DNA of 64,000 nucleotides from an uncultured Gemmatimonadales bacterium (GTDB taxonomy: Bacteria; Gemmatimonadota; Gemmatimonadetes; Gemmatimonadales; Gemmatimonadaceae), in contig CAWKNZ010000002.1 of NCBI GenBank assembly GCA_963851265.1, forward strand, positions 352,001-416,000. Reading direction: 5' to 3'. Positions 1 to 64,000 of the stretch are shown one piece after another. Positions within the stretch are counted from its first letter, which is position 1. Every line of letters begins with the position of its first letter. Position numbers and translations under genes: made by a program. The notes beneath the pieces were generated by a model, which saw only the letters and a list, made by a program, of their open reading frames with translations, did not search any database and had not been told where the DNA came from.

Positions 1-1198
1 CGGCGTCTCGACCTCGCTCGAGACGGTGAGCGCGCTCGGCGTCGGCGGCTGGCTGTCGGTGGTCGCGCAGCCGCGCCTGACGTGGACCGCCGCGCCGGGC
101 CACGCTCCCGTCGGCCCGGCGGGCAGCCGCGTGACGCTCGTGCCGCAGCGCCTGTACGTCCGCGCCGTGGTGGCGAACGTCGCCCTGGAGGCCGGCGTCG
201 ACGAGCGCGTTTGGGGGCAGGCGCCGCTCGGCCCGGGGATGCCGGGTGGCACGCTCGTATCGGCCAACGCGCCGCCGCTGCACGCGGTCTCGGTCGGATC
301 GGACACGGCGTTTTCGCTGCCGTGGCTACTGCGCTACCTCGGGCGTGTGCGCGCCGAGTTGTTCGTCGCGGACCTCGGCGCGCGCGACCAGATCTTCCCG
401 CATTCGAAGCTCGCCGTCTACAAGGTCACGCTGAACCCGACGCCCAACGTGGAGCTCGGGGCCGGCATGATGGACGAGTTCGGCGGGAGGGGCGCGCCGC
501 CGCTCCCGTTCGCGAGCCGGGTGACGGACCTCTTCCCGTTCCTCACGTGGCTCAAGAAGGGCGCCGACAAGCAGGAGTCGAACAAGATCGCGCCGCTCGA
601 CGTGCGGGTGCGCGTGCCGGCCCTGCGGGGCGCGGAGGCGTACTGGGAGCTCTCGCTGGACGACTTCGACGCGCGCCGGCTGCGGAGCGTGCTGTGGCAG
701 GATTCCGGGCACCTGTTCGGCGTCTCGCTGCCGCGGCTGCGCGACGACGGCGCGCTCGCGCTCGACGCGTTCTACCAGCACACGTCGCTGCGCCTGTACG
801 AGCACGGCCAGTTCCAGTCGGGGGTCACGTACCGGGAGCAGATCATCGGCTCGCCGCTGGGGCCTAACGGGGAGGCGTTCACCGGCGCGCTCGCGTGGCG
901 CCCGACGCCCACGCGCACCGTCCGCCTGGTCCTGACGGGCGAGCGCCGCGACCCCAGCCCCTACACGACGACGACCGTCGACGGCACGCCCGCGGGCGCG
1001 TTGAAGTTCGTACAGCTCGCGCGGCTTCCGGTCGAGGGGCGTGCGCGCGCGCAGGTCGCGCTCGAGCAGGGGCTGCCCGGGCGCGGCCGGTTCGTGACGG
1101 CCCGAGTGGGCGCGGACCGCGTGACGAACGAGAACTTCGTCGCGGGACAGACGCGCGTCCGGCCGTTCGGCGAGGCCGCGGTGCGGTTCGGTTTCTAG
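1..1198 (+). CDS. Capsule assembly Wzi-family outer-membrane beta-barrel protein (5'-truncated by window edge)
   Basis: Frame is open back to the window start. Amphipathic beta-strand pattern, YREQIIGSPLGPNG motif typical of Wzi-like proteins, C-terminal Phe (VRFGF). Confidence 0.7.
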   Translation, partial: GVSTSLETVSALGVGGWLSVVAQPRLTWTAAPGHAPVGPAGSRVTLVPQRLYVRAVVANVALEAGVDERVWGQAPLGPGMPGGTLVSANAPPLHAVSVGSDTAFSLPWLLRYLGRVRAELFVADLGARDQIFPHSKLAVYKVTLNPTPNVELGAGMMDEFGGRGAPPLPFASRVTDLFPFLTWLKKGADKQESNKIAPLDVRVRVPALRGAEAYWELSLDDFDARRLRSVLWQDSGHLFGVSLPRLRDDGALALDAFYQHTSLRLYEHGQFQSGVTYREQIIGSPLGPNGEAFTGALAWRPTPTRTVRLVLTGERRDPSPYTTTTVDGTPAGALKFVQLARLPVEGRARAQVALEQGLPGRGRFVTARVGADRVTNENFVAGQTRVRPFGEAAVRFGF

Positions 1199-1245
1199 CG
1201 CCCGTATCGCGCGCGATTAGCTTAGACCGCCCCCGCTCCCAACCG

Positions 1246-1929
1246 ATGGTGCCTCCTTCCTTCCGCGGCCGCGCGGCCGCGCGCGCGGCCGCCCTCCTCC
1301 TGCTGACCGCGTGCGCCGGACAGACGCGCGTCGCCACGCGGCCGACCGTCGCGCCGGGGCCGCGCGTCGACGTGCCGGGCGTCGGGGAGCCGAAGGTCGC
1401 CGCCGGGACCGCCGTCGTCACCGAGGACGACCTCGCGTACCTCCGCGAACGCGAGCTGCTCGTCCCCGTGGCCGGCGCCCGCGCGGCGCGCATCGCGGGC
1501 AGCTTCGACGAGGACCGGAGCGGCGGGCGCGTGCACCACGCCACCGACATCCTCGCCCCGCGCGGCACGCCGGTGCTCGCCGCGGACGAGGGGCGCGTGT
1601 GGAAGATGCGCCCCAATGCGTTAGGCGGCATCACGATCTACGCCGTCGACCCGCTCGAGCGCTTCGTGTACTACTACGCCCACCTCGACCACTACCGCGA
1701 CGGCCTCGTCGAGGGCGCGACGGTGCAGAAGGGGGACACGCTCGGCTACGTCGGCACGACGGGCAACGCGCCGCCCGACGTGCCGCACCTCCACTTCCAG
1801 GTGGCGCGGCTCGGCGCGGACCGCCGCTACTGGGCGGGCACGCCCGTGGACGTGCTGCCGTTCCTGCGCGCGGCCGACGCCGCGCGGGCGAAGCGCGCCG
1901 CCGCGGGCGCGGTCACGGCGATTCGTTAG
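1246..1929 (+). CDS. M23 family metallopeptidase, probable lipoprotein
   Basis: HHATD (HxxxD), YYYAHL and PHLHF motifs. Lipobox-like LLLTAC after ATG 1246. Confidence 0.9.
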   Translation: MVPPSFRGRAAARAAALLLLTACAGQTRVATRPTVAPGPRVDVPGVGEPKVAAGTAVVTEDDLAYLRERELLVPVAGARAARIAGSFDEDRSGGRVHHATDILAPRGTPVLAADEGRVWKMRPNALGGITIYAVDPLERFVYYYAHLDHYRDGLVEGATVQKGDTLGYVGTTGNAPPDVPHLHFQVARLGADRRYWAGTPVDVLPFLRAADAARAKRAAAGAVTAIR

Positions 1930-1939
1930 GCAATGCGAA

Positions 1940-1971
1940 GCGGGGGGCGGCCGTCACCGGCCGCCCCCCGC
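1940..1971. terminator. GC-rich hairpin between convergent genes, probable terminator
   Basis: Perfect 14-bp stem GCGGGGGGCGGCCG-TCAC-CGGCCGCCCCCCGC just after the M23 stop. U-tract is weak. Confidence 0.55.
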
Positions 1972-2147
1972 CCCGCACGCCCTCTGAGGTGCCGACGCCG
2001 CGCGCGTGCCCGGAGCCTCCGCGGGCCGGATCGGCGCCGGCCCGCGGCGCCGCCGTGGCCACCATGCGCCCGCGACGTGATCCAGTGTCGGCCGGGCCAC
2101 GCCGGACTGAAGTGCGCGGGGCGCCCGCCGCGGCGGAGACCGCCGCG

Positions 2148-3635
2148 TCAGAAGCGGAGCGCCAGGTACCGGTACGACGCCGTGTATTCCTGGTTGAACT
2201 GCTTGGGACCGTACAGCCACGCGCCGTTGACCCCGCCGGCGAACACGGCGTCCGCCTTGTCGTAGTAGCTCGCGTCGCCGGTCTGCCTGGCGATGAACGC
2301 GTACCCCGACGAGATGAGGTTGTTGAGGTCTGCCGCGCCCGGCGCGCCCCCCGACTCGCTCGATATCGAGCAGGCACCCTCGATGTACGTGAACGCCGAC
2401 GACGCGGTGAACCAGTCGTTCGCCCACATGTAGTCGACCGCGCGTTTGATCGACGCGACGACGCGAGGGTCGGGCTGCACCTGCGTGTAGTAGCGGATGA
2501 GCGCGTCGTTCAGCATGCCCACCATGTACGGCTTGTTGTACCCGCACTGGTGGTAGTACGGGTACGACCCGCTGCTGTCCTGGCCGGCGACGATCCGCCC
2601 GACCAGGTCCTGCATGATCGCGCGGTAGTCGTACCCCGCGGGGCTCTTCACGCCAAGCAGGTATGCGTCGATGATCGCGTTGAGGACGCGCGCGGAGTTG
2701 CGCGAGTCGCCGTCGCTGGTGCTCGTGGGCGCCACCCCGGCGGTGTAGTTCCAGTAGCCGTGCGGGTTCGCCATGTAGTCCGCGACGAAGGCCACGGTGT
2801 TCGCCGACGTCGTGTCGTGCGTGACCAGCGCGTGCAGCGCCACGCCGTCGAGCATCATCCGGTACGACTGCGGATAGTACGGCAGCGTCAGCACGTCGGC
2901 GGTCGGGTTCGCGGGGTCCGGCCCGGTCTTGCCGGCCAGGTAGTCGCGCGTGACGAGGGCCAGCTTGTTGGCGCGGTCGAGGTACGTCGCGTTGCCCGTG
3001 CGCGCCCACCACACGTAGTAGATCATCGCGCGGTCGTAGAAGTTCGCACCCTGAGGCGACGTGCTGTCGATCTGCCAGTGGTAGTCGGCGAGCTTCGCGA
3101 AGTCCGCCTCGTACCGCGCGAACGCGCCGCCCATGGCCTGCACGGCCGCGACGCTCGGCACGTTCGCCGCACCCATGTAGGCGAGGACCGCGGCCGGGGT
3201 CGCGGTGGCCGGCGCGGGCGGCGCGGCGGCGGGGCGTCCGGCGGCCGCGGCGACCACGACGTGCACGCTGTCGACCACGGCGTGCGCCTGCACCGCGCGC
3301 AACGTGGCCGCCCCCGGGGCGACCGCGCGCGCGAATCCGTTAGGCATCACGGCCGCGACCGCCGAGTCGGACGTCGTCCACGTCACGGGGCCGTTCGCCG
3401 CGGGGGTCGTCCGCGTCACGGCGAGCAGGATCGAGTCCCGCACGGCGACCGTGTCGGTCTTCACGGCGACGGCCCCGTTCGCGGGTTGGACGGCCGGCGT
3501 CGTCGCGGGTGGAGCGTCGGGAGCCGTCACGGCGCGGTCCTGACACGCGGCGGACGCGAGGGCGATCGAGAGAAACCAGGCGGTGCCACGAGCGCGGGCG
3601 ATGCCGCGGCGCGCGGCGGCCGGAGAGGCCTGCAT
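2148..3635 (-). CDS. Secreted lipoprotein with Ig-like (Big_2-type) domain and aromatic-rich alpha/alpha-toroid-like C-terminal domain (possible glycan-active enzyme)
   Basis: Signal/lipobox-like LASAAC. VTWTTSDSAVAAV..G.ARAVAPG.ATL is a Big_2 pattern. Pro/Ala linker, then helical repeats such as WARTGNATYLDRA and ARQTGDASYYDKA. Confidence 0.65.
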   Translation of the reverse strand: MQASPAAARRGIARARGTAWFLSIALASAACQDRAVTAPDAPPATTPAVQPANGAVAVKTDTVAVRDSILLAVTRTTPAANGPVTWTTSDSAVAAVMPNGFARAVAPGAATLRAVQAHAVVDSVHVVVAAAAGRPAAAPPAPATATPAAVLAYMGAANVPSVAAVQAMGGAFARYEADFAKLADYHWQIDSTSPQGANFYDRAMIYYVWWARTGNATYLDRANKLALVTRDYLAGKTGPDPANPTADVLTLPYYPQSYRMMLDGVALHALVTHDTTSANTVAFVADYMANPHGYWNYTAGVAPTSTSDGDSRNSARVLNAIIDAYLLGVKSPAGYDYRAIMQDLVGRIVAGQDSSGSYPYYHQCGYNKPYMVGMLNDALIRYYTQVQPDPRVVASIKRAVDYMWANDWFTASSAFTYIEGACSISSESGGAPGAADLNNLISSGYAFIARQTGDASYYDKADAVFAGGVNGAWLYGPKQFNQEYTASYRYLALRF

Positions 3636-3656
3636 GAGGCGGGAGCGTGACGAGGT

Positions 3657-3760
3657 TCGGCGGCCCGACGAGCGTGGCGGCGGGGACACCTGCGGTGCCG
3701 ACCGGGCGGTAGCCTCGTAGCTTTGCGTCGCCGCCTTTCGACGGGTTTGCCGTGGTCGCC
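3657..3760 (-). ncRNA. Cyclic di-GMP-I (GEMM-I) riboswitch
   Basis: Minus strand reads GGCAAACCCGTC-GAAA-GGCGGCGACGCAAAGCTACGAGGCTA...GTCGGGCCGCCG. It has the GGCAAA...GAAA tetraloop...GACGCAAAGC signature and lies in the 5' leader of the 2148-3635 gene. Confidence 0.85.
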
Positions 3761-3902
3761 CTCAGCAGCCGCGTCTGGCGCGGGTCGCGGAGCGTGCCGC
3801 GCGGCGTTGGCACGGGCGGCGCGTTGGAGTGTCGGCGGGCCGCCGCCGGGGCTGAACGCGGCCGGCTTCGTCGTCCTGCAGATCTGACCGAAGGAGCACG
3901 CC

Positions 3903-4214
3903 GTGCCGATGACCGGAAAGGAGCGCGCAGCCCTGCGTGCCGAAGCGCACCACCTCACACCCCTCGTCCACGTCGGACACCAGGGGCTCACGCCGACCCT
4001 CTTTCAGGCGCTCGACGACGCGCTGCGCGCGCGCGAGCTGGTCAAGGTCCAGCTCGCGCGCACGGTCGACGTGCCGGTCAAGGACGCGGCCAACGCGCTC
4101 GCGACGGCGTCGGCCGCAGAAGTCGTGCAGGTGATCGGGCGAACCGCGACCCTGTACCGGCACAACCCGGAGTTGCCGCGGAAGGCCGGCGCCGAGCCGC
4201 CGTGGCGCGTCTGA
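3903..4214 (+). CDS. yhbY: YhbY-family (CRM domain) RNA-binding protein
   Basis: MTGKERAALRAEAHHLTPLVHVGHQG...ELVKV...VQVIGRTATLYR. AAGGAG SD upstream. Start 3903 or 3909. Confidence 0.92.
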   Translation: MPMTGKERAALRAEAHHLTPLVHVGHQGLTPTLFQALDDALRARELVKVQLARTVDVPVKDAANALATASAAEVVQVIGRTATLYRHNPELPRKAGAEPPWRV

Positions 4215-4257
4215 CGACGCGCCGGGCGTTCGACGTGGCCGCGATCCGCCGCTCGCG

Positions 4258-4650
4258 TTAGGGCTTGTACGTGATCGGAAGCTGGACGCGGGCGCGGACG
4301 GCCGATCCGTCCTTCTTCCCCGGCACGAATTCCATCTTCTCGACCACCGACTTCGCCGCGCCGGCGAGGCTGGGCGTCGACGCCGACACGACTTCGATGC
4401 TGCTCGGCTCGACGTGCCCGTCCTTGTTGATGGTGAACATGATCTGGACGGTGCCGCTCACGTTCGCGCGACGCAGGTCCTCAGGCATCGAGCGCGCGAT
4501 GAGGCGCGCGGTGGCCGCGGGGGAGACGAGCTTCGGCGGCGAGCTCAGATCTTCTCCGCCGTAGACGTCGGCCGCTTGGGCGTGTGCGAACGTCGGGATG
4601 GCGAGCGCGGCGACGAGGCCGAGGGCGGCGGGAAACGTGCGAGCGAACAT
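4258..4650 (-). CDS. TonB C-terminal domain protein with cleavable-looking signal peptide
   Basis: MPEDLRRANVSGTVQIMFTINKDGHV...FVPGKKDGSAVRARVQLPITY is a TonB_C pattern. N-terminus ends in AHA-Q. Confidence 0.8.
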   Translation of the reverse strand: MFARTFPAALGLVAALAIPTFAHAQAADVYGGEDLSSPPKLVSPAATARLIARSMPEDLRRANVSGTVQIMFTINKDGHVEPSSIEVVSASTPSLAGAAKSVVEKMEFVPGKKDGSAVRARVQLPITYKP

Positions 4651-4827
4651 GGGAAGGATTTCGAGGGAGGCCGACGATGTCACGATGACGCGGGCCACGG
4701 TCGTGGCGCCGAAGCATCGGGCCGTGAGCAGGAACGTCGGCATCTCCGCGGCGAAAGTTGAACGCGCGTTTGGAGCTAAGTCGCTGCTCCGTAGACGCTT
4801 ATCGACCCGTCATGATCCGACGCACGC

Positions 4828-4857
4828 AAAAGGGCGGGGCCGCGTGGCCCCGCCCTT
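4828..4857 (-). terminator. Rho-independent terminator of the Omp85-family gene
   Basis: On the minus strand GGGCGGGGCC-ACGC-GGCCCCGCCC followed by TTTT, about 60 nt after the 4920 stop. Confidence 0.7.
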
Positions 4858-4919
4858 CACGTGTCCGTGCGTCGAGATGACCGCCGTGCCGGGCCGAGAC
4901 CCGGCGCGCGCTCGCGCGC

Positions 4920-7900
4920 TTACCAGCCCGGCGCGAGTTGGAAGCCGACCACGTTCGGCTTGTCCGGACGCTGGAACGCGTGGGCGTAGAACACTTCGAC
5001 GACCGCGAAGCCGAGCAGGTTGATGCGGGTCGAGACACCCGTGCTCGCGATCGGGATGTTGCGCGTCGCATTTCGCGCCGCGTCGCCCGTGAGGAACTTG
5101 AGTTCGGGGCTATTCAGCCCGCTCCACGCGACGCCCGCGTCGACGAACGGGACGAGGTCGACGGGCAGGATGTTGGTGTTGATGAGCCCGAGGCCGGCCG
5201 GCGCGAGCAGGGGGATGCGGAATTCCGCGCTCGCCACGGCGATGCGGTTGCCAAACAGTCGCGCGAGGGCCGGGCATCCGCTGTAGGACGTGGCGTTCCC
5301 GCACTCGCCCGCCAGGTTGTTGCTGCTCAGCAGGTCGTAGCCACGAACCAGGCTGGGGAGGCCGACGTAGTACGGCTGCGACGGGCTGAATTCGCCATAG
5401 CCGTTGAACAGGCTGTCGAGGTTCGTGCCCTGGTTCGAGTTGCCGCCGTAGCGCCCGATGTGCAGCCCGCGGAAGGCGAACGTGACCGGCCGCATGTACA
5501 GGTACTGCCGGTAGTCAGCCGTGATCGCGGTGTAGTGCAGGTCGCCGAAGCTCGGCGCGACTTCCAGACGGTAGCGAGCGCCGGCAATGGGCGACGTCAG
5601 GCCGAAGGTGGAGTAGTCACCGACGAAGCCCGCGCTGAGCTGGGCGTAGTTGTAGGCCGGCGACAGTCCGGTCACGCGCCCGCTCGTCTGCCCGATCACG
5701 TAGCTCCCGCTCGGGTCGAGTTGCGTGGTGTACTGCCGGGCGCTCACGGTCTGGCGCGTGAGGCCGGCCGTGAACTCGAAGCGCTGCGTCGAGTTGAGCG
5801 GGTACTGCGTGATGCCGTAGACGAAGTCCTGCGTGACGCGGCCGATGTACTGGGTGTAGTTGATGTTGCCCTGCGCGTCGTACGCCGCGCCGGCCACGCC
5901 GAAGGGAATCGGCACGTGCCCGATGCCGCCGCCGAAGTTCCAGCGGTACTTGCTGTTGATGTACTGCACCTGGCCGCCGATGTCGGCGAGCTGGCCTTGT
6001 GCCTGCACGACGGCGGCGAGGTTCTGGTTGCCGAGCTGGTCGCTGAAGAAGGCCGCGACCCCGCCGCTCACGCCCGTGCCGAAGTACGAGTTGTAGCCGA
6101 CGCCCACGGTGGGCGGGGCGACGTAGTCGAGCGAGATGCGCGGCACGAGCTTGGTGTGCGCGAACGTGGTGTCGGCGCGCGGCAGACCGTTGCCGGCGTC
6201 GGCGAGGTAGCCTTCGATCGCGCTCGAGCGGCCGGGGGTGGCGGGCGGAAGCACTCCCCCCGCGCCCGCGGCGGTCGCGTCGGCGACACCGACGGCGGTC
6301 GTCGCACTCGCGGCCGCCGAGATGGCGTTGTTAGGCGCGGTGGCGGCCGTGCCCGAGCTCACGATGGCGTTGGTGGTGCCGCCGGTCGCGCTACCGCTGG
6401 CCGCCACGGCGGGCGCGGCGGTGGTGGCCGGCACGGGCGTCCCCTGCGCCTCACTCGCCTCGAGGCGTACGATGTCATAGCCGCCGCGGTCGAAGACGGA
6501 GAACATCACGCGGCCCGTCTGCCGCGCGACCGAGATGGCGGGCGAGAGGTTGGTGATGCCCGCGACGCCGGTGGCGCTGCGCGTGAGCCGGTAGCGCTGC
6601 CCGCTCGCGAGATCCTGGCGGTACAGGTCCGAGAAGCCGTCCGGGTCGGCCACGTAGTAGATGGACCGGCCGTCGGGGGCGAACTGCGGATTGATGTGCC
6701 GCGCGCCGGGGAAGCCGTCGAGCACGCGCAGTTGCCGCGTGTCGAGGTCGAAGATCCCGATGCGGGTCGGCGCGAAGGTCATGCGCTCGAAGTCCGTTCC
6801 CGGGCCCTGGTCGGTGACGAAGGCGAGCGTGCGGCCGTCGGGGCTCCACGCCGGCTGGAGCTGGGCGTAACGGTCGTTGGTCAGCCGCGTCACGCGGTCC
6901 GACGCGAGGTCGTACGTGTAGAGGTCGGAGATCCCGCCGACCTGGCCGACGAAGGCGAGCGTGCGGCCGTCGGGGCTCCACGACGGGTCGAGCGCGGCGC
7001 CGATACCCGGTGTCTTGAGCGTGCGTTCCGTCTTGCGACGCAGCACGTCGTAGACCTGGATCACCTGGTTCCCCTGCTCGTAGACGACGTACGCGAAGCG
7101 GCGGCCGTCGGGGCTCCACGTGCCGGCGGAGTTGACGAACGAGAGCGCGTCGAAGTGCCGGGGCGAGTTCAGTGACCCGAGCTGCGCGGTGACCTTCCCG
7201 GTCTCCGCATCGGCGAGGTAGATCTCGATGCTGAACAGCCCGCGGCTCGAGTAGAAGGCGACCGTGCGCCCGTCGGGGCTCACCGTGGGGCCGATGTTGT
7301 ACTCGCCGCCGCGCTTGGTGCGCTGGAGGATGATCGGCTTGGCCGTGCCGTCAGGGGGCGTGCGTCCGGCGATGAGCGGCAGGTACGCGCCCTGGATCGA
7401 CGCCTTCCAGTCCTTCGAGAGCTGGTCGGTCGAGACGTCGAGCGTGCGCCGGATGGCGCCCTCGAAGCCGTAGCGCAGCGCGGCACGGTAGACGTCGACG
7501 ACGGCCTGATCGCCGTAGCGGCCGCCCACGTACGCCCACAGCGCCTGCCCGTAGCGGTACGGGAAGTAGCGCGGGTCGTTGGTCAGCTGCTTGATGGTCG
7601 GCACGTCGTTGCGGCGCGCGGCGTCGCGCAGCCACATCGCGGTGTTCACGTCCGAGCGGCCGAGCGAGAGGTACTCCGCCATGCCCTCGATGAGCCAGAG
7701 GGGGAGCGTGTTGAGCCCCTGCTGCGCGCCCGGGGTGGCGTTGGCAATGTCGTACTGGAAGACGTGCACCAGCTCGTGGCCGAGCACGTGGTTGTTGTCC
7801 GCGTACACGCCCGTGAAGGGCATGATGACGCGCTGGCGGAAGCTCTCGGTGACGCCGCCCGTACCTTCGCTCTCGATGTCGGTGATGTTGTTCTGCTGGA

Positions 7901-8222
7901 AGTCCGACTGGTCCGAGAAGAAGACGATCGTCTTGCGCTGGAACGTGTGCCGCATGAACGGGCTCAGGCGCGCGTACCACCGTTCGGCGAGTCGGCCGCC
8001 GTCCTCGGCAGCCTGCTGCTCGTAGGGGTAGTACAGGACGTCGAAGTGCGGCGTCTTGAGCGTCCGGAAGTTGAAGGTCTGGTAGTTGACCTTGTTCCGA
8101 CCGAAGTATTGCGCGTCGGCCGAGCGACTGACTCCGGCGAACGCGGCGAGGGTGGGGAGGACGACGGCAGCCGCGCGCGCGAGGCGCCGCAGTACCGAGG
8201 TGAGGGCTGCTGGGCGGTGCAT
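4920..8222 (-). CDS. Omp85/BamA-superfamily protein with N-terminal zincin peptidase-like domain and TolB-like (PD40) beta-propeller
   Basis: Signal peptide ADA-QYFG. HELVH plus WLIEGMAE zincin motifs. Repeated P.WSPDGR (PD40). C-terminal barrel with VRGY and FVDAG motifs, terminal Trp. Confidence 0.85.
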   Translation of the reverse strand: MHRPAALTSVLRRLARAAAVVLPTLAAFAGVSRSADAQYFGRNKVNYQTFNFRTLKTPHFDVLYYPYEQQAAEDGGRLAERWYARLSPFMRHTFQRKTIVFFSDQSDFQQNNITDIESEGTGGVTESFRQRVIMPFTGVYADNNHVLGHELVHVFQYDIANATPGAQQGLNTLPLWLIEGMAEYLSLGRSDVNTAMWLRDAARRNDVPTIKQLTNDPRYFPYRYGQALWAYVGGRYGDQAVVDVYRAALRYGFEGAIRRTLDVSTDQLSKDWKASIQGAYLPLIAGRTPPDGTAKPIILQRTKRGGEYNIGPTVSPDGRTVAFYSSRGLFSIEIYLADAETGKVTAQLGSLNSPRHFDALSFVNSAGTWSPDGRRFAYVVYEQGNQVIQVYDVLRRKTERTLKTPGIGAALDPSWSPDGRTLAFVGQVGGISDLYTYDLASDRVTRLTNDRYAQLQPAWSPDGRTLAFVTDQGPGTDFERMTFAPTRIGIFDLDTRQLRVLDGFPGARHINPQFAPDGRSIYYVADPDGFSDLYRQDLASGQRYRLTRSATGVAGITNLSPAISVARQTGRVMFSVFDRGGYDIVRLEASEAQGTPVPATTAAPAVAASGSATGGTTNAIVSSGTAATAPNNAISAAASATTAVGVADATAAGAGGVLPPATPGRSSAIEGYLADAGNGLPRADTTFAHTKLVPRISLDYVAPPTVGVGYNSYFGTGVSGGVAAFFSDQLGNQNLAAVVQAQGQLADIGGQVQYINSKYRWNFGGGIGHVPIPFGVAGAAYDAQGNINYTQYIGRVTQDFVYGITQYPLNSTQRFEFTAGLTRQTVSARQYTTQLDPSGSYVIGQTSGRVTGLSPAYNYAQLSAGFVGDYSTFGLTSPIAGARYRLEVAPSFGDLHYTAITADYRQYLYMRPVTFAFRGLHIGRYGGNSNQGTNLDSLFNGYGEFSPSQPYYVGLPSLVRGYDLLSSNNLAGECGNATSYSGCPALARLFGNRIAVASAEFRIPLLAPAGLGLINTNILPVDLVPFVDAGVAWSGLNSPELKFLTGDAARNATRNIPIASTGVSTRINLLGFAVVEVFYAHAFQRPDKPNVVGFQLAPGW

Positions 8223-8330
8223 CGATCGGATCCCCGTGCAGGGGTGGCACGAACGGCCGCGACCGGTCGGTAGCCGGGGCGGCGGTGCGTTGGAGCGGCG
8301 ACGCGTGAGCGAGCGCGCCACGGGTGACGG

Positions 8331-8346
8331 GGCAACTGCCATACCA
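8331..8346 (-). promoter_or_regulatory. Putative sigma54 (-24/-12) promoter
   Basis: Minus strand TGGTATGGCAGTTGCC: GG and GC separated by 10 nt, matching TGGYAYRNNNNTTGC, about 110 nt upstream of ATG 8222. Confidence 0.55.
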
Positions 8347-8587
8347 CGTGCGCGCCAGCCCGCGCCGGACGTCACGTTCGTAAAGCTCCCGTCGACCCGT
8401 AACACACTTCGGAACGCTCGTTCCCTCACGCCCCCAACCACAAACGCCGGCGCCGGTCGTTGGGGTCCCTGTGCATCTCCCTGCCGCGGCGCCTTGTTAG
8501 CCTTGAACGTGCCCCGGTAACTTGCGCGCGGATAGACCGTCGCCCTCGTCGCCTCGTACCCGTCTCACCGTCCGCGACCCCACGCCC

Positions 8588-8851
8588 ATGCCGTACGTCA
8601 TCACCGAAGCCTGCATCAACGTCAAGGACAAGTCGTGCGTCGACGTCTGCCCCGTCGACTGCATCTACGAGGGGGGCGACCAGCTCTACATCCACCCCGA
8701 CGAGTGCATCGACTGTGGGGCCTGCGAGCCGGAATGCCCGGTCACGGCGATCTTCCCCGAGGAGGACGTGCCGTCCACGATGGCCGTGTTCATCACGAAG
8801 AACCGCGACGTGTTCAAGAGCCCCACGCCGCCGGGCCGCCCGACGCGCTGA
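8588..8851 (+). CDS. fdxA: Ferredoxin (FdxA-type dicluster)
   Basis: [26 protein letters not shown]...[18 protein letters not shown]. Confidence 0.93.
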
Positions 8852-8873
8852 CCGGCCGCGGGCGCAGGACGGC

Positions 8874-8900
8874 AGGCCCCCGCTCCGGCGGGGGCCTTCT
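8874..8900 (+). terminator. Terminator hairpin after ferredoxin
   Basis: AGGCCCCCGC-TCCG-GCGGGGGCCT then TCT, between convergent genes. Confidence 0.6.
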
Positions 8901-8926
8901 CGCGTCCGGCGCCCGTGGGCCGCGTG

Positions 8927-9574
8927 CTACCGCATGGTGACCCAGTGCTTGACGCCCAGCGCGGCGGCGAGTCCGACATATTGCAGCAGCGTCGACACCT
9001 CGCTGCGGAGCGCCTCCCCCCACGCATGCGGCCCGTGCTCGGGCGGACGCGGCGGGCGCGGAAACCAGCGCGGGGTGCGCGCCTTGTACGCGAGGTATTC
9101 GGCGCCGAAGATCGACTCGAGCACGCCCTCCTCGTAGCGCACGATGAGCGTGTACTCGACGGCGAACAGGAGCGCGGCGACGGGGAGGAACCACAGCACG
9201 CCGCTCGCGACGACGACGCCGAGCCAGGCGAAGAAGTTGCCGACGTAGAGCGGATTCCGCATCCACGTGAAGATGCCGTACGTGACGAGCCGTTGCACGG
9301 AGCGCGAACGGCGTCGCGTGACCGTCCCCGCGGCGGCGACTCCGGCGAGGCGGAACAGCTCGCCGAACACGACCAGCAGGCCGCCCGCGACCCACGCCGT
9401 AACGTGCTGCCCGGGGCCGAGCGTGGACGGTGCGAGCAGGGGGACGGCGACGAACGGCACCGGCAGCCAGCCGCGGTTGCGGAATAGCACCGCACCGAGC
9501 GCGGCGGCGCGCGTCTGCTCGGCTTGGGAGACGGCTGCGTCGGCGGCGGACGGGGTGTGGGGGGCGGTCGTCAC
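8927..9574 (-). CDS. Isoprenylcysteine carboxyl methyltransferase (ICMT/PEMT)-family membrane protein
   Basis: LVTYGIFTWMRNPLYVG, YEEGVL..IFGAEYLAYKARTPRWFP. Confidence 0.88.
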   Translation of the reverse strand: MTTAPHTPSAADAAVSQAEQTRAAALGAVLFRNRGWLPVPFVAVPLLAPSTLGPGQHVTAWVAGGLLVVFGELFRLAGVAAAGTVTRRRSRSVQRLVTYGIFTWMRNPLYVGNFFAWLGVVVASGVLWFLPVAALLFAVEYTLIVRYEEGVLESIFGAEYLAYKARTPRWFPRPPRPPEHGPHAWGEALRSEVSTLLQYVGLAAALGVKHWVTMR

Positions 9575-10029
9575 GCCGGCAACTTATCCGATTGGCGTCG
9601 TCGCGGAGCCACGAAGGCGTCATCGACCGCGTCATCCCAGGCCGGAAAGATCGCTCGCCAGCGCTCGGGTACCGGGGTGGGACGCCCGTCGCGCGTGAGG
9701 CAGACGAAGGTGAGCGTGGCCGCCGCGTGGAGCCGACCGGTCACGGCGTGTCGCACGCTCTGCCGGATGGCGTAGCTCGTCCGGCCGATACGCAGCAGTC
9801 CCGAACGAATCACGAGGTCATCGCCCGGAACGCTCTGCCAGTCGTACGAGATGTCGACGTGGCGTACCACCGTCCACACCGCACCATGCGTGAGGTCGGC
9901 GAGCGAGATGGCCGGCTCGAGCAGCGCCCAGCGCGCGTGCTCGAGCAGGGTGATCATCGTGGCGTGGTTGACGTGCCCGAAAACGTCGCAGTCGCTCGGG
10001 TAGACGTGGTGCGTGATCTCGTGGGGCAT
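9571..10029 (-). CDS. Acyl-CoA thioesterase (4HBT/YbgC hotdog family)
   Basis: DCDVFGHVNHA motif. 4-nt overlap with the downstream gene. Confidence 0.88.
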   Translation of the reverse strand: MPHEITHHVYPSDCDVFGHVNHATMITLLEHARWALLEPAISLADLTHGAVWTVVRHVDISYDWQSVPGDDLVIRSGLLRIGRTSYAIRQSVRHAVTGRLHAAATLTFVCLTRDGRPTPVPERWRAIFPAWDDAVDDAFVAPRRRQSDKLPA

Positions 10030-10058
10030 GGGCGACGGGGATCGAATTCGGTGCGTGC

Positions 10059-11522
10059 TCAGCCGCGCCGTGGTCCGGCCACCGCGAGCCTCTCCGCTTC
10101 GCGCCCGCCGCCTTCCTCCTCTTCATCCATGTCCTCCTCGGCGTCCTCGGCGCCGCCCACGTCGTCGCCGATCGTGTCTCGCACCCAGAGGAGCTTGATC
10201 GGGACGAGCACGGCCGCCGTGAGCGGTACCGCCACCATCAGGCCGAGGAAGCCGAAGACGAGGGTCATCAGCGCCTGCGACACGAGGGTCAGCGCGGGCG
10301 GCAGGTCCATCGCGCCGCGCATGAGGAAGGGGATGAGGAAGTTGTTCTCGAGGAACTGGATGGCCCAGAACGCGACGAGCACGTAGAGCGCCTTCTCGGG
10401 CGAATCGACGAAGCCCATCGCGAGGGCCGGCACGGCGGACAGGATCGGCCCGACGGTCGGAATGAATTCGAGCATCCCCGCGATGAAGCCGAGCGCGAAC
10501 GACGCCTTCACGTGCAGCACGAGCATCGCCACGGTGACCGTCACCCCGATCACGGCCATCGCGATGAGCTGCGTGACGAGCCACTTGCGCAGCACGGCCG
10601 AGATGTCGGTGAGCACCTCGCCGGCCTGCCTGCGCGCGCGATGCGGGAACAGGTGCATGAGCCCGTCGTGGTACGTGTCGGGTTCCGCTCCCACGTAGAC
10701 CGCGAGGAAGATGATGAGCAGCACGCCGCTCACGAGCGCGGCCGACGACGACAGGAATGGGAAGAGGTACTTGGTGGCGTCCGACAGCGAGCCACCGAGG
10801 CGCTCTTTCAGGCTCTCGGTCGCCGACGGTGCGCCCGCGGACTGTGGCTGAACCTGCGTCTGCGTCGCGCGCGCGGTCGCGCCGGACCGCGTCGGCGATC
10901 CGGGCACGGAGCCGGTCGTCGCGGTGCCGACCGTCGCCGCCCCTGTGGTCGCGACGGTACTGGGGTGACTCGTCGCCGCCTCGGCGGCCGCGTTGGCGCT
11001 GCCGGGAGGCGCGCTCTGGCCGCGCAGGACCGTGGCGAGGATGCCGTTCTGGTGCGTGCTGACGTACTTGTCGATCTTGTCGAGCGCGGCCGGAAGCTGC
11101 TGCCGCAAAACGCCGATCTGGTCGGTGAGGGTTGGGGCGATGAACGCGCTCGTCCCGCCGATCGCGCCGAGCGCCGCCAGCACGACGAGCGCGGAGGCCA
11201 CGCCGCGGCGGATGTGGAAACGTTCGAGCTTGTCGACCACCGCCGCCACGGCGAGGCCGAACAGCACGCCGAGGAAGACGACGAACACGAGCGAGTTGGC
11301 GAACCAGAGCAGCCGCCCGAGTACGTAGATCGCGAAGACGATCGCGGTGGCGCGGGCGACGTCGCGGCTGCGCCAGCCGTGCGCGCGGTCGCGCCGCTCG
11401 CGCACGCCGAGCGGCGGACCGGTGAGCGGGCGGGTCGCGGCGGGGCCGGCGAGCGGGACGTCGGCGCTGCGACGCGAACGATCGCCCGCGCCGCCGACAT
11501 CTGGGATGACGGTGGAAGACAT
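10059..11522 (-). CDS. AI-2E (PerM) family transporter
   Basis: Multiple TM segments, LEFIPTVGP, QFLENNFLIP, FGFLGLMVAVP. Long Thr/Ala/Ser-rich insertion. Confidence 0.88.
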   Translation of the reverse strand: MSSTVIPDVGGAGDRSRRSADVPLAGPAATRPLTGPPLGVRERRDRAHGWRSRDVARATAIVFAIYVLGRLLWFANSLVFVVFLGVLFGLAVAAVVDKLERFHIRRGVASALVVLAALGAIGGTSAFIAPTLTDQIGVLRQQLPAALDKIDKYVSTHQNGILATVLRGQSAPPGSANAAAEAATSHPSTVATTGAATVGTATTGSVPGSPTRSGATARATQTQVQPQSAGAPSATESLKERLGGSLSDATKYLFPFLSSSAALVSGVLLIIFLAVYVGAEPDTYHDGLMHLFPHRARRQAGEVLTDISAVLRKWLVTQLIAMAVIGVTVTVAMLVLHVKASFALGFIAGMLEFIPTVGPILSAVPALAMGFVDSPEKALYVLVAFWAIQFLENNFLIPFLMRGAMDLPPALTLVSQALMTLVFGFLGLMVAVPLTAAVLVPIKLLWVRDTIGDDVGGAEDAEEDMDEEEEGGGREAERLAVAGPRRG

Positions 11523-11602
11523 GTAGCAGCGTTGAGGCAAGCGAGGTGCCCGGGCGATGGCGGGGGATTGACTTCCGCGCCGCGTCGTGCGGGCTTGTGG
11601 AC

Positions 11603-12880
11603 GTGTCCCGACCATCGTTCGCCTACCTCGACGCGCCCGACGCCACGGCGCGCTTTCTCGCCGGCCTGGGCGCCGGCCCTCCACCATCGGGCCCGACGGC
11701 CGGCCGCCAACCCACGCGCGATCTCGCGATCGACACCGAGGCGGCGAGCTTCCACCGCTTCACCGACCGCGTCTACCTCCTCCAACTCACGGCACGCCTC
11801 ACCGACGAGACCACGGGCGGCGACCGCGAGGTGAGCGCCGTGATCGACCCGCTGAGCGCCGGGCCGCTCGCCGCGCTCGGCGCGCTCGTGGAGGACCGGG
11901 CGGTGCAGAAGGTGTTTCACGACGCCGACTACGACCTGCGTCTGCTGCGGCAGGACTACGGCTGGCAGGTCGCGAACGTCTTCGACACGCGCATCGCCGC
12001 ACAGTTGCTCGGCGAGCGCGCCTTCGGCCTCGCCGCGCTCCTCGACCAGGAGTTCGGCGTGAAGCTCGACAAGAAGCACCAGCGCGCCGACTGGTCCATG
12101 CGTCCGCTCACGCCCGACATGCTCGACTACGCGGCGCAGGACACCCACTGGCTGCTTGGCCTCCGCGACCGGCTGCGCGACCGACTCGTGCGGCTCGGCC
12201 GGATGGCGTGGGCCGAGGAGGAGTTCGGGCGACTCGAGCAGGTGCGCTGGGCGCCGGAGGACGCGGGCGAGGCGTACCTGCGCGTGAAGGGCGCGCGCGA
12301 CCTGTCACGGCGCGAGCTGGCCTTGCTGCGCGAACTCGTGCAGTGGCGTGACGGGGTCGCGCGCGAACTCGACCGCGCCACGTTCCGTGTGGCCGCGAAC
12401 GACGTGCTGCTGGAGGTCGCGCGCCAGGCGCCGCGCACGCGCGAGGCGTTGGGCGCGATCAAGGGCGTGCCGCGCGGTTCGCTCGACGGGCGCGCGGGCG
12501 ACATGCTGGACGCGGTGCGGCGCGGGCTCGCGGTACCCGAAGGCGAACTGCCGCGCTTTCCGCGCGCGGCGCGCTGGGACCGTGACCCCGACTTCGACGC
12601 GCGCGTGGGGCGGCTCCGCATGGTGCGCGACGCGGCCGCGGCGCGTCTCGCGCTCGACCCCGGCGTGCTCTGCTCACGCGAGCGCCTCGAGACGATCGCG
12701 CGCCGTCGACCGACGACGGTCGACGAGCTGGCGGAGGTACCGGATCTGCGCCGGTGGCAGATCGGGGAGCTTGGCGAGGGGTTGCTGGCCGCGCTCCGCG
12801 CAGTCCCCGACGCGGCACCGTCCGATGATCGCGGCGACCGTGGCCAGGCGACCGACCGGTCACCGTACCGCGATCGGTGA
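11603..12880 (+). CDS. rnd: Ribonuclease D (DEDDy exonuclease with HRDC domains)
   Basis: AIDTE, KVFHDADYDL, FDTRIAA, ADWSMRPL, YAAQD, then HRDC. Start approximate (GTG 11597 or 11603). Confidence 0.9.
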   Translation: MSRPSFAYLDAPDATARFLAGLGAGPPPSGPTAGRQPTRDLAIDTEAASFHRFTDRVYLLQLTARLTDETTGGDREVSAVIDPLSAGPLAALGALVEDRAVQKVFHDADYDLRLLRQDYGWQVANVFDTRIAAQLLGERAFGLAALLDQEFGVKLDKKHQRADWSMRPLTPDMLDYAAQDTHWLLGLRDRLRDRLVRLGRMAWAEEEFGRLEQVRWAPEDAGEAYLRVKGARDLSRRELALLRELVQWRDGVARELDRATFRVAANDVLLEVARQAPRTREALGAIKGVPRGSLDGRAGDMLDAVRRGLAVPEGELPRFPRAARWDRDPDFDARVGRLRMVRDAAAARLALDPGVLCSRERLETIARRRPTTVDELAEVPDLRRWQIGELGEGLLAALRAVPDAAPSDDRGDRGQATDRSPYRDR

Positions 12881-13110
12881 TGTGCGGCAGCCGCAGCGCT
12901 ACACGCGGCATGTGGCAGGATCGCCACATCGTGACCGAGTGTGGCGCGCGATCGGCAGCGGGGCGAGGATCGGCGTTACGCTGTAAACAATTGCGATAGA
13001 AGAACTTGCGACAACGTCGCACGGCAGTCGCCGGTGCGGCGCCGGGCCGCGTGGGCAGGTACGACGCGTGCACCGGGGCCCGGCATCCCCCCGCACCTGG
13101 AGCTTCTGAG

Positions 13111-13770
13111 ATGGCCAGCGTTCTTTCGTTCGATCTCGCGTTTCGCCGTCGCACCCCCGCCGGTGCGCGTCGCGCCGTAGCGGCCCCGCCGGTGCGCCCC
13201 ACGCCGCTGCCACGTCGCGCGCTCCGGGCGGTGGGGTCGGCCGCGATCGGGGCGACGCCGGTGATCTCGGAGACGGCGCTCGCGCGACGCTTCTTCACCG
13301 CGGCGCTTCTCGTCGCCACCGTCGACCTGCTGGCGAAGGCGCTCGCTGCGGCGGCCCTGCCGCTCGGCGAGTTGCTCGGGCGCGGGCCGATCGCCCTCAT
13401 GCTCGCGTACAACACCGGCACAGCGGGCGGGATGTCGCTCGGCGTGCACACGCGGGCGATCAACCTCGTCTCGACGGGGATCGTGGTCGGGCTGCTCGTG
13501 ATGCTCGTCCCGACGCTGGCGCGCATCGATCGGCGGTCGACGGCGTGGCTGGCGCTGGTCGTCGGCGGCGGGTTGGGGAACCTCGCCAGCCTCGCGACGT
13601 CGTCCAAGGGCGTGGTGGACTTCCTGGTGCTGCGGGCCGGCAGCCACGCCATCGTCGTGAACGTGGCCGATCTCGCGATGTGGATCGGGCTCGCGCTCCT
13701 GGCGCGGACGGGACTCGAACTCGTCCGCGAAATCCGACTGAAGGGGGGCGCGGTCGCGGTGCCCCGCTGA
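13111..13770 (+). CDS. Lipoprotein signal peptidase II (LspA)-like protein
   Basis: YNTG, GGGLGNL, GVVDFL and NVADL catalytic Asp motifs. GGAG SD before ATG 13111. Divergent, probably a paralog. Confidence 0.75.
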   Translation: MASVLSFDLAFRRRTPAGARRAVAAPPVRPTPLPRRALRAVGSAAIGATPVISETALARRFFTAALLVATVDLLAKALAAAALPLGELLGRGPIALMLAYNTGTAGGMSLGVHTRAINLVSTGIVVGLLVMLVPTLARIDRRSTAWLALVVGGGLGNLASLATSSKGVVDFLVLRAGSHAIVVNVADLAMWIGLALLARTGLELVREIRLKGGAVAVPR

Positions 13771-13776
13771 CGAACG

Positions 13777-13802
13777 CGGACCCCCGCCTTCGCGGGGGTC
13801 CG
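13777..13802. terminator. Hairpin between convergent genes
   Basis: CGGACCCCCGC-CTTC-GCGGGGGTCCG. Confidence 0.55.
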
Positions 13803-13806
13803 ACGG

Positions 13807-14208
13807 TCAGAATCCCATGTATGCCCGGACGCGCGGCTCGATGCGGTCGGGGGTCCAGGGCGGCGACCACACGAGATTCATCTCGACATCGCCCACTCCG
13901 GGAAGCGATCGCAGCTGGTCCTCGGCTTCCTTCATGATGTCCGGGCCGGACGGGCACCCCGGCGAGGTCAGGCTCATGTCGACGCGCACGAGGTCACCGA
14001 CGACGTCGATCTCGTAAACGAGTCCGAGATCGACGATGTTCAGGTTGAGTTCGGGGTCCTTGACCCGACGCAGGGCCAGCCTCGCCTGGTCGCGGCTGAC
14101 GGCCGGCGCATCGTCCGGATCGGACGCGTCGTGCTCGGCGGGTGCAGGAGCGGACGCGGCGTCCGCGATCGCGTCCGCGTCGTCCGGGGTGAGATCGGGT
14201 GTGGACAT
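13807..14208 (-). CDS. Metal-sulfur cluster assembly factor (DUF59/SufT-like)
   Basis: VKDPELNLNIVDLGLVY, LTSPGCP, VWSPPWTPDRI. Confidence 0.92.
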   Translation of the reverse strand: MSTPDLTPDDADAIADAASAPAPAEHDASDPDDAPAVSRDQARLALRRVKDPELNLNIVDLGLVYEIDVVGDLVRVDMSLTSPGCPSGPDIMKEAEDQLRSLPGVGDVEMNLVWSPPWTPDRIEPRVRAYMGF

Positions 14209-14215
14209 GACTCGA

Positions 14216-15775
14216 TTACCCGCGGTGCGTCGCCGAGTGCCCGTGGGCGCTCTTCGACGCGGAAGCTTTGCTCTTGGCGCTCGACTCGTGCGAGGCGTGC
14301 GACGATTTGTGGGACGCGGCGTGGGACCCGTGACTCGAGACGTTCGTCGAACCCTTCGCGTGCTTCGCGCCGTGTTTCGCGCTGGCGGATTCGTGGTGCG
14401 ACTTGCTGCCGTGGTGCGACCGGCTGCTCGCGTGGCGTGAGGTGGCGCGTTCGGGCGCGCGGTTCCAGCCAGTCTCGTCGTCCGCTCGGAAGCTCGCGGG
14501 CATGTCGCGCACGCCGCGCGGGTCGTCGAGCACGGCGAGTTCGGCGGCGTCGGCGAGGTCGGCGCGCACGTCGGCGATCACCTTGGCCGGGCGGCGGGCG
14601 CGCGCCTCGTGCACCCGGTTGGTGAGCAGCACGACGAACATGTTGCGGTCGGGGTCCATCCAGAGCGACGTGCCGGTGAACCCGGTGTGGCCGAACGCGG
14701 TCTCGCCCATGAGCGAGCCGCAGGACCCGCTCGTGCTGCCGCCCAGGCAGGTGTCCCAGCCGAGGGCCCGGGACCCGGCCTCGCGGTGGGTGAAGAGGCG
14801 GACGGTGCTGTCGGCGAAAACGCGGACGCCGGCGTAGGTGCCGCCGTTGAGCAGGGTCTGCGCGAAGATGGAGAGGTCGGCGGCCGAGCTGAAGAGCCCC
14901 GCGTGCCCGGCGACGCCGCCTAACGCGTACGCGTTCTCGTCGTGCACCTCGCCGCGCAGCGGGTAGCCGCGGGGGGGGGCGACTTCGGTGGGTGCGATCC
15001 GGTTGCGCAGCGGCGCGGGGGGGCGGAAGTACGTGTCGTTCATGCCCAACGGTCCGTAGACGCGCTGCGCGAGGAAGGCGTCGAGGCGCTGGCCGCTCAC
15101 GGCCTCGACGACGAAGCCGAGCATGTCGGCGCCGAGGTCGGAGTACTCGTAGCAGACGCCCGGCGCGCAGCCGAGCGGCGTCTCGATGACGATGCGGCGC
15201 GCCTCGGCGGGCGAGGAGGCGAGGCGCCAGAGGTCACGCCCTGCGGGCAGGCCGGAGCGGTGCAGAAGCAGGTGGCGGACGGTGACGCGGTCCTTGGCGC
15301 CGCCCGAGAACGCGGGGACGTAGGTGCGCACCGGCGCGTCGAGGTCGATCTTGCCCTCGTCGTAGAGCACCATGATGGCCGACGTGGTGCCGACGACCTT
15401 GGTGAGCGAGGCGAGGTCGTAGATCGAGTGCTCGTCGGCCGGCGGGCTGTCCGCGGTCCACCCGAGGTGGCCGTAGCCGCGTTTGACGACGGAATACCCG
15501 CCGCGCCCCACGACCACCGCCGCGCCGGGATAGCCGCCCGCGCTGATGCCGCTGAGCACGACGCGGTCGACTGCGGCGAGGCGTTCGGCCGACATCCCGA
15601 CGGTGGTCGGGCTGCGCAGCGGGAGGCCGTCCGAGAGCGGGGCGGTGAGCGCCGCGAATGCGCGCACGACGCCGGGCGCGGCCGTACGGAGCGCGCCGGC
15701 GGCGTCGCCCGCGAGCGCGCCAGACGTGCCGAGCACCGCGAGCGCGGCGGCGGTGACGAGGGGCCTGAACGACAC
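14216..15775 (-). CDS. Serine hydrolase, beta-lactamase class C/AmpC-like family, with S/H/K-rich C-terminal tail
   Basis: LASLTK (SxxK), YEYSD, LLLHRSGL, GHAGLFS, FGHTGFTG. GTG 15775 preceded by AGGAG. Confidence 0.88.
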   Translation of the reverse strand: MSFRPLVTAAALAVLGTSGALAGDAAGALRTAAPGVVRAFAALTAPLSDGLPLRSPTTVGMSAERLAAVDRVVLSGISAGGYPGAAVVVGRGGYSVVKRGYGHLGWTADSPPADEHSIYDLASLTKVVGTTSAIMVLYDEGKIDLDAPVRTYVPAFSGGAKDRVTVRHLLLHRSGLPAGRDLWRLASSPAEARRIVIETPLGCAPGVCYEYSDLGADMLGFVVEAVSGQRLDAFLAQRVYGPLGMNDTYFRPPAPLRNRIAPTEVAPPRGYPLRGEVHDENAYALGGVAGHAGLFSSAADLSIFAQTLLNGGTYAGVRVFADSTVRLFTHREAGSRALGWDTCLGGSTSGSCGSLMGETAFGHTGFTGTSLWMDPDRNMFVVLLTNRVHEARARRPAKVIADVRADLADAAELAVLDDPRGVRDMPASFRADDETGWNRAPERATSRHASSRSHHGSKSHHESASAKHGAKHAKGSTNVSSHGSHAASHKSSHASHESSAKSKASASKSAHGHSATHRG

Positions 15776-15935
15776 CGAGGACTCCTGAACGACAGACGGC
15801 GACCGGCGTCCGCCGTGTGCGGACGCCGGCGGTGACGGCGGATACGACGAATGGCCGAAGCGCTGGATCTTGGGCGCCACGGGCGCCGTCGTCAAGCCGT
15901 GCGGTCAGGCCACCGCGTGCGCGCGACCCGTGTGT

Positions 15936-17018
15936 TCAGCTACCCCAGGTGGTCGTGGCCGACATGGCGTGCGCGGTCGGCTTATACCCACTGCCGTCCT
16001 CGACGTTCTCCGGCGGCGGACGTTTGCGCAGTTTGCGCTGCTCGGGTACGAGCGACTTGTGGATCGCGAGCGCGGCGACCGCTCCGTCGGCGGCGGCGGC
16101 GATGCCGAGCTGCGGTCCGGGCACGAGGTCGCCGGCGGCGAAGACGTTGTACACGGACGTGTGGTACGCGTCGTCGACGATGGCGTGGCCGTTCTCGTCA
16201 CGTTCGCAGCCGAGTTGTGCGGCGAGGTCGTCGGCCGGGTACTGGCCGATCGCGTAGAACACCTTCTCGACGCCGAGCGTCGTGCCGTCGACGAAGTGGA
16301 GCGACCGTAGCGCGTGGTCGCGGAAGTTCAGCTCCTTGATGGACGTCGTGACCACCGGGATGCCGTTCGCCGCGAGCTTCTCCGAGAGTTCCTCGTCCAT
16401 CTCGGGCTCGTGCCCCGCGGTGCAGACGGTGATGTCTTCGGTCCAGGTGGTGAGGTTGAGCGCCATCCCGACCGCTTTTCGCCCCCACCCGAGCACCACC
16501 GTCTTCTTGCCATGCGCGTCGTAACCGTCGCAGTCGGGGCAGACGTGCGCCTTGTCGCCGTAGATCTGTTCGAGTCCCGGCACTCGGGGCCACACGTCGC
16601 GCATGCCGATGGCGAGCAGGAGGCGCCGCGCGTAAACGGGCGTGGTGTCGGCGTGCAGCGCGTTGTCGTCGGGGGCGCGCGCGTGGCTCGGCCCGTGGCC
16701 GTTTCGGTCGGCCTTGGTCTCGTCGATCGGGTCGTACTCGACGAGGAAGCGGTCGGGCGTCTCGCAGCGGACCTGCACGGCGAAGCCGTTGATCAACTCG
16801 ACCCCGTAGCGCCGCGCCTCGTCGCGGCCGGCCTTGCGCAGGTCGGCGGGGCGGATCTCGGGCAGGCCGAGGTAGCCGTTCACGCCGCGCGTCTCCCAGT
16901 TGCGGGGATCGCCGGAGTCGATCAGGGCGACGCGGTGGAGGTAGCGTCCAAGCCAGATCGCGGCGGACAGCCCGGCCGGGCCGCCGCCGACGATGACAAC
17001 GTCGTAGGGTTCCGTCAT
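15936..17018 (-). CDS. NAD(P)/FAD-dependent oxidoreductase, thioredoxin-reductase-like
   Basis: VIVGGGPAGLSAA, HVCPDCDG redox motif, NVFAAGD. Confidence 0.88.
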   Translation of the reverse strand: MTEPYDVVIVGGGPAGLSAAIWLGRYLHRVALIDSGDPRNWETRGVNGYLGLPEIRPADLRKAGRDEARRYGVELINGFAVQVRCETPDRFLVEYDPIDETKADRNGHGPSHARAPDDNALHADTTPVYARRLLLAIGMRDVWPRVPGLEQIYGDKAHVCPDCDGYDAHGKKTVVLGWGRKAVGMALNLTTWTEDITVCTAGHEPEMDEELSEKLAANGIPVVTTSIKELNFRDHALRSLHFVDGTTLGVEKVFYAIGQYPADDLAAQLGCERDENGHAIVDDAYHTSVYNVFAAGDLVPGPQLGIAAAADGAVAALAIHKSLVPEQRKLRKRPPPENVEDGSGYKPTAHAMSATTTWGS

Positions 17019-17082
17019 AGGGTCGCCTGCGGGGGCAGGCGGCATGCCACGTGACGGTCCCGCGGCGTTGTTACACGTGCCG

Positions 17083-17904
17083 TTACATGCGCCCCGGGGG
17101 GAGGGCGTAGACGAGGCGCGCGGTGGCGTGGTCGGCGGCGGAGAGCTCGCGCACGCGGACGCGCGCGGCCATGACGCTCGTCTGGTCGGTCGTGTGGTCG
17201 AGGCCGAGCAGGTGCCCCACCTCGTGCAGGGCGATGGCGCGCACCTGCTCCTCGTCGAGCGGGTTGCCGTCGCTGTGGTGGAGCGCGAGGGTGATGTTCG
17301 CGTCGGTCATCCACCAGTGCTGGTCGCGCGTCCACACCGTGCGGCCCGAGATCGGCTCGCCGAAGCGGTCGGTCCAGCCGACGTGCACCTCGGCGGCGCT
17401 CGAGTCCTGGACGAAGCGGAAGCGCACCGGGACGCCGGTGCTCTCCCACGCGGCGAAGGCGTCGGCGACGCGGGCGACGTAGGCGGGCCGCCAATCGGGG
17501 AGCCCCGGGGCGTTGGCCACCCACACGGTGAGCGGGCGCTCGACGCGGTCGGGCCAGCGCACGACGGACGAGTCGCGCGCGCGGAGCACCTCGCCGATGT
17601 ACGTCCCGCGTGCGCCGAACGCGAGGCGCTGGCGCGGCGTCAGCGCCCGGAGCGCGGGCGCGTCGGGCTCGGAGTCGGGGCGCGCGTGGGCGGCGGGGTG
17701 CGCGCGGTGCGGGAGTGCGGGCGCGAAGTACGCGGCCAGGCTGCCCGTCGCGACGCCGGTCGCGCGCGGCGCGGCGCCGTCGTTGGGCACCGCGCCGTCG
17801 AGCGCCGCGCTCGCGATGGCGACGAGTGCGGCCGCGCCTGCGAGCGCCGCGCGGGGCGCTCGCGCGCGGGCGGGCGGGGAGCTACCGGCCGGGCACTGCT
17901 GCAT
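17083..17904 (-). CDS. Matrixin (M10-like) zinc metalloprotease
   Basis: HEVGHLLGLDH (HExxHxxGxxH) plus Met-turn SVM. Start uncertain. Confidence 0.85.
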   Translation of the reverse strand: MQQCPAGSSPPARARAPRAALAGAAALVAIASAALDGAVPNDGAAPRATGVATGSLAAYFAPALPHRAHPAAHARPDSEPDAPALRALTPRQRLAFGARGTYIGEVLRARDSSVVRWPDRVERPLTVWVANAPGLPDWRPAYVARVADAFAAWESTGVPVRFRFVQDSSAAEVHVGWTDRFGEPISGRTVWTRDQHWWMTDANITLALHHSDGNPLDEEQVRAIALHEVGHLLGLDHTTDQTSVMAARVRVRELSAADHATARLVYALPPGRM

Positions 17905-17988
17905 CGAGGAACCCACGCAGGCGGAAGAGGTCGGAGTGTGAACCACGTCCGACCAACGCGCGGGGGCCGGGGGGCCGCGCGGCGTTGG

Positions 17989-18849
17989 TCAGCCGTCCGT
18001 CGTCGGGAGTGTCGGCCGGTCCAGGAATAACTCCACCGCGGCGAAAAACTCCGCGGGCGTCTCCCAGAACGGCATGTGGCCCGCCTGTGCAAGAACCGTG
18101 ATCGTGGCCGCCGGGAGTACGGCGGCGGTCGCGCGCCCAACGCCGGCGTCGAGGACGTCTGCGTCGCCGTGTAGCAGAAGTGTCGGCGCGTGGACCGCTG
18201 TGACGACATCCGACCAGTCGTAGCCATCACGGCGCAAGCGTGCAGCGATGGTGACGCCGGTCACACTCACGTCGTTGGGCGGCGCAAACCTCGGCGCGAG
18301 TGACTGGTCCACGAACCACGCCGGCGAGAACGCGCGCGCGTACGCCGCGTGGTAGGCGGGGTCGGGTTCGGAGAGTCGCGCGGGGTCGAACGCGGCGAGC
18401 GCGTCGTGTGCGTGCGGGTTCACGCGCGCGAGGCGGTCGAGCGCGCGGCCGTGCAGGGGCGGCAGCCAGGCGCTGGTGGCCCCGACCGCGTCGACGAGCA
18501 CGAGGCGGCGCACGCCCGCGTCGGGCTCCGCGGCGGAGCGCATGGCGATGCCGCCGCCCCACGAGTGGCCGAGCACGTCCCACGCGGGGATGCCTAACGC
18601 GGCGCGGAGCGCGGGGAGGTCGAGCGCGTCGTGCTCGATGCGCGCGGCGCGGACGCCGGGCGGCGCGGCGCTCTCGCCGCGCCCGCGCTGGTCGTAGAGG
18701 ACGACCTGGCGCCGGGCGGCGAGGGGCGAGAGCGTGGGCCAGAGCGAGCGGTGGCCGTAGAGCAGGCCGCCGTTCACGCAGCAGAGGGGGACCGCGCCGG
18801 GGACGGGCGGGGTGGTCCAGACGGCAAAATCGAGCCCCCGCGCCCGCAC
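17989..18849 (-). CDS. Alpha/beta hydrolase (proline iminopeptidase-like)
   Basis: YDQRGRGES, GHSWGG, HGDAD, GHMPFWE. The true start may lie upstream (see finding). Confidence 0.85.
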   Translation of the reverse strand: MRARGLDFAVWTTPPVPGAVPLCCVNGGLLYGHRSLWPTLSPLAARRQVVLYDQRGRGESAAPPGVRAARIEHDALDLPALRAALGIPAWDVLGHSWGGGIAMRSAAEPDAGVRRLVLVDAVGATSAWLPPLHGRALDRLARVNPHAHDALAAFDPARLSEPDPAYHAAYARAFSPAWFVDQSLAPRFAPPNDVSVTGVTIAARLRRDGYDWSDVVTAVHAPTLLLHGDADVLDAGVGRATAAVLPAATITVLAQAGHMPFWETPAEFFAAVELFLDRPTLPTTDG

Positions 18850-18975
18850 CGTGTGACGGGTGAGGCGGGGGGGCCGGGGCTGCGCGGCGCGGAACGCCGC
18901 GTAGCGTTGGGCGTGGCTCAGGAGTTCACGGGCTCGGGGGCGCGTGGTGCGGCGCGAGGGCGCGTGGGCCGCGGG

Positions 18976-20901
18976 TCAATTCCGCCCCACCTCGGCCGGC
19001 GACGTGCCGGCGGTGCCGGCCTCGTCGCCGCTCATGCGCTCGGCGGCGTCGGGCGGCTCGATGGGCGGGCCGCTCTGGTCGAGGACCGCGTCGGGGACGA
19101 CGTAGCGGGCCGACTCGCGGAGCGCGGTCGCGACCGCGCGGCGCGTGTCGTCGACGCGCTCCGCGCGGCCCGCCAGGAGCAAGCGTTGGGCGCGGAACCG
19201 CTGGCCGCTTTCGACGCAGAACAGGTCGCACAGCGCGAGCTCGTGCGCGCACGCGGCCGCGCCGCGCGCCTCGACGAGCTTCTGCGTGCGCGCGATGGTG
19301 GCGGCGCGCGCGTAGAGCTCGATCGCCATGTTGGCGAGGCGCTCGGTGACGAACTGGCGCTCGACGAGCTTCCGGCGGTGCTGCGTGATGGCCGCCTCGG
19401 TGGCCGCCTTGAGCTCGGCGACGTGCTTCTCGAAGTAGCGCTTGTGCGGCAGCAGGCGCTCGTCCAGGCGGGCGGCGACGCCGTCGGCGAGCGGGGCGGC
19501 GCCTAACGGGGCGGCCGCGGAGCGCACCCGCGCGGTGACGCGCTCGGTGGCGTAGCCGGCGACGACGTTGAACTCGTGGATCGGGTTCCGGAGCGCCCTG
19601 CCCACGGCCTCGAGCCGGCCGGCGGGCTCCTGCACGCCGTTGAGCGCGACGAACAGCCGGAGCACGTCGTTGGCGCCCTCGAAGATGCGGTTGATGCGCG
19701 CGTCGCGGAGCATGCGCTCGTACGGGTACGGCTTGACGTAGCCGCGGCCGCCCGCGATCTGCACCATGTCGTCGGTGGCGCGCCAGACCGTTTCGGAGGC
19801 GAACACCTTGGCCGCGGCCGCCTCGAGCGACGCGTCGACCTCGGGGTTGTCGAGCGCGGCCGAGAGGTGGCCGACGATGGCGTCGCAGGCGTACGCGTCG
19901 GCGGCGTTCGACGACAGCTTGCGCTGCGTGATCTCGAAGGCGGCGAGCGGGGCGCCGAACTGCACGCGTTGCTCCGCGTAGCGCGCCATCTCGCCGACGA
20001 CGTCCTTGGTGCTCTGTGCGCAGCCGGCCGCCAGGGCGAGGCGTCCGCCGTTGAGCACGTTGACGGCGACGCTGAACCCCTTGCCGACCGTGCCGAGGAC
20101 GTGGTCGTCGGGGACGCGCAGGCCGTCGAAGGCGAGTTCGGCCTGGGTGGAGCCGCGGATGCCCATCTTGCGCACCGTGCCGACTACGCGGAAGCCGGGC
20201 ATGTCGGGGCGGACGATGAAGGCGGTGGGCTTGTGCGTCGGCCGGCCGTCCTTGCCGGTCACCGGCGTCTGCGCGAACACGGTGATCACGCCGGCGCGGT
20301 GCGCGAGGCCGATCCAGTGCTTGCGGCCGTGGATGCGCCACGCGCCACCGTCGGGGTCGCGCTCCGCCCGCGTGACGATGTGCTGCGCGTCCGAGCCGGT
20401 CTCGGGCTCGGTGAGCGCGTAGGCGGCGAGGGTCTCGCCGCGGGCGAGCATCGGGAGGTACCGCGCCTTCTGCTCGTCCGTGCCGAACAGGACGAGGGGC
20501 TTGCAGCCCAGCCCCGCGTGGACGCCGAGCAGCACGCCAAGGGAGGCGTCCATGGCGGCGACGGCACCGAAGACGCGGGCGTAGCCGGTGTTGGAGAGCC
20601 CCACGCCGCCGTAGTCGCGCGGCACCGTGATGCCGAGCAGTCCCGCGTCCGCAAAGGCGCGGATGGTCTCTTCGGGGAGCGTCTCTTCCTCGTCGAAGCG
20701 GGCCGAATCGATCAGCCCGCCGGCCTTCATCTCGTCGAGCGCGACCAGAAGTCGGCGCACGACGCGGGCCTCCTCGGGGCGCTGGCGCTCGAGCGAGTCG
20801 GGGTAGGGGAAGAGCAGCGCGTCGTCGATGCGGCCCCCGAAGAGGCCGCGGAGGAAGGACGGCCTGGGTGTCCGCGCGTCCGAGGGGCGTGTGTCCGGCA
20901 T
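18976..20901 (-). CDS. Acyl-CoA dehydrogenase (ACAD9/VLCAD-like long form)
   Basis: YALTEPETGSDA, KMGIRGS, QIAGGRGY, RIFEGANDVLR, extended C-terminal domain. Confidence 0.93.
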   Translation of the reverse strand: MPDTRPSDARTPRPSFLRGLFGGRIDDALLFPYPDSLERQRPEEARVVRRLLVALDEMKAGGLIDSARFDEEETLPEETIRAFADAGLLGITVPRDYGGVGLSNTGYARVFGAVAAMDASLGVLLGVHAGLGCKPLVLFGTDEQKARYLPMLARGETLAAYALTEPETGSDAQHIVTRAERDPDGGAWRIHGRKHWIGLAHRAGVITVFAQTPVTGKDGRPTHKPTAFIVRPDMPGFRVVGTVRKMGIRGSTQAELAFDGLRVPDDHVLGTVGKGFSVAVNVLNGGRLALAAGCAQSTKDVVGEMARYAEQRVQFGAPLAAFEITQRKLSSNAADAYACDAIVGHLSAALDNPEVDASLEAAAAKVFASETVWRATDDMVQIAGGRGYVKPYPYERMLRDARINRIFEGANDVLRLFVALNGVQEPAGRLEAVGRALRNPIHEFNVVAGYATERVTARVRSAAAPLGAAPLADGVAARLDERLLPHKRYFEKHVAELKAATEAAITQHRRKLVERQFVTERLANMAIELYARAATIARTQKLVEARGAAACAHELALCDLFCVESGQRFRAQRLLLAGRAERVDDTRRAVATALRESARYVVPDAVLDQSGPPIEPPDAAERMSGDEAGTAGTSPAEVGRN

Positions 20902-21011
20902 CCCGACTCGTACCCGTGAGGGCCGGGGATGATCGGGCGCGTACGCCACGCGGGGCGCCGTCGGACGTTGCCGACGGCGCCCCGCGTAGCGTGCCAACCT
21001 GACCGCCGGAA

Positions 21012-22217
21012 TTACTGGACGGTGACGGTGAGCGTGGCCGCGGTGCCTTGCGGCGCGTTGTTGGCGTCGAGCGCCTGCACGGTGATCGTCGTGGTGCCGG
21101 ACGCGACCGCGGTGAGCTGTGTGCTGCCGCTGCTGACGCCCGGGATGGTGGCGACCCCTGGGTTGCTCGACGTCACCCTGAACGTGCGGTTGAACAGCGT
21201 GTTGCCGACCGCGTCGAGGGGCGTGAGCGTCAGCGCGGTCGTGGTGCCGGTTGCGACGGTGAGCGTGGTGATCGTCCCGCTGGCGTTGGAGATGCGCACC
21301 GTGTTGGTCGGGGCGAGCACCGCGACCGTCACCGTCGTGACGCGCTGGCCGAGCAGGGGGTACCCGGGCACGACGTCGGCGGTGGCCGTCACCGTCGTGG
21401 TGTAACCGGCGGTGACCGGGGTGGCGAGGCCGCTGAGGCTGTCGATCGCGAGGATCGTCGGGTTGGTACTAGCCCACACCACCTTGCGGTTGACGACCGC
21501 CTGAAGACTGTCGGTGACCGTAGCCGTGAAGAACTGCGTCTGCCCGGTGTAGATCGTCGAGTTGGTGGGGGCGACCCGGACGTCGATGACCGGCGTGAGG
21601 GTCACGGTCGTGAGGACCGAGTCGACCGCCGGGGTGGCGCCCGGCCCGTTGTCGACCGTCGCGACCACCCACGACGTGCCGAGCGCGGCGGGCGTGACGA
21701 CGCCCGTGCTCGTGATCGAGAGCACGGCCGGAGTACGGGACACCCACGCGATCGCGCGGCCCCCGATGGCGTTGCCCACGGTGTCGAGGACCGTGGCGCC
21801 GAGTGAGTTGATCGCCCCCTGCCGGAAGATCGGGGTGCGCGGGCCGATGATGATCTGGCGCGCGAACACGGGGCGTACGGTGATGAGGGCGCTGTCTTGC
21901 TTCCCGCTGCTCTCGCCGACGATGTACGTGGTGCCGTTCTTCTGGCCGACGATGACGCCGTTGGTCGCGTTGACGCTCGCGATGTTGGGGTCGCGCGACT
22001 GGTACGTGACGTTGTAGCGCGAGCCGCTCAGGGCCTGGCTGCCGTCGAAGGCGACGCCGGACGCGACCGACTGCTGGCCGACGCTGATGACGGTCGGCGA
22101 CACGCTCACGCTGACGCGGGATACGGGGTGCACGCCGGTGAGGAACGTGCAGCCACTGCCCGCGAGCGCGGCGGCTGCGGCGAACAAAGAAACGGCGGTC
22201 GTGCGGAGGGGCCGCAT
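21012..22217 (-). CDS. Lipoprotein with tandem Ig-like (Big_2) domains
   Basis: Lipobox-like LAGSGC. About four Thr/Val-rich repeats with S.NP.(I/V)A..S.G motifs. Confidence 0.75.
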   Translation of the reverse strand: MRPLRTTAVSLFAAAAALAGSGCTFLTGVHPVSRVSVSVSPTVISVGQQSVASGVAFDGSQALSGSRYNVTYQSRDPNIASVNATNGVIVGQKNGTTYIVGESSGKQDSALITVRPVFARQIIIGPRTPIFRQGAINSLGATVLDTVGNAIGGRAIAWVSRTPAVLSITSTGVVTPAALGTSWVVATVDNGPGATPAVDSVLTTVTLTPVIDVRVAPTNSTIYTGQTQFFTATVTDSLQAVVNRKVVWASTNPTILAIDSLSGLATPVTAGYTTTVTATADVVPGYPLLGQRVTTVTVAVLAPTNTVRISNASGTITTLTVATGTTTALTLTPLDAVGNTLFNRTFRVTSSNPGVATIPGVSSGSTQLTAVASGTTTITVQALDANNAPQGTAATLTVTVQ

Positions 22218-22263
22218 GATCGTGAGGTAGAGTGGGCGGAGCGAATGTGGGCGGCGCGGCAGA

Positions 22264-24384
<2,121 letters not shown>

Positions 24385-24436
24385 CTATTTGGGCGGTGTG
24401 GCGTGCTGCGTCGCGGCCCGGATTTAGGTTGGGCGC

Positions 24437-24820
24437 ATGCGAAACCTAGTGTGGGCCGAGGTGGGGCTCGTGGCCGCGGGCGGGGCGCTCGGGTGCGTGT
24501 CGCGGTACGTCGCGGCGCTCGCGGCGGGCCCGGTGTCGGCGGGGTTTCCGTGGGGGACGTTCGCGATCAACGTCGTCGGGTCGTTCGTGCTCGGCGCGCT
24601 GCTCGGCGGGCTGCCGCCGGGGCACGCGGGGCGGTTGCTGTTCGGGACCGGATTCTGCGGCGGGTTCACGACGTTCTCGACGTTCAGTACGGAGGTCGTC
24701 GGGCTCGTCGAGCGCGGGGCGTGGGGGCGGGCCGGGGTGTACGCGGGCGGGAGCGTGCTGGCCGGCGTGCTGGCGGCGGCAGCCGGAATCGCGGTGGGGC
24801 GGGTGGTGGTGACGCGGTAG
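24437..24820 (+). CDS. crcB: Fluoride efflux channel Fluc/CrcB
   Basis: GGALG..RY, PWGTFAINVVGSF, TGFCGGFTTFSTFS. Confidence 0.93.
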   Translation: MRNLVWAEVGLVAAGGALGCVSRYVAALAAGPVSAGFPWGTFAINVVGSFVLGALLGGLPPGHAGRLLFGTGFCGGFTTFSTFSTEVVGLVERGAWGRAGVYAGGSVLAGVLAAAAGIAVGRVVVTR

Positions 24821-24917
24821 CGCTGATGCCGGGGCGGGCGGAGCCGCTGCGCGTCTCCTCGCTGCGATCGAGCGCGCCTGCGAGGGCGCCCGCCGCCCGC
24901 CGGCTCAGGGGTGCGTG

Positions 24918-25727
24918 TTAGGCAGCCGCGGCGCGCAGTGCGGCCGCGGCGTGCGGTGCGGCCGCGACGACTTCGGCGGGGGCGGTGGTGCGGGCGCGGG
25001 CGGCTTCGGTTCGGGCGAGTTCGGTGAGGGCGTCGCGCATCGCGGATTCGCCGCCGAACTGGAAGCCGAGTTGCGAGGCGTAGGCGGCGCACGCGTCGAG
25101 CTTGGCGGCGAAGGCCGCCTCCGTGGGGTGGAGGGCGACGTCGACGAGATCGTGGGCGATAGGGTCGGGCGGAAGGGCGCCGGGGTGGCGGATGACGTAC
25201 GGGGTGTCGCGGTACCATGCCGTGGCGAGGGGGCGGCCGGCGGCGGCGCGGGTGTGCGCGATCTCGCGCACCGCGCGGACGACGTGCCGGTGGTCGGCGT
25301 GGCCGCCGATGGCCTGGGGAGCGAAGACGAGGGCGGGGGCGAGTTCGTCGACGAGCGCGGCGACGTCGGCTGCGACGGCGCGCCACGCGTCGGCGTCGGC
25401 GGGATGCACGCCGGCGAAGAGGGCGGCGGCGGAGTGGTAGCCGCGGTGCGGGGCCTCGGCGTGCGCGAGCCAGCGGACGGAGGCAGCGCCTAACGCACGC
25501 GCCGCCTCGGCGTCCTCGGCGCGGCGGAGGGCCATGTAGTCGACGTCGGCACCGAGGCCCTTGTCGGTCTGGCAGGCGAGGGCGAAGCCCCGCGGATCGG
25601 GGATGGAGCGGGTGAAGACGGTGACGAGGTGCGCGTCCCAGCCGCCCGCGGCGAGCGCGGCGAACGCGGCGCCGCAACTGAACGCGACGTCGTCGAGGTG
25701 CGGCGAGAGGAAGAGTGCGTTGGGCAC
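24918..25727 (-). CDS. PIG-L/LmbE (MshB/BshB-like) N-acetyl deacetylase
   Basis: LSPHLDD and GGHADH metal motifs, RRAED, YASQL. Last gene of the operon. Start approximate. Confidence 0.88.
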   Translation of the reverse strand: MPNALFLSPHLDDVAFSCGAAFAALAAGGWDAHLVTVFTRSIPDPRGFALACQTDKGLGADVDYMALRRAEDAEAARALGAASVRWLAHAEAPHRGYHSAAALFAGVHPADADAWRAVAADVAALVDELAPALVFAPQAIGGHADHRHVVRAVREIAHTRAAAGRPLATAWYRDTPYVIRHPGALPPDPIAHDLVDVALHPTEAAFAAKLDACAAYASQLGFQFGGESAMRDALTELARTEAARARTTAPAEVVAAAPHAAAALRAAAA

Positions 25728-25741
25728 GGCGGGCGGCGCGC

Positions 25742-26998
25742 TCAGAGTAGGTGCGGGGCGGCGCGGAAGCGGCAGGGGTCGATGGCGTCGTCGAACGGCC
25801 ACCACCGGTCGGGGCCGCGGTAGTCGCGCACGACCCGTGCGTACTCGCCGACGATCTGCCGCGCGATGGCGGGCCACGAATAGGTGGCGCGCACCTCCGC
25901 GAGGGCGGCGGCGGCGAGGCGCGCGCGGAGTGGGGCGTCGTCGAGGATGCGCGCGAGGGCGGCCGTGAGGGCGGGCACGTCGCCCGGGCCGACGAGCAAG
26001 CCGTTCTCGCCGTCGCGCAGACAGTCGACCACGCCCACGGTGCGGGTGCTGACGACGGCGAGTCCACTCGCCATCGCTTCGAGGATGGTGTTGCTGAACC
26101 CCTCGGCGTAGGTCGGGGAGACGAATACGTCGCCGCCGTGGTAGACGCGCGGCACGTCGTCGTACGCCGCGGGGCCGCGGAGCGTAACGCGGTCGGTGAG
26201 GCCGAGTTCGCGCGTGCGCTCGGCGACGGCGGCGGAGTCGGGGCCGATACCCGAGACGACGAGGCGCGCGGGGCGGCCGCCGCACGTCAGGGCGGCGAAT
26301 GCATCGAGCAGGTCGAGCGCGCCCTTGCGACGGTCGACGCGGCCGTGGTACACGAGCCGCGGCTCGTCGGGGTCGACGAGGGCGCCGGGGGTCCAGCCCC
26401 CGCGCGGGGTGAAGCGGGTGACGTCGACCGCACCGGGAACGATGGTGAGGCGGTCGAGCGCGACGCCGAGGTTGGCGTGCACCTCCTCGGCGAAGGAGCG
26501 GGCGCCGATGAGGAGGGCGTCGGCGTGGGCGAGGACGGCCTGCATGGCGCGGCGGTGGGTGCCGCAGCAGAGGCCGACCCAGTGCCCGTCGCCGCCCTGG
26601 ATGCTCACCACGACGGGGAGGCCGAGGCGGCGACCGGCTTCGAGGGCGGCGAAGCCGTTGGGGTAGCCGTACTGGGCGTGGAGGAGGTCGAAGGGGCGCT
26701 CGGCGTGGAGCCGCTCGACGAGGGCGACGCGGGTGTGGAGGTCGCGCTCGAAGTCGGCGGCGGCGCCGGCCGTCGCGGCGGCCTCGCCCGCGCTCTCGAC
26801 GCCGACCACGCGCACGCCGGCGACGGCCGGGGGCGGCCCGCCGCCGTAGACGGCGGTGCCGGCGGCGTCGGCGCGATAGTCGGAGAGCATGGTCACGTCA
26901 TGGCCTAACGCGACGAGCTCCCGCAGGAGGTTGGCGGCGTAGACGCTCATCCCCGAGACCGCGGGGAAGAAGCGGCGGGAGAGGAAGCAGACGCGCAT
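25742..26998 (-). CDS. Glycosyltransferase family 4 (MshA/BshA-like fold)
   Basis: MRVCFLSRRFFPAVSGMSVY, GRVDRRKG, EGFSNTILEAMASG (ExxxxxxxE). ATGA overlap with the upstream gene. Confidence 0.92.
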   Translation of the reverse strand: MRVCFLSRRFFPAVSGMSVYAANLLRELVALGHDVTMLSDYRADAAGTAVYGGGPPPAVAGVRVVGVESAGEAAATAGAAADFERDLHTRVALVERLHAERPFDLLHAQYGYPNGFAALEAGRRLGLPVVVSIQGGDGHWVGLCCGTHRRAMQAVLAHADALLIGARSFAEEVHANLGVALDRLTIVPGAVDVTRFTPRGGWTPGALVDPDEPRLVYHGRVDRRKGALDLLDAFAALTCGGRPARLVVSGIGPDSAAVAERTRELGLTDRVTLRGPAAYDDVPRVYHGGDVFVSPTYAEGFSNTILEAMASGLAVVSTRTVGVVDCLRDGENGLLVGPGDVPALTAALARILDDAPLRARLAAAALAEVRATYSWPAIARQIVGEYARVVRDYRGPDRWWPFDDAIDPCRFRAAPHLL

Positions 26999-27843
26999 CA
27001 GCCGCCGCGCTCGGCGGCTCTCAGGTACGCCAGCGCCCGCGGGACCATCTCGTGCGCGCGGTGCGAGTCGCGGGACAGCTCGACGGTGACCAGCCGGTCG
27101 AAGCCGATCGCGCCGAGCGCGGCGAGGACCGACGGGGTATCCATGTCGCCCTCGCCGAACGGAAGGTGCTCGTGTACGCCGCGGCGCATGTCCTCGACGG
27201 CGACGGTGCCGAGGTCGGCGCGGCACTCGCGGACGGCGGCGGCGGGGTCGCGGTCGCCGGTGACGAGGCAGTGGCCGGTGTCGAGGGCGAGGCGGAGGAG
27301 CGGGGCGGCGGTGCCTAACGTATCGCGGAGGCGGCGCCAGTCGTCGACGGTCTCGACCAGCATGCCGGGCTCGGGCTCGAGCGACGCGGCGACGCCGCGC
27401 TCGGCGGCGAGCGCGACCACCTCGGCCACGCCCTGCTCCAGCCACCCCCACGCCTCGCCGCGGTCGACGCCCGGCCGCGGGACGCCGGCCCAAAAGCTGA
27501 CGGTCTCGCCGCCGCACTCGGCGCAGACGTCGAGGCAGCGGCGGAGGAAGTCGACGCGGCGCGCGCGCCCCTCGGGCGACGGGGTGACGAGCGTGGGCTC
27601 GTGCTTCGCGCGCGGGTCGAGGAGGTAGCGCGCGCCGGTCTCGACGACGAGGCCGAGCCCGAGGTCGCGGAGGCGCCGGGCGAGGGCGCGCGCGCGGTCG
27701 CGGAAGTCGTCCGCGAACGGGTCCAGGTGGTGCACGTCCAGCGTGAGCGCGACGCCGTCGTACCCCGCGTCGGCGATGAACGCGAGCGCGTCGTCGAGGC
27801 GGTGGTGCGCGGTGCCGTTCGTGTTGTAGGCGTAGCGGAGCAT
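26998..27843 (-). CDS. Sugar phosphate isomerase/epimerase (xylose-isomerase-like TIM barrel)
   Basis: GYDGV, LEPEPG, LALDTGH, EDM...HEHLPFGEG, VELSR metal-binding pattern. Confidence 0.88.
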   Translation of the reverse strand: MLRYAYNTNGTAHHRLDDALAFIADAGYDGVALTLDVHHLDPFADDFRDRARALARRLRDLGLGLVVETGARYLLDPRAKHEPTLVTPSPEGRARRVDFLRRCLDVCAECGGETVSFWAGVPRPGVDRGEAWGWLEQGVAEVVALAAERGVAASLEPEPGMLVETVDDWRRLRDTLGTAAPLLRLALDTGHCLVTGDRDPAAAVRECRADLGTVAVEDMRRGVHEHLPFGEGDMDTPSVLAALGAIGFDRLVTVELSRDSHRAHEMVPRALAYLRAAERGG

Positions 27844-27846
27844 GGC

Positions 27847-29421
27847 CTAACGGGTTGCGGTGGCTGGCGCGTTCTCGGCCGCGGCGGCTGCGGCCGCGGC
27901 CGAGAACGCCAGGACGTGCTCGCCGGGCTCGCGGTAGAGGGCGTAGAGGCGGCCGAGCCGGCGTTCCGCCTCGGCGACGTCGAACCAGCCGCTGCCGCCG
28001 AGTTCGGCCTCGGCCTCGGCGGTGAGCGGCACGCGAGCGACGCCGTCGGGGAGGTCGAGGTTGCCGCCGTGGGCGTTGATCCCGCCGAGTCCGTCGCCGC
28101 GTTCGGCGAGGAGTTGGAGGCCGCGCGGGCCGACGCGGTGGTAGCTCATGCCCTCGACCTCGAGCTCGGGGACGAGCACCTTGACCGCGCGCGACGGCGC
28201 GCCCGGCGCGGTCACGTCGACGTACCACACCTGCAGCTCGTCGCGATCCAACCGTTCGGTGACGTCGGCGAGGAGGGCAGCGGGGTCGTCGAGCGCGCCC
28301 GCCGGGACGGTGGGCAGGTCGGAGAACGGAACGCGCCGCCGCACCGAGAGGACGGTGTCGCGGATCATCGCTACGACCGCGTCGGGGCCCTGGGCCATCA
28401 GGTCGCGCATCGCGGCGAGCGCGCGGCCCTCCTCGTCCCACCCGGGCGGGTTGCGTTCGAGCCGGGCGCGGTAGTCGTCGGGGAGCAGCGGCGAGACGAC
28501 GTCCCAGCGGTCGTGCGCGAAGCGCTTGCGCACCCGGCTCGAGCAGAATTCCAGCATGGCCTTGCGGAGTGCGCGCTCCCGGTCGGGGTGGGCGGCCTCG
28601 CCGCAGGCGGTGAGCATGATCGGGTGCGGCGCCCGGCGCGGGTCGCGTTCGCCGCCGACCACGTACACGTTCGCGATCCCGAACGCGGTGGAGGCGAGCT
28701 TGGGGAGGACCTCGATGCCCGCGGCGTCGAGCCGGGCGCGGAGGTCCCGGACGACGGGGTCGGTGACGGCGTCGAGGTCGATGGCGACGCCCTGGTCGAG
28801 GGCGCGGTAGGCGAGCGAGTTGCCGTCGCGCTGGACGAGCTCGAGCAGGCCGTGGGCGAGGGCGCGTTCGAGCGTGTCGCCCGCGCCCATGCCGTTGGTG
28901 ATGGGCGTGAAGAGCCACTCGCCGGGGCCGGTGTCGCCGACGTTGCTCGCCGCGTACTCGAGCGGGACCCAGCGGCGGGCGCCGTCGGGCCATCGCACCG
29001 CCTCGACCCACTGCAGCGGGCGGTCGTGCGTGTAGCCGGTCCCGACCGGGAGTCGGCACTCGAGCGGGTCGAGGGCGAGGGTGCCCGCGCGGCGGAGTTC
29101 GTTGTAGCTGCCCGACCGGCGCGGGAGCGACCGGAACGACGCGAAGGTGCTGTAGGTCTCGACCATCTCGCCTAACGCACTGGCGCGGGCGGTGTGGTCG
29201 TCCGCGCCGTACCCGACGCCGGTGAGGGCTATGTCGTCGGGGGTGAACGCGGCGGCGTAGTAGACCGGAACGTCGAGCACGTCAAGCGCGTGGAGCGGGA
29301 ACTCGTAGCGCTCGAAGTCCGGGGGGATGGTTGCCCGGTACGCGGCGGCGGCGCGGGCGAGGGGGGCGTCGGTCACAGGCACACGGTCTCGGGGCGACGT
29401 GAAGGGGAGTGGCGCGCTCAA
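27847..29421 (-). CDS. YcaO-like family ATP-dependent enzyme (stand-alone)
   Basis: GVGYG...ASALGEMVE, TNGMGAG, ALAHGLLELVQRDG, ACGEAAHPDRERALRKAMLE, VKVLVPELE. Start is TTG 29421 (overlapping the upstream TGA) or GTG 29382/29376. Confidence 0.85.
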   Translation of the reverse strand: MSAPLPFTSPRDRVPVTDAPLARAAAAYRATIPPDFERYEFPLHALDVLDVPVYYAAAFTPDDIALTGVGYGADDHTARASALGEMVETYSTFASFRSLPRRSGSYNELRRAGTLALDPLECRLPVGTGYTHDRPLQWVEAVRWPDGARRWVPLEYAASNVGDTGPGEWLFTPITNGMGAGDTLERALAHGLLELVQRDGNSLAYRALDQGVAIDLDAVTDPVVRDLRARLDAAGIEVLPKLASTAFGIANVYVVGGERDPRRAPHPIMLTACGEAAHPDRERALRKAMLEFCSSRVRKRFAHDRWDVVSPLLPDDYRARLERNPPGWDEEGRALAAMRDLMAQGPDAVVAMIRDTVLSVRRRVPFSDLPTVPAGALDDPAALLADVTERLDRDELQVWYVDVTAPGAPSRAVKVLVPELEVEGMSYHRVGPRGLQLLAERGDGLGGINAHGGNLDLPDGVARVPLTAEAEAELGGSGWFDVAEAERRLGRLYALYREPGEHVLAFSAAAAAAAAENAPATATR

Positions 29422-30341
29422 CCGGCGGTCACCACCCGTCCCGCGCCGTGCGCCGCCCGCCAGGCGCGCTCGGGCACGCGCTCGCCCGTGGGGGCGCCGC
29501 CAGGGCCTAACACGACGCGGTCGGTGAACGGGTGCGGGGCGGCGAGGGCCAGATCGAGTAGGGCGCGCGCGGCCGGCATGCCGCCCGCGCGCACGACCTC
29601 CCACGGCGTCACGACGACGGCGGCGTCGACCGGGGCGAGGGTGCGCGCGTAGCCGGCGATCTGCGCGCGGGTGAGCGGGAGGTCGGCGTCGAACGCGAGG
29701 TGGGTGCTCACGCTCGTCGCCGCGCCCGCGGCGTCGACGGTGAACTTGAACGCATCGCCGCAGAAGAGGGTGCGGCGGGCCCGGCCCGCGTGCGGCGCGT
29801 CGTCCCAGACGAGCGCGGTGTGGCCCGGCGTGTGGCCGCCCGTGTGGACGAGGGCGACGCCCGGCGCGAGGTCGGCGCGGTCGTCGAAGGCCCACGACAC
29901 CGGCAGCGCCTTGGCGAAGCCGAGGTCGTCGCGGTGGAGTACGAGTTCGGGCGAGAACCGTTCGCACACGCGCCAGAGCGCGCCGTAGACGTGCGGGTGC
30001 GAGGCGGCGGCCCAGCGCACGCCGCCCGCGTCGGCGATCGCGTCGAGCGCCGCGTCGTCGTACCAGCCGCACCCCTCGAACGCGACGTTGCCATGCGGCG
30101 TGCGCAGGAGATAGCCCGACGGGCCGATGCCGATGGCCGGGCTCGCCGTGACGGCGAGAACGTCGGGCAGCACCTCCTCGACCGCGCACCGCGAGCGGGC
30201 GGCCACCGCGGCGGCGGTCGTGAAGCGCCACCCGTCGTCGGGGAGCGGGTGGCGGAAGTCCTCGCAGACGGGGCAGGCGGCCGGGGCGAAGTGGCGCTGC
30301 CAGAAGCCGCAGTGCTCGCAGACGAAGTACGCGAGAGGCAT
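29418..30341 (-). CDS. Metallo-beta-lactamase-fold protein with N-terminal Cys4 (rubredoxin/Zn-ribbon-like) motif
   Basis: CEHCG...CPVCED, SHPHVYG, HTGGHTPGH, LFCGD. ATGA overlap with the upstream gene. Confidence 0.8.
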   Translation of the reverse strand: MPLAYFVCEHCGFWQRHFAPAACPVCEDFRHPLPDDGWRFTTAAAVAARSRCAVEEVLPDVLAVTASPAIGIGPSGYLLRTPHGNVAFEGCGWYDDAALDAIADAGGVRWAAASHPHVYGALWRVCERFSPELVLHRDDLGFAKALPVSWAFDDRADLAPGVALVHTGGHTPGHTALVWDDAPHAGRARRTLFCGDAFKFTVDAAGAATSVSTHLAFDADLPLTRAQIAGYARTLAPVDAAVVVTPWEVVRAGGMPAARALLDLALAAPHPFTDRVVLGPGGAPTGERVPERAWRAAHGAGRVVTAG

Positions 30342-31438
30342 CAGCGTGCCGCGGCCGCGGCCTCGTCGACCGCCCACCCGGGCGGCGCATCCACGCGCAC
30401 GAGTTCCTCGCGCCCACACGCCTCCACGAGCCGCATCGTGTGCAGGTCGCGCGCGGGCGGGAAGGGGAACGGCTCGCCGGCGAGCAGGCACCCCGCGAAC
30501 GTCTCGACCTGCGCGACGAAGGGCGACCGGTCCTCCTCGGCGAAGCTCGCGTCGCGCTCCACGCCGTCGAGACCGGTCAGCGTCAACCGGCCGCCGGGCG
30601 TTTGCCCCATCGTGTTGGTCGCGAGCGCGCGCCCGCGGTCGCCGATCACCTCCAGCTCGCGCCGGGGGAAGACGTCGGGGCGGTTGTAGGCGACCGTGAG
30701 GGAGACGAGCACGCCGCCGTCGGTGCGCGCCGTGATCACGGCGCCGTCGTCGACGGGGTAGTCGAAGACGCGTCGCTGGAGCAGGCAGGCCACCGTCGTG
30801 ACCGGTTCGGCGACGAGCATCTGCACGAGGTCGAGGCCGTGCGGCGCGAGGTCGATCATCGCCCCGCCACCCGCGCGCGCGGGGTCGACGCGCCAGTTGT
30901 CGTGCGCGTACTCGGCGGGCCGCCAATCGGGCGGCGTCCAGCAGGCGTAGTGGATGCGGACGCAGGTGACTGTGCCCAACGCACCGGCCGCGACGAGCGC
31001 GCGCAGACGGCGGTGCGCCGCGTGGAAGCGCTGGTCGAACGCGGTGGCGTACGCGACGCCCGCGGCGGCGCACGCGGCGACCATCGTCTCGGCCTCGCCG
31101 GCCGTCGGCGCCATGGGCTTCTCGCAGAGCACGGGCTTGCCGGCCGCGGCCGCCGCGCGGACGACCGCGCCGTGGCTGCTGTTGGGTGTCGCCACGTAGA
31201 CGGCGTCGACGGCGGGGTCGTCGAGCAGCGTGTCGAGGTGGAGGTGGCAGGTCGCGCCGGGCGCGAGTGCGCCGACGCGGCCGAGCGCGGCCGGGTCGCG
31301 GTCGCACAGCGCGACGATCTCGCCGTTGGTCGAGCCGCGGATCGCGGGCGCGACGTAGTCGCGCGCCACCCAGCCGCAGCCGACGACGCCCCACCCGATC
31401 GCAGGCGACGTTCCGCCCGCGTGCATTGGTACGCTCAC
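30341..31438 (-). CDS. Gfo/Idh/MocA family oxidoreductase (inositol dehydrogenase-like)
   Basis: WGVVGCGWVA, YVATPNSSH, VLCEKP, GGGAMIDLAPHGLD. GTG 31438 overlaps the upstream stop; ATG 31426 is an alternative. Confidence 0.92.
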   Translation of the reverse strand: MSVPMHAGGTSPAIGWGVVGCGWVARDYVAPAIRGSTNGEIVALCDRDPAALGRVGALAPGATCHLHLDTLLDDPAVDAVYVATPNSSHGAVVRAAAAAGKPVLCEKPMAPTAGEAETMVAACAAAGVAYATAFDQRFHAAHRRLRALVAAGALGTVTCVRIHYACWTPPDWRPAEYAHDNWRVDPARAGGGAMIDLAPHGLDLVQMLVAEPVTTVACLLQRRVFDYPVDDGAVITARTDGGVLVSLTVAYNRPDVFPRRELEVIGDRGRALATNTMGQTPGGRLTLTGLDGVERDASFAEEDRSPFVAQVETFAGCLLAGEPFPFPPARDLHTMRLVEACGREELVRVDAPPGWAVDEAAAAAR

Positions 31439-32472
31439 GCGTGGAGCCCGGCGGCCCGCAGCGCGGCGCGCTCGACCTCCTGGTTGGGCCCGGGGTGCAG
31501 GATGTCGAACGCGCCTCCGCGCTCGCCGAGAGCGGCGTCGAGGGTGAACGCCGCGGCGCGGGCGAACCACTCCATCTCGAAGACGCGGTCGAGTGCGTCG
31601 GCGGCGTGGAAGGCGCGTGCCTCGGGCGACCGCGTGTCGGGCGGGACGTCGAGGGCGTCCTCGACGGCGTCGCGCAGCTCGGGGGGCACGTGGGTGAGGG
31701 CGCGCTCGCGTAGCTCGGCCGAGAGCCCGGCGAGCGCGCCGCCCAGCGCGACGTCGGCCGCGTCGCCGGCGTCGGGAAGCCACGCGTTGGCGAGGTGGTG
31801 CGCGAGGCCGGCGAGGAACACGCGCGCGGGGTCGGCGTCGTACGCGGGCGCGACGAGCGCGCCGGTGACCGCCACGGCCCAGCAGTGCTCGGCATGGCTC
31901 TCCATGGGCACGAGCATCAGGCGCGGCGTGTCGGGGCGCGTGGGGCCCGCGCGCGGCTGCTCGGCGAGGAGCGCGACGAATGCGGGCACGGCGGCGTGCC
32001 CGACGCGGCTCGCGTAGCGCAGCAGCCCGGGGGCGATGTGCGCTTCGTCGGGGTGGCCGCCGTCGAGCGCCACCGTGCTCAGCAGCGCCTCGTACGGCGA
32101 CGGCCAGCCGGCCGCGTCGGCGGTGCCGCCGGCCGCGCGCTGCAGCGTGGCCGTCGCGGCGTCCCACCCGCGGCGGAGGACGTCCGCCGCCCGGTCGGCC
32201 GCCACGCGCTCGGCGCGCAGAAACTCCGTGTCGATGGCGCCGAGGCGGGTGGCGATGACGGCGCTCCCGAGTTCGGCCTGCACGACCTCGTCCGGCGTCT
32301 CGCCGGCGGCGAGGGCGCCCCAGGCACGCGCGAAGGCGCGCGCGGCCCACGAGCCCGCGCGCCCGGCCGCGTGCACGCGCTTGAGCGTGTTGCACTCGCG
32401 CGCGAGCGGGACGAGCGCGGTCAGGTGCGGGCCGACCGCGGCCTCGTGGGGCGGATCGTGGGTGGAGTGCAC
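31435..32472 (-). CDS. HD-domain-like protein (YfbR-like, variant motif)
   Basis: PRAG...ESHAEH...LAHHL...PD...ADALD matches the YfbR-type HD layout with HH in place of HD. Degenerate N-terminal half. Confidence 0.6.
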   Translation of the reverse strand: MHSTHDPPHEAAVGPHLTALVPLARECNTLKRVHAAGRAGSWAARAFARAWGALAAGETPDEVVQAELGSAVIATRLGAIDTEFLRAERVAADRAADVLRRGWDAATATLQRAAGGTADAAGWPSPYEALLSTVALDGGHPDEAHIAPGLLRYASRVGHAAVPAFVALLAEQPRAGPTRPDTPRLMLVPMESHAEHCWAVAVTGALVAPAYDADPARVFLAGLAHHLANAWLPDAGDAADVALGGALAGLSAELRERALTHVPPELRDAVEDALDVPPDTRSPEARAFHAADALDRVFEMEWFARAAAFTLDAALGERGGAFDILHPGPNQEVERAALRAAGLHA

Positions 32473-32478
32473 GCCGGC

Positions 32479-33936
32479 TCAGCGCGCCGAGGCCGCCGGC
32501 GCCGTCGCGACGGGCCCGCGATCGTCGAGGGGGATCATGCCGTGCCCGTTCGCCTGCCCGTTCGCGTGCCCGTCGCCTCTCTCATGCGCGTGCGCAGTCG
32601 CGGGGGCGTCCGCGCGCGCGTCGCCCTGCGCGGGCTCGCCGGCGAGCCACGCGACGAGGCGGCGCTGCTGCTCGGGGAAGGCGTGCTCCGGCGTCGCGCC
32701 TAACACCTTCGTCCCGGGCTGCTTGAAGAAGACGCCGAGCTGCTCCTGAACGCCGCCCTGGCCGCGGCGCCGCGCAAGGTCGAGCGTGCGCGCGATCTCG
32801 ATGACGAGTGGGGCGGCGAGGATCGAGTCCTTGCAGAGGAAGTTCAGCTTGAGCTGCATCTTCTGCCCGAGGAAGCCCTCGACGTCGATGGTGTCCCAGG
32901 CCTCCTTGTTGTCGCCGCGCGGGCGGTAGTACTCGATGGTGACGACGTGGTCCTCGACGGGGTAGCCGAGGATGCCGTCGAGCACCGAGCCTTTGGTGCC
33001 GAGCTTGGACGAGAGCGAGTCCTTGTCGCGGAGGGCGAGCCCGTCGCGGTTGCCGAGGATGTTGTGCGAGTACCAGCCCTCGACGTGCAGCGCGCGGTCG
33101 CGCAGCGCGGGGGCGATCACGGTCTTCACGAACGTCTGACCGGTCTTGCCGTCCTTGCCGATGACGGGCACGCCGCGCTGCTCGGCCAGCTCCACGAGCG
33201 CGGGGACGTCGACGGCCACGCTCGGCGTGAAGTTGCCGTAGGGCACGCCCTCGCGGATGGCGGCGTACGCGTAGAGCACCGCGGGGTTGAGTGCGTCATC
33301 GTCGCGGTCGAGCGCGGCCTCGAAGCCGGCGGCCGTGGCGAAGGCGGGCGCGGTGACGTCGGGGCGGGCCTCGGTGGAGGCGAGGTTGATCATCACGACA
33401 TCGTCGAGCTGCTGCTCGGCGCGGAAGCGGCACAGGTCGGCGCGGATCGCGTCGACCGCCGCGCGGGCGGTGCCGGCGTCGACGCGGTGGCCGAAGCGGT
33501 CGCCGTCGATGTTGCGGCAGTACTTGGTGGAGCCGACGGCGGGCCACGGGCGGAGCGCGGCCAGGGCGTCGCGCGCGGCGTCGAGTTGGTCGCGGTCGAG
33601 GACGCGGTGCGTGGCCGCGGCGGTGGCGAGGTCGGACCCGTCGAGGTCCCAGCCGCCGAACGCGAGGTCTGCGTACGGCGCGAGCTGCGCCGTGAGGGCG
33701 TCGGGGAGGGCGGCCAGGGGCAGTCCGGTGGTGCCCGCGGCGCCGGCCCCGAGTAGCGCGATGCCGGCCACGGCGGTGGTCGCGACCGCGCCGCCGAGCC
33801 CTACGATCGCGATGCCGAGGCGCCCGGGCCGGCGTGCGCCCACCGGCGCGCCGTGATTGCTGCTGTCAGTTGCCGTACCACGCGCCGTGCTACGGTGTGC
33901 CGTACTACGGTCCTGCGGGTGCGTTCCGTTCTGCAT
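32479..33936 (-). CDS. ino1: Inositol-3-phosphate synthase (MIPS/Ino1)
   Basis: GLGGAVATT, GGWD, INLASTE, NFTPS, GKDGKTGQT, NILGNRDG, DNKEAWD, CKDSILAAP, FFKQP. Strong SD GGAGGAGGAGG before ATG 33936. Confidence 0.93.
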   Translation of the reverse strand: MQNGTHPQDRSTAHRSTARGTATDSSNHGAPVGARRPGRLGIAIVGLGGAVATTAVAGIALLGAGAAGTTGLPLAALPDALTAQLAPYADLAFGGWDLDGSDLATAAATHRVLDRDQLDAARDALAALRPWPAVGSTKYCRNIDGDRFGHRVDAGTARAAVDAIRADLCRFRAEQQLDDVVMINLASTEARPDVTAPAFATAAGFEAALDRDDDALNPAVLYAYAAIREGVPYGNFTPSVAVDVPALVELAEQRGVPVIGKDGKTGQTFVKTVIAPALRDRALHVEGWYSHNILGNRDGLALRDKDSLSSKLGTKGSVLDGILGYPVEDHVVTIEYYRPRGDNKEAWDTIDVEGFLGQKMQLKLNFLCKDSILAAPLVIEIARTLDLARRRGQGGVQEQLGVFFKQPGTKVLGATPEHAFPEQQRRLVAWLAGEPAQGDARADAPATAHAHERGDGHANGQANGHGMIPLDDRGPVATAPAASAR

Positions 33937-34058
33937 GTCCTCCTCCTCCTCCGCGTCCCCACCCGGCCGCGCGCGCCGCCCGTTCGACGGCGCGGGGCGG
34001 GTCGAATGGACGGTACGCGGGCAGCGGTCGGCCACTCCGATCGCCGTGGCGGGGGGGT

Positions 34059-34074
34059 AGCAAGGCACGTTCCG
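34059..34074 (-). promoter_or_regulatory. Putative sigma54 (-24/-12) promoter of the ino1-YcaO operon
   Basis: Minus strand CGGAACGTGCCTTGCT: GG-N10-GC with ACG and TTGCT, about 120 nt upstream of ino1. Confidence 0.45.
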
Positions 34075-34187
34075 CCATCGCCCCGCGCCGTGTAGCGTAC
34101 GGCGTTCTTCCCGTGGTTTTTATTGCGTGCCGCCCCGCGGGAACCGTTGGCGGCGTCGACGACATTCTCCCTTCTGCCCGCGTTCTC

Positions 34188-35549
34188 GTGACCGATCTCA
34201 CGGCGTATTTCGACGCGCACGCCGAGCGTGCGCGCGCCGAGCTGTTCGATTTCCTGCGCATCCCGAGCGTGAGCGCGCGCTCCGAGCACGATGCCGACAC
34301 TCGGCGCGCGGCCGAGTGGGTGCGCGCGTCGCTCGAGTCCGCCGGGCTGCAGGCTTCGGTGCACGAGACGGCGGGCCACCCGATCGTGCTCGGCGAGTGG
34401 CGCGGCGCGGCGGGCGCGCCGACGCTGCTCGTCTACGGCCACTACGACGTGCAGCCGGCCGAGCCGCTCGAGCTGTGGGACTCGCCCGCGTTCGAACCCG
34501 CGGTGCGCGACGGGCGCATCTATGCGCGCGGATCGGTGGACGACAAGGGGCAGCTGTTTCTCCACGTGAAGGCGCTCGAGGCGCATCTGGCCGCGACCGG
34601 CGCGCTGCCGGTGAACGTGATCGTGCTGGCCGAGGGCGAGGAGGAGGTGGGGAGCGAGCACCTCGCCGAGTTCATCCGCGCGCACGCCGATCGGCTCGCG
34701 TGCGACGCGGTGGTGATCTCCGACTCGACGATGTTCGCGCCGGGCATTCCCAGCATCCTCAGCTCGTTGCGCGGGCTGGCGTACTTCCAACTCGACGTCC
34801 AGGGGCCGAGCGGCGACCTGCATTCGGGGATGTACGGCGGGGCCGTGGTGAACCCGGCGATGGCGCTCGCGCGCATCCTCGCCACGTTCCACGACGCCGA
34901 CGGGCGGATCGCGATCCCGGGCTTCTACGATGCGGTGCGCGCCTGGCCGGCGTCGGTGCGCGAGCAGATGCGCGGGCTGCCGTTCGACGAAGGCGAGTTC
35001 CGCGCCGGCGTGGGCGCTCCGGCGTTAGGCGGCGAGCCGGGCTACTCGGTGCTCGAGCGGCTCTGGACGCGGCCGACGTGCGAGGTGAACGGGCTGCTGT
35101 CGGGGTACACGGGCGAGGGCGCCAAGACGGTGCTGCCGGCCACGGCGATGGCGAAGGTCAGCTGCCGCCTGGTGCCCGACCAGGACCCGGAGGAGATCGC
35201 GCGGTTGGTGCAGGCGCACGTGGAGCGGGTCGCGCCGGCGGGGGTGACGGTCGCCGTGCGGCACCTGCACGGCGGTCGGCCGTGGCGGGCGGATCTGGAG
35301 GGGCCCCTGTTCGACGCGGCGAAGCGTGCGCTCGCGGCGGAGTTCGGGCGCGAGCCGGTGGTGACCGGCGAGGGCGGGTCGATCCCGGTGGTCGGCGACT
35401 TCGCGGAGATCCTCGGCGCGCCGGTGTTACTCGTGGGGTTCGGGCTGCCGGGCGAGAACGCGCACGCGCCTAACGAGTGGATCTCGGTGGAGAACTTCGA
35501 GAAGGGGATGCGGGCGATGGCGCGGCTGTATACCGAATACGGGCGGTGA
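34188..35549 (+). CDS. M20 family dipeptidase
   Basis: YGHYDVQP, ARGSVDDKGQ, EGEEEVGS, DLHSG, GGSIP, AHAPNE. Confidence 0.92.
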   Translation: MTDLTAYFDAHAERARAELFDFLRIPSVSARSEHDADTRRAAEWVRASLESAGLQASVHETAGHPIVLGEWRGAAGAPTLLVYGHYDVQPAEPLELWDSPAFEPAVRDGRIYARGSVDDKGQLFLHVKALEAHLAATGALPVNVIVLAEGEEEVGSEHLAEFIRAHADRLACDAVVISDSTMFAPGIPSILSSLRGLAYFQLDVQGPSGDLHSGMYGGAVVNPAMALARILATFHDADGRIAIPGFYDAVRAWPASVREQMRGLPFDEGEFRAGVGAPALGGEPGYSVLERLWTRPTCEVNGLLSGYTGEGAKTVLPATAMAKVSCRLVPDQDPEEIARLVQAHVERVAPAGVTVAVRHLHGGRPWRADLEGPLFDAAKRALAAEFGREPVVTGEGGSIPVVGDFAEILGAPVLLVGFGLPGENAHAPNEWISVENFEKGMRAMARLYTEYGR

Positions 35550-35634
35550 CGCTTCCCGAAAACGGCACGGGGTCGCGCGCGCGGCCCCGTGCCCGTCGGT
35601 CAGCTCCGCCGGTCGATCCGGCGCGCCGGTCGAT

Positions 35635-36321
35635 TCAACGCGCCGCCTTGCGGCTGAACGTCCCGAACACCAGATCCCACAACGGCGAACTCACGCCGTA
35701 GTCCTCGTCGGCGTCGACGTAGTGGTGCCGCGCGTGACGCTTCTTGAGGTAGCGCCCCCAGCGCGTCGGCAGCCCCTGGTGGTGCACGGCGTAGTGGATC
35801 GTGTCGTAGAACAGGTAGCCCGTCACGAACCCCGCGAACGCCCCGAGCTCGGCCGCGCCGAAGATGAGGCGGAACAGCGCGAAGAAGAGGATCGCGAGCG
35901 GGATGCTCGCGCCCGGCGGCATCACGAGACGCGTCGGCTCGCTCGGCGCGACGTGATGCACGCCGTGACCGACGAAGTAGGCGAGGTGCTTCCACGACGG
36001 CATGCGCGGGATCGCCGCGTCGCCGGGGGCGAGCGACTCGACCACCGCGTGCGTCTCGTTCATGATGTCGTCCGGCCAGTGAAAGACGAACCGGTGCATC
36101 AGGTACTCGGTCAGCGTCCAGAGCAGCAGGCCGATGACGAAGAGCAGCGCCGTCCGCGCAGGGGCGGTCGGGGCGAGCCAGAGACACCCCGCGACGACCG
36201 GCACATAGAGCAGGTGCGGCACCCACGGCTGCACGTGGGTGAGGCGCTCCATGAAATCGCTTCGGAACATCCGGACCGTGGCAACCCCGGTCGTGGTCCC
36301 GGCAGAACGGGCGTCGCGCAT
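35635..36321 (-). CDS. Fatty acid hydroxylase / sterol desaturase family protein (FA2H/Scs7-like)
   Basis: His boxes EYLMHRFVFH, HGVHH, HYAVHH, HARHH. RLVMPP and YGVSSPLWD motifs. Confidence 0.88.
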   Translation of the reverse strand: MRDARSAGTTTGVATVRMFRSDFMERLTHVQPWVPHLLYVPVVAGCLWLAPTAPARTALLFVIGLLLWTLTEYLMHRFVFHWPDDIMNETHAVVESLAPGDAAIPRMPSWKHLAYFVGHGVHHVAPSEPTRLVMPPGASIPLAILFFALFRLIFGAAELGAFAGFVTGYLFYDTIHYAVHHQGLPTRWGRYLKKRHARHHYVDADEDYGVSSPLWDLVFGTFSRKAAR

Positions 36322-36465
36322 GGCAACTCTCCGACGATGGGGGAGGCCGCGCGTCGTGCAACGGCCCCTGGTGGCTGCCCGCAAGTTACGGACGACCAGC
36401 CCGGGGCCGCCACTGCACCCGTCCTCTGGACCCGATCTCTGGACCCGTCGTCGGGCCCGCCCGCG

Positions 36466-39400
36466 TCAGAACCGCCAGACGCGGACGAGGTAGATACCGA
36501 GCGCGCTGTTGGGGTCGATGGTCTGCGGCGCGAGCGTGGGCTGCATGAGGAAGTACCGCGGCGCCGACACGGCCTCGAGTGAGACGTTGGGCGACCTGGG
36601 GAAACGGTACTGTACGCGGAAGCCGGGCACCGGCGGCTTGGCGGCCCAGAACTCGGGCACCGTCTGCAATCCGACGTACAGGTTGCGGCTGAGGTACTTG
36701 CCGAACTCGATCTGCGTGCCGGTGAGGAACGTCTGCAGCCCCGACTGACTCGACCCGTTGGACTGTTCGGGGGCGAGCTCGCCGCCCGGGGTGATGTTGA
36801 TGACGTCGGCGCCGAGCGACCGGCCGAGCTCGGCCTGGGCCTGCTTCACGCCGATACCGACGGCCGCGCCGACCAGGCGCTGCTGGATGACGGCCGCAGC
36901 CGCGCCCACGGGCGACGCGCCGGTCGAACTCGTCGTGAGGCTCGACCCCCCGATCACCGGGAGTGAACCCGTAGGGTTGCCGAACGCGAGATAGCTCAGC
37001 AGGTCGGTCTGCGGGATCGGCGGCTGCGCGTCGCTCTCGAGCGCGATCTTGGGCGCGAGCAGCGTGCCGCCGATGATGATGCGGATCGCGAGCGGCGAGC
37101 GGCCGACCTGCGCGACCTCGTACTCGGCCGTGATCTGGACGTTGGGGTCGAGCTCCTGCGTGCCGACGAACGTGGCCGCGCCGCGGCGGATCTGGAAGCG
37201 TTTGGAGGAGAATTCGTACTCGCCGCGCTCGACGTCCACGACGCCGTCGACGACGAGCGCCTGGCGCGCGTTGTCGGCGCGCACGCGCAGGGCCCCGTCG
37301 CTGAAGATCTCGACGTTGGCCGTGGTGCCCTGGCGCACCCACGTATCGCGGTCGATGGCGACCGAGACGTCGGCCTGCAGGCTGTCGAGCACCGTCGGCG
37401 CGGTCGACACGAGTACCCCGGCCGCGCCGGGCGGGGCGACGCGCGTCGCCCCGCGGCGCGTCGTGTCGATCACGGCGAACACCGCCGGGTCGTTGGCCGA
37501 GAGCGTCTGCGTGGTGGTGGTGGCCGGGACGTAGATGGTGCCGCCGAGTACGCGCGCGCTGCCGGTGACGAGGAGGTGACTGAGCCGGCCCGCGATCGCG
37601 AGTCGGCCGTCCGCGTCGATGCGGCCCTGCTGATCGTCGAGCAGGCGGGCGCGGTTGGCGACGAACGTGAGGTCGAGTGTCGGGTCGGCGGGGGTGGTGA
37701 TCCCGACGCCGCCGGCGAGGCGCAGGGTGCCGCCGCCCGCCCGCGCCGCGACGGAGTCGACGACGAGCGTGTCGCCGCGCAGGTGGACCGCACCGGCGAG
37801 ATTCTGCAGCAGGGCGCCGGTCGAGACGAGGCGGAGCTGCGCGCCGCGCACGGTGACGTCGCCGGTGACGTCGGGCTTCTTCACCGTGCCGCGGATGGCG
37901 ACCGTCCCGTTGGCGGCGCCGCGGACTTCGGTGACCGACTCGGTGAAGCGCTCCGCGAGATCGAGTGGGAGCGAGTCGAGGCGGACGTCGGCCGTGACCG
38001 GGGCCGTGTCGGCGAGACGCGGCGTGGTGACCGCGCCGCCGCCCGGCGCCTGCAGTGCGAGGTTGATGGGCACCGTGGCCGTCGCGTCGAGGATCGGGCG
38101 CCGCCCGGTCGCGACCTGCGTGGTGTCGACGCGCACGCGGCGCGGGCCCAGGATCCCGAGGAACTTGCGCCGCCCGTACGTCGTGTCGACGACGAGGCCG
38201 TACGCGACGTTGGCGACCGCGTGTGCGCCGAGGCGCTGGTCGGCGTAGTCCGCCGAGGCGCTGAGGTCGGGGACGCTCGTGCCGCGGTAGGTGGCCCTGG
38301 TGAGGGCCGCCTCGGCCTTGAGGAGCGGGGCGGTTTGCGTACCCGTGAGGTGCGCGTCGAGCGAGACGAGGCCGCGGAACGGCACGTCGCTCTCGACGAT
38401 GCCCAGCGCATCGGCGACCTCGAAGTTGGTCACGCCGACGCGGAGGTCGACCGGGCCGGTGCTCGGCAGCCTGCCGTCGACGGCGATGCGACCGCCGAGG
38501 CCGTTGGCCAGATCCAGACCGAGGATCTCGAGCCCGCGCGGGCCGTAGCGCACCGCGCCTGGCTGCGTGGCCGCGTAGACGACCGTGTCGAAACGCAGGC
38601 GCAGGTCGGCGAAGCGCAGCTCCTTGCGGTCGCCGAGGATCGCGTAGTCGGCGCGCGCGTTGTACGAACGGCCGGTCTCCTGGAAGATCGCCACCTGCGC
38701 GGTCCCGCCCTGGCCGCGGTAGGTGCCGCGCACGTCGGCGCTGTCGAGCGCGAAGCCGCTCGCGAGGATCGAGTCGGCGGAGAGGCCGAAGGCGAGCGCG
38801 CCGTCGGCGGTGCTGGGGCCGCCGAGCCAGGTGTAGGCGACCCGCGCGCGGCGCACCGAGCTGCCGAGCGCGGTGAGGCCTTCGGCGCCGGCGCGCCCGC
38901 GGAGGTCGAAGCGTTTGATGTTGCCGGCGACGGTGCCCGCCGCGTAGACGGCGCCCGCGAGCGAGTCGCGGCGCACCGTCTTGAGGGTGTCGGGCGCGCG
39001 CAGGCGGACGACTTCCGAATCGCCGGCCGCGACGGCGACGGCGGTGCGGCGGAAGTGGGCCGCGCTGTCGGCGCGGGCCTGCGCGGTCAGGCGGGCGTTG
39101 AGCCCGGGCCGCGGCGCGACGGCCCCGGTGTCGCGCGGCAGGTAGCGGGCGAACGCGCCCAACGAATCGACGTTGGCGCGGTAGGAGAGCGTGCCGGTGC
39201 GGCCGGCCACGAGTCCGAAGCTCCCGGCCGCGTCGAGGGCGGCGCGCGGGGCGCGCACGGCGAGCGTGTTGACCGTGAGCACCCCCGCGCCGACGCCGAG
39301 TCGCGCGCGGAGCGAATCGACCGCGGCCGTATCGACCCGGAGGTCGTGCAGGTCGGCGGCGAGGGTGGCCTGCGCGGTGGCCGGGTCGGTGCCGCGCCCG

Positions 39401-41562
39401 CGCGCGGCGACGGTCCCCGACAGCGACGTGCGCACGCCCTTGGTCGAGATCGCGGCCGCGTCGAGCGCGTTGGGCCGCGCGACGACGTCGTACGTGGTGA
39501 CCTTGCCCACGCCGGCCGTGCCGCGGAGGGCGAGCGTACCGCCGTTCTGCCCGCGCGGGCCGGCGAAGCGCAGGGCCGCGTCGAACTGTACGTCTGACAG
39601 GGTGCCGCGCGCGCGCACCGGCCCGCTCACCGTCCCGATCAGCCCGGCCGACGGCGCGAAGCGGCCGGCCGTGGCGAGCGAGAGCGGTCGGAGGGTGACG
39701 TTCGCATCGAGGCGCGTGAGGCGCGAGCTGCCTGCGGACGCGGCGGTGGAGCGGCGCGCGCCGGCCGACCGGGTCGGCCGGGTGCCGACCGCCGCGACCA
39801 TCGTCTGCTGGGCGGCGGCGGCCCGCGACGCCTTGCCGCGCGCATCGTTCGGCGCCGCCGTGCTCTTCGCGGCGCGCGAGGCGACCTTGTCGGCGATCTT
39901 CGACGGCGCCGACGGCGCCGGCGCGAGCGCGACGGCGACCTCGCCCGTCACGCGCGACGTACCCGTGCGGTCGACGTGCGTGAGGTCGACGTCGTGCGCG
40001 CGGAGCGCCGTCAAGGTCGAGCCGTCGAGCGTCGCCGTACCGCGCAGCGTGCCGCCCACGGGCAGCGTCGGCGACACGCTGCGCGCGAGCGCGACGTCGA
40101 GCGGCCGCAGGGCCACGTGCAGCGCCTGCGCGCGGAACGCGCCGTCGTCGCCGAAGCCGAGCCCGCCGGCGGCGAGCAAGCGGCTTCGCCCGCCCGCGGC
40201 GGGGCCGCGCCCGCGTGCGTCGAAGGTGAGATCGGTGTTGAGCTGCAGCGCCTCGGCCGACCCCGTGGCGGCGAGGTGTCCGCCGACGGCGCCCTCGACC
40301 GGCGCCTTGAGCGTCGGCGAGAACACGCGGGCGAGCCCGGTCGTGAAGTTGGCGAAGGTGAGGTCGGTCGAGTCGACGCGTAGCGCGGGGGCGTGTGCGC
40401 TGTCCAGCAGTGCGAGCCCGACGCGGCCGCGCGCCGTGGCCTCGCCGCCCTCGGGGTCGGCGAGGCGGAGCGCGAGGTTGGTGGCCGCGTACTGCTGCGC
40501 GTGCGCGTAGAGCGCGGCGCGGAAGTCCGCGCTCGCCTGCCCGGCGGGGAGGGTCGGGTACGCCACGCGCACGTCGGCGAGCGACACCTGCGGCGCGCTG
40601 CCGCTGACGCGCAGGTCCCCGGTGTTCAGGTTGTAGTTGCCGGTCAGCGTGGCGCGCGACGCGGGCAGCTCGGCCGTCACGTTGCGGAACCAGAGCGAGT
40701 CGGTCGTGAGGTCGACCGCGCCGCGCGCCTGGCGCACCTGCACCGCGGGCGGGCGGAAGGGCAGACCCGTCAGCTGCAGCGATCCGACCTCGATGTGGCG
40801 GAACCCCTTACGGGACGGGTCGGCGATGCTGAGCAGGGGGAAGCTGCCGGTGAGGTCGCGGTACTCCTGCACGCGCTGATAGCCGTTGGGCATGCCCGGC
40901 ACGGCGACGACGAGCGCGCGCGACGCGGAGTCGAGCGCGACCCGGAGCGCGGAATCCTTCTGCGGCGGCGTGAGCGGCACGCCGCGCACCGAGTCGGGCG
41001 TCGCGTACGGCGTGCGCACGAGCACCCGGCCGCCGAACATCCGCGCGTTGTGGAGCACGACGTAGTCGCCGAACGCCGGTCCCTTGCTCGGCGGCTGCGT
41101 CGAGTCGGTCGGGAAGATCTGCTGCCAGTTCCACGGGCGCCCCGGCTTGCGGTCGAGCGTGACGTCGGGGCGGTAGAGCGTGAGGCTGTCGAGGATGATC
41201 TTCTTCGAGAGGAACGGCGAGAGTGCGTAGCGCACGTGCGCCGAATCGGTCGAGAAGAACGGCGCGCCCGACGAGTCGGTGATCGCGAGGTCGTGCACCG
41301 TGGCGCCGTTCAGCAGGTTGCCGCTGAGCCGCCCGATGCGGATCCGCCCGTGCACCGTGCCCGCGAGCGCGGCGACCACGCGGCGGCGGAGCTGCTCGCG
41401 TCCCCAGTCGGTGTTGGTCAGCACCAGCACGAGGCCGACGACGACGGCCGCGAGCGCGACCACCGCGCCGACGATCCACGCGAGCGCGCGGCGCAGCGGG
41501 TGATGCGCGCGGGGGGCGGGGGCGTCCGCGCCGCGCGCGCGGGGCGTGTCGGGGGCGGTCAT
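36466..41562 (-). CDS. tamB: Translocation and assembly module TamB
   Basis: N-terminal TM anchor, long beta-rich body, DUF490-like C-terminus (LESDAQPPIPQTDLLSYLAFG, FGKYLSRNLYV). Coupled to the upstream Omp85 gene by an ATGA overlap. Confidence 0.85.
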   Translation of the reverse strand: MTAPDTPRARGADAPAPRAHHPLRRALAWIVGAVVALAAVVVGLVLVLTNTDWGREQLRRRVVAALAGTVHGRIRIGRLSGNLLNGATVHDLAITDSSGAPFFSTDSAHVRYALSPFLSKKIILDSLTLYRPDVTLDRKPGRPWNWQQIFPTDSTQPPSKGPAFGDYVVLHNARMFGGRVLVRTPYATPDSVRGVPLTPPQKDSALRVALDSASRALVVAVPGMPNGYQRVQEYRDLTGSFPLLSIADPSRKGFRHIEVGSLQLTGLPFRPPAVQVRQARGAVDLTTDSLWFRNVTAELPASRATLTGNYNLNTGDLRVSGSAPQVSLADVRVAYPTLPAGQASADFRAALYAHAQQYAATNLALRLADPEGGEATARGRVGLALLDSAHAPALRVDSTDLTFANFTTGLARVFSPTLKAPVEGAVGGHLAATGSAEALQLNTDLTFDARGRGPAAGGRSRLLAAGGLGFGDDGAFRAQALHVALRPLDVALARSVSPTLPVGGTLRGTATLDGSTLTALRAHDVDLTHVDRTGTSRVTGEVAVALAPAPSAPSKIADKVASRAAKSTAAPNDARGKASRAAAAQQTMVAAVGTRPTRSAGARRSTAASAGSSRLTRLDANVTLRPLSLATAGRFAPSAGLIGTVSGPVRARGTLSDVQFDAALRFAGPRGQNGGTLALRGTAGVGKVTTYDVVARPNALDAAAISTKGVRTSLSGTVAARGRGTDPATAQATLAADLHDLRVDTAAVDSLRARLGVGAGVLTVNTLAVRAPRAALDAAGSFGLVAGRTGTLSYRANVDSLGAFARYLPRDTGAVAPRPGLNARLTAQARADSAAHFRRTAVAVAAGDSEVVRLRAPDTLKTVRRDSLAGAVYAAGTVAGNIKRFDLRGRAGAEGLTALGSSVRRARVAYTWLGGPSTADGALAFGLSADSILASGFALDSADVRGTYRGQGGTAQVAIFQETGRSYNARADYAILGDRKELRFADLRLRFDTVVYAATQPGAVRYGPRGLEILGLDLANGLGGRIAVDGRLPSTGPVDLRVGVTNFEVADALGIVESDVPFRGLVSLDAHLTGTQTAPLLKAEAALTRATYRGTSVPDLSASADYADQRLGAHAVANVAYGLVVDTTYGRRKFLGILGPRRVRVDTTQVATGRRPILDATATVPINLALQAPGGGAVTTPRLADTAPVTADVRLDSLPLDLAERFTESVTEVRGAANGTVAIRGTVKKPDVTGDVTVRGAQLRLVSTGALLQNLAGAVHLRGDTLVVDSVAARAGGGTLRLAGGVGITTPADPTLDLTFVANRARLLDDQQGRIDADGRLAIAGRLSHLLVTGSARVLGGTIYVPATTTTQTLSANDPAVFAVIDTTRRGATRVAPPGAAGVLVSTAPTVLDSLQADVSVAIDRDTWVRQGTTANVEIFSDGALRVRADNARQALVVDGVVDVERGEYEFSSKRFQIRRGAATFVGTQELDPNVQITAEYEVAQVGRSPLAIRIIIGGTLLAPKIALESDAQPPIPQTDLLSYLAFGNPTGSLPVIGGSSLTTSSTGASPVGAAAAVIQQRLVGAAVGIGVKQAQAELGRSLGADVINITPGGELAPEQSNGSSQSGLQTFLTGTQIEFGKYLSRNLYVGLQTVPEFWAAKPPVPGFRVQYRFPRSPNVSLEAVSAPRYFLMQPTLAPQTIDPNSALGIYLVRVWRF

Positions 41563-44063
41563 CAGAAGGCCTCGCCGATCGAAAGGTGGAGCACGAGACG
41601 TCCCGTGATCTTCTTGAAGCCCGAGAGACTGTCGGCCGGGTAGTTGCGGCACCCGACACTCGCCGCGGCGTTGCCGCAGCTGCCCCCGCTCGTGAGCGGG
41701 AGCAGGCGGTAGACGCCGGCGGTGTCCGTGAACTGCGTGATCACCGGGAGGGTCTCGACGAGCTTGGGGCGGATGCCGAGGTCGACGCGGATGGGGCCGA
41801 CCGGAGAGCGGTAGCGCACACCGAAGCCGGGCGTGACGGCGAGCGTGCCCGACGCGAGGTCGCGGAGCGAGCGGTTGCCTAACGCGCCCGCGTCGACGAA
41901 CACCGCGCCGAGGAGCGGCCCGTAGATCGGCACGCGCGCCTCGACGCTCCCCTCGAGCAGCGCGGAGCCGCCGAGCGCGCGCGGCGTGAAGTAGCTGTCG
42001 CCGAGCACGGTGCGCCGTTCGGCGAAGCACTCGCGCAGCACGGGCTCGCTGTTCGGGTTGGTCGACGCGGCGGCGGCCTGGCACGCGTACGTGGTCACCG
42101 ACTGGCCGTTGACCGTCGCCGTCGACACGCCGAGCACGTCGGCGGGCGAGACGGTGAGGGTGCGCGGGCCGAGCTGGTTCTCGCCGTAGCCCCGCACGCT
42201 CTGCGCGCCGCCGGCGTAGAAGCGCACCTGCGGCGGCAGCACGCCGTTGGCGGCGGTGGCGCCGATGGCCGCCACGTAGCCGGCGCGCAGCCGCGCGGCG
42301 AGCGTGACCCGCGGGAACGCCGGCGCGGGGTGGTACGCCGCGACCTCGGCGAACACGCGATTGTACTTGAAGTCCGAGAGGGTGAACGCCGACGCGTGCT
42401 CGAGCGTCAGCTGCCCCTGCGTGCCGCGCGTGGGCTCGAGCGGGTCGTCCGTGCGCGAGAACGACGCGACGCCCGAGAGCGGCGACAGCTTCTTCTGGCT
42501 CTGCAGCACGCCGATGGTGGGCGCGTCGCAGACGCCGAAGTTGACGCAGAAGTACACGTCGCCGGCCTGCACGCGCGAGAGCGCGAAGCGGTAGTTGAGC
42601 GAGACGGGCACGTTGTCGAGCACGCGCCGGGTGAAGCTGACGTTGGCCCCCTGCGACTGGTCGACGTACACGCCCGGCGACGAGCGGCGGCTCGCGAACA
42701 CGCCGAGTCCGAGCGTGTTGCGCGGCGAGCCGAAGTACTGCTGCTGCACGTTCACGCCCACGTTGTACGTGGGCAGGAAGAACGTCGCGTCGCGGTTGCC
42801 CGGGATCTTGCTGGACTGAAACGGGTTCTGGAACGCGCCCGGCAGCGCGCGGTAGAGCCCCTTCGAGCCGAGGTTGCCGATCACGGCCTGCACGTCGAGC
42901 CGGCGCGAGGTGCCCGTGAAGTAGTTGTGCGTGAAGCGCCCTTCGGCCTGGAAGAAGTCGGCCGTGTTGAACCCGAAGCTCGTGCGCGCCTCGCGCAGCG
43001 GCGCCTCGGTCACGCAGATCGCGAGCGCCTTGGTGCTGTCGCTCGTGGCGGCCGCCGGGGCCGCGGGACGGGCCAGCCCGGCGGCCTGCGACGCGCACAC
43101 CGTGCGGCCCGTCGCGCTGTCGATCGCGACCGCCGTGTCGATCACCGCGCTGCGGAAGAGCCCCGACTCGTAGAGCGCCCGCTGGCTACGTGCGACCTCG
43201 CTGCGGTGAAACAGGTCGCCGGGCTTGAGCGTGATCGCGTCGCGGATGGTCCGGTCCTTGACCTCACGCTGCGCGCCGTTGCGGACGATGTCGATGCGCG
43301 AGATCGGCGTGAGCGGGCCCGGCGTCACCGGCACGAGCACGTCGGCGAGGTGCGTGGCGGTGTCGATCCGGATGCGCGCGCGCGTCACGACGGCGTTGCC
43401 GTACCCGTCCTCGAAGTACGCGTCCCGCACCGCGGCGACGGTCGAGTCGAGGCGGATCGTGTTGAGCGGCAGTCCGGGCTTGGGGGCGAGCAGGCCCGCG
43501 AGCTCCTTGGGGGTGACGGTCGTGCGCGGCGCGGCAACGCCCGGGCCGCCGGGGACGGCCGCCGTGTCGCCGACGGCGATCGTCCGCACCCGCGTCGGCG
43601 TGCCCTCGCGCACGGTGAACGTGACGGCGACCTCGCGGCGGTTCAGCCGCGTGACCGCCGTGTCGACCTGTGCGTCCCGCCAGCCGCGCTTGTAGTAGAA
43701 GACGAGCACGCGCACGACGTCGCGCGCGAGTTCGGTCCGGTCGAGGTACTGCCGCTGATAGATGTAAGGCGACTTCGAGAACAGGCAGAACGGCCGGAAG
43801 ATCAGCTGCAGGCACTGCGAGGCCTGCGTCGCGACCGCCGCCGAGAGCGCGGACGCGGGCACCGCGTGCACGCCGACGAAGCGCACGTCGCGCACCTCGG
43901 CGCGATCGGTCCGCGAGCGCAGGTCGCGCGCCGGTTGCGCCGACGCGGAGCGCACCGTCGCGGTGACAGCGCCGAGCGCGAGCACGGAGGACGCGAGTCC
44001 GGCGTGCGCGAGCGCGAAGACCGTCCGGGAGCGAGACGCCCGGGCGGGGAAGTGCATGACCAT
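41562..44063 (-). CDS. tamA: TamA/BamA-family Omp85 outer-membrane protein
   Basis: Signal peptide, POTRA-like domains, RFYAGGAQSVRGY, FVDAG, GFGVRYRSPVGPIRVDLG, terminal LSIGEAF. Confidence 0.87.
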   Translation of the reverse strand: MVMHFPARASRSRTVFALAHAGLASSVLALGAVTATVRSASAQPARDLRSRTDRAEVRDVRFVGVHAVPASALSAAVATQASQCLQLIFRPFCLFSKSPYIYQRQYLDRTELARDVVRVLVFYYKRGWRDAQVDTAVTRLNRREVAVTFTVREGTPTRVRTIAVGDTAAVPGGPGVAAPRTTVTPKELAGLLAPKPGLPLNTIRLDSTVAAVRDAYFEDGYGNAVVTRARIRIDTATHLADVLVPVTPGPLTPISRIDIVRNGAQREVKDRTIRDAITLKPGDLFHRSEVARSQRALYESGLFRSAVIDTAVAIDSATGRTVCASQAAGLARPAAPAAATSDSTKALAICVTEAPLREARTSFGFNTADFFQAEGRFTHNYFTGTSRRLDVQAVIGNLGSKGLYRALPGAFQNPFQSSKIPGNRDATFFLPTYNVGVNVQQQYFGSPRNTLGLGVFASRRSSPGVYVDQSQGANVSFTRRVLDNVPVSLNYRFALSRVQAGDVYFCVNFGVCDAPTIGVLQSQKKLSPLSGVASFSRTDDPLEPTRGTQGQLTLEHASAFTLSDFKYNRVFAEVAAYHPAPAFPRVTLAARLRAGYVAAIGATAANGVLPPQVRFYAGGAQSVRGYGENQLGPRTLTVSPADVLGVSTATVNGQSVTTYACQAAAASTNPNSEPVLRECFAERRTVLGDSYFTPRALGGSALLEGSVEARVPIYGPLLGAVFVDAGALGNRSLRDLASGTLAVTPGFGVRYRSPVGPIRVDLGIRPKLVETLPVITQFTDTAGVYRLLPLTSGGSCGNAAASVGCRNYPADSLSGFKKITGRLVLHLSIGEAF

Positions 44064-44309
44064 GAGGAATTCGGCTGAGCGGACGGCGCGCCGGACGGGC
44101 GGGTCGGGAACGGCTCGGCTCGGCTCGACTGACGGCAGCGGCCGGCCGGACCACGCCCAAGCTACACCCGGCGCCCCGCGTCCCCGTACGCCTGGCACGC
44201 GGTCGCTGGCGCCGTGCGGCCTCTTGCGAGCCCGCGGTCCGCGTCGCACGCTACGTGCCCCCGACGCAGTCCTGCTCAGCAGCCTCACCAGCGACCCGAC
44301 CAGGAGCGC

Positions 44310-46436
44310 ATGATGCGAGCGTACGGCAGTGCGGAGATTCGGAACGTGGCGGTCGTCGGCCACGGCGCGAGTGGGAAGACGAGTCTCGTGGACGCCCTCT
44401 GCTTCGCGAGCGGCACGAGCAAACGCCGCGGTTCGGTGACCGCGGGTACGGCCCTCACGGATTTCACCCCCGAGGAGGCGGAGCGCGGCTTCTCGATCAC
44501 CCTCGGCTGCGCGGCGGCCGAGTGGGCCGGGTGCAAGGTCAACCTGCTCGACACGCCCGGCTACCACGACTTCGCCGGCGATGCGATGGCGGGCGTGGCG
44601 GCCGCGGACGGGGTGCTGCTGGTGGTGAGCGCGGCCGGCGGCGGCGCGGACGGCGCCGGGCTGCCGGTGGGCGCGGAGCGGATGTTCCGCGAGGCCGTCC
44701 GGCGGGACGACCCGGTGCTCGTCGCCGTGACGATGCTCGACAAGGAGCAGGCCGACTTCGACGCGACCTACCGCGGGCTGCGCGAGCGCCTGTCGCCGAA
44801 AGTGGTGCCGGTCGAGGTGCCGTTAGGCGAGGGCGCGGGGCTGCGCGGGGTGATGAACCTGTTCACGGGCCGGGCGTACGTCTACCACGAGGGCGGCCGC
44901 GCGGGCGAGTACGACGAGGTGGACGTGCCCGCGGCGGCGCGCCCGGCGTTCGACCGCTACCGCGCGGCGCTCATCGAGGCGGTGGCGGCCACCGACGACG
45001 CGCTGCTCGAGCGCTACCTCGACGGCGCCGAGCTGGGCCGCGACGAGGCGATCGGCGGGCTCAAGGAGGCCATGAAGCGCGGCGACCTGTACCCGCTGTT
45101 CGCCGTGAGCGCCGAGCGGATGATCGGCGTGCGCGCGCTGCTCGCCGAACTGGTCCAGTTGATGCCGAGTGCGTACGAAATGGAGGAGCTGCACGCGTTC
45201 ACCGGCGCGGAGGGGGGCGCGACGGTCGAGATCCACGCGGGCGACGACCGCCCGTTCGCCGCGCTCGTCTTCAAGACGCACCACGAGCCGCACCTGGGCG
45301 ACGTGAGCTACTTCCGCGTGCTGCAGGGGAGCGTCGAGGCGGGGCAGGAGGTGTTCAACGCGACGCGCGGCGTGGTCGAGAAGCTCGCGCATCTCGCGGT
45401 GCCGTGCGGGCGCGACCGGCTCGAGGTGCCGCGGCTGCACGCGGGCGACGTGGGCTGCGTGGCGAAGCTGCGCAACACGCACACCAACGACACGCTCTCC
45501 ACGCGCGAGCACCCCGTGCGCCTGCCGGCGATCGCGTTCCCCGAGCCGGCGGTGCACTTCGCCGTGCACGCCGAGCAGCGCGACGCGGAGGAGAAGCTGC
45601 AGCACGGGCTGCACCGCCTGCACGACGAGGACCCGACGTTCACCGTCTCGTACCAGCCCGAGACGCACGAGACCGTCGTCGGCGGCATGGGGGAGCGGCA
45701 CCTGGAGGTGCAGCTCGCGCGGCTCAGGCGCAAGCACGGCGTGTCGGCGGCGCTCGCGCGCCCGACGATCGCCTACCGCGAGACGATCACGGCGAGCGAG
45801 CGGGCGCAGGGGCGGCACAAGAAGCAGACCGGGGGCAAGGGGCAGTTCGGCGACGCGTGGGTGCGCCTCGCGCCGCTGCCGCGCGGGGAGGGCTACCTGT
45901 TCGAGGACCGGATCGTGGGCGGCGCGATCCCCTCGAAGTACATCCCCGCGGTCGACAAGGGGGTGCAGGAGGCCGCGGCGCGCGGCGTGCTCGCGGGCTT
46001 CCCGCTCGTCGACTTCCGCGTCGAGCTGGTCGACGGCTCGTACCACTCGGTCGACTCGAGCGAGCAGGCGTTCCGCATGGCGGGGATCCTCGCCTTTCGC
46101 GCGGGGGCGGCGAAGTGCCGCCCGGTGCTGCTCGAACCGCTCGACGTGCTGGAGGTCACCACGCCCGACCACTTCCTCGGCGACGTGTTAGGCGAGCTGT
46201 CGGGGCGACGCGGGCAGATCCTCGGCACCGAGCGGGGCGAGCACGGCACGCGCGTGCGCGCCCTGGTGCCGCAGGCGGAGCTGCACCTGTTCGCCACGCA
46301 GCTGCACTCGCTGACGCACGGGCGCGGCGAGTTCGTGCGGCGCGCGGGCGGGTACGAGCGGGCGCCGGCCGAGGTGGAACGCAAGATCGTCGCGGAGCAC
46401 GCGAAGCGGCGCGACGAGCTGATGCAGGGAGTTTGA
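44310..46436 (+). CDS. Elongation factor G paralog (EF-G2-type)
   Basis: IRNVAVVGHGASGKTSL, DTPGY, GMGERHLEV, HKKQTGGKGQFGD, DGSYHSVDSSE. AGGAG SD. Not adjacent to rpsG/tuf. Confidence 0.92.
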   Translation: MMRAYGSAEIRNVAVVGHGASGKTSLVDALCFASGTSKRRGSVTAGTALTDFTPEEAERGFSITLGCAAAEWAGCKVNLLDTPGYHDFAGDAMAGVAAADGVLLVVSAAGGGADGAGLPVGAERMFREAVRRDDPVLVAVTMLDKEQADFDATYRGLRERLSPKVVPVEVPLGEGAGLRGVMNLFTGRAYVYHEGGRAGEYDEVDVPAAARPAFDRYRAALIEAVAATDDALLERYLDGAELGRDEAIGGLKEAMKRGDLYPLFAVSAERMIGVRALLAELVQLMPSAYEMEELHAFTGAEGGATVEIHAGDDRPFAALVFKTHHEPHLGDVSYFRVLQGSVEAGQEVFNATRGVVEKLAHLAVPCGRDRLEVPRLHAGDVGCVAKLRNTHTNDTLSTREHPVRLPAIAFPEPAVHFAVHAEQRDAEEKLQHGLHRLHDEDPTFTVSYQPETHETVVGGMGERHLEVQLARLRRKHGVSAALARPTIAYRETITASERAQGRHKKQTGGKGQFGDAWVRLAPLPRGEGYLFEDRIVGGAIPSKYIPAVDKGVQEAAARGVLAGFPLVDFRVELVDGSYHSVDSSEQAFRMAGILAFRAGAAKCRPVLLEPLDVLEVTTPDHFLGDVLGELSGRRGQILGTERGEHGTRVRALVPQAELHLFATQLHSLTHGRGEFVRRAGGYERAPAEVERKIVAEHAKRRDELMQGV

Positions 46437-46437
46437 C

Positions 46438-46470
46438 GGCCGGGGGCGCGCGGCGCGCGCGCCCCCGGCC
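46438..46470. terminator. Hairpin between convergent EF-G paralog and thyX
   Basis: GGCCGGGGGCGCGCG-GCG-CGCGCGCCCCCGGCC. Confidence 0.5.
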
Positions 46471-46476
46471 CGCCGC

Positions 46477-47226
46477 TCACACCTTCGAGTGGGCGACCCG
46501 CAGCGCCTCGCGACGGTCGGCGGCCTCGTACACGGTGAAGTCGCCGAAGAACGCGGGCGCGGCGTCCTGCAGCACGCGGAGCGCCGCGACCGCCAGGCGG
46601 CGGATCTCCAGCTCCGCGGCCTCGCCGCCGCGCATCTCGAGGATCGCCCGCCACGCGCGCGCGTTGGCGGTGAAGAGGATCTTGGTCTCGGTCGAGTTGG
46701 GCAGCACGCCGCGCGCGGCCTCGCGCGCCATCTTGCGGCGGTGGACCTTGTCGTCCACCCACCGGTAGCGCTCCATCAACCGCTCGACGAGCGCGACGTA
46801 GCTCGCCTGCGCGGCGTCGACCTGCGCCCGCCACGCGCCTTCGAGTTCGGCGTCGCCGATGATCGCGGGGGGGACGACGAAGTTGGCCTCGCTCTCGTCG
46901 ACGTAGCGCTGCGACAGCTGGCTCATCGCGGTGCCGGCGCGGTGCCGCACGAGCTCGTGCGTCAGCGAACGGCTCACGCCTTCGAACAGCAGGCCGTACG
47001 TCGCGTGCTCGAGCACCGAGCCGTGGCGCTGGCGTTTGATGTTCTCCAGGTACTCGCCCGTGGTGCGCCCGGCCGGGTTGTGCTGCGACATGTAGCAGAG
47101 CCGCCCCGCGAACTCGGCGAGGCGCTCCCCGTCGGTGCCGTCGCCCTGCCAGGCGACCGGAAGGTGGGCGGGCTCGACGAACTGCGGGCGGGCGACGAGG
47201 GTGACGACTGGTGCGGTGTAGAGCAC
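46477..47226 (-). CDS. thyX: FAD-dependent thymidylate synthase ThyX
   Basis: AGRLCYMS, HGSVLEH, SRSLTHELVRHR...SQLSQRYV, AREAARGVLPN, AELEIR. Start approximate. Confidence 0.93.
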   Translation of the reverse strand: MLYTAPVVTLVARPQFVEPAHLPVAWQGDGTDGERLAEFAGRLCYMSQHNPAGRTTGEYLENIKRQRHGSVLEHATYGLLFEGVSRSLTHELVRHRAGTAMSQLSQRYVDESEANFVVPPAIIGDAELEGAWRAQVDAAQASYVALVERLMERYRWVDDKVHRRKMAREAARGVLPNSTETKILFTANARAWRAILEMRGGEAAELEIRRLAVAALRVLQDAAPAFFGDFTVYEAADRREALRVAHSKV

Positions 47227-47343
47227 GGCGGAAACGCGGGTCGGGGCCGGAACGCTGCGGGACGGCAAGCTAACCGCGGCGCGCGACGGGACGGCGGCCG
47301 CGGCGCGCGGCCGCGGCTCGCGGCCACCGCCGGCGGCCACCGC

Positions 47344-47799
47344 CTACCGCCCGACCGCGATGAGCAGGCGCACGCCCCAACTTCCGACGGCCAACACTAC
47401 GGGCAGCAGCGTCAGTCCGACCGCGAACACGTACCCGTAGCGAAAGATCGTCGGCCCCACGACGGCCCACCGCTCGCCGCCCATGCGGCGCGCCCACAGG
47501 TCGGCCGGCGCGCCGGCCGAGTACGCGATGTTGGCGAGCACGGCATACACCAGCACGACCTGCCAGGGCATGCGGACGACGGCCGGGTGGGGCGGCAGGG
47601 CCGCGAAGCCGTAGACGGCCGCGAGCGCGATCAGGCCGGCGGCACCCACGCTGAGGTTGTAGATCGCGCGGCGCGACTCCCACCAGCCGACGACGGCCCA
47701 CGCCGTCGCCGGCCCCCGCACCGGCGCGAAGAACAGGCGCCGGACGGCGCCGTCGTAGTGCCCACTGGCCCGTGCTGCCCACTCTGCGTGCGCGCTCAT
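47344..47799 (-). CDS. Hypothetical membrane protein
   Basis: Three hydrophobic segments, WWESRRAIYN motif, coding-like codon bias. Confidence 0.65.
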   Translation of the reverse strand: MSAHAEWAARASGHYDGAVRRLFFAPVRGPATAWAVVGWWESRRAIYNLSVGAAGLIALAAVYGFAALPPHPAVVRMPWQVVLVYAVLANIAYSAGAPADLWARRMGGERWAVVGPTIFRYGYVFAVGLTLLPVVLAVGSWGVRLLIAVGR

Positions 47800-47876
47800 G
47801 CGACGACCTCGGCGAAGGTGGAGAACGACGCCGGTATGGTACACGAATTACTTCGTGTCGTAAAGTCGCATCCCGG

Positions 47877-49577
47877 CTATCCGTCGCCGCCGACCCCCCC
47901 GTCGAGCGCCCCCGCGTCGAGCAGATCGAGCCGCGGCGTCGCGTACGCGCGACGCGCAGCCACGTGGGCCAGCGCGCGCCGCGCGCCGGGCGGCAATGCC
48001 GGGAGCGCCGGGTCGTACTTGATCGCGCCGAGCGCGGTCTGACCGGCGACCGGCACCTTGACGCCCGGGTTGAGCACGCCGGCCGGGTCGCACGCGCGCT
48101 TCACCTCGGCGAACAGCGCGCGCGCCTCGGGCGACCACGTGCGGTCGAGCACCGGCGTGCGGAGCCGCCCGTCGCCGTGCTCCCCCGCGAGCGTGCCGCC
48201 CAACGACGCGGTGAGCGCGCCGACCTCGTCGAAGAGCGCGGCGACGCGGTCGCGCCACCCCGGCGCGCGCGTGTCGACCAGCGGGTTCACGTGCGCGTGT
48301 GCGTCGCCCGCGTGGCCGAAGATCACCCCGCGCACCCCCTGGCGCGCGAGCGCTGCGCGCACGCCGCGCACGTACTCGGGGAGCCGCCCCGGCGGCACGC
48401 ACCCGTCCTCGATGAACTGCATCGACGCGAGCGCCGGGTCGAGCCGGGCGAGGATCGGGCTCGCCGCGTGGCGCAGCTCCCAGAGCACGTGCTCGGCGGC
48501 GGGGTCGACGGCGAGCGACACCGAGGCCGCCCCGGCTGCCCGGAACGCCGCGCCCAATGCCTCCGCGCCCGCGCGCGCCGCCGCCGCGTCCTCCCCCTCG
48601 ACCTCGGCGAGCAGCACCGCTTCGGGCACGGTGCCGTCGACGGCGCGCGCCACGTCGGGCAGCGCGCCGCCCTCCGCCGCGACGTCGAGGAACGTCCGGT
48701 CGAGCAGCTCGCACGCGGCCGCGCCCGCGTCGCGCGCCCGTTCGGCCCCGTCGACCGCGGCCTCGAGCGACGGGAACGCGCCTAACGCACTCGCCGTCGC
48801 GCCGGGCAGGGCCCCGAGCGCGAGCTCGACACCGACGAACAGGGCGAGCGTGCCCTCGCTCCCGACCAGGAGGTCGACCAGCTCGCCGGTGCGCGCCCAT
48901 TCGGCCAGCGCGTACCCCGACGACTCCTTGCGCGTCGCGTGCGCGAGCGGGGCTCCCGCGGCGAGCGCGGCCCGGACGCGCGGGAGCACGACGTCCAGCA
49001 GACGGGTCAGGGCGGGAACGTGCGTCGGCGCCTCCGCGCCGCGGCGGACCACCGCGCGCGACCCGTCGGCGAACACGCAGTCGAGCGCGGTCACCCACGA
49101 GCGCATCGCGCCGTGGCGCAGCGTGTGTGCGCCCGCGGCGTTGGTCGACGCCATGCCGCCCACCGTGGCCCACGCCCAGCTCGACGGGTCGACGGGGAAG
49201 CGGAGGCCCGCGGCGCGCGCCGCCGCGTCGACCGCCGCGCCGCTCACGCCGGGCCCGCACCACACGCGCCGCGCCGCGGCGTCGACTCCGCCTAACGTCG
49301 CGAGGCGGCCGAGGTCGACCACCAGGCCGTCGCCGACGGCGCCGCCCGCCATGCTGCTCCCCGCGCCGCGCGGGATGAGCGGCGTGCCCGTGACCGACGC
49401 CCAGCGCGCGAGCGTGCGCACGTCGTCGGCGTCGGCCGGCACCGCGGCGGCGCGCGGCAGCGCGCGCGCGATGCCGGCCGCCTCGCTGTACACGGCCCGC
49501 GCCTCGTCGTCGGCGCGCCAGACGCCGCGGAAACCCGGCGGGGGGGTGGGCGCGATCTCGGCCATGCGTGTCGTCAC
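47877..49577 (-). CDS. FAD-binding oxidoreductase (GlcD/D-lactate dehydrogenase-like)
   Basis: PRGAGSSMAG, FPVDPSS, TVGGMASTNAAG, GSEGTL, FGHAGD, GEHGDG, DPAGVLNPG. Confidence 0.9.
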   Translation of the reverse strand: MTTRMAEIAPTPPPGFRGVWRADDEARAVYSEAAGIARALPRAAAVPADADDVRTLARWASVTGTPLIPRGAGSSMAGGAVGDGLVVDLGRLATLGGVDAAARRVWCGPGVSGAAVDAAARAAGLRFPVDPSSWAWATVGGMASTNAAGAHTLRHGAMRSWVTALDCVFADGSRAVVRRGAEAPTHVPALTRLLDVVLPRVRAALAAGAPLAHATRKESSGYALAEWARTGELVDLLVGSEGTLALFVGVELALGALPGATASALGAFPSLEAAVDGAERARDAGAAACELLDRTFLDVAAEGGALPDVARAVDGTVPEAVLLAEVEGEDAAAARAGAEALGAAFRAAGAASVSLAVDPAAEHVLWELRHAASPILARLDPALASMQFIEDGCVPPGRLPEYVRGVRAALARQGVRGVIFGHAGDAHAHVNPLVDTRAPGWRDRVAALFDEVGALTASLGGTLAGEHGDGRLRTPVLDRTWSPEARALFAEVKRACDPAGVLNPGVKVPVAGQTALGAIKYDPALPALPPGARRALAHVAARRAYATPRLDLLDAGALDGGVGGDG

Positions 49578-49580
49578 CCC

Positions 49581-50303
49581 TTATCCGGGGTGTGCAGCGT
49601 CGGCGGCGCGCGCGCGCCGCAGCGTGCGGACGTCCCACGCCGCCTCGAGCGCCGCGGTCACGAGCCGCGTGAAGCGCGCGAACGCCGCCTCGTCGTCGGC
49701 CGAGTAGTCGGCCCCGTCGGCTCGATCCGACAGTTGCAACAACCCCCAGACCACGCCGTCGCGCCCGACGACGGGCGCGGCCATCCAGCCGCGCATCGGC
49801 GGATGTCTGTCGCGCTCGGTGCCGAAGCCGGTCCACGCGGGGTGCGCGTCGAGTTCGGCGTTCGTGTAGCGCGCGACGCCCGGCAGCCGGTCGACGGCCA
49901 GGGGGAGGCCGGCGGCGCGCGCCCGCTCGGCCGCGTCCCGCAGCAGCCACGCGTGCGTGCCCACGCCCACGGCCGGCGAGCCGTAGTCGGCCCACGCCGC
50001 GTATTTCTCGCTCATCGAGAAATACTTGCGCCCCGTCGACCAGTCACCCGCGACGATGATCGTCGCCGCGGCCTGATGCGAGGGCACCACGCGGCGCGCG
50101 AGGTCGGCCGCGTCGGCCATGATCACGTTCGCGACGGCCACGAACGCGGCGTCGTCGGCGTCGGGGTTCGGCATCGCCGGATTCGGCACGGCGCCGACCG
50201 GATGGTTGTGGTACGTGTTCTGGCCGTAGGGCACGACGCCAGCGGGCACAGCGCCGGCGGCCACAGCGCCGGCGGGCGGGGCGGAAACGTCAGGGGTCGG
50301 CAT
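49581..50303 (-). CDS. Stand-alone GAF domain protein
   Basis: HPPMRGWMAAPVVGRDG..WGLLQLSDR..GADYSADDE GAF signature. Confidence 0.8.
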   Translation of the reverse strand: MPTPDVSAPPAGAVAAGAVPAGVVPYGQNTYHNHPVGAVPNPAMPNPDADDAAFVAVANVIMADAADLARRVVPSHQAAATIIVAGDWSTGRKYFSMSEKYAAWADYGSPAVGVGTHAWLLRDAAERARAAGLPLAVDRLPGVARYTNAELDAHPAWTGFGTERDRHPPMRGWMAAPVVGRDGVVWGLLQLSDRADGADYSADDEAAFARFTRLVTAALEAAWDVRTLRRARAADAAHPG

Positions 50304-50374
50304 GCGCTCGCGGGTTGGGCGGTGAGGCGATGCGGAAGCGCGTCCAAGATGTGACGCGTGCCCGCCGTGCGCCC

Positions 50375-51073
50375 TCAGGCGTTCGGGCGACCCGCCTCGA
50401 ACTGCTGGAGCGAGGCGACGAGCATGCGCACCAACTCCTGCCGCAGCGGCGGTCGCTCCGCCGGCGGCAGCGCCTGGACCTGGAAGAGCACCGCGTGCAC
50501 GGTCTCGACCTGCACCCGTGCCGTCACGTGGCGCTGCGCCGCACCGACCCACGGCATGCGCCGCGCGATGAGTGCCTCGACCCGCTCGACCACGGTCGCG
50601 TGCAGCGCGGCGTCGGCCGCGGCCACGGCGCTGCCGGGCGTGTTGGTCGCACCGTACACGTGCCGGTAGGCCGGGTGCGCGTCGCAGAACGCCGCGATCG
50701 GCTCGACGATCCCGCGCATCATCGCGTCGAGCGGCAGGTCGGCCACCTCGGCCGCGAGCACGGTGTCCTTCAGCTGCCCGAACATCGCCACGTAGCGCAT
50801 CGCCAGCGCCTGCACGATCGCGTCGCGGTTGGGGAAGAACTGGTAGAGCGACCCGACGGACGTCTTCGCGCGCGCCGCGATCGCGTTGGTCGACGCGGCC
50901 TCGACGCCGACCTCCCCGATGACCTCGGCGGCGGCGTCGAGGATGCGCTCGATCCGGCGCTGCCCGCGGTCCTGCTGGGGCACGCGGCGAAGCACGCCCG
51001 CGCCGGCCGCCGCGGCGGGCTCGGTCGCGGCGTCGACAGACGCGGTCGGTAACAGGTCGGCCTCCGGACTCAT
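50375..51073 (-). CDS. TetR/AcrR family transcriptional regulator
   Basis: ILDAAAEVIGEVG...IAARAKTSVGSLYQFFPNRD HTH. Divergent from the RND operon. Confidence 0.92.
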   Translation of the reverse strand: MSPEADLLPTASVDAATEPAAAAGAGVLRRVPQQDRGQRRIERILDAAAEVIGEVGVEAASTNAIAARAKTSVGSLYQFFPNRDAIVQALAMRYVAMFGQLKDTVLAAEVADLPLDAMMRGIVEPIAAFCDAHPAYRHVYGATNTPGSAVAAADAALHATVVERVEALIARRMPWVGAAQRHVTARVQVETVHAVLFQVQALPPAERPPLRQELVRMLVASLQQFEAGRPNA

Positions 51074-51083
51074 CCCATCAATG

Positions 51084-51167
51084 TGAGCGAACACTCGCCT
51101 ATTGACAAGGTGAGCGATAGCTCATATCTAGACGCGAGCAACTGCTCACATGAGCGAACGCTCATGT
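51084..51167. promoter_or_regulatory. Divergent promoter with four TGAGC-N4-GCTCA palindromes (putative TetR operators) and a TTGACA -35 box
   Basis: Sites at 51084-51097, 51111-51124, 51135-51148 and 51151-51164. TTGACA at 51102-51107, TATCTA 17 nt downstream. Confidence 0.8.
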
Positions 51168-51206
51168 TCGGAATGATGCCGGTCGCCACCCTTCGCCGTT
51201 CCTTCG

Positions 51207-52298
51207 ATGCCCCGCCCGCGTCCAGACCGCCGCCCGCGCGCCTACCCCGTCGCGCACACGCTCTCCCTGCTCGCGATGGCGGCGATCGTCGCCGCGACCG
51301 ACGCCTGCTCGCGAGACGCGCGGGCCGCGGCGCCGCCACCCGCTGCGCCGGCGACGCCGGTCCGCCTCGCGCCCGCCGCCCGAGACACGAGCCGCGCCGC
51401 GATCCGCGCCGGCGGCGTGACCGAGCCACGGGCGACGTCCGACCTCGCCTTCCAGGTCCCCGGGCGCGTCGTCACGCTCGCCGTCGACGAGGGCACCCGC
51501 GTCGCCTCGGGCCAGCTGCTCGCCGCCGTCGACCCGACCGACTACCGCCTGGCCTACCAGCAGGCCGATCTCGCGCGCGCCCGCCAGGCCGACGAACTGG
51601 CCCGCGCGCGCCTGCTCCAACCCTCGGGCTCGATCGCGGCCAACGATTTCGACAAGCTCGACAACGGCGCCCGGCAGGCCGTGGTCGTCCGCGACCTCGC
51701 CGCCAAGCGGCTCGCCGACACGCGCCTCACCGCCCCGTTTGCGGGCACCATCGCGAAAAAGTCGGTCGAGGTTGGCGCGAGTGCCAGCACTGGCACGGCC
51801 GTGCTCACCCTCGTCGACCTCGCGGAGGTGGAGGTGCGCGTGGGCGTGAGCGAGGCCGATGTCGGCCAGGTGCACGTCGGCCAGCCCGCGGCAGTCGAGG
51901 TGCCCGCGTTGGGTCGCACCGTCACGGGCCGCGTCGCGCACGTCGGCGTCGTCGCCGACCCGGCGAGTCGCACGTACGCGGTGAAGGTCGCGCTCCCCAA
52001 CCCGACCGGCGCGCTCCGCGGCGGGATGGTCGCGACGGTCGTGCTACCGACGGGGCGTGCGCGCGACGCGGTCGTCGTTCCGGCCGCCGCGGTCATGCGC
52101 GACGCCGACGGCGTCACGCTGGTCTACGTCTACGCGCCGTCCGAACGGCGCGTCCGCGCTCGGCGCGTCGAGGTCGGCGACGCGCGCGGCGGGAACGTTG
52201 AGGTCGCCCGCGGCCTCGCGGCGGGCGAACCGGTCGTCGTCGGCGGCCAGCAGCGGCTGCGCGACGGGTCCGCGGTGACCGTGCCGGGGGGACGCTGA
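51207..52298 (+). CDS. RND efflux periplasmic adaptor (MFP) subunit
   Basis: LAFQVPGRV..LAVDEG, LTAPFAG, DPASRTY, LRGGM, GL.AGE.VV. Confidence 0.92.
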   Translation: MPRPRPDRRPRAYPVAHTLSLLAMAAIVAATDACSRDARAAAPPPAAPATPVRLAPAARDTSRAAIRAGGVTEPRATSDLAFQVPGRVVTLAVDEGTRVASGQLLAAVDPTDYRLAYQQADLARARQADELARARLLQPSGSIAANDFDKLDNGARQAVVVRDLAAKRLADTRLTAPFAGTIAKKSVEVGASASTGTAVLTLVDLAEVEVRVGVSEADVGQVHVGQPAAVEVPALGRTVTGRVAHVGVVADPASRTYAVKVALPNPTGALRGGMVATVVLPTGRARDAVVVPAAAVMRDADGVTLVYVYAPSERRVRARRVEVGDARGGNVEVARGLAAGEPVVVGGQQRLRDGSAVTVPGGR

Positions 52299-52300
52299 CG

Positions 52301-55300
52301 ATGACGTCCCCGACACTCGCGCGCGAGCCGGACGCTCGCCCCCTCCAACGCTGGAACCTGATCCGCGCCGCGCTCGCGAACCGGCAGCTCGTCTACGTGC
52401 TCACGGCGCTCGTCGTCATCTTCGGCCTCACCTCGCTCGTTCGCATGCCGCGGCGGGAGGACCCGAAGATCACGATCCGCCAGGGCCTCGTCCTCGCCCT
52501 CTATCCCGGAGCCACGGCCGAGCAGGTCGAGCGGCAGGTGGCCGAGCCGGTCGAGCGGCGGCTGTTCGCGCACGGCGAGGTGAAGAAGGCCAAGACGTAC
52601 ACCACGAGCCGCCCCGGCGCGCTCGTCGCCAACGTCGAGCTCAACGACGACGTGCGCGACCCCGAGCGCTTCTGGTCCACGCTGCGCCTCGACCTCAACG
52701 AGACGCGCGCGCAGGAGCTCCCGGCCGGCGTCGTCGGCCCGATCGTCAACGCCGATTTCGGTGACGTGGTCGCGGTGCTACTCACCGTGCACGGCCCACC
52801 GGGCCGCTACGGCTCGCGCGAGCTGGCGACCTTCCTCGACCGCATCGAGGACGCGGTGCGCACGCTTCCCGACGTCTCCAAGATCAAGCGCTACGGCGAG
52901 CAGCCCGAGGAGATCGCCGTCACCGCGCGCCCGGAGCGCCTCGCCCAGTACGGCGTCACGACGTCGCAGCTGTTAGGCGCCCTCCGCGCGCGCAACGCGG
53001 TCGTCGACGGCGGCTCGGTCGACGCCGGCGCGAGCGACGTGCGCATCCGCCCCGCTGGGCCGTTCAACACCGTGCAGGAGGTGGGCGCGGTGCAGGTGGC
53101 CGCGGGGCCGCGCGCCGAGCCGGTCAGGCTCGGCGACCTGGCCGCGGTCGAGCGCCGCTACGCCGACCCGACGTTCCTCGCGCGCGTCGACGACCAGCCG
53201 GTCGCGCTCATGTCGATCGAGGCGCAGGAAGGGCGCAACCTCGTCGACGTCGGCCGGCAGATCGACGCCAGGCTCGCCGCGGTGCGCGCGCAGCTACCGC
53301 CCGACCTCGCGATCGACCTCGTCGCCGACCAGCCCGCGGGCGTGCAGCACCGCGTGCTGGGCTTCGGTCGCGAGTTCACGATCGCCGTCGTCTCGGTGGT
53401 GCTCGTGACGGTGCTGCTCCTCCCGCTCCGCGTCGCCGCCATCGCGGCCACCGCAATCCCGATCACCGTCGCCGTGACCGTCGCCGCGCTCAACGCGCTC
53501 GGCATCGAGCTGCACCAGATGAGCTTCGCCGGACTCGTCGTCGCGTTGGGCATGGTGGTCGACGACGCGATCGTGATCGCCGACAACTACGTCGAGCTGC
53601 TCGACCACGGCGTCGCGCGCGACGAGGCGGCGTGGCGATCGGCCAGCGACCTCGCGCTCCCGGTGCTCGGCGCGACGCTCACGATCGTCGCGAGCTTCCT
53701 CCCGCTCGCGATCCTGCTCCCCGGCACGGTGGGCGAGTTCATCCGCGCGCTGCCGCTCACGGTGAGCGTCGCGCTGCTCTGCTCGTACGTCGTCGCGATG
53801 CTGCTCACGCCGCTGCTCTGCCTGGCGTTCATCACGACCGGACTGCGGCCGCACGTGGGGGCCGCCGCGACGCCCCGCCGCTTCGACCCGCTCGGCCTGA
53901 TGCAGCGCCTGTACGAGCGCACGATGCGCCTGGCGCTCCCGCGCAAGCGGACCACGCTCGCACTGAGCGTGCTCGCGTTCGTCGCCGGCGTGGTGATGCT
54001 GAAGCTCATCCCAATGCGCTTCTTCCCCGCCGCGGAGCGCGCGCAGTTCGTCGTCGACGTGTGGACGCCCGAGGGCACGCGCTTCGAAGCGACCGATTCG
54101 GTGGTGCAGCGCCTCGTGGCGAGCGTGCGACGCGTCGACGGCGTGCGCGCGGTGGGCTCGTTCACCGGCGGCGGCTCGCCGCGCTTCTACTACAACATCA
54201 ACCCCGAGCCGCCCGCGACCAACTACGGCCAGCTCGTCGTCAACACCGCCGGCACCGACGAGACCCCGATCGTCGCGGCGTCGCTCCACGCGCGCCTCGC
54301 CGCACTCGCCCCGGAAGCGACGGTGATGGTGAAGGAGCTGCAGCAGGGCCCCGCGCTCAAGGCGCCGATCGAGATTCGCTTCGCTGGTGCCGACCTCGCC
54401 ACGCTGCGCCGCCTCGGCGACTCGGCGCGCGCGGTGCTCGCATCCACGCCCGGCAGCGAGTACACCACCACCGACTGGGGCGAGGACCGCTACGGCGTGC
54501 GCGTCGACCTGCGCCGCGAGACGGCGGCGCGGTTGGGCGTCACCGACGCCGACGTCGCCCAGCAGCTCGCCGGCGGCTTCGACGGCGCCGTCGCGTCGAC
54601 CTATTACGAGGGCGACCGGCGGATCGAGGTGCGCCTGCGCCTCGACTCCGCCAGCCGACGCGGCGTCGGCGACGTCCGCGACGCCTACGTCACCGCGCCC
54701 GCGACGGGCGCGCGCCTGCCGCTCCGCGAGGTGGCGGAGGTGCGCCCCGAGTGGCAGCCGAGCCGCATCGTCCGGCGCAACGGCGTGCGGACCATCACCG
54801 TGTCGACCTTCGCGCGCCCCGGCGTGCTCGCCTCGACCGTGCTCACGGCCGCGCTCCCGCGACTCCGCGCCATCGCGCTGCCCGCAGGCGCCACGATGGC
54901 GTTGGGCGGCGAGATCGAGAACCAGGGCGAGGTGCAGGGGCCGATGAGCGTCGCGCTGTCGACGAGTCTGCTCGGGATCTTCCTCATCCTCTTCCTCCAG
55001 TTCCGCAACGCGCGCTACCCGCTCATCGTCATGGTCTCCATCCCGCTCGCCGTCTTCGGCTCGGCGTTGGGCCTCGTGCTCACGCGCAACCCGTTCGGCT
55101 TCACCGCGCAGCTCGGGCTCACCGCGCTCACGGGCGTCGTCGTGCGCAACGCGATCATCCTCGTCGACTACATCATCGCGCGCCGCGAAGAGGGCGAGTC
55201 GCTCGAGGACGCCGCGCTCGACGCCGGGCGGCGGCGGCTGCGGCCCATCTTCCTCACGACCGTGGCCGCGGCGGTCGGCGTGGTGCCGCTCATCGTGAGC

Positions 55301-57046
55301 GGGTCGAGCCTGTGGTCGCCGCTCGCCAGCGTGCTCGCGGTGGGGCTCGTCTGTTCGATGGTCTTCACGCTCGTCGTGGTGCCGGTGCTGTACGTGCTGG
55401 TCGAGTCGCGGCGCGAGCGGCGGCAGGCGCGCCGCGCGCACGGCACGGCCGCGGCGCCCGCCGCGCCGGGCGTCGCGCCCGAGCCGCTGCGGCGCGCGGC
55501 GTCGACGATCGCGCCGGGGCTGGGCTCGGGCGTGGGCTCGGCGCTCACCGCGATGGCGCTCGCGTGCCTCGCGCTCGGCGCGGCGCGCGTGCCGGCGTTA
55601 GGCGCGCAGGAGGTCGCCACGGAAACGCGCGCGGCACGCTCCCTCACGCTCGACGAGGCCGTGCGCCTCGCGACGTCCAACGGCCGCGCCGTGCGCATCG
55701 CGGCCGCGCAGGTGGACGAGCAGGCCGCGCGCGTGCGCGGCGCGCGTGCGGAGTTCCGGCCGTCGCTCGCGGTCACGGGCAACTATTCGGGGCGGAGCGG
55801 CGTGCAGAGCGTGCTCATCCCGCAGGGCGCGCTCGGGAACGACGTGAACGGCCGCCCGCTCCCCGGCGCGGACCGCAGCCTCACGTCGCCGAGCAAGAGC
55901 ACGTTCTACTCGATCGTGACCGCGACGCAGCCGCTGACCCAGGGCGTGCGCATCCGCGCCGGCGAGCGCGCGGCGGAGGCGGCGTACCGCCGGAGCGCCG
56001 CGTCGCGCGACGCGACGACCCAGGACGTCGCGCTCGCGGTCACGCGCCTCTACCTCGGCGCGCTCGCCGCCGAGCGGCAGCACGAGGCCGCGCGGCTGGT
56101 GCTCGCGGCGCGCCGGGCCGGCGCGGGCGACGCCACGCGCGCCGTGGCGGCCGGGCTCGCGCTCGGCACGCGGGCCACCGAGGCGCGCGCGGGGGTGCTC
56201 GACGCCGAGCAGCAGCTCGTCGCGGCCGGCAACCAGGTCGCGGACTACACGGCCGACCTCGCCGAGCTGGTCGGGTGGCCCGCCGACGTGCCGATGACGC
56301 TGGTCGCGCCCGCGCCGCCCGAACGGCGCACCGCGCCCGCCGGCCCCGCGCGGGCCGCCGCGCGCGCGACGGCGACCGGGCGCGAGGCGTTAGGCGCGTC
56401 GACGGCCGACGCGCCCGCGTCCGACGCGTTCGGCGACGCACTCGCGGCGGGGGACAGCGTGCGGCTCGCCGCGCTCGTCCGCACCGCGCTCGACGCGAAC
56501 CCCGAGCTGCGTGCAGCCCGCGCGACGCGCGACGAGGCCGCGAGCGGCGCCCGCGCCGCGCGTGCGGCCTACGTGCCCGAGGTCGCGCTCTACGCGCAGT
56601 ACTACCACCAGACGCTCACCACCGTGCTGCCGCACGACAACGTCACCGGCGGGCTGTCGTTGTCGTGGACGATCGCCGACTTCGGGCGGCGGCGGAGCCA
56701 GGTCGACGCGGCGGCCGCGCGGCAGGTCGCCGCGGGGGAGGAAGCGCGTCGCGCCGAGGAGCGCACGGCGACCGCGGTGGCCAAGGCGTACCGCGCCGTG
56801 CTGCGGGCCGAGCGGCTGTGGGACGCGGCGCAGGCGTCCGCGGCGGCGCGGCGCGACCTCGCCCGCGTGGCAACGGACGAGGGGGCTGCGGGGCTCCGGC
56901 TCGCGTCGTCCCGGGCGGAGCAGGATGCCGCGGCGGCGGTCGCGGACGCGGCGGCGTTCGCGGCAGAGGCGGGGACGCGGGTGGCGCGGGCGGAGTTGGC
57001 GCGGGCCGTGGGGGCCCAGCGTGGGGCGCCCCCTGAAGCTCCGTGA
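52301..57046 (+). CDS. RND efflux permease (AcrB/CusA family) fused to a C-terminal TolC-type outer-membrane factor
   Basis: ALGMVVDDAIV, VRNAIILVD, RLRPIFLTT in the first ~1035 aa. Then LTLDEAVRLA, NPEL, AAYVPEVAL, GLSLSWTIADFG (OEP repeats). One continuous ORF. Confidence 0.88.
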   Translation: MTSPTLAREPDARPLQRWNLIRAALANRQLVYVLTALVVIFGLTSLVRMPRREDPKITIRQGLVLALYPGATAEQVERQVAEPVERRLFAHGEVKKAKTYTTSRPGALVANVELNDDVRDPERFWSTLRLDLNETRAQELPAGVVGPIVNADFGDVVAVLLTVHGPPGRYGSRELATFLDRIEDAVRTLPDVSKIKRYGEQPEEIAVTARPERLAQYGVTTSQLLGALRARNAVVDGGSVDAGASDVRIRPAGPFNTVQEVGAVQVAAGPRAEPVRLGDLAAVERRYADPTFLARVDDQPVALMSIEAQEGRNLVDVGRQIDARLAAVRAQLPPDLAIDLVADQPAGVQHRVLGFGREFTIAVVSVVLVTVLLLPLRVAAIAATAIPITVAVTVAALNALGIELHQMSFAGLVVALGMVVDDAIVIADNYVELLDHGVARDEAAWRSASDLALPVLGATLTIVASFLPLAILLPGTVGEFIRALPLTVSVALLCSYVVAMLLTPLLCLAFITTGLRPHVGAAATPRRFDPLGLMQRLYERTMRLALPRKRTTLALSVLAFVAGVVMLKLIPMRFFPAAERAQFVVDVWTPEGTRFEATDSVVQRLVASVRRVDGVRAVGSFTGGGSPRFYYNINPEPPATNYGQLVVNTAGTDETPIVAASLHARLAALAPEATVMVKELQQGPALKAPIEIRFAGADLATLRRLGDSARAVLASTPGSEYTTTDWGEDRYGVRVDLRRETAARLGVTDADVAQQLAGGFDGAVASTYYEGDRRIEVRLRLDSASRRGVGDVRDAYVTAPATGARLPLREVAEVRPEWQPSRIVRRNGVRTITVSTFARPGVLASTVLTAALPRLRAIALPAGATMALGGEIENQGEVQGPMSVALSTSLLGIFLILFLQFRNARYPLIVMVSIPLAVFGSALGLVLTRNPFGFTAQLGLTALTGVVVRNAIILVDYIIARREEGESLEDAALDAGRRRLRPIFLTTVAAAVGVVPLIVSGSSLWSPLASVLAVGLVCSMVFTLVVVPVLYVLVESRRERRQARRAHGTAAAPAAPGVAPEPLRRAASTIAPGLGSGVGSALTAMALACLALGAARVPALGAQEVATETRAARSLTLDEAVRLATSNGRAVRIAAAQVDEQAARVRGARAEFRPSLAVTGNYSGRSGVQSVLIPQGALGNDVNGRPLPGADRSLTSPSKSTFYSIVTATQPLTQGVRIRAGERAAEAAYRRSAASRDATTQDVALAVTRLYLGALAAERQHEAARLVLAARRAGAGDATRAVAAGLALGTRATEARAGVLDAEQQLVAAGNQVADYTADLAELVGWPADVPMTLVAPAPPERRTAPAGPARAAARATATGREALGASTADAPASDAFGDALAAGDSVRLAALVRTALDANPELRAARATRDEAASGARAARAAYVPEVALYAQYYHQTLTTVLPHDNVTGGLSLSWTIADFGRRRSQVDAAAARQVAAGEEARRAEERTATAVAKAYRAVLRAERLWDAAQASAAARRDLARVATDEGAAGLRLASSRAEQDAAAAVADAAAFAAEAGTRVARAELARAVGAQRGAPPEAP

Positions 57047-57420
57047 ACGCCGCAGGGCACACGCCCCGCGACCTGGCGCATTCGGCACACGGCAGTTGCG
57101 CTCGTCGCATCCACCAGCTGGCCTTCCTCGTGGCGCCGCACGGTATCGCGCGGGTCGTCCGGGATCGGCCGACGGCGCTCCGCCGGGGCTGAACGGGCCC
57201 GCGCCCTGCCCGGCGGCGTGGCCGGGGGGATTACGTCGCGCGGAACGCATCGTCGGCCGGAGTGCCCGCGGCTGCTGCCGACCCGATGATTCACGTCGCA
57301 CTCGCGCTACAAGGGCTCAGCAGACGCGCCCTGCCCCCAAAGCTGCTCGCATCGGGTGACCGACGCCGGCACCGTGGGGTACACTTCGCCGTCACCCGCC
57401 GCCCCCGCTCCGCCCCCCCT

Positions 57421-58495
57421 ATGCCGGCCCTCCCCGAACGCGCCCTCGCCGACGCCGTTGCCCACCGCGACGCGCGCCGCTTCTGCGACGTGGTCCTCCC
57501 GGCCGTCTCGCGGACCTTCGCGATCGGCATCCGCGCGCTCCCGGGGGACCTCGGCAAGGCCGTCCTCACGGCCTACCTCATCTGCCGGCTCGCCGACACC
57601 GTCGAGGACGCGCCCGGCATGACGCCCGCCGCCAAGGCGCCGCTCTTCGAAGCGCTGCTCGACTGCTTCGACGGGCAGGCGGCCGCGGACCGCTTCCCGC
57701 CGATGGCGCATGCCGTCACCGGCGACCCGGCGCACCTCGCGCTCGTCCGCCACGCGGACCTCGTCTTCGGCTACTTCCTCACGCTGCCCGCGGGGACGCG
57801 CCGCGTCGTGCGCCACTGGGTGACCGAGATGGTCACCGGCATGCGCAAGTTCGTCGAGCTCTACCCCGACGGCATCCGCATCCAGACGGTCGAGGAGTTT
57901 CGCGAGTACTGCTACTACGTGGCGGGCACGGTGGGCTACCTGCTCACCGACCTCTGGCACGAGCACTCGCCCGCGGTGGGCCAGGTCACGTACGAGCGGC
58001 TGCGCGAACGGTGCCGCGCGTTCGGCGAGGCGCTGCAGACGGTGAACATCCTCAAGGACGTGGGGCACGACGCCCGCGTCGAGAACTCGATCTACGTGCC
58101 CGAGCAACTCCTCCGCGCCCACGGCAGCACGCACGCGGCCGTGCTCGCGGCCGAGTGCATCCCCGAGACGCGGGCGGCCGTCGGGTCGGCTCATCGAGCT
58201 CGCCTGGGCCGACCTCGACGAGGCGCGCCGCTACCTGCTGCTCATCCCGCGGCGCGCGGTGCCGATCCGCCTCTTCTGCGCGCTGCCCTTGTTCTACGCC
58301 TACGCCACGCTGCGCGACCTCGCCCGCACCTCGGCGATGCTCCTGCCCGGCGGCGGGGTGAAGATCTCGCGGCGCGAGGTCAAGGCGCTGCTCGTGACGG
58401 GGATGCTCGTCGTCGGCAGCAACGGCCTCGTGCGCCGGCTCGTCGAGCGCGTGCGGCAACGGCCGTTCACGCTCGCGTTAGGCGGGAGCCGGTAG
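57421..58495 (+). pseudogene. Squalene/phytoene synthase family gene with a +1 frameshift near 58183-58186 (pseudogene or sequencing error)
   Basis: VSRTF, YLICRLADTVED, YCYYVAGTVG, LQTVNILKD in frame from 57421. The homologous C-terminus (RLIELAWADLDEARRYLL...IRLFCALPL...VKISR) is in the next frame, ending at 58495. Confidence 0.8.
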
Positions 58496-58509
58496 GCGAG
58501 GCACCGCGC

Positions 58510-59385
58510 TCAGCGCAGCGCCCGCCGCACCCCGTCGATCGCGTCGAGCAGTCCGGCCGCACGCTCTCCCGGGCGTGAGGATGCGGCCGGCCCGGCGAGC
58601 CCCCCCTCGACGCGGTCGAGCAGCGCTTCCAGCGCCGCGCCGCCGCGCGCCACCGCGTCGCGGTGCCCGCGCGCGATCACCCACGCCGCGGCGCCGCCCG
58701 CGAGCACCGGAACCGCCGCGACCGGCGCGACCACCGCGAGCAGTGCGTGCGCGACGACCCCCGCGCCGAGCATCCCCGTCCCCGCGAGCACGCCGCCACC
58801 CGCCGCCACCCCGCCCGCGGTGAGCCGCTGCCGGCGTGCGCCGCCGAGGTCGAGCTCCAGCCGCAGCAGCGTCCGCCCGGTGTCGGCGGGCAGCGCCACC
58901 GCGCGCACGCCGCGCGCGCGCCGCAGCCCCGGCGTGCCGCCGCCCAGTCGCAGCCCGCGTGTCAGATTCCCGACGAAGTCCGTGCGCGCGTCCCACGCCG
59001 CGTAGACCGCCCCCGCGTCGGCCGTCCGCCGCACGAGCTGCATGCACTCCTCGCGCTCGAGCCAGCGGCCCAACGCCTCGATCACCGCGCCCGGCGTCCC
59101 CGCCACCGCGCGCGCCGCCGCCGCGTGCGCCGGCCCCGCGATCCGCGTCGCGAGGTCGCCCTCGCCCGCGTCGCGCCCCGTCGGCACCACGGCGCGCGTC
59201 GCCGACCGCAACCGCTCCTCGGCGAGCGCCGCGCGCACGTGGTCGGTCGACAGCCCGGCCTCGCGCGCCGCGTCGAGCAGTTCGGCGTCGCTCAGCCCCG
59301 CGTCGTCGGGCGCGCGCCCCGCGGCGGTCTGCAGCTCCGCCGCCCGCGCGAGCACGCGCTCCATCGCCGTCCGGTCGAGGGCCAT
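58510..59385 (-). CDS. Hypothetical membrane protein
   Basis: N-terminal ERVLARAAELQ...ELLDAAREAGL helical motif, two C-terminal hydrophobic segments. 2-nt gap to the upstream gene. Confidence 0.7.
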   Translation of the reverse strand: MALDRTAMERVLARAAELQTAAGRAPDDAGLSDAELLDAAREAGLSTDHVRAALAEERLRSATRAVVPTGRDAGEGDLATRIAGPAHAAAARAVAGTPGAVIEALGRWLEREECMQLVRRTADAGAVYAAWDARTDFVGNLTRGLRLGGGTPGLRRARGVRAVALPADTGRTLLRLELDLGGARRQRLTAGGVAAGGGVLAGTGMLGAGVVAHALLAVVAPVAAVPVLAGGAAAWVIARGHRDAVARGGAALEALLDRVEGGLAGPAASSRPGERAAGLLDAIDGVRRALR

Positions 59386-59387
59386 CG

Positions 59388-60482
59388 TCAGATCCCCCCG
59401 AGCACGACGTCGATCTGCCGCGTCACCGCCTCGAGCATCGCGCTCGGCAACGGGAAGGCCGCCTCCAGCGCGGCCCCGGCGTCCCCGGGCGGCACGGGCG
59501 CGCCGGCCTCGCGCAGATAGAATCGCGCGTATCCGTCGGCGAGGTCTGGCGCCGCGCGGCGCAACAGGATGAGCCCGGCGCGCACCTGTCCCACCGTCAC
59601 GTAGCGGTCCGCGAGTCCCGCGCGCTGGTCGGCAGGCGACGTGTTGTCGGCCACCACCTGGCCCACGAGCGCCCCCACGAACTCGTGCACCGCCGTGTAG
59701 CTCGCCTCGGCGGCGTCCGCCGGGCGTGCGGGAAGGGGCACCGCGACCACGCCGTCGCCGCCGGGGTCGGCCTGCGCACGCCCCTCGCCGCCCAGCACGG
59801 GGGAGAGAAGCAGCGTGCCGTCGCGCTGCTGCGAGCCAGACAGGTAGCGCTGGAGGCGCGGGCGTACCGCGCGCTGCCACGCCGAGTCGGCCGCGTCGAG
59901 CGACGCGGCCCGCGACTGCTGCAGCGCCGTCCAGTAGCGGTGGTAAAACCGGTCGCGCTCGTCGGCGAGTGCGGTCGTGTACAGGCGCAACCAGTCCCGG
60001 TCGGCTGCCGCGGGGAACGTGCGGGCCAGCAGCGCGATCGCGCCGGCCTGGCCGGCGTCGCTCGCGCGGCGCGGATCGCCCCCTGCCTGCACGAACGCCG
60101 TCACCGCCTGTTGCAGGCCGTCGAACGACTGGAAGGCGAGCGGAACGAACTGCGCGGACAGCGCGAGCGCCGGATTCGCGGCGAGACGTGCCCGCAGGCG
60201 CTCGCGGTTGGCGTCGAGGTCCGTGTACGCGTTCGCGCGCGTCCGCTCGGCCTGCACCGCGGCCCGGTAGCCGCGGCGGAAGATCGGCACCCGCGCGGTG
60301 TCGTCCTCGATCAACGCGAGCCCGTGCAGCCACAGGTCGACGTGCTCCGCGGTGCGCACCCGCCAGGTGCGGGTCGTCGCGGTGGGCGCAGTCGGTCCCG
60401 CCCCGGCCTGCGCCCAGGCGGGCGCGGCGCAGGCGAGGAGCATGGCGAGCGGAACGGTTGAGCGGACGGGCGGTCGAGGCAT
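59388..60482 (-). CDS. Hypothetical secreted protein
   Basis: Signal peptide ending AWA-Q, helical body with HEFVG, coding-like codon bias. Confidence 0.7.
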   Translation of the reverse strand: MPRPPVRSTVPLAMLLACAAPAWAQAGAGPTAPTATTRTWRVRTAEHVDLWLHGLALIEDDTARVPIFRRGYRAAVQAERTRANAYTDLDANRERLRARLAANPALALSAQFVPLAFQSFDGLQQAVTAFVQAGGDPRRASDAGQAGAIALLARTFPAAADRDWLRLYTTALADERDRFYHRYWTALQQSRAASLDAADSAWQRAVRPRLQRYLSGSQQRDGTLLLSPVLGGEGRAQADPGGDGVVAVPLPARPADAAEASYTAVHEFVGALVGQVVADNTSPADQRAGLADRYVTVGQVRAGLILLRRAAPDLADGYARFYLREAGAPVPPGDAGAALEAAFPLPSAMLEAVTRQIDVVLGGI

Positions 60483-60597
60483 GCGGGCGGCGAGCACGGG
60501 CAGAGCGACGGGGCGGAGACGACCGCTCCGGGTCAGTACGCCGCCGGCCCCTCGCGCGATCCATTCCCGGCGCGGCCGACGCGTCCCGTGCCTCGTG

Positions 60598-60804
60598 TTA
60601 CCCCTCGTCCGCGGGACGGCCGCACGTGATGCAGAACCGCCACCCGATCTCGAGCTCCGTGCTGCACGCCGGGCACCGGTGCACCGTGACGTTCTCCCCG
60701 CAGTAGGGGCAGAAGGTCACCGCGCGATCCGCGGGCAACGGCCGCGCGCACGCGCGACACGCGCCTCCCAATACGGGCGTCGGCGGACGGACGGGGAAGG
60801 GCAC
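60598..60804 (-). CDS. Double zinc-ribbon protein
   Basis: CRAC...FCPYCG...CPAC...FCITCG (four CxxC). Confidence 0.75.
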   Translation of the reverse strand: MPFPVRPPTPVLGGACRACARPLPADRAVTFCPYCGENVTVHRCPACSTELEIGWRFCITCGRPADEG

Positions 60805-60827
60805 GAAGGAAGGCGGAAGCGGCGCGA

Positions 60828-61040
60828 TCAGCGCCGCGCCGTGCTGTCCGTGCCATCGCTCGGCGCGGCCCGACCGTCGAGGTCGGAGTCGTACTTGCCG
60901 CGCGCGCTGCCGCCGGCGCGCGAGACCATCTGCTCGATCACGCGGCGCACCACGGTCTGCTCGTGGAGCTGGGCGTCGCGGAAGCCGACGGCGTAGCCGA
61001 CGGCGCCGCCGAGGGCGAGAAGGAGCAGGGGGCGCGACAT
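60828..61040 (-). CDS. Small hypothetical protein with N-terminal membrane anchor
   Basis: MSRPLLLLALGGAVGYAVGFRDA... fills the gap in a co-oriented gene run. Confidence 0.6.
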   Translation of the reverse strand: MSRPLLLLALGGAVGYAVGFRDAQLHEQTVVRRVIEQMVSRAGGSARGKYDSDLDGRAAPSDGTDSTARR

Positions 61041-61068
61041 GAGCGGAGGGGAAAGAATGAGGGAGACG

Positions 61069-61788
61069 TCATCCAGCAGACGCGCCCGCGCGGGCTCCCG
61101 CAACCGATCCGCCCGCGGCGGACGCACGCCCCTCACGCGGATACGCCGGCGCCGGCACGAACGCCTCGGCCGACGGAAACGGGTCGAGCGCGCCGCGCAG
61201 CTTCCCCTTCGCTCGCTCCGCCGCGACCCACGCGTCGAACCCCGACGGCACCAGACCCCCCGACTGCGTCTGGTCGGCGGCGGCGCGCGTCGCGAGGTGG
61301 TTGGCGTACTCGTTCTGCGGATGCCCGTTGTGCCCACGCACCCAGCGCCACATCCGCTCGTGCGCGGCCGCCGCTGCCACCGCCGTCTTCCACAGCTCGA
61401 GGTTCTCGATCGGGCCGGTCTTGCGCGTCCACCCGCGCGCCATCCACCCGGGCACCCACGAGGTCATCCCGTCCACGATGTACTTCGAATCGGTCGTGAA
61501 GACCACCGAAAACGTGCGCTCTTTGGCCGACAGGCCGGCGAACGTCTCGATCACGGAGCGGAGCGCCATCCGGTTGTTCGTGGTGTCGCGCTCGCTGATC
61601 CACCAGTCCCACCGCAGGAGCTCGCCGCTGCGCGGGTGGCGCCACTCGACGAGGCCCCCCGCACCACCGGGCGTGTCGCCCGCCCTGCCGTTGCCCAGGC
61701 ACGACTCGTCGGCGTAGACCGCGACGAGCGGGTGCGCCGCCCCGTGCGGCCCGGCGCCCTTCCGGCCGGCATGCGTCCCGCCCGTCAT
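61069..61788 (-). CDS. rnhA: Ribonuclease HI (variant active site)
   Basis: YADESCLGN, TTNNRM, TDSKY, W..RGW, NLELW, WVRGHNGHPQNE. Confidence 0.9.
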   Translation of the reverse strand: MTGGTHAGRKGAGPHGAAHPLVAVYADESCLGNGRAGDTPGGAGGLVEWRHPRSGELLRWDWWISERDTTNNRMALRSVIETFAGLSAKERTFSVVFTTDSKYIVDGMTSWVPGWMARGWTRKTGPIENLELWKTAVAAAAAHERMWRWVRGHNGHPQNEYANHLATRAAADQTQSGGLVPSGFDAWVAAERAKGKLRGALDPFPSAEAFVPAPAYPREGRASAAGGSVAGARAGASAG

Positions 61789-62003
61789 ACGACGTCGAAC
61801 CCGGTCATCTCGTCGATCCAGAGGTCGAGGCGGTCGCCGGTGGTGGGATGCACGGCGTCGATGCGCTCGCGGCCGCCGACGAGTCGCAGCGCCCGCGGCA
61901 CCACGACGAGGTCGTAGGCGCCGTTCCGGCGCACCTCGATGCGGCGCCGGTCGGCGATCGCGCGCTCGAGCGCGTCGTACTGCGCGGGAGAGAAGCTGGC
62001 CAT
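61785..62003 (-). CDS. Small hypothetical protein, WYL/Sm-like pattern
   Basis: LERAIADRRRIEV...VVVPRAL...IDAV...GDRLDLWIDEM. ATGA overlap with rnhA. Confidence 0.6.
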   Translation of the reverse strand: MASFSPAQYDALERAIADRRRIEVRRNGAYDLVVVPRALRLVGGRERIDAVHPTTGDRLDLWIDEMTGFDVV

Positions 62004-62016
62004 CCGGGAACGATAC

Positions 62017-63201
62017 TCACCCGCACCAGTCGCGCACCAAGCGCGCGAGCACGTCGGTCGCGCGCTCCACCTCGTCGAGCCCGACCCACTCCTCCGCGCT
62101 GTGTGCGAGGCCGATGTCGCCCGGCCCGAAACACACCGTCGGCACCCCGGCCGCGTTGAGCAGCGCGGCGTCCGTCCAGGCCGGCATCCCCTCCACGCGC
62201 ACCGCCTCCCCCGCCCCGGCGAGCGCCGTGCCTAACGCACGCACGATCGGCGCCCCGGGCGCGACGTCGCTCGGCGGCTGCGCGAAGTCGAGCGCGACGT
62301 CGGCGCGGAACGCCTCGCGCCCGGCGGCCCGCAGCCGCGCGGCGACGCGCGCCGCCGCCGCCTCGATCTCCGCGAGCGCCGACTCCGCGCTCTCCGACGG
62401 GATCGTCCGCCGCTCGAGCCGGAGCACGCACCGCTCGGGGTAGGTCGTCAGGCCGACTCCCCCCTCTATGAGCGACGCGTGCAGCGACCCGCGGCCCAAC
62501 AGCGCGTGCGGTGCCCGCCCGGGCAGCTCGACGGCGTCGAGCGCGTCCAGCTCGGCGAGCACGAGCCCCGCGTGACGGATGGCGTCCACCCCGAGGTCAT
62601 AGCGGCTGCCGTGCGCGGCGCGACCGTGGAGGGTCACGGTGTACCACGCGAACCCGCGGTGCGCGGGCATGATCGCGAGGCGGGTGGGCTCGGTGATCAC
62701 GCACGCGTCGGCCCGCAGCGCGCCCGACTTCAGCCGCTCGACGAGGGCGAGGGTGCCGGCACTCTCGAACTCCTCGTCGGCGACCGCGGCGATCACGACC
62801 TCGCCGCGGACGGCCCCGTCGGCGTGCGCCCTCGCCGCGGCCGCGCACATCGCCGCGATACCGGCCTTCATGTCGGCCGCCCCGCGCCCGTACAGCCGTC
62901 CGTCGCGCACCTCCGCCGCGAACGGCTCGTGCACCATCCCGTCGGTTCCCACCACGTCGAGGTGCCCGTTCAGCATGAGCACCGGAGCGCCCGGCTCGCC
63001 CCGCCCGATGCGGGCGACCACGTTGGGCCGCCCGGGCACGGCGTCGTACAGGTCGACCGCGAAGCCCCACGCGCGCAGGACGGCGGCCAGGCGTGCGGCG
63101 CACGCGCCCTCCCCCGGCGCCCCCGGCACGAGGTCGGGGTTCCGCGAGTCGATGCGGACGAGTTCGCGGGAAAGCGCGGAAGGGTCGGCGAAGGCGGGCA
63201 T
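62017..63201 (-). CDS. ArgE/DapE-family M20 deacylase
   Basis: LNGHLDVV, GRGAADMKAG, ADEE, TEPT, GRAAHGS, FGPG...AHSAEE. Confidence 0.9.
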   Translation of the reverse strand: MPAFADPSALSRELVRIDSRNPDLVPGAPGEGACAARLAAVLRAWGFAVDLYDAVPGRPNVVARIGRGEPGAPVLMLNGHLDVVGTDGMVHEPFAAEVRDGRLYGRGAADMKAGIAAMCAAAARAHADGAVRGEVVIAAVADEEFESAGTLALVERLKSGALRADACVITEPTRLAIMPAHRGFAWYTVTLHGRAAHGSRYDLGVDAIRHAGLVLAELDALDAVELPGRAPHALLGRGSLHASLIEGGVGLTTYPERCVLRLERRTIPSESAESALAEIEAAAARVAARLRAAGREAFRADVALDFAQPPSDVAPGAPIVRALGTALAGAGEAVRVEGMPAWTDAALLNAAGVPTVCFGPGDIGLAHSAEEWVGLDEVERATDVLARLVRDWCG

Positions 63202-63257
63202 CCCGGGAAGGTAGGCGGCACCGCCGTCTCCGTCCCCGTCAGACGTCGCCTACGCCG

Positions 63258-64000
63258 TCACCCGACCCCCTCGCCCTCCACGCCCCACTCCAGCACTCGC
63301 CCCAACGGTTCCACGGCCGCCCGCACGTCCTCCTCCCGCCCCTCCGCAGCGACGAGCAGCACGCACCCCCCGCCCGACGCCCCCAACGCCTTCGCGCCTA
63401 ACGCCCCGGCCTTGTCGCCCGCGGCCACGATCGCGTCGATCCGCGCCGTCGGGATCGCCGGGTGCAGTCCGCGCTGCCACCCCCAGTGTTCGCCCACCAG
63501 AGTGCCTAACGTGTCGACGTCGCCGCGGGCCAGCGCCGCGGCCATCGCCGCGGCCAGCCCGCGCATCCGGGCGAGCGCGTCGACCACCCGGCGCTCTCCC
63601 GCCGCGTACCCGTCGAGCACCGCCGTGATCGTTTCCCCCGACACGCGCGACTCGCCCGTGTAGACCACCACGCACCGACCTTCGAGCGCGCGCCGCGTGT
63701 GGGCGCGCAGCGGAAGCCGCGTCACCTGCGCCGGTCGACCGTCCGCCGCCGCGCCGAAGTCCAGCCGCAGCGCCCCGCCGAACGCCGCCGCGTAGTGGTC
63801 CTGCCGCCCGCCCGCGATCCCCGCGTCCTCGACCTCCGCCGCGCGGCTCGCCTCGGCGAGCGCGGCCCGCGTCGCGTCGTCCAGCGGCGTGCGGCTCGCT
63901 CGGCGTTCTCCGCCTGCGGTCAGATCCCGCCACGCCGCGCACGCCGCCGCGAGCGCGACGCCGAGCGCGCTCGACCCTCCGAGCCCGGCGCCGACGGGCA
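63258..64000 (-). CDS. GHMP-family sugar kinase (HddA/fucokinase-like), 5'-truncated by window edge
   Basis: Frame is open to the window end: PVGAGLGGSSA, GGRQDHYAAAFGG, YTGESR, GAKALGASGGG. Confidence 0.88.
   Translation of the reverse strand, partial: PVGAGLGGSSALGVALAAACAAWRDLTAGGERRASRTPLDDATRAALAEASRAAEVEDAGIAGGRQDHYAAAFGGALRLDFGAAADGRPAQVTRLPLRAHTRRALEGRCVVVYTGESRVSGETITAVLDGYAAGERRVVDALARMRGLAAAMAAALARGDVDTLGTLVGEHWGWQRGLHPAIPTARIDAIVAAGDKAGALGAKALGASGGGCVLLVAAEGREEDVRAAVEPLGRVLEWGVEGEGVG

Follow-up and report, generated by a model that had tools for sequence, protein, structure and literature searches.

The word YGTTAGGC is the most over-represented of all 7-mers and 8-mers in the 73% GC genome of its host, a soil bacterium, and is kept there by a force on the DNA duplex, regardless of reading frame, transcription or replication direction. 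Tentatively, it is best modelled as an uptake-sequence-like self tag that spreads by a DUS mechanism with a putative sequence-specific reader. In the window, i.e. the whole 64-kb stretch of DNA that was analysed, the word occurs 31 times on both strands, whereas 100 dinucleotide-preserving shuffles contained 2.58 copies on average (sd 1.42, max 6) and none reached 31. These copies had been listed by eye in the initial annotation; every coordinate and strand matches, and a recount of the base 5' of GTTAGGC returned the same 25 C and 6 T, with no A or G. The null models called for there, Markov and codon shuffle, have now been run. Genome-wide, 1762 copies (about one per 2.6 kb) compare with 127-160 expected from Markov models of orders 1 and 3; the over-representation is 14-24-fold. 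Coding DNA holds 1151 copies, a 17-23-fold excess over synonymous-codon shuffles, in which the protein sequences and all TTA codons are kept: 20 shuffles of each type gave 50.9 +/- 6.6 copies when codons were exchanged genome-wide and 66.2 +/- 7.5 when they were exchanged within genes. The full word is asymmetric and covers nine positions, [C>T]GTTAGGC[not T]. Its one-mismatch variants form no enriched cloud in this genome; only those with T for C at -1 and CGTTGGGC (2.2-fold) are enriched.

Assigned to frames by gene calls, which are crude and GC3-based and on which the stop-codon assignments also rest, 21 of the 31 window copies are sense xxG-TTA-GGC (x-Leu-Gly), in line with the original view that most copies are of this kind. 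Ala-Leu-Gly is read at 1620..1626 (+; GCG-TTA-GGC, gene 1246-1929(+)), 14918..14924 (-; gene 14216-15895(-)), 18592..18598 (-; gene 17989-18849(-)), 25488..25494 (-; gene 24918-25727(-)), 26903..26909 (-; gene 25742-26998(-)), 35024..35030 (+; gene 34188-35549(+)), 41877..41883 (-; gene 41562-44363(-)), 48780..48786 (-; gene 47877-49577(-)), 55597..55603 and 56389..56395 (both +; gene 52301-57046(+)), 62230..62236 (-; gene 62017-63201(-)) and 63396..63402 (-; gene 63258-64283(-), which runs past the window end). Pro-Leu-Gly is read at 19501..19507 (-; gene 18976-20901(-)) and 44822..44828 (+; gene 44310-46436(+)), and Thr-Leu-Gly at 27313..27319 (-; gene 26998-27843(-)), 49290..49296 (-; gene 47877-49577(-)) and 63504..63510 (-; gene 63258-64283(-)). 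Four of the six copies with T at -1 are also in the sense frame, three as Val-Leu-Gly at 29505..29511 (-; gene 29418-30377(-)), 32698..32704 (-; gene 32479-34068(-)) and 46187..46193 (+; gene 44310-46436(+)), and one as Leu-Leu-Gly at 52972..52978 (+; gene 52301-57046(+)). Antisense Pro-Asn (CCT-AAC) is found at 3339..3345 (+; gene 2148-3689(-)), 6330..6336 (+, T at -1; gene 4920-8222(-)) and 35468..35474 (-; gene 34188-35549(+)). A fourth such copy had been proposed at 862..868 (-, C at -1); it lies outside the gene calls, and two open frames compete for it: in 2..1198(+) it reads Pro-Asn, whereas 1..867(+) would end on it with TAA. The Gly-Leu(CTA)-Thr reading at 23834..23840 (+; antisense GGC-CTA-ACG, gene 22264-24384(-)) is borne out by the gene calls. 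So are two of the three stop-codon copies reported: the word overlaps the called stops of gene 1246-1929(+) at 1925..1931 (+; CGT-TAG-GC) and of gene 24918-25727(-) at 24917..24923 (+, T at -1; GCC-TAA-C), while the third, 27845..27851 (-), lies outside the gene calls and is, by frame comparison, the TAG end of the open frame 27847..30417(-). Two further copies lie outside the gene calls: 29170..29176 (-) and 58477..58483 (+), for the latter of which the open frames offer two readings, Val-Arg (GTT-AGG) within 57262..58578(+) or the terminal TAA of 58478..59047(-).

The statement that TTA is otherwise almost absent proved nearly right: in called genes wholly inside the window, 19 of 22 TTA codons lie in the word, the exceptions being those at 18030, 35427 and 51052, of which only 35427 had been noticed. 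Genome-wide the fraction is 887/1130; like the codon shuffles, it leaves the original observation unrefuted. In genes the word is written mainly through synonymous codons, as Leu TTA plus Gly GGC or, on the opposite strand, as Pro CCT plus Asn AAC. Of 3865 sense [A/P/S/T]-Leu-Gly sites, 691 (17.9%) have the word, and of 1122 antisense Pro-Asn-[R..] sites, 166 (14.8%). Further routes are stop codons (GCC-TAA-C, GT-TAG-GC) and the spacers just past gene ends: 175 of 2898 called stops carry the word (TAA 104/346, TAG 71/594), and its density, which is 0.53/kb in non-coding-like DNA and 0.36/kb in coding DNA, is highest on the stop codon and within 0-40 nt after it. In the 294 non-coding-like copies, C or T at -1 is kept and T at +7 avoided, with no flanking preference beyond these two positions. 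The presence of the word in genes, stops and spacers against the codon habits of the host indicates that something reads the DNA itself; the inference drawn from the window, that the word is maintained on the DNA rather than the protein level, stands in each of the tests made here. Since 887 of the 1151 coding copies share one sense frame and the genome encodes a tRNA-Leu(UAA) gene, an effect on translation or protein might be considered, either through preference for one Leu-Gly codon pair or through a TTA control like that of bldA in Streptomyces; its probability is next to nil. Antisense, stop-codon and spacer copies are enriched equally or more, and the antisense and non-coding copies refute such an origin. 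Moreover, specificity reaches the third base of the preceding codon and the final C of GGC: after CG, TTA-GGG, TTA-GGT and TTA-GGA occur 13, 21 and 28 times, respectively, versus 1396 for TTA-GGC.

Strand skew relative to replication had been suggested as a test for a polar, Chi- or KOPS-like signal. Such a signal would serve recombinational repair or the segregation of chromosomes. Chi (GCTGGTGG in E. coli) and KOPS/AIMS are, like YGTTAGGC, asymmetric over-represented 8-mers partly built from codons, and they are polar relative to replication; the density of the word is about that of Chi. On contig C2, raw strand skew does track the replichore-like domains of gene orientation, with 111 plus versus 58 minus copies at 800-1400 kb and 51 versus 99 at 1400-1830 kb (summed bins); GC skew being weak, these replichores were drawn from gene orientation alone, which itself limits the case for polarity. 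Gene strand fully accounts for the skew: the word is equally frequent in the sense direction of minority-strand genes (0.21 vs 0.22 per kb), the sense-to-antisense ratio is alike for genes of either strand (79/15 copies in plus-strand and 22/3 in minus-strand genes of a replichore-like stretch), and conversion of synonymous sites is about as frequent in sense as in antisense. The orientation of the word thus follows gene strand and not replication, and the Chi/KOPS reading, once a candidate, is largely refuted and now has very little probability.

Comparison of the source genome (G000) with those of relatives (G001, G012 and others) shows that the word is retained, yet that its sites turn over. 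Between G000 and G001, TTA is kept in 41 of 77 codons whose residue is conserved (53%), compared with 5-15% for other rare codons; among congeners, the word's TTA codon is retained at five times the rate of other rare codons. In a three-species alignment of 158 kb, 26 sites are shared by all three species, 52 by two and 95 are found in one, whereas the control word GCTAGGC has only five single-species sites. At unshared sites GTTGGGC ranks first or second among the alternative states (10/58 and 20/102), and copies are gained through the transition steps CTG -> TTG -> TTA. Such steps are what sequence-specific modification or biased repair of the HIP1/Vsr kind might leave behind as a by-product, if a methyltransferase or mismatch nuclease converted near-matches or protected matches. 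Eco57I/MmeI-type methyltransferases read asymmetric 6-7 bp words, and the genome has an intact 1141-aa methyltransferase-like gene of this type; the gene is, however, shared by 63 of 65 genomes irrespective of their word content. No matches to PF01555, PF00145, PF02086 or Vsr were found in the genome (94% complete), and its other PF02384 loci are frameshifted. Known repair biases are about twofold, in contrast to the 14-24-fold excess seen here. HIP1 (GCGATCGC) of cyanobacteria is likewise an extremely abundant octamer that coding DNA is made to accommodate and that is conserved across species; it is a palindrome tied to methyltransferases, whereas YGTTAGGC is asymmetric and has no matching methyltransferase that could be found. 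The HIP1-like or modification-site class put forward earlier is thereby weakly disfavoured, and a by-product of this kind seems improbable.

The copies are also spaced in a particular manner. Pairs of words within 300 bp number 78, compared with 191 expected (0.41), while the same ratio is 0.94-1.77 for 40 control 7-mers of like abundance; short-range avoidance is seen also in G001 and G012. A single significant word desert of 45 kb, core DNA with parA/parB and mnmE, is flanked by DNA with about one copy per kb, and its counterparts hold few copies too, 4 in 44 kb of G001 and 5 in 38 kb of G004; block-wise word density correlates between species (rho 0.55). A binding site for an intracellular protein with a chromosome-wide role, e.g. 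nucleoid organisation, segregation or occlusion, repair targeting or a self mark in defence, would account for these features: mutual exclusion within ~300 bp could reflect a footprint or phasing, and an intracellular role suits the persistent desert no less than uptake does. The sharp nine-position specificity and the constancy of the word over ~30 genera point the same way. The DNA-reading surface of such a protein may be of the tyrosine-recombinase R-box type, and each copy would have a small selective value. Against this stand the lack of a candidate protein that tracks the trait, the half of the family that does without the word, and the high turnover, since 95 single-species sites out of 173 argue against a strong function per site. 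A DNA-binding-protein site remains among the candidates, as an alternative that is somewhat unlikely.

An uptake-like tag, the other class still standing from the initial annotation, could work in the following manner: A competence-machinery receptor at the surface or in the periplasm, possibly the sequence-specific protein that is inferred to read the word, would prefer DNA fragments bearing it. Alleles that gain a copy would be taken up and recombined more frequently, and molecular drive may then pile up copies until codon and protein costs offset the gain. One copy per fragment would be sufficient, which would explain the short-range avoidance. As far as the USS of Pasteurellaceae (AAGTGCGGT core) and the DUS of Neisseriaceae (GCCGTCTGAA) are described in the available parts of two studies (PMC1939737, PMC2817400), YGTTAGGC resembles them as follows: all are hyper-abundant, short, asymmetric words on both strands at about one per 1-3 kb, occupy the least costly gene frames according to tolerance and are denser in non-coding DNA, lack polarity to replication, are spaced more evenly than chance at short range, enrich the encoded tripeptide (here ALG, 2063 versus 1396 for GLA), form hairpins from some close inverted pairs and are restricted to one lineage, here a single Gemmatimonadota family. 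The word differs in its use of an otherwise near-forbidden codon and in its coincidence with an integron core site. Known uptake sequences are accompanied by a cloud of one-off forms (PMC1939737); no such cloud is enriched here. Genera of the family either have the trait or lack it, a single genome holding up to 7821 copies, and a sample of ~75-100 kb from each of six word-poor genera contained no hyper-abundant word; no dialects were seen. Constancy over so many genera is unusual for an uptake tag. ComEC, ComEA-like HHH_3 proteins, DprA and PilQ-like secretins are encoded, but ComEC (61/63 genomes) and the secretins (64/64) do not distinguish word-rich from word-poor genomes, so that neither explains the on/off pattern. 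Foreign genes should lack an uptake tag, which is not clearly the case here, because DNA without a counterpart in G001 is only mildly poorer in the word (0.375/kb vs 0.471/kb). Literature searches listed no paper on competence in Gemmatimonadota and, in agreement with the earlier remark, no described motif of this kind for the lineage.

The word, which behaves like the uptake tags of Neisseria and Haemophilus, is also identical to the crossover core of integron cassettes, a match that the initial annotation does not mention. In this order the exact seven bases form the R box (core site) of attC: GCCTAAC...GTTAGGC delimits the cassette arrays in G021, G019 and G029 as well as the attC sites that G000 possesses, and the preceding base is C at the R' copy and T at the complement of R''. 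The word is also an exact instance of the attC consensus GTTRRRY (inverse core RYYYAAC), as given in the available part of PMC3053210, and its flanking pyrimidine matches. The putative reader would hence share its specificity with the integron system. Dispersed R boxes might be read by IntI itself as cassette landing sites, as titrating decoys or as partners through which attC sites excise neighbouring genes as new cassettes, a clearly unlikely scenario. Cassette ORFs often end in R'', to which the 175 stop codons in the word may be likened, and IntI is common in the order, exceeding the cut-off score of its family in 18 of the 31 genomes. According to the accessible part of one report (10.1101/2022.09.11.507474), IntI can insert cassettes at genomic double-stranded attG sites, which, like the word, contain GTT. 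The hot-spot element CRGM begins with the same two bases that the word has at positions 6-7 (C, then G/A); attG is described in that preprint as requiring only GWT, plus CRGM in hot spots, with no R box and no enrichment by selection, whereas YGTTAGGC has all seven bases fixed and is strongly enriched. In contrast to attC, the dispersed copies are single boxes, mostly inside ordinary genes, with no L box, partner or hairpin beside them, and only ~9 attC-like pairs occur in the genome; insertion at coding copies would be harmful. Word abundance does not track integrase presence, and the integron integrase is probably not the reader: IntI is split by ~1.9 kb in G000, was not found in G008, G018 or G002, and is frameshifted in G012, which has 6360 word copies. 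Lineage-specific sites in the three-species alignment are most numerous (38) in G001, whose IntI is a fragment containing a stop.

All 31 copies of GTTAGGC listed for the window in the initial annotation were recovered at their coordinates and on their strands, against a mean of 2.58 and a maximum of 6 in 100 dinucleotide-preserving shuffles, and a pyrimidine precedes every one of them, as had been claimed (C in 25, T in 6). The observation of the word is real, and it extends to the complete source genome, G000 (4.60-Mb assembly, 12 contigs, 73% GC; the window is G000:C2:352001-416000), which carries 1762 copies, split almost evenly between the strands (885 and 877), at a density of 0.33-0.55 per kb on each of its 12 contigs. 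Order-1 and order-3 Markov models predict 160 and 127 copies of GTTAGGC and 82 and 58 of the 8-mer CGTTAGGC; both words rank first among those of their length, with a 14-24-fold excess, in the kind of k-mer comparison that the initial annotation had proposed. Z-scores from maximal-order models were uninformative and gave way to the two lower-order models, because sub-words that are themselves made of the motif mask the signal at maximal order. The base at -1 is C in 1396 of the 1762 copies, T in 243, A in 54 and G in 69 (C 0.79, T 0.14), and the base at +7 has frequencies of 0.54 for G, 0.22 for A, 0.19 for C and 0.05 for T. Further flank conservation was found neither in the 1762 copies nor in the 294 non-coding-like ones; the word is therefore Y-GTTAGGC-V and not a piece of a longer repeat. 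Its last bases are strict: CG-TTA is followed by GGC 1396 times and by GGG, GGT and GGA only 13, 21 and 28 times. Among the 24 one-mismatch forms of the 8-mer, TGTTAGGC is the sole strongly raised one (11-26-fold), and AGTTAGGC, GGTTAGGC and CGTTGGGC are raised up to 6.4-fold under one or both Markov models; the general enrichment of mismatched forms expected from graded uptake is not seen among these 24.

The main proposal of the initial annotation, that the word is kept up at the level of DNA rather than of protein, proved right. Genes of G000 were called crudely as open frames with high third-position GC (2901 genes); since the called genes occupy 56-80% of each contig, "outside genes" is approximate. 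The fraction of TTA codons inside the motif, which had been suggested as a check, amounts to 887 of 1130 (78%, all as G-TTA-GGC), a distortion of codon usage that gene prediction and models of codon use need to take into account. In sense orientation, coding copies read xxG-TTA-GGC (887) or GTT-AGG-C (29), and in antisense orientation xxG-CCT-AAC, that is Pro-Asn (178), or xGC-CTA-ACx (57). The excess of the sense frame arises because it offers more usable sites: the word is present at 691 of 3865 [Ala/Pro/Ser/Thr]-Leu-Gly sites (17.9%) and at 166 of 1122 Pro-Asn sites with a purine next (14.8%), and usage drops to 57 of 1584 and 29 of 2985 sites in the two frames that call for a pair of rare codons. 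A lack of enrichment over codon-pair-preserving shuffles had been named as the outcome that would speak against upkeep at the DNA level; synonymous-codon shuffles keeping all proteins and all TTA codons (20 for each scheme) yielded 50.9 +/- 6.6 copies when codons were exchanged genome-wide and 66.2 +/- 7.5 within genes, compared with 1151 observed. Stop codons carry the word as well (104 of 346 TAA as GCC-TAA-C, 71 of 594 TAG as GT-TAG-GC), copy counts are highest at the stop codon and the following 40 nt in both orientations, with a lesser peak within 40 nt upstream of starts, and density is 0.53 per kb in non-coding-like DNA versus 0.36 per kb in coding DNA. That the excess is a translation-level effect can practically be dismissed; G000 encodes a tRNA-Leu(UAA) gene, and TTA is therefore decodable.

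A polar signal of the Chi or KOPS type would show a strand bias tied to the direction of replication. On contig C2, gene orientation flips at ~0.8 and ~1.4 Mb, resembling an origin and a terminus, and the replichores were inferred from these flips, the GC skew being weak. Between 0.8 and 1.4 Mb, the genes on the + strand (358 kb) contain 79 sense and 15 antisense copies and those on the - strand (106 kb) 22 and 3, and the stretch after 1.4 Mb is the mirror image: word orientation tracks the gene strand only. This absence of replication-linked polarity on C2 argues against Chi or KOPS, and the Chi-type candidate of the initial annotation, for which strand skew was the proposed check, has become very improbable. 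Within the window, the GC skew turns from positive to negative near position 48000 (approximate). Copies also avoid each other at short range. Gaps of <=300 bp number 78 in G000 versus 191 expected from an exponential distribution, a ratio of 0.41, which ranges from 0.94 to 1.77 for 40 control 7-mers of like abundance; the avoidance recurs, at shorter range, in the congener G001 and in the distant word-rich relative G012. The few very close inverted pairs in G000 form GC-rich perfect hairpins with the word in their stems (C2:11211, C7:601246, C7:567607, C8:177681 and C2:116118), which resemble terminators and the paired DUS of Neisseria; dif-like core sites were considered for these pairs and rejected in favour of plain hairpins.

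Comparison with congeners indicates that the word is both retained and rapidly replaced. G001 is syntenic with the surroundings of the window at ~82% identity, and over 259 kb of alignment 43 sites are shared, out of 101 copies in G000 and 145 in G001; at unshared sites, Leu-Gly is usually still encoded in the other genome, by synonymous codons (GCTGGGC, GTTGGGC or GCTCGGC). Where the residues are conserved, TTA is kept in 41 of 77 cases (53%), close to the common codon CTG (56%) and compared with 5-15% for other rare codons (GGT 9.5%, CCT 10%, CTT 13%, CTA 9%). The word is therefore held better than its codons deserve, while single sites still turn over, an answer to the question of orthologous conservation that the initial annotation had raised. 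A three-way alignment of G000 with G001 and a further congener, G004, covers 158 kb and has 26 sites common to all three; 27 two-species sites are absent only from G000, 19 only from G001 and 6 only from G004, and single-species sites number 24, 38 and 33, respectively, versus 2, 2 and 1 for the control word GCTAGGC. New copies therefore arise at a far higher rate than mutation by itself would permit, and losses seem to be higher, and gains lower, in G000 than in its congeners. At 45 conserved Leu-Gly sites compared between G000 and G012, a small sample, the word stands in G012 at 12, in G000 at 4 and in both at 3.

As to the mechanism of upkeep, we infer, tentatively and with somewhat less than even confidence, that the word is an uptake-sequence-like tag, which would accumulate in the following manner: DNA carrying the word would be taken up preferentially, and its subsequent recombination would build up copies in the genome. 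Like USS and DUS, the word lies far above expectation on both strands and genome-wide, is without replication polarity, occupies tolerated gene frames, is denser outside genes and is spaced more evenly than chance; unlike USS and DUS, its mismatched forms are not generally enriched. To our knowledge, tags that mark self DNA by sequence have so far been described in two families of Proteobacteria; the same statistical signature now appears in an abundant, little-studied soil phylum. An alternative, which we rate as somewhat less probable still, is that the word serves inside the cell as a binding word.

Word density varies along the genome. It climbs with the third-position GC of genes (0.17 to 0.53 per kb), shows a mild positive trend with conservation (rho 0.32, p = 0.013) and correlates block by block between species (rho 0.55). 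An uptake sequence would be expected to be scarce in recently acquired DNA; DNA lacking a G001 counterpart is only slightly poorer than aligned DNA (0.375 versus 0.471 per kb). The sole gap beyond chance is a 45-kb desert at G000:C1:182876-227962, which is devoid of the word despite 55 available [A/P/S/T]-Leu-Gly sites and contains parA, parB, mnmE and other core genes. Its third-position GC is 0.909 versus 0.94 in the flanks, it is 74-79% identical to the congeners, and its counterparts are word-poor too (4 copies in 44 kb of G001, 5 in 38 kb of G004), compared with about one copy per kb in the flanks. A foreign island was rejected as the cause on account of the core genes and the typical GC content; either reduced recombination in this stretch or the exclusion of a bound protein would fit the desert.

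Among relatives, the word behaves as a trait that is switched on or off by genus. In a first comparison of 31 relatives, in which the 8-mer was counted against its reversed control word, the five genomes of the genus of G000 are all rich (727-2415 copies versus ~60-140), several further genera are rich as well (e.g. G012 with 6360 copies), and most genomes hold 6-65 copies, well under their own control. A scan of the family (301 genomes, 77 genera) found the word abundant in every sampled member of genera g1 (5 of 5), g9 (7 of 7; 4115-6360 copies), g62 (8 of 8), g69 (8 of 8; up to 7821 copies, in G203), g74 and g77 (7 of 7 each), and in 7 of 8 genomes of g55. About twenty additional genera are moderately rich, and g3, g11, g12, g24, g36-38, g54, g58-61, g80, g81 and others are poor in all members. 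Genus g56 has both states, with 3244-4141 copies in five of eight genomes and 66, 8 and 4 in the remaining three; together with the genera with and without the word, it offers a natural experiment that comparative genomics could use to trace the putative protein that reads the word. Outside the family, in a scan of 251 genomes of the phylum (>=85% completeness, 12 families), only three g110 genomes exceed their control (1.7-3.9-fold); G030 of family f3, from the first 31 relatives, reaches 2.3 times its control. The tallies include genomes flagged as unpublished (G011, G049, G050, G148, G263, G281, G309, G351, G378 and G447), and no conclusion depends on any single one. The word may also serve as a cheap marker for binning Gemmatimonadaceae genomes. 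Its form varies slightly in G012: there CGTTAGG forms the core, with C or occasionally T after it, and the density is 1.26 per kb. Six word-poor genera, sampled at ~75-100 kb each, yielded no hyper-abundant dialect word. In G005, which has no CGTTAGGC, a weak word, TCGTCTAT, occurs 12 times versus 0.9 expected in 100 kb (first 20 kb of each of contigs C1-C5, loci L043-L047) and may be a faint word peculiar to that genome. A second hyper-abundant word in G001, GTTTCAATC (~53 occurrences in G001:C5:1-400000, loci L013-L032), is probably a CRISPR array or tandem repeat.

The excess could also be created by a modification or repair bias, which is quite unlikely given the gene content of these genomes. 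PF01555, PF00145, PF02086 and Vsr have no matches in G000, and two PF02384 loci are frameshifted. An intact 1141-aa Eco57I/MmeI-type methyltransferase-like gene is encoded at G000:C7:582089-585511 (L093:89-3511, - strand), and its counterparts, at ~50% identity, occur in 63 of 65 family genomes, irrespective of word abundance. Such wide conservation is unusual for a gene of restriction-modification type; many of the matches are interrupted by one in-frame stop. The methyltransferase and Vsr candidates were rejected as readers, none of them tracking the word-rich or word-poor state. Words of the HIP1 type are palindromes with a cognate methyltransferase, and the G000 word is asymmetric. Uptake genes are present: G000 encodes ComEC, ComEA-like proteins, DprA and PilQ-like secretins, and the uptake model is accordingly not refuted. 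ComEC is found in 61 of 63 family genomes and a PilQ-like secretin in 64 of 64, word-poor ones included, and these genes are therefore uninformative on the on/off pattern, which none of the candidates profiled (IntI, methyltransferases, Vsr, ComEC, PilQ) explains.

A further role is suggested by integrons. GTTAGGC satisfies the attC core consensus GTTRRRY/RYYYAAC, as given in PMC3053210, and the identical form bounds cassettes in three relatives (G021, G019 and G029), whose co-oriented copy clusters are textbook cassette arrays: GCCTAAC, an 83-96 bp imperfect palindrome and GTTAGGC recur every 400-900 bp, with C before the R' copy and T before the complement of R''. Because the flanking pyrimidine matches too, the word agrees with the R box too closely for the identity to be set aside, and this raises the testable possibility that the uptake or recognition of DNA is tied to the traffic of cassettes. 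Even so, an integron-linked role of the dispersed copies appears improbable, as the presence of the integrase IntI does not track word abundance and the flanks of these copies carry no attC structure (R''-L''...L'-R' imperfect palindrome, 57-141 bp, hairpin). GCCTAAC...GTTAGGC pairs at 30-150 bp occur at ~9 loci genome-wide (18 rows over both strands), ~5 of them attC-like, and the attC sites of G000, which have this form (C10:188936, C10:194558, C10:202950, C10:203674 and C6:1592), supply <20 of the 1762 copies. In 18 of 31 genomes, IntI scores above its family cut-off. Among word-rich genomes, it is broken in G000 and G012, reduced to a fragment in G001 and not found in G002, G008 and G018, and many word-poor genomes have it; G001, with an IntI fragment only, has the most lineage-specific copies. 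The integrase was rejected as driver of the word on these grounds, and IntI is an unlikely reader. GWT and CRGM are all that the published genomic targets of IntI (attG) require, according to 10.1101/2022.09.11.507474.

The uptake-type reading can be joined to this identity in a speculative form, to which we give little probability: ~30 Gemmatimonadaceae genera may share an uptake or recombination DNA receptor with R box specificity that prefers attC-bearing DNA, i.e. cassettes. In that case, the preferred import would be gene cassettes, with two word copies per ~500 bp, the genomic copies, in their thousands, would be both the footprint of this preference and a self-DNA mark, and natural transformation would be tied to integron cassette traffic via a common DNA word, the first uptake-type tag outside Proteobacteria. 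No published description of the word was found, in accordance with the initial annotation, which knew of no such motif for the lineage; the search included the Gemmatimonadetes integron and transformation literature, with subscription journals outside its scope, and the word is absent from the main text of PMC4670013.

The attC sites of G000 adjoin toxin-antitoxin-like cassettes, IS elements and a split integrase gene. The N- and C-terminal pieces of the latter lie ~1.9 kb apart at G000:C6:2954-6101 (L091); the split contains no Pfam-recognised gene, and an attC site and a BrnT-type toxin cassette adjoin. At G000:C10:186001-206000 (L092), scattered attC sites and paired small genes (BrnT-like, DUF4926/DUF6883, DUF5615/PIN) are interleaved with three kinds of transposase, and the locus has the look of an integrase-less cassette cluster that IS elements have disrupted.

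Follow-up and report, generated by a model that had tools for sequence, protein, structure and literature searches.

A conserved eight-gene operon combining a YcaO enzyme and an MBL-fold protein with cyclitol and aminosugar genes: a candidate small-molecule pathway in four bacterial phyla

What does a stand-alone YcaO enzyme act on when its gene lies among genes for cyclitol and aminosugar chemistry? The question is raised by a soil Gemmatimonadota bacterium, in which eight co-oriented, translationally coupled genes occupy the minus strand between positions 24918 and 33936 of the window (the whole 64,000-nucleotide stretch of DNA analysed here). In transcription order, they encode a MIPS paralog (g1), an HD-domain protein (g2), a Gfo/Idh/MocA oxidoreductase (g3), a Zn-ribbon MBL-fold protein (g4), the YcaO (g5), a xylose-isomerase-like TIM barrel (g6), a GT4 glycosyltransferase (g7) and a PIG-L deacetylase (g8). 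No description of this cassette was found in the literature searched. We consider it reasonably probable that the locus is a mobile operon making a modified cyclitol-aminosugar, with the YcaO and the MBL-fold protein activating a small-molecule carbonyl with ATP. If so, a non-RiPP, small-molecule role would be added to an enzyme family whose known members all modify peptides or proteins.

The eight genes are located where an initial annotation of this DNA had placed them. In 30-codon windows, GC3 in the assigned frames is mostly 0.87–1.00, dips to 0.67–0.84 only in the 3'-end window of each gene and the first two windows of g1, and is 0.33–0.77 where the eight-gene frames extend upstream of the assigned start over a neighbouring gene. 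Seven of the eight products score above the Pfam gathering threshold; the exception, g4, was assigned by AF2 and Foldseek. A purine-rich, ribosome-binding-like run read directly from the sequence, GGAGGAGGAGGAGGA (33938..33952, minus strand), stops 1 nt short of the g1 start codon (ATG). The GTGA overlap of g2 and g3 (31435-31438) and the gaps of 6 nt (g1/g2) and 3 nt (g5/g6) are present as annotated, whereas the junctions at 30341 and 26998, given as ATGA overlaps, are really 1-nt TGATG overlaps. The first reading did not list the overlap of the g4 stop with the TTG start of g5 as TTGA, or the 14-nt g7/g8 spacing. Inspection of all junctions revealed no space for a precursor gene between the cassette genes, and there is no importer or regulator within the cassette. 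The flanking genes are, as annotated, a divergent M20 peptidase (33834-35549) and a convergent crcB (24437-24820).

Co-occurrence of the YcaO with ino1, GT4 and PIG-L genes in other genomes had been proposed as the first test of a shared pathway, and across Gemmatimonadota, Bacteroidota, Rhodothermota and Actinomycetota the corresponding genes do recur with their order preserved. Such conservation across four phyla indicates that the arrangement exceeds chance. The first synteny set comprised 26 loci, 10 of which had a cassette-type YcaO; all eight genes were present in seven of these, six of them in the same order and one (L004) with the GT4 and PIG-L genes relocated upstream, while the remaining three loci were interrupted by contig ends. 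Since no further flanking gene is common to different phyla, the cassette is self-contained. Its distribution is patchy: searches of further genomes found it in none of 250 from Gemmatimonadota, 11 of 400 from Actinomycetota and 2 of 100 from Hymenobacteraceae. In the YcaO tree, the Gemmatimonadota sequences group with those of Rhodothermota and Hymenobacter (support 0.97). A nine-gene form that the first reading did not contain, with a methyltransferase added to the same order, occurs in many lineages, including both Geodermatophilaceae loci and seven of the eight Actinomycetota loci; the window has the eight-gene form without the methyltransferase.

The genes at the two ends of the operon suggest assembly of an aminosugar on a cyclitol. 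The operon's first gene, g1 (32479..33936, minus strand; 485 aa; PF07994, 199 bits; PF01658, 111 bits), has inositol-3-phosphate synthase 7nwr as its best solved relative (E 4.8e-78). The genome has two MIPS genes, and g1 is the more divergent (183 bits, versus 326 bits for C2:993333-994550), a second copy not mentioned in the initial annotation. The product of g2 (31435..32472, minus strand; 345 aa; HD_3, 26.8 bits; AF2 pLDDT 92.2) carries an extra N-terminal helical domain (residues 1 to about 157), and its residues 158-315 match HDDC2 4dmb (Z 13.2), YfbR 2paq (Z 12.6) and OxsA 5tk6 (Z 12.1). It is probably the phosphatase of the pathway; its HD dyad is HH (H225 H226), invariant across 37 sequences, which makes this role insecure. 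The retaining glycosyltransferase g7 (25742..26998, minus strand; 418 aa; PF13692, 118 bits; PF00534, 108 bits) contains the E-x7-E stretch EGFSNTILE, which we take to be the GT4 motif. The last gene, g8 (24918..25727, minus strand; 269 aa; PF02585, 66.5 bits), encodes a PIG-L/LmbE-family de-N-acetylase with PHLDD and HADH stretches, presumably the metal ligands.

The oxidoreductase g3 (30341..31438, minus strand; 365 aa; NAD(P)-type; PF01408, 92.8 bits; PF22725, 97.2 bits) is closest among solved structures to 1,5-anhydro-D-fructose reductase 2glx (1.2e-36) and DgpA 7xr9 (3.6e-22); inositol dehydrogenases match at about 1e-14, and levoglucosan dehydrogenase and glycoside 3-dehydrogenases also match. 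The TIM barrel g6 (26998..27843, minus strand; 281 aa; AP_endonuc_2, PF01261, 133.9 bits) has the weak solved relatives IolE 9zmu (2.7e-6) and L-ribulose 3-epimerase 3vyl (3.2e-6), and its sequence suggests the dehydratase, eliminase or epimerase type. These matches liken g3 and g6 to IolG/IolE, DgpA/DgpBC and LgdA/LgdB, which are oxidise-then-eliminate pairs. However, the g3 and g6 scores are far under the equivalog cut-offs (108 bits for g3 against IolG, cut-off 355), and those systems are catabolic, whereas g3 and g6 stand among synthetic genes.

The YcaO domain of g5 (27847..29421, minus strand; 524 aa; TTG start) matches PF02624 across profile positions 2-325 of 325, scoring 206 bits. Its closest solved sequences are the methanogen thioamide YcaOs, which function with or without TfuA: MJ1094 (6pe3, E 6.3e-13; also 6peu) and the M. 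kandleri enzyme 6ci7 (4e-6); the match to methan_mark_1 is 86.6 bits. Like these, g5 is a stand-alone YcaO domain without an E1-like domain. The methanogen enzymes act on the protein McrA, while the cassette YcaO has sugar-gene neighbours and an MBL-fold partner, and TfuA was not found in the genome. The g5 clade is further distinguished by the motifs TNGMGAGD, ELxQRDG (Q for E), an inserted CGEAA and a C-terminal LYxLYREPxxH. The genome also encodes a ThiF-YcaO fusion located away from the cassette, whose proline-rich end is lacking in g5.

The preceding gene, g4 (29418..30341, minus strand; 307 aa), had been read as a Zn-ribbon MBL protein and, despite having no Pfam hit, proved to be one: the AF2 model (pLDDT 93.3) gave the MBL fold in Foldseek (best TM 0.78, to 2p97), and the four Zn-ribbon cysteines C8, C11, C23 and C26, along with H115, H117, H170, D196 and H214, are invariant in 40 sequences. 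A partnership with the YcaO was absent from the first reading. g4 abuts the YcaO gene in all 15 cassette-type genomes and is absent from all 10 solo-type genomes (81 Geodermatophilaceae genomes searched), and a g4-type domain is fused N-terminally to YcaO in several protein clusters (P0284, P0274 and P0259). This constant adjacency and the fusions make g4 probably the YcaO's partner. In bottromycin biosynthesis, the amidine-forming YcaO PurCD has the amidohydrolase partner PurAH and acts on a ribosomal peptide; there, too, the YcaO lacks an E1-like partner and is paired with a protein of a metal-dependent hydrolase fold, but the partner fold differs, and we know of no fusion of a PurCD-type YcaO with its partner.

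Klenkia and Kineococcus have stand-alone YcaOs of a sister clade, not noted in the first reading, which lie outside any cassette beside sugar ABC importers. An SBP-permease-permease importer accompanies the YcaO at 14 of the 16 solo loci; the two run in the same direction in Kineococcus and converge in Klenkia. Another locus (L044) has the order AKR-SBP-permease-permease-YcaO-CE4-GH2-SBP-permease-LacI; its SBP shares just 22% identity with that of Kineococcus, indicating a second, separate association of YcaO with an importer. The clade thus occurs in three independent contexts, each of them carbohydrate-related. The cysteine of CGEAA is invariant in cassette-type YcaOs, and solo YcaOs carry I or V there; given that the latter also lack the MBL protein, the two groups may differ in role. 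None of the 81 Geodermatophilaceae genomes has both forms, consistent with a division into makers and takers, and actinobacteria with solo YcaOs may import a cassette-type compound and then complete, recycle or degrade it.

We therefore favour a horizontally spread, self-contained operon whose product would be a modified cyclitol-aminosugar pseudodisaccharide, this small molecule, not a peptide, being the putative substrate of the YcaO. Judging from the protein families, the dedicated MIPS paralog would supply an inositol phosphate, to which the GT4 would add an N-acetyl-hexosamine; the HD protein would remove the phosphate, and PIG-L would free the sugar amine. The g3/g6 pair could then oxidise and eliminate or isomerise, yielding a keto or enone ring. 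Finally, the YcaO, with its Zn-ribbon MBL partner, may use ATP to phosphorylate the carbonyl oxygen of an amide or vinylogous amide, and an N, S or O nucleophile would replace it or close on the carbon to give an amidine, imine, thioamide or ring closure. The only amide evident in the cassette is the N-acetyl group removed by PIG-L, and there is no aminotransferase, so the exact substrate is a guess; that it is a sugar-like small molecule is probable. Most likely, the finished compound serves as a protectant, either kept inside the cell or shared.

Alternatively, the YcaO clade could depart from the classical conversion of amides to heterocycles and be an ATP-dependent kinase or an ATP-driven N-acyl bond cleaver for an aminosugar-cyclitol, serving mainly salvage or catabolism, with the cassette devoted to turnover or remodelling. 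In the SBP-permease-permease-YcaO operons, it occupies the usual place of a sugar kinase, and g5 exceeds the TIGR00702 'YcaO-type kinase domain' cut-off (93 bits; cut-off 75.65). Importers, CE4 and GH2 are typical of catabolism, pairs of Gfo/Idh/MocA and TIM-barrel proteins of sugar and inositol degradation, L044 adds AKR and LacI, and a YcaO reportedly cleaves amides in an ATP-dependent manner. We nevertheless regard this as unlikely, since a MIPS paralog of its own and a GT4 point to a synthetic rather than a degradative cassette, and neither the importer-free, regulator-free cassette nor the making/taking split fits it.

To our knowledge, every characterised YcaO acts on a peptide or protein, and the 40 top-listed YcaO papers of 2021-2026 likewise concern peptides or proteins, except for two stray word matches and one study on E. 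coli siderophore output. The prior thus favours such a substrate, possibly encoded elsewhere; the closest solved and curated relatives of g5 are thioamide YcaOs that modify proteins, and the thioamidation of McrA or of a ribosomal protein is a precedent. The YcaO-MBL pair would then modify a distantly encoded peptide or protein, or else a protein encoded within the cassette, the sugar genes decorating the product or merely being co-regulated. That seems to us quite unlikely: besides the lack of precursor space, no conserved small ORF was found in the gaps of the other cassette loci, the cassette YcaO has neither an E1-like nor an RRE partner, TfuA was not found, the C-terminus of g5 is without the proline-rich end of the ThiF-YcaO fusion, no additional gene is conserved nearby across phyla, and the clade's contexts are carbohydrate-related. 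The initially proposed cyclitol-aminosugar pathway with a non-RiPP YcaO is hence in keeping with synteny and with the absence of precursor room and TfuA, its chemistry being predicted from protein families.

It is very unlikely that the cassette instead makes the head group of a GlcN-phosphatidylinositol-type membrane glycolipid, with a PIG-A-like GT4, a GlcNAc-PI deacetylase and the others tailoring. PIG-A and PIG-L catalyse the first GPI-anchor steps, PF02585 is named after GlcNAc-PI de-N-acetylase, and g7 weakly matches N-acetylglucosaminyl phosphatidylglycerol synthase (66 bits, cut-off 480); however, lipid genes, a CDP-alcohol phosphatidyltransferase included, are absent from the cassette and its surroundings in every phylum examined, and the HD phosphohydrolase-type protein adjoining MIPS suggests that the phosphate is removed.

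The description 'mycothiol-like' holds for the front end, where MIPS, GT4, a phosphatase-type protein and PIG-L/LmbE follow the GlcN-inositol logic of mycothiol synthesis in Actinomycetota (Ino1, MshA, MshA2, MshB, MshC and MshD). Beyond this, the cassette forms one operon with an archaeal/eukaryote-like, not actinobacterial, MIPS and adds Gfo/Idh/MocA, TIM-barrel, MBL, YcaO and often methyltransferase genes. None of the eight proteins reaches any NCBIfam equivalog cut-off, those for mycothiol and bacillithiol enzymes included (MshA, Ino1 and BshB scores are far under; g7 has 95 bits for MshA and 96 for BshA), and no MshC above cut-off exists in the genome (the sole match, 271 bits versus 485, is CysRS-like); the pathway is therefore not mycothiol. 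A true low-molecular-weight thiol, with the YcaO replacing MshC or installing sulfur, would suit the thioamide-making relatives, the invariant CGEAA cysteine and the frequent handling of thioesters and persulfides by MBL-fold enzymes, but is highly improbable given the lack of a cysteine-adding enzyme, of TfuA or any other sulfur-delivery gene found, and the presence of the cassette in Actinobacteria, which already make mycothiol.

The favoured cyclitol-aminosugar route also resembles the mycosporine-like amino acid pathway, which uses a cyclitol synthase, an O-methyltransferase, an ATP-grasp enzyme and an NRPS or D-Ala-D-Ala-ligase-like enzyme. Many of the cassette's carriers bear the names of genera with a radiation- or sun-exposed ecology, among them Hymenobacter, Geodermatophilus and Rubrobacter. 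Common to both pathways are a sugar-phosphate cyclase, an ATP-using enzyme that may turn a ring carbonyl into a C-N bond and, where the cassette has nine genes, a methyltransferase; in the cassette, the cyclase is MIPS and not DHQS-type, the ATP enzyme is YcaO and not ATP-grasp, and an aminosugar would be attached.

The window has a G+C content of ~75%, and raw open reading frame (ORF) lists are therefore full of false frames. Third-position G+C singled out eight consecutive minus-strand genes between 24918 and 33936. Seven of these eight genes exceeded their Pfam gathering scores: g1 (MIPS), g2 (HD_3), g3 (Gfo/Idh/MocA), g5 (YcaO, with a full-length domain at 206 bits), g6 (xylose-isomerase-like TIM barrel), g7 (GT4), and g8 (PIG-L), all on the minus strand. 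The exception, g4, had no Pfam hit. A long GGAGG run precedes g1, and the junctions from g1 to g8 are, in order, a 6-nt gap, GTGA, TGATG, TTGA, a 3-nt gap, TGATG, and a 14-nt gap, ranging from a 4-nt overlap to the 14-nt gap. At two junctions the initial annotation had described ATGA overlaps, where the overlap is in fact a single nucleotide (TGATG); its remaining junction details were correct, and so were the two flanking genes that it named, a divergent peptidase (of the M20 family) and a convergent crcB. A scan for promoter and terminator consensus sequences returned no promoter-like site and one terminator-like site outside the operon, no more than in shuffled sequences, and was thus uninformative at 75% GC.

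YcaO enzymes have been studied as catalysts acting on the peptide backbone, where they form azolines, thioamides, and amidines. The g5 product aligns with PF02624 over profile positions 2–325 of 325 (206.3 bits) and exceeds the cut-off of TIGR00702 (93.1 versus 75.65 bits). E85, E88, E194, and R198 are invariant among 39 sequences; they may include counterparts of the acidic ATP/Mg-binding ligands of E. coli YcaO, but in the E-x2-E-R-D stretch Q197 replaces the second Glu. This Gln (ELxQRD) is one of the signatures of the clade, together with TNGMGAGD, a CGEAA insertion containing an invariant Cys, and a C-terminal LYxLYREPxxH.

We compared this gene set, which recurs in relatives and is hereafter called the cassette, with the known YcaO systems. 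In contrast to a TOMM cyclodehydratase of the SagD type, g5 scores 119.7 bits against TIGR03604, below the cut-off of 219.25, no E1-like/ThiF partner is found in the cassette by Pfam, and the protein ends in LYxLYREPxxH instead of a proline-rich sequence such as the PHPHP of the ThiF-YcaO encoded elsewhere in the same genome. Unlike the thioamide-forming YcaO-TfuA pair, g5 reaches only 86.6 bits with the methan_mark_1 equivalog (cut-off 365), and TfuA had no match in the genome in a search that was positive for the control, M. acetivorans. No precursor peptide gene lies inside the operon, whose junctions leave no room for one, and ORFs of at least 20 aa in the gaps of other, looser loci were neither conserved nor plausible as precursors. 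Because precursor room, conserved small ORFs, TfuA, and an E1-like gene are all lacking, a peptide substrate is disfavored, and by their defining features the cassette is not a TOMM, a thioamitide-type, or a McrA-type YcaO system. This genome has two YcaOs. The second one, outside the window on another contig, is an 814-aa ThiF(E1-like)-YcaO fusion at G000:C8:162991-165435 (plus strand of the fetched locus, L033:4992-7436); it has the usual architecture of a predicted peptide cyclodehydratase and points to a separate RiPP-type cluster.

The gene immediately upstream of YcaO in every cassette is g4. In an alignment of 40 sequences, four cysteines near its N-terminus are invariant, and its MBL ligands are reduced to H115, H117, H170, D196, and H214. 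The complete binuclear HxHxDH motif is absent: only S114-H115-x-H117 is invariant and DH is missing, while H170, D196, and H214 are kept. The AF2 model (pLDDT 93.3) matched B3 lactamases in Foldseek at an E-value of 2e-9, with a TM score of 0.78 to 2p97, and relatives and fusions of g4 match PF00753; g4 is accordingly modeled with the MBL alpha-beta/beta-alpha fold. YcaOs of this clade occur in 25 of 81 Geodermatophilaceae genomes and fall into two kinds that never occur together in one of the 81: 15 score 327–371 bits and all have g4 within ~170 nt, whereas the other ten score 236–256 bits and none has g4 (E 1e-10 or better). Among 851 relatives of YcaO (E 1e-10 or better), several clusters are 757–865 aa long, and four of them were checked for fusion. 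In the cluster P0284, the first 324 residues align with g4 (45% identity) and residues 317–791 with YcaO (47%); P0259 is 66% identical to g4 and carries a full YcaO domain at residues 390–741; and both Lactamase_B and YcaO are matched in Pfam by P0284 and P0274. One long cluster of fusion size represents 30 sequences, which makes a read-through error unlikely. Fusion and strict adjacency indicate that g4 is the probable working partner of the cassette YcaO. Complex prediction from the YcaO and g4 alignments scored 0.00 in two runs and gave no verdict either way. A further candidate, P0142, was rejected as a MIPS-HD fusion, as MIPS was matched by fragments only (28 and 21 bits); the gene has probably been miscalled or is broken. 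A distant g4-like Zn-ribbon MBL paralog (78–97 bits, 32–34% identity) occurs without the clade YcaO in four Geodermatophilaceae genomes (G017, G008, G043, and G066); the second copy in G059, of the same family, is this paralog, and a similar one in genome G729 lies on a contig other than that of its YcaO.

Two MIPS genes are present in the genome (4.6 Mb, 12 contigs, 94.4% complete), of which the cassette copy scores 183 bits, versus 326 bits for the other, and matches profile positions 70–320 only. Being the more divergent copy, g1 is a dedicated paralog. Both of its MIPS domains are above the Pfam cut-off (199 and 111 bits), and among solved structures it matches 7nwr (E 4.8e-78) and 1u1i (1.2e-59), with the five-membered cyclitol-phosphate synthase 6k96 at just 5.4e-14; on sequence comparison, g1 is much nearer to solved MIPS than to the latter enzyme. 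The closest relatives of g3 are 1,5-anhydrofructose reductase and glycoside or C-glycoside 3-dehydrogenases, inositol dehydrogenases being less close, and g6 has a weak likeness to IolE and ketose 3-epimerases. Gfo/Idh/MocA proteins and this TIM-barrel family recur as oxidize-then-eliminate pairs, such as IolG/IolE, DgpA/DgpBC, and LgdA/LgdB. The translation of g7 contains an E-x7-E stretch and that of g8 contains PHLDD and HADH stretches, which we take to be functional motifs.

The role of g2 was considered from its structure. HD_3 is matched at 26.8 bits (cut-off 22.5), and residues 158–315 align by VIA-align with HDDC2 (4dmb, Z 13.2), YfbR (2paq, 12.6), and OxsA (5tk6, 12.1), so that the C-terminal half is modeled with the fold of monophosphate-specific HD phosphohydrolases. 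The H...HD...D pattern of metal ligands is not kept: the dyad is H225-H226 in 37 of 37 sequences, in which H193, H196, H289, D292, and D295 are also invariant. These invariant His and Asp residues outnumber the needs of a simple phosphatase. A MIOX-like ring-cleaving oxygenase was dropped as the first choice, given that the best Foldseek E-value was 0.1 and the VIA matches were of the phosphohydrolase type; neither MIOX nor PhnZ was found among the best 50 matches listed. We take g2 as a putative pathway phosphatase with an MshA2-like role, an oxygenase role being the alternative.

The initial annotation had proposed a mycothiol-like pathway in which YcaO acts on a small molecule other than a peptide. 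In contrast to mycothiol Ino1, g1 scores 38.1 bits with the TIGR03450 equivalog (cut-off 638) and is a MIPS of another type. Similarly, g7 scores 95.3 bits with MshA (TIGR03449, cut-off 462.5), about equal to its BshA score of 95.8 bits. The sole MshC match in the genome (94.4% complete) is 270.8 bits, below the cut-off of 485.1, in a search that was positive in 14 of 14 control genomes and thus behaves as expected for CysRS, and Pfam found no MshD within the cassette. Since no equivalog cut-off is reached and MshC is lacking, the cassette does not encode mycothiol biosynthesis. Actinobacteria make mycothiol, and they also carry the cassette. The proposal is partly supported. The mycothiol-like label is too narrow; the other half of the proposal, a non-peptide small-molecule role for the cassette YcaO, is likely in view of its carbohydrate contexts and the missing peptide logic.

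A YcaO pattern search with one genome per species gave 26 loci, ten of which have cassette neighbors: L001–L003 (Gemmatimonadales and Gemmatirosa), L004–L005 (Hymenobacter), L006 (Rubricoccaceae, phylum Rhodothermota), and L007–L009 and L025 (Lewinellaceae, Saprospiraceae, and Neolewinella). All eight genes are present at seven of the ten, in the same order at six; in L004, GT4 and PIG-L are relocated upstream, and the cassettes of L002, L003, and L005 are ended by contig ends. Saprospiraceae-type loci have a ninth gene, a SAM methyltransferase positioned between HD and Gfo, and this nine-gene order is also found at both Geodermatophilaceae loci and at seven of eight loci fetched from an Actinomycetota sample. 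Two of the loci have irregular genes: in the Lewinellaceae MAG, the HD gene and the methyltransferase form one 757-aa ORF (L007:5446-7719), which reflects either natural fusion or a frameshift in the assembly, and on the Saprospiraceae chromosome, YcaO (L025:9980-11470) is in two frames, 9980-10960 and 11054-11470, the result of either pseudogenization or a long-read indel error.

Among the loci compared, no flanking gene beyond the cassette is common to different phyla, and L001, a close relative, is the only locus to share synteny with the flanks of the operon in the window. The M20 peptidase, crcB, and a fatty-acid hydroxylase were rejected as cassette members on this basis. The hydroxylase family gene (35635-36384, minus strand) lies beyond the M20 peptidase. 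It is followed by a 2210-aa ORF (36466-43098, minus strand) with a C-terminal TamB domain and weak DUF748/YhdP matches, probably a TamB/AsmA-like envelope protein; on the other side, just past crcB, a 706-aa protein (22264-24384, minus strand) carries a thioredoxin-like DUF255 domain at its N-terminus (258 bits).

Carriers of the cassette are few and scattered. A search of 250 other Gemmatimonadota genomes found no copy, and the cassette was present in 11 of 400 further Actinomycetota, 2 of 100 further Hymenobacteraceae, and 15 of 81 Geodermatophilaceae genomes. In a FastTree phylogeny of 23 YcaO sequences, rooted on the ThiF-YcaO of the same genome (a distant root, not to be leaned on), the eight-gene forms of Gemmatimonadota, Rubricoccaceae, and Hymenobacter cluster with a support of 0.97, in a group that also holds Solirubrum and two fusion proteins without known gene context. 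This grouping crosses species relationships. In our reading, the cassette is an accessory set of genes that is mobile, and its eight-gene form appears to have lost the methyltransferase; a search with the L009 methyltransferase did not find it elsewhere in the 94.4% complete genome.

The 16 actinobacterial loci of the 26 (Klenkia, Kineococcus, Modestobacter, a Jatrophihabitantaceae MAG, and one MAG labeled Janthinobacterium) have none of the other seven cassette genes within 10 kb. In each of five such genomes checked, this solo YcaO is the sole one of its type; g4 was not found in the five, save for one chance-level match (E 0.004, G004), and g2 was found in none with the queries used. Of the 16 solo loci, 14 have a CUT1-type sugar importer (SBP-permease-permease). 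In Kineococcus and L021 it immediately precedes YcaO in the same orientation, in Klenkia it is convergent, and in L014 it is ~2.6 kb from YcaO; L012 (a 2.3-kb contig) and L017 lack it. The SBP of Kineococcus is similar to oligosaccharide-binding proteins. The solo YcaOs group as a single clade (support 1.0) and have I or V at the position occupied by Cys at 20 of 20 cassette-type loci and in L044. The difference between solo and cassette YcaOs reflects a single split in evolution and does not count as 16 separate events.

L044, a locus from the Actinomycetota sample (genome G553), contains YcaO in a one-strand operon of the sugar-utilization type (L044:5116-18325). Its order is aldo-keto reductase, SBP, permease, permease, YcaO, CE4 deacetylase, GH2 glycosidase, second SBP, permease, and LacI regulator, with YcaO starting 3 nt after the two permease genes, and g4 was not found in the genome. 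The SBP is only 22% identical to that of Kineococcus, which argues that this link to sugar uptake is a second one, distinct from that of the solo loci. Thus, all settings found for the YcaO clade relate to carbohydrates, which points to a sugar-type small-molecule substrate and is the strongest argument for it apart from synteny itself. In addition, the mutual exclusion of the cassette and the solo YcaO with importer within one family suggests a metabolite made by some bacteria and taken up by others, a possible public-goods behavior.

The gene families, folds, order, coupling, co-occurrence, and fusion are observations, and a pathway may be drawn from them as follows. MIPS would provide an inositol phosphate, GT4 would attach a HexNAc, the HD protein would take off the phosphate, and PIG-L would deacetylate. 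Gfo and the TIM barrel would oxidize and then dehydrate or isomerize, and the keto or enone ring so formed could be the electrophile for the amine freed by PIG-L. YcaO and MBL would then activate a carbonyl oxygen with ATP for C-N, C-S, or C-O bond formation. The cassette has neither an aminotransferase nor an obvious stable amide, and for this reason our preferred guess for the YcaO carbonyl is a vinylogous amide between the sugar amine and the oxidized ring. Thioamide formation is the main alternative reaction, favored by the closest YcaO relatives, which are thioamide-forming, and by the invariant Cys, which travels with the MBL partner.

One could go as far as to propose the first non-peptide small-molecule YcaO family, a two-part system with the Zn-ribbon MBL that would close or aminate a ring on a glucosamine-cyclitol to give a conjugated C=N chromophore; this product would act as a bacterial UV or desiccation protectant, of which methylobamine is maybe one member, and would be made by cassette carriers and taken up, then finished or recycled, by related actinobacterial scavengers having only the solo YcaO and importer; taken as a whole, we regard this picture as rather improbable. 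Among the named carriers, many come from genera noted for tolerating radiation or desiccation, which is why the product may be a new protectant. Methylobamine is a UVA absorber of Methylobacterium that is not linked to genes. As outlined in a review, its structure combines a pyrano-oxazine and an iminoacetic acid part with galactopyranose and another five carbons in linear arrangement; on that outline, five linear carbons and galactopyranose are no simple fit to a six-carbon cyclitol and GlcN, and the compound serves as a lead.

A YcaO clade always embedded in carbohydrate gene sets, with its own partner and no peptide, would widen the chemistry of the superfamily to small molecules and would give enzymologists a new ATP-driven carbonyl conversion on a sugar-type scaffold. 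The MBL-YcaO pairing and the solo-YcaO/importer lineages are new in this analysis, and they strengthen the small-molecule case and open it to direct testing. The cassette is compact (8–9 genes), self-contained, and present in cultured, harmless bacteria from soil, rock, and the sea, and expressing it in a heterologous host should therefore pose little difficulty. A search of titles and abstract starts on YcaO and inositol found no description of such a cassette, with supplements and most subscription journals outside its scope, and a description elsewhere in the literature is possible. The search on YcaO and metallo-beta-lactamase gave nothing relevant. Among the matches listed for YcaO in 2021–2026, none concerned a sugar or other small-molecule substrate of YcaO; two stray word matches and one study of E. 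coli siderophore output aside, they dealt with peptides or proteins.

Finally, a conserved 265-aa neighbor of actinobacterial YcaOs (cluster P0003, L010:11520-12317) was rejected as an antisense-frame artifact of an ABC permease gene. This antisense ORF has a GC3 of 0.97 and is conserved by tblastn across 17 further loci, and the case cautions against ORF calling by GC3 alone in high-GC DNA.
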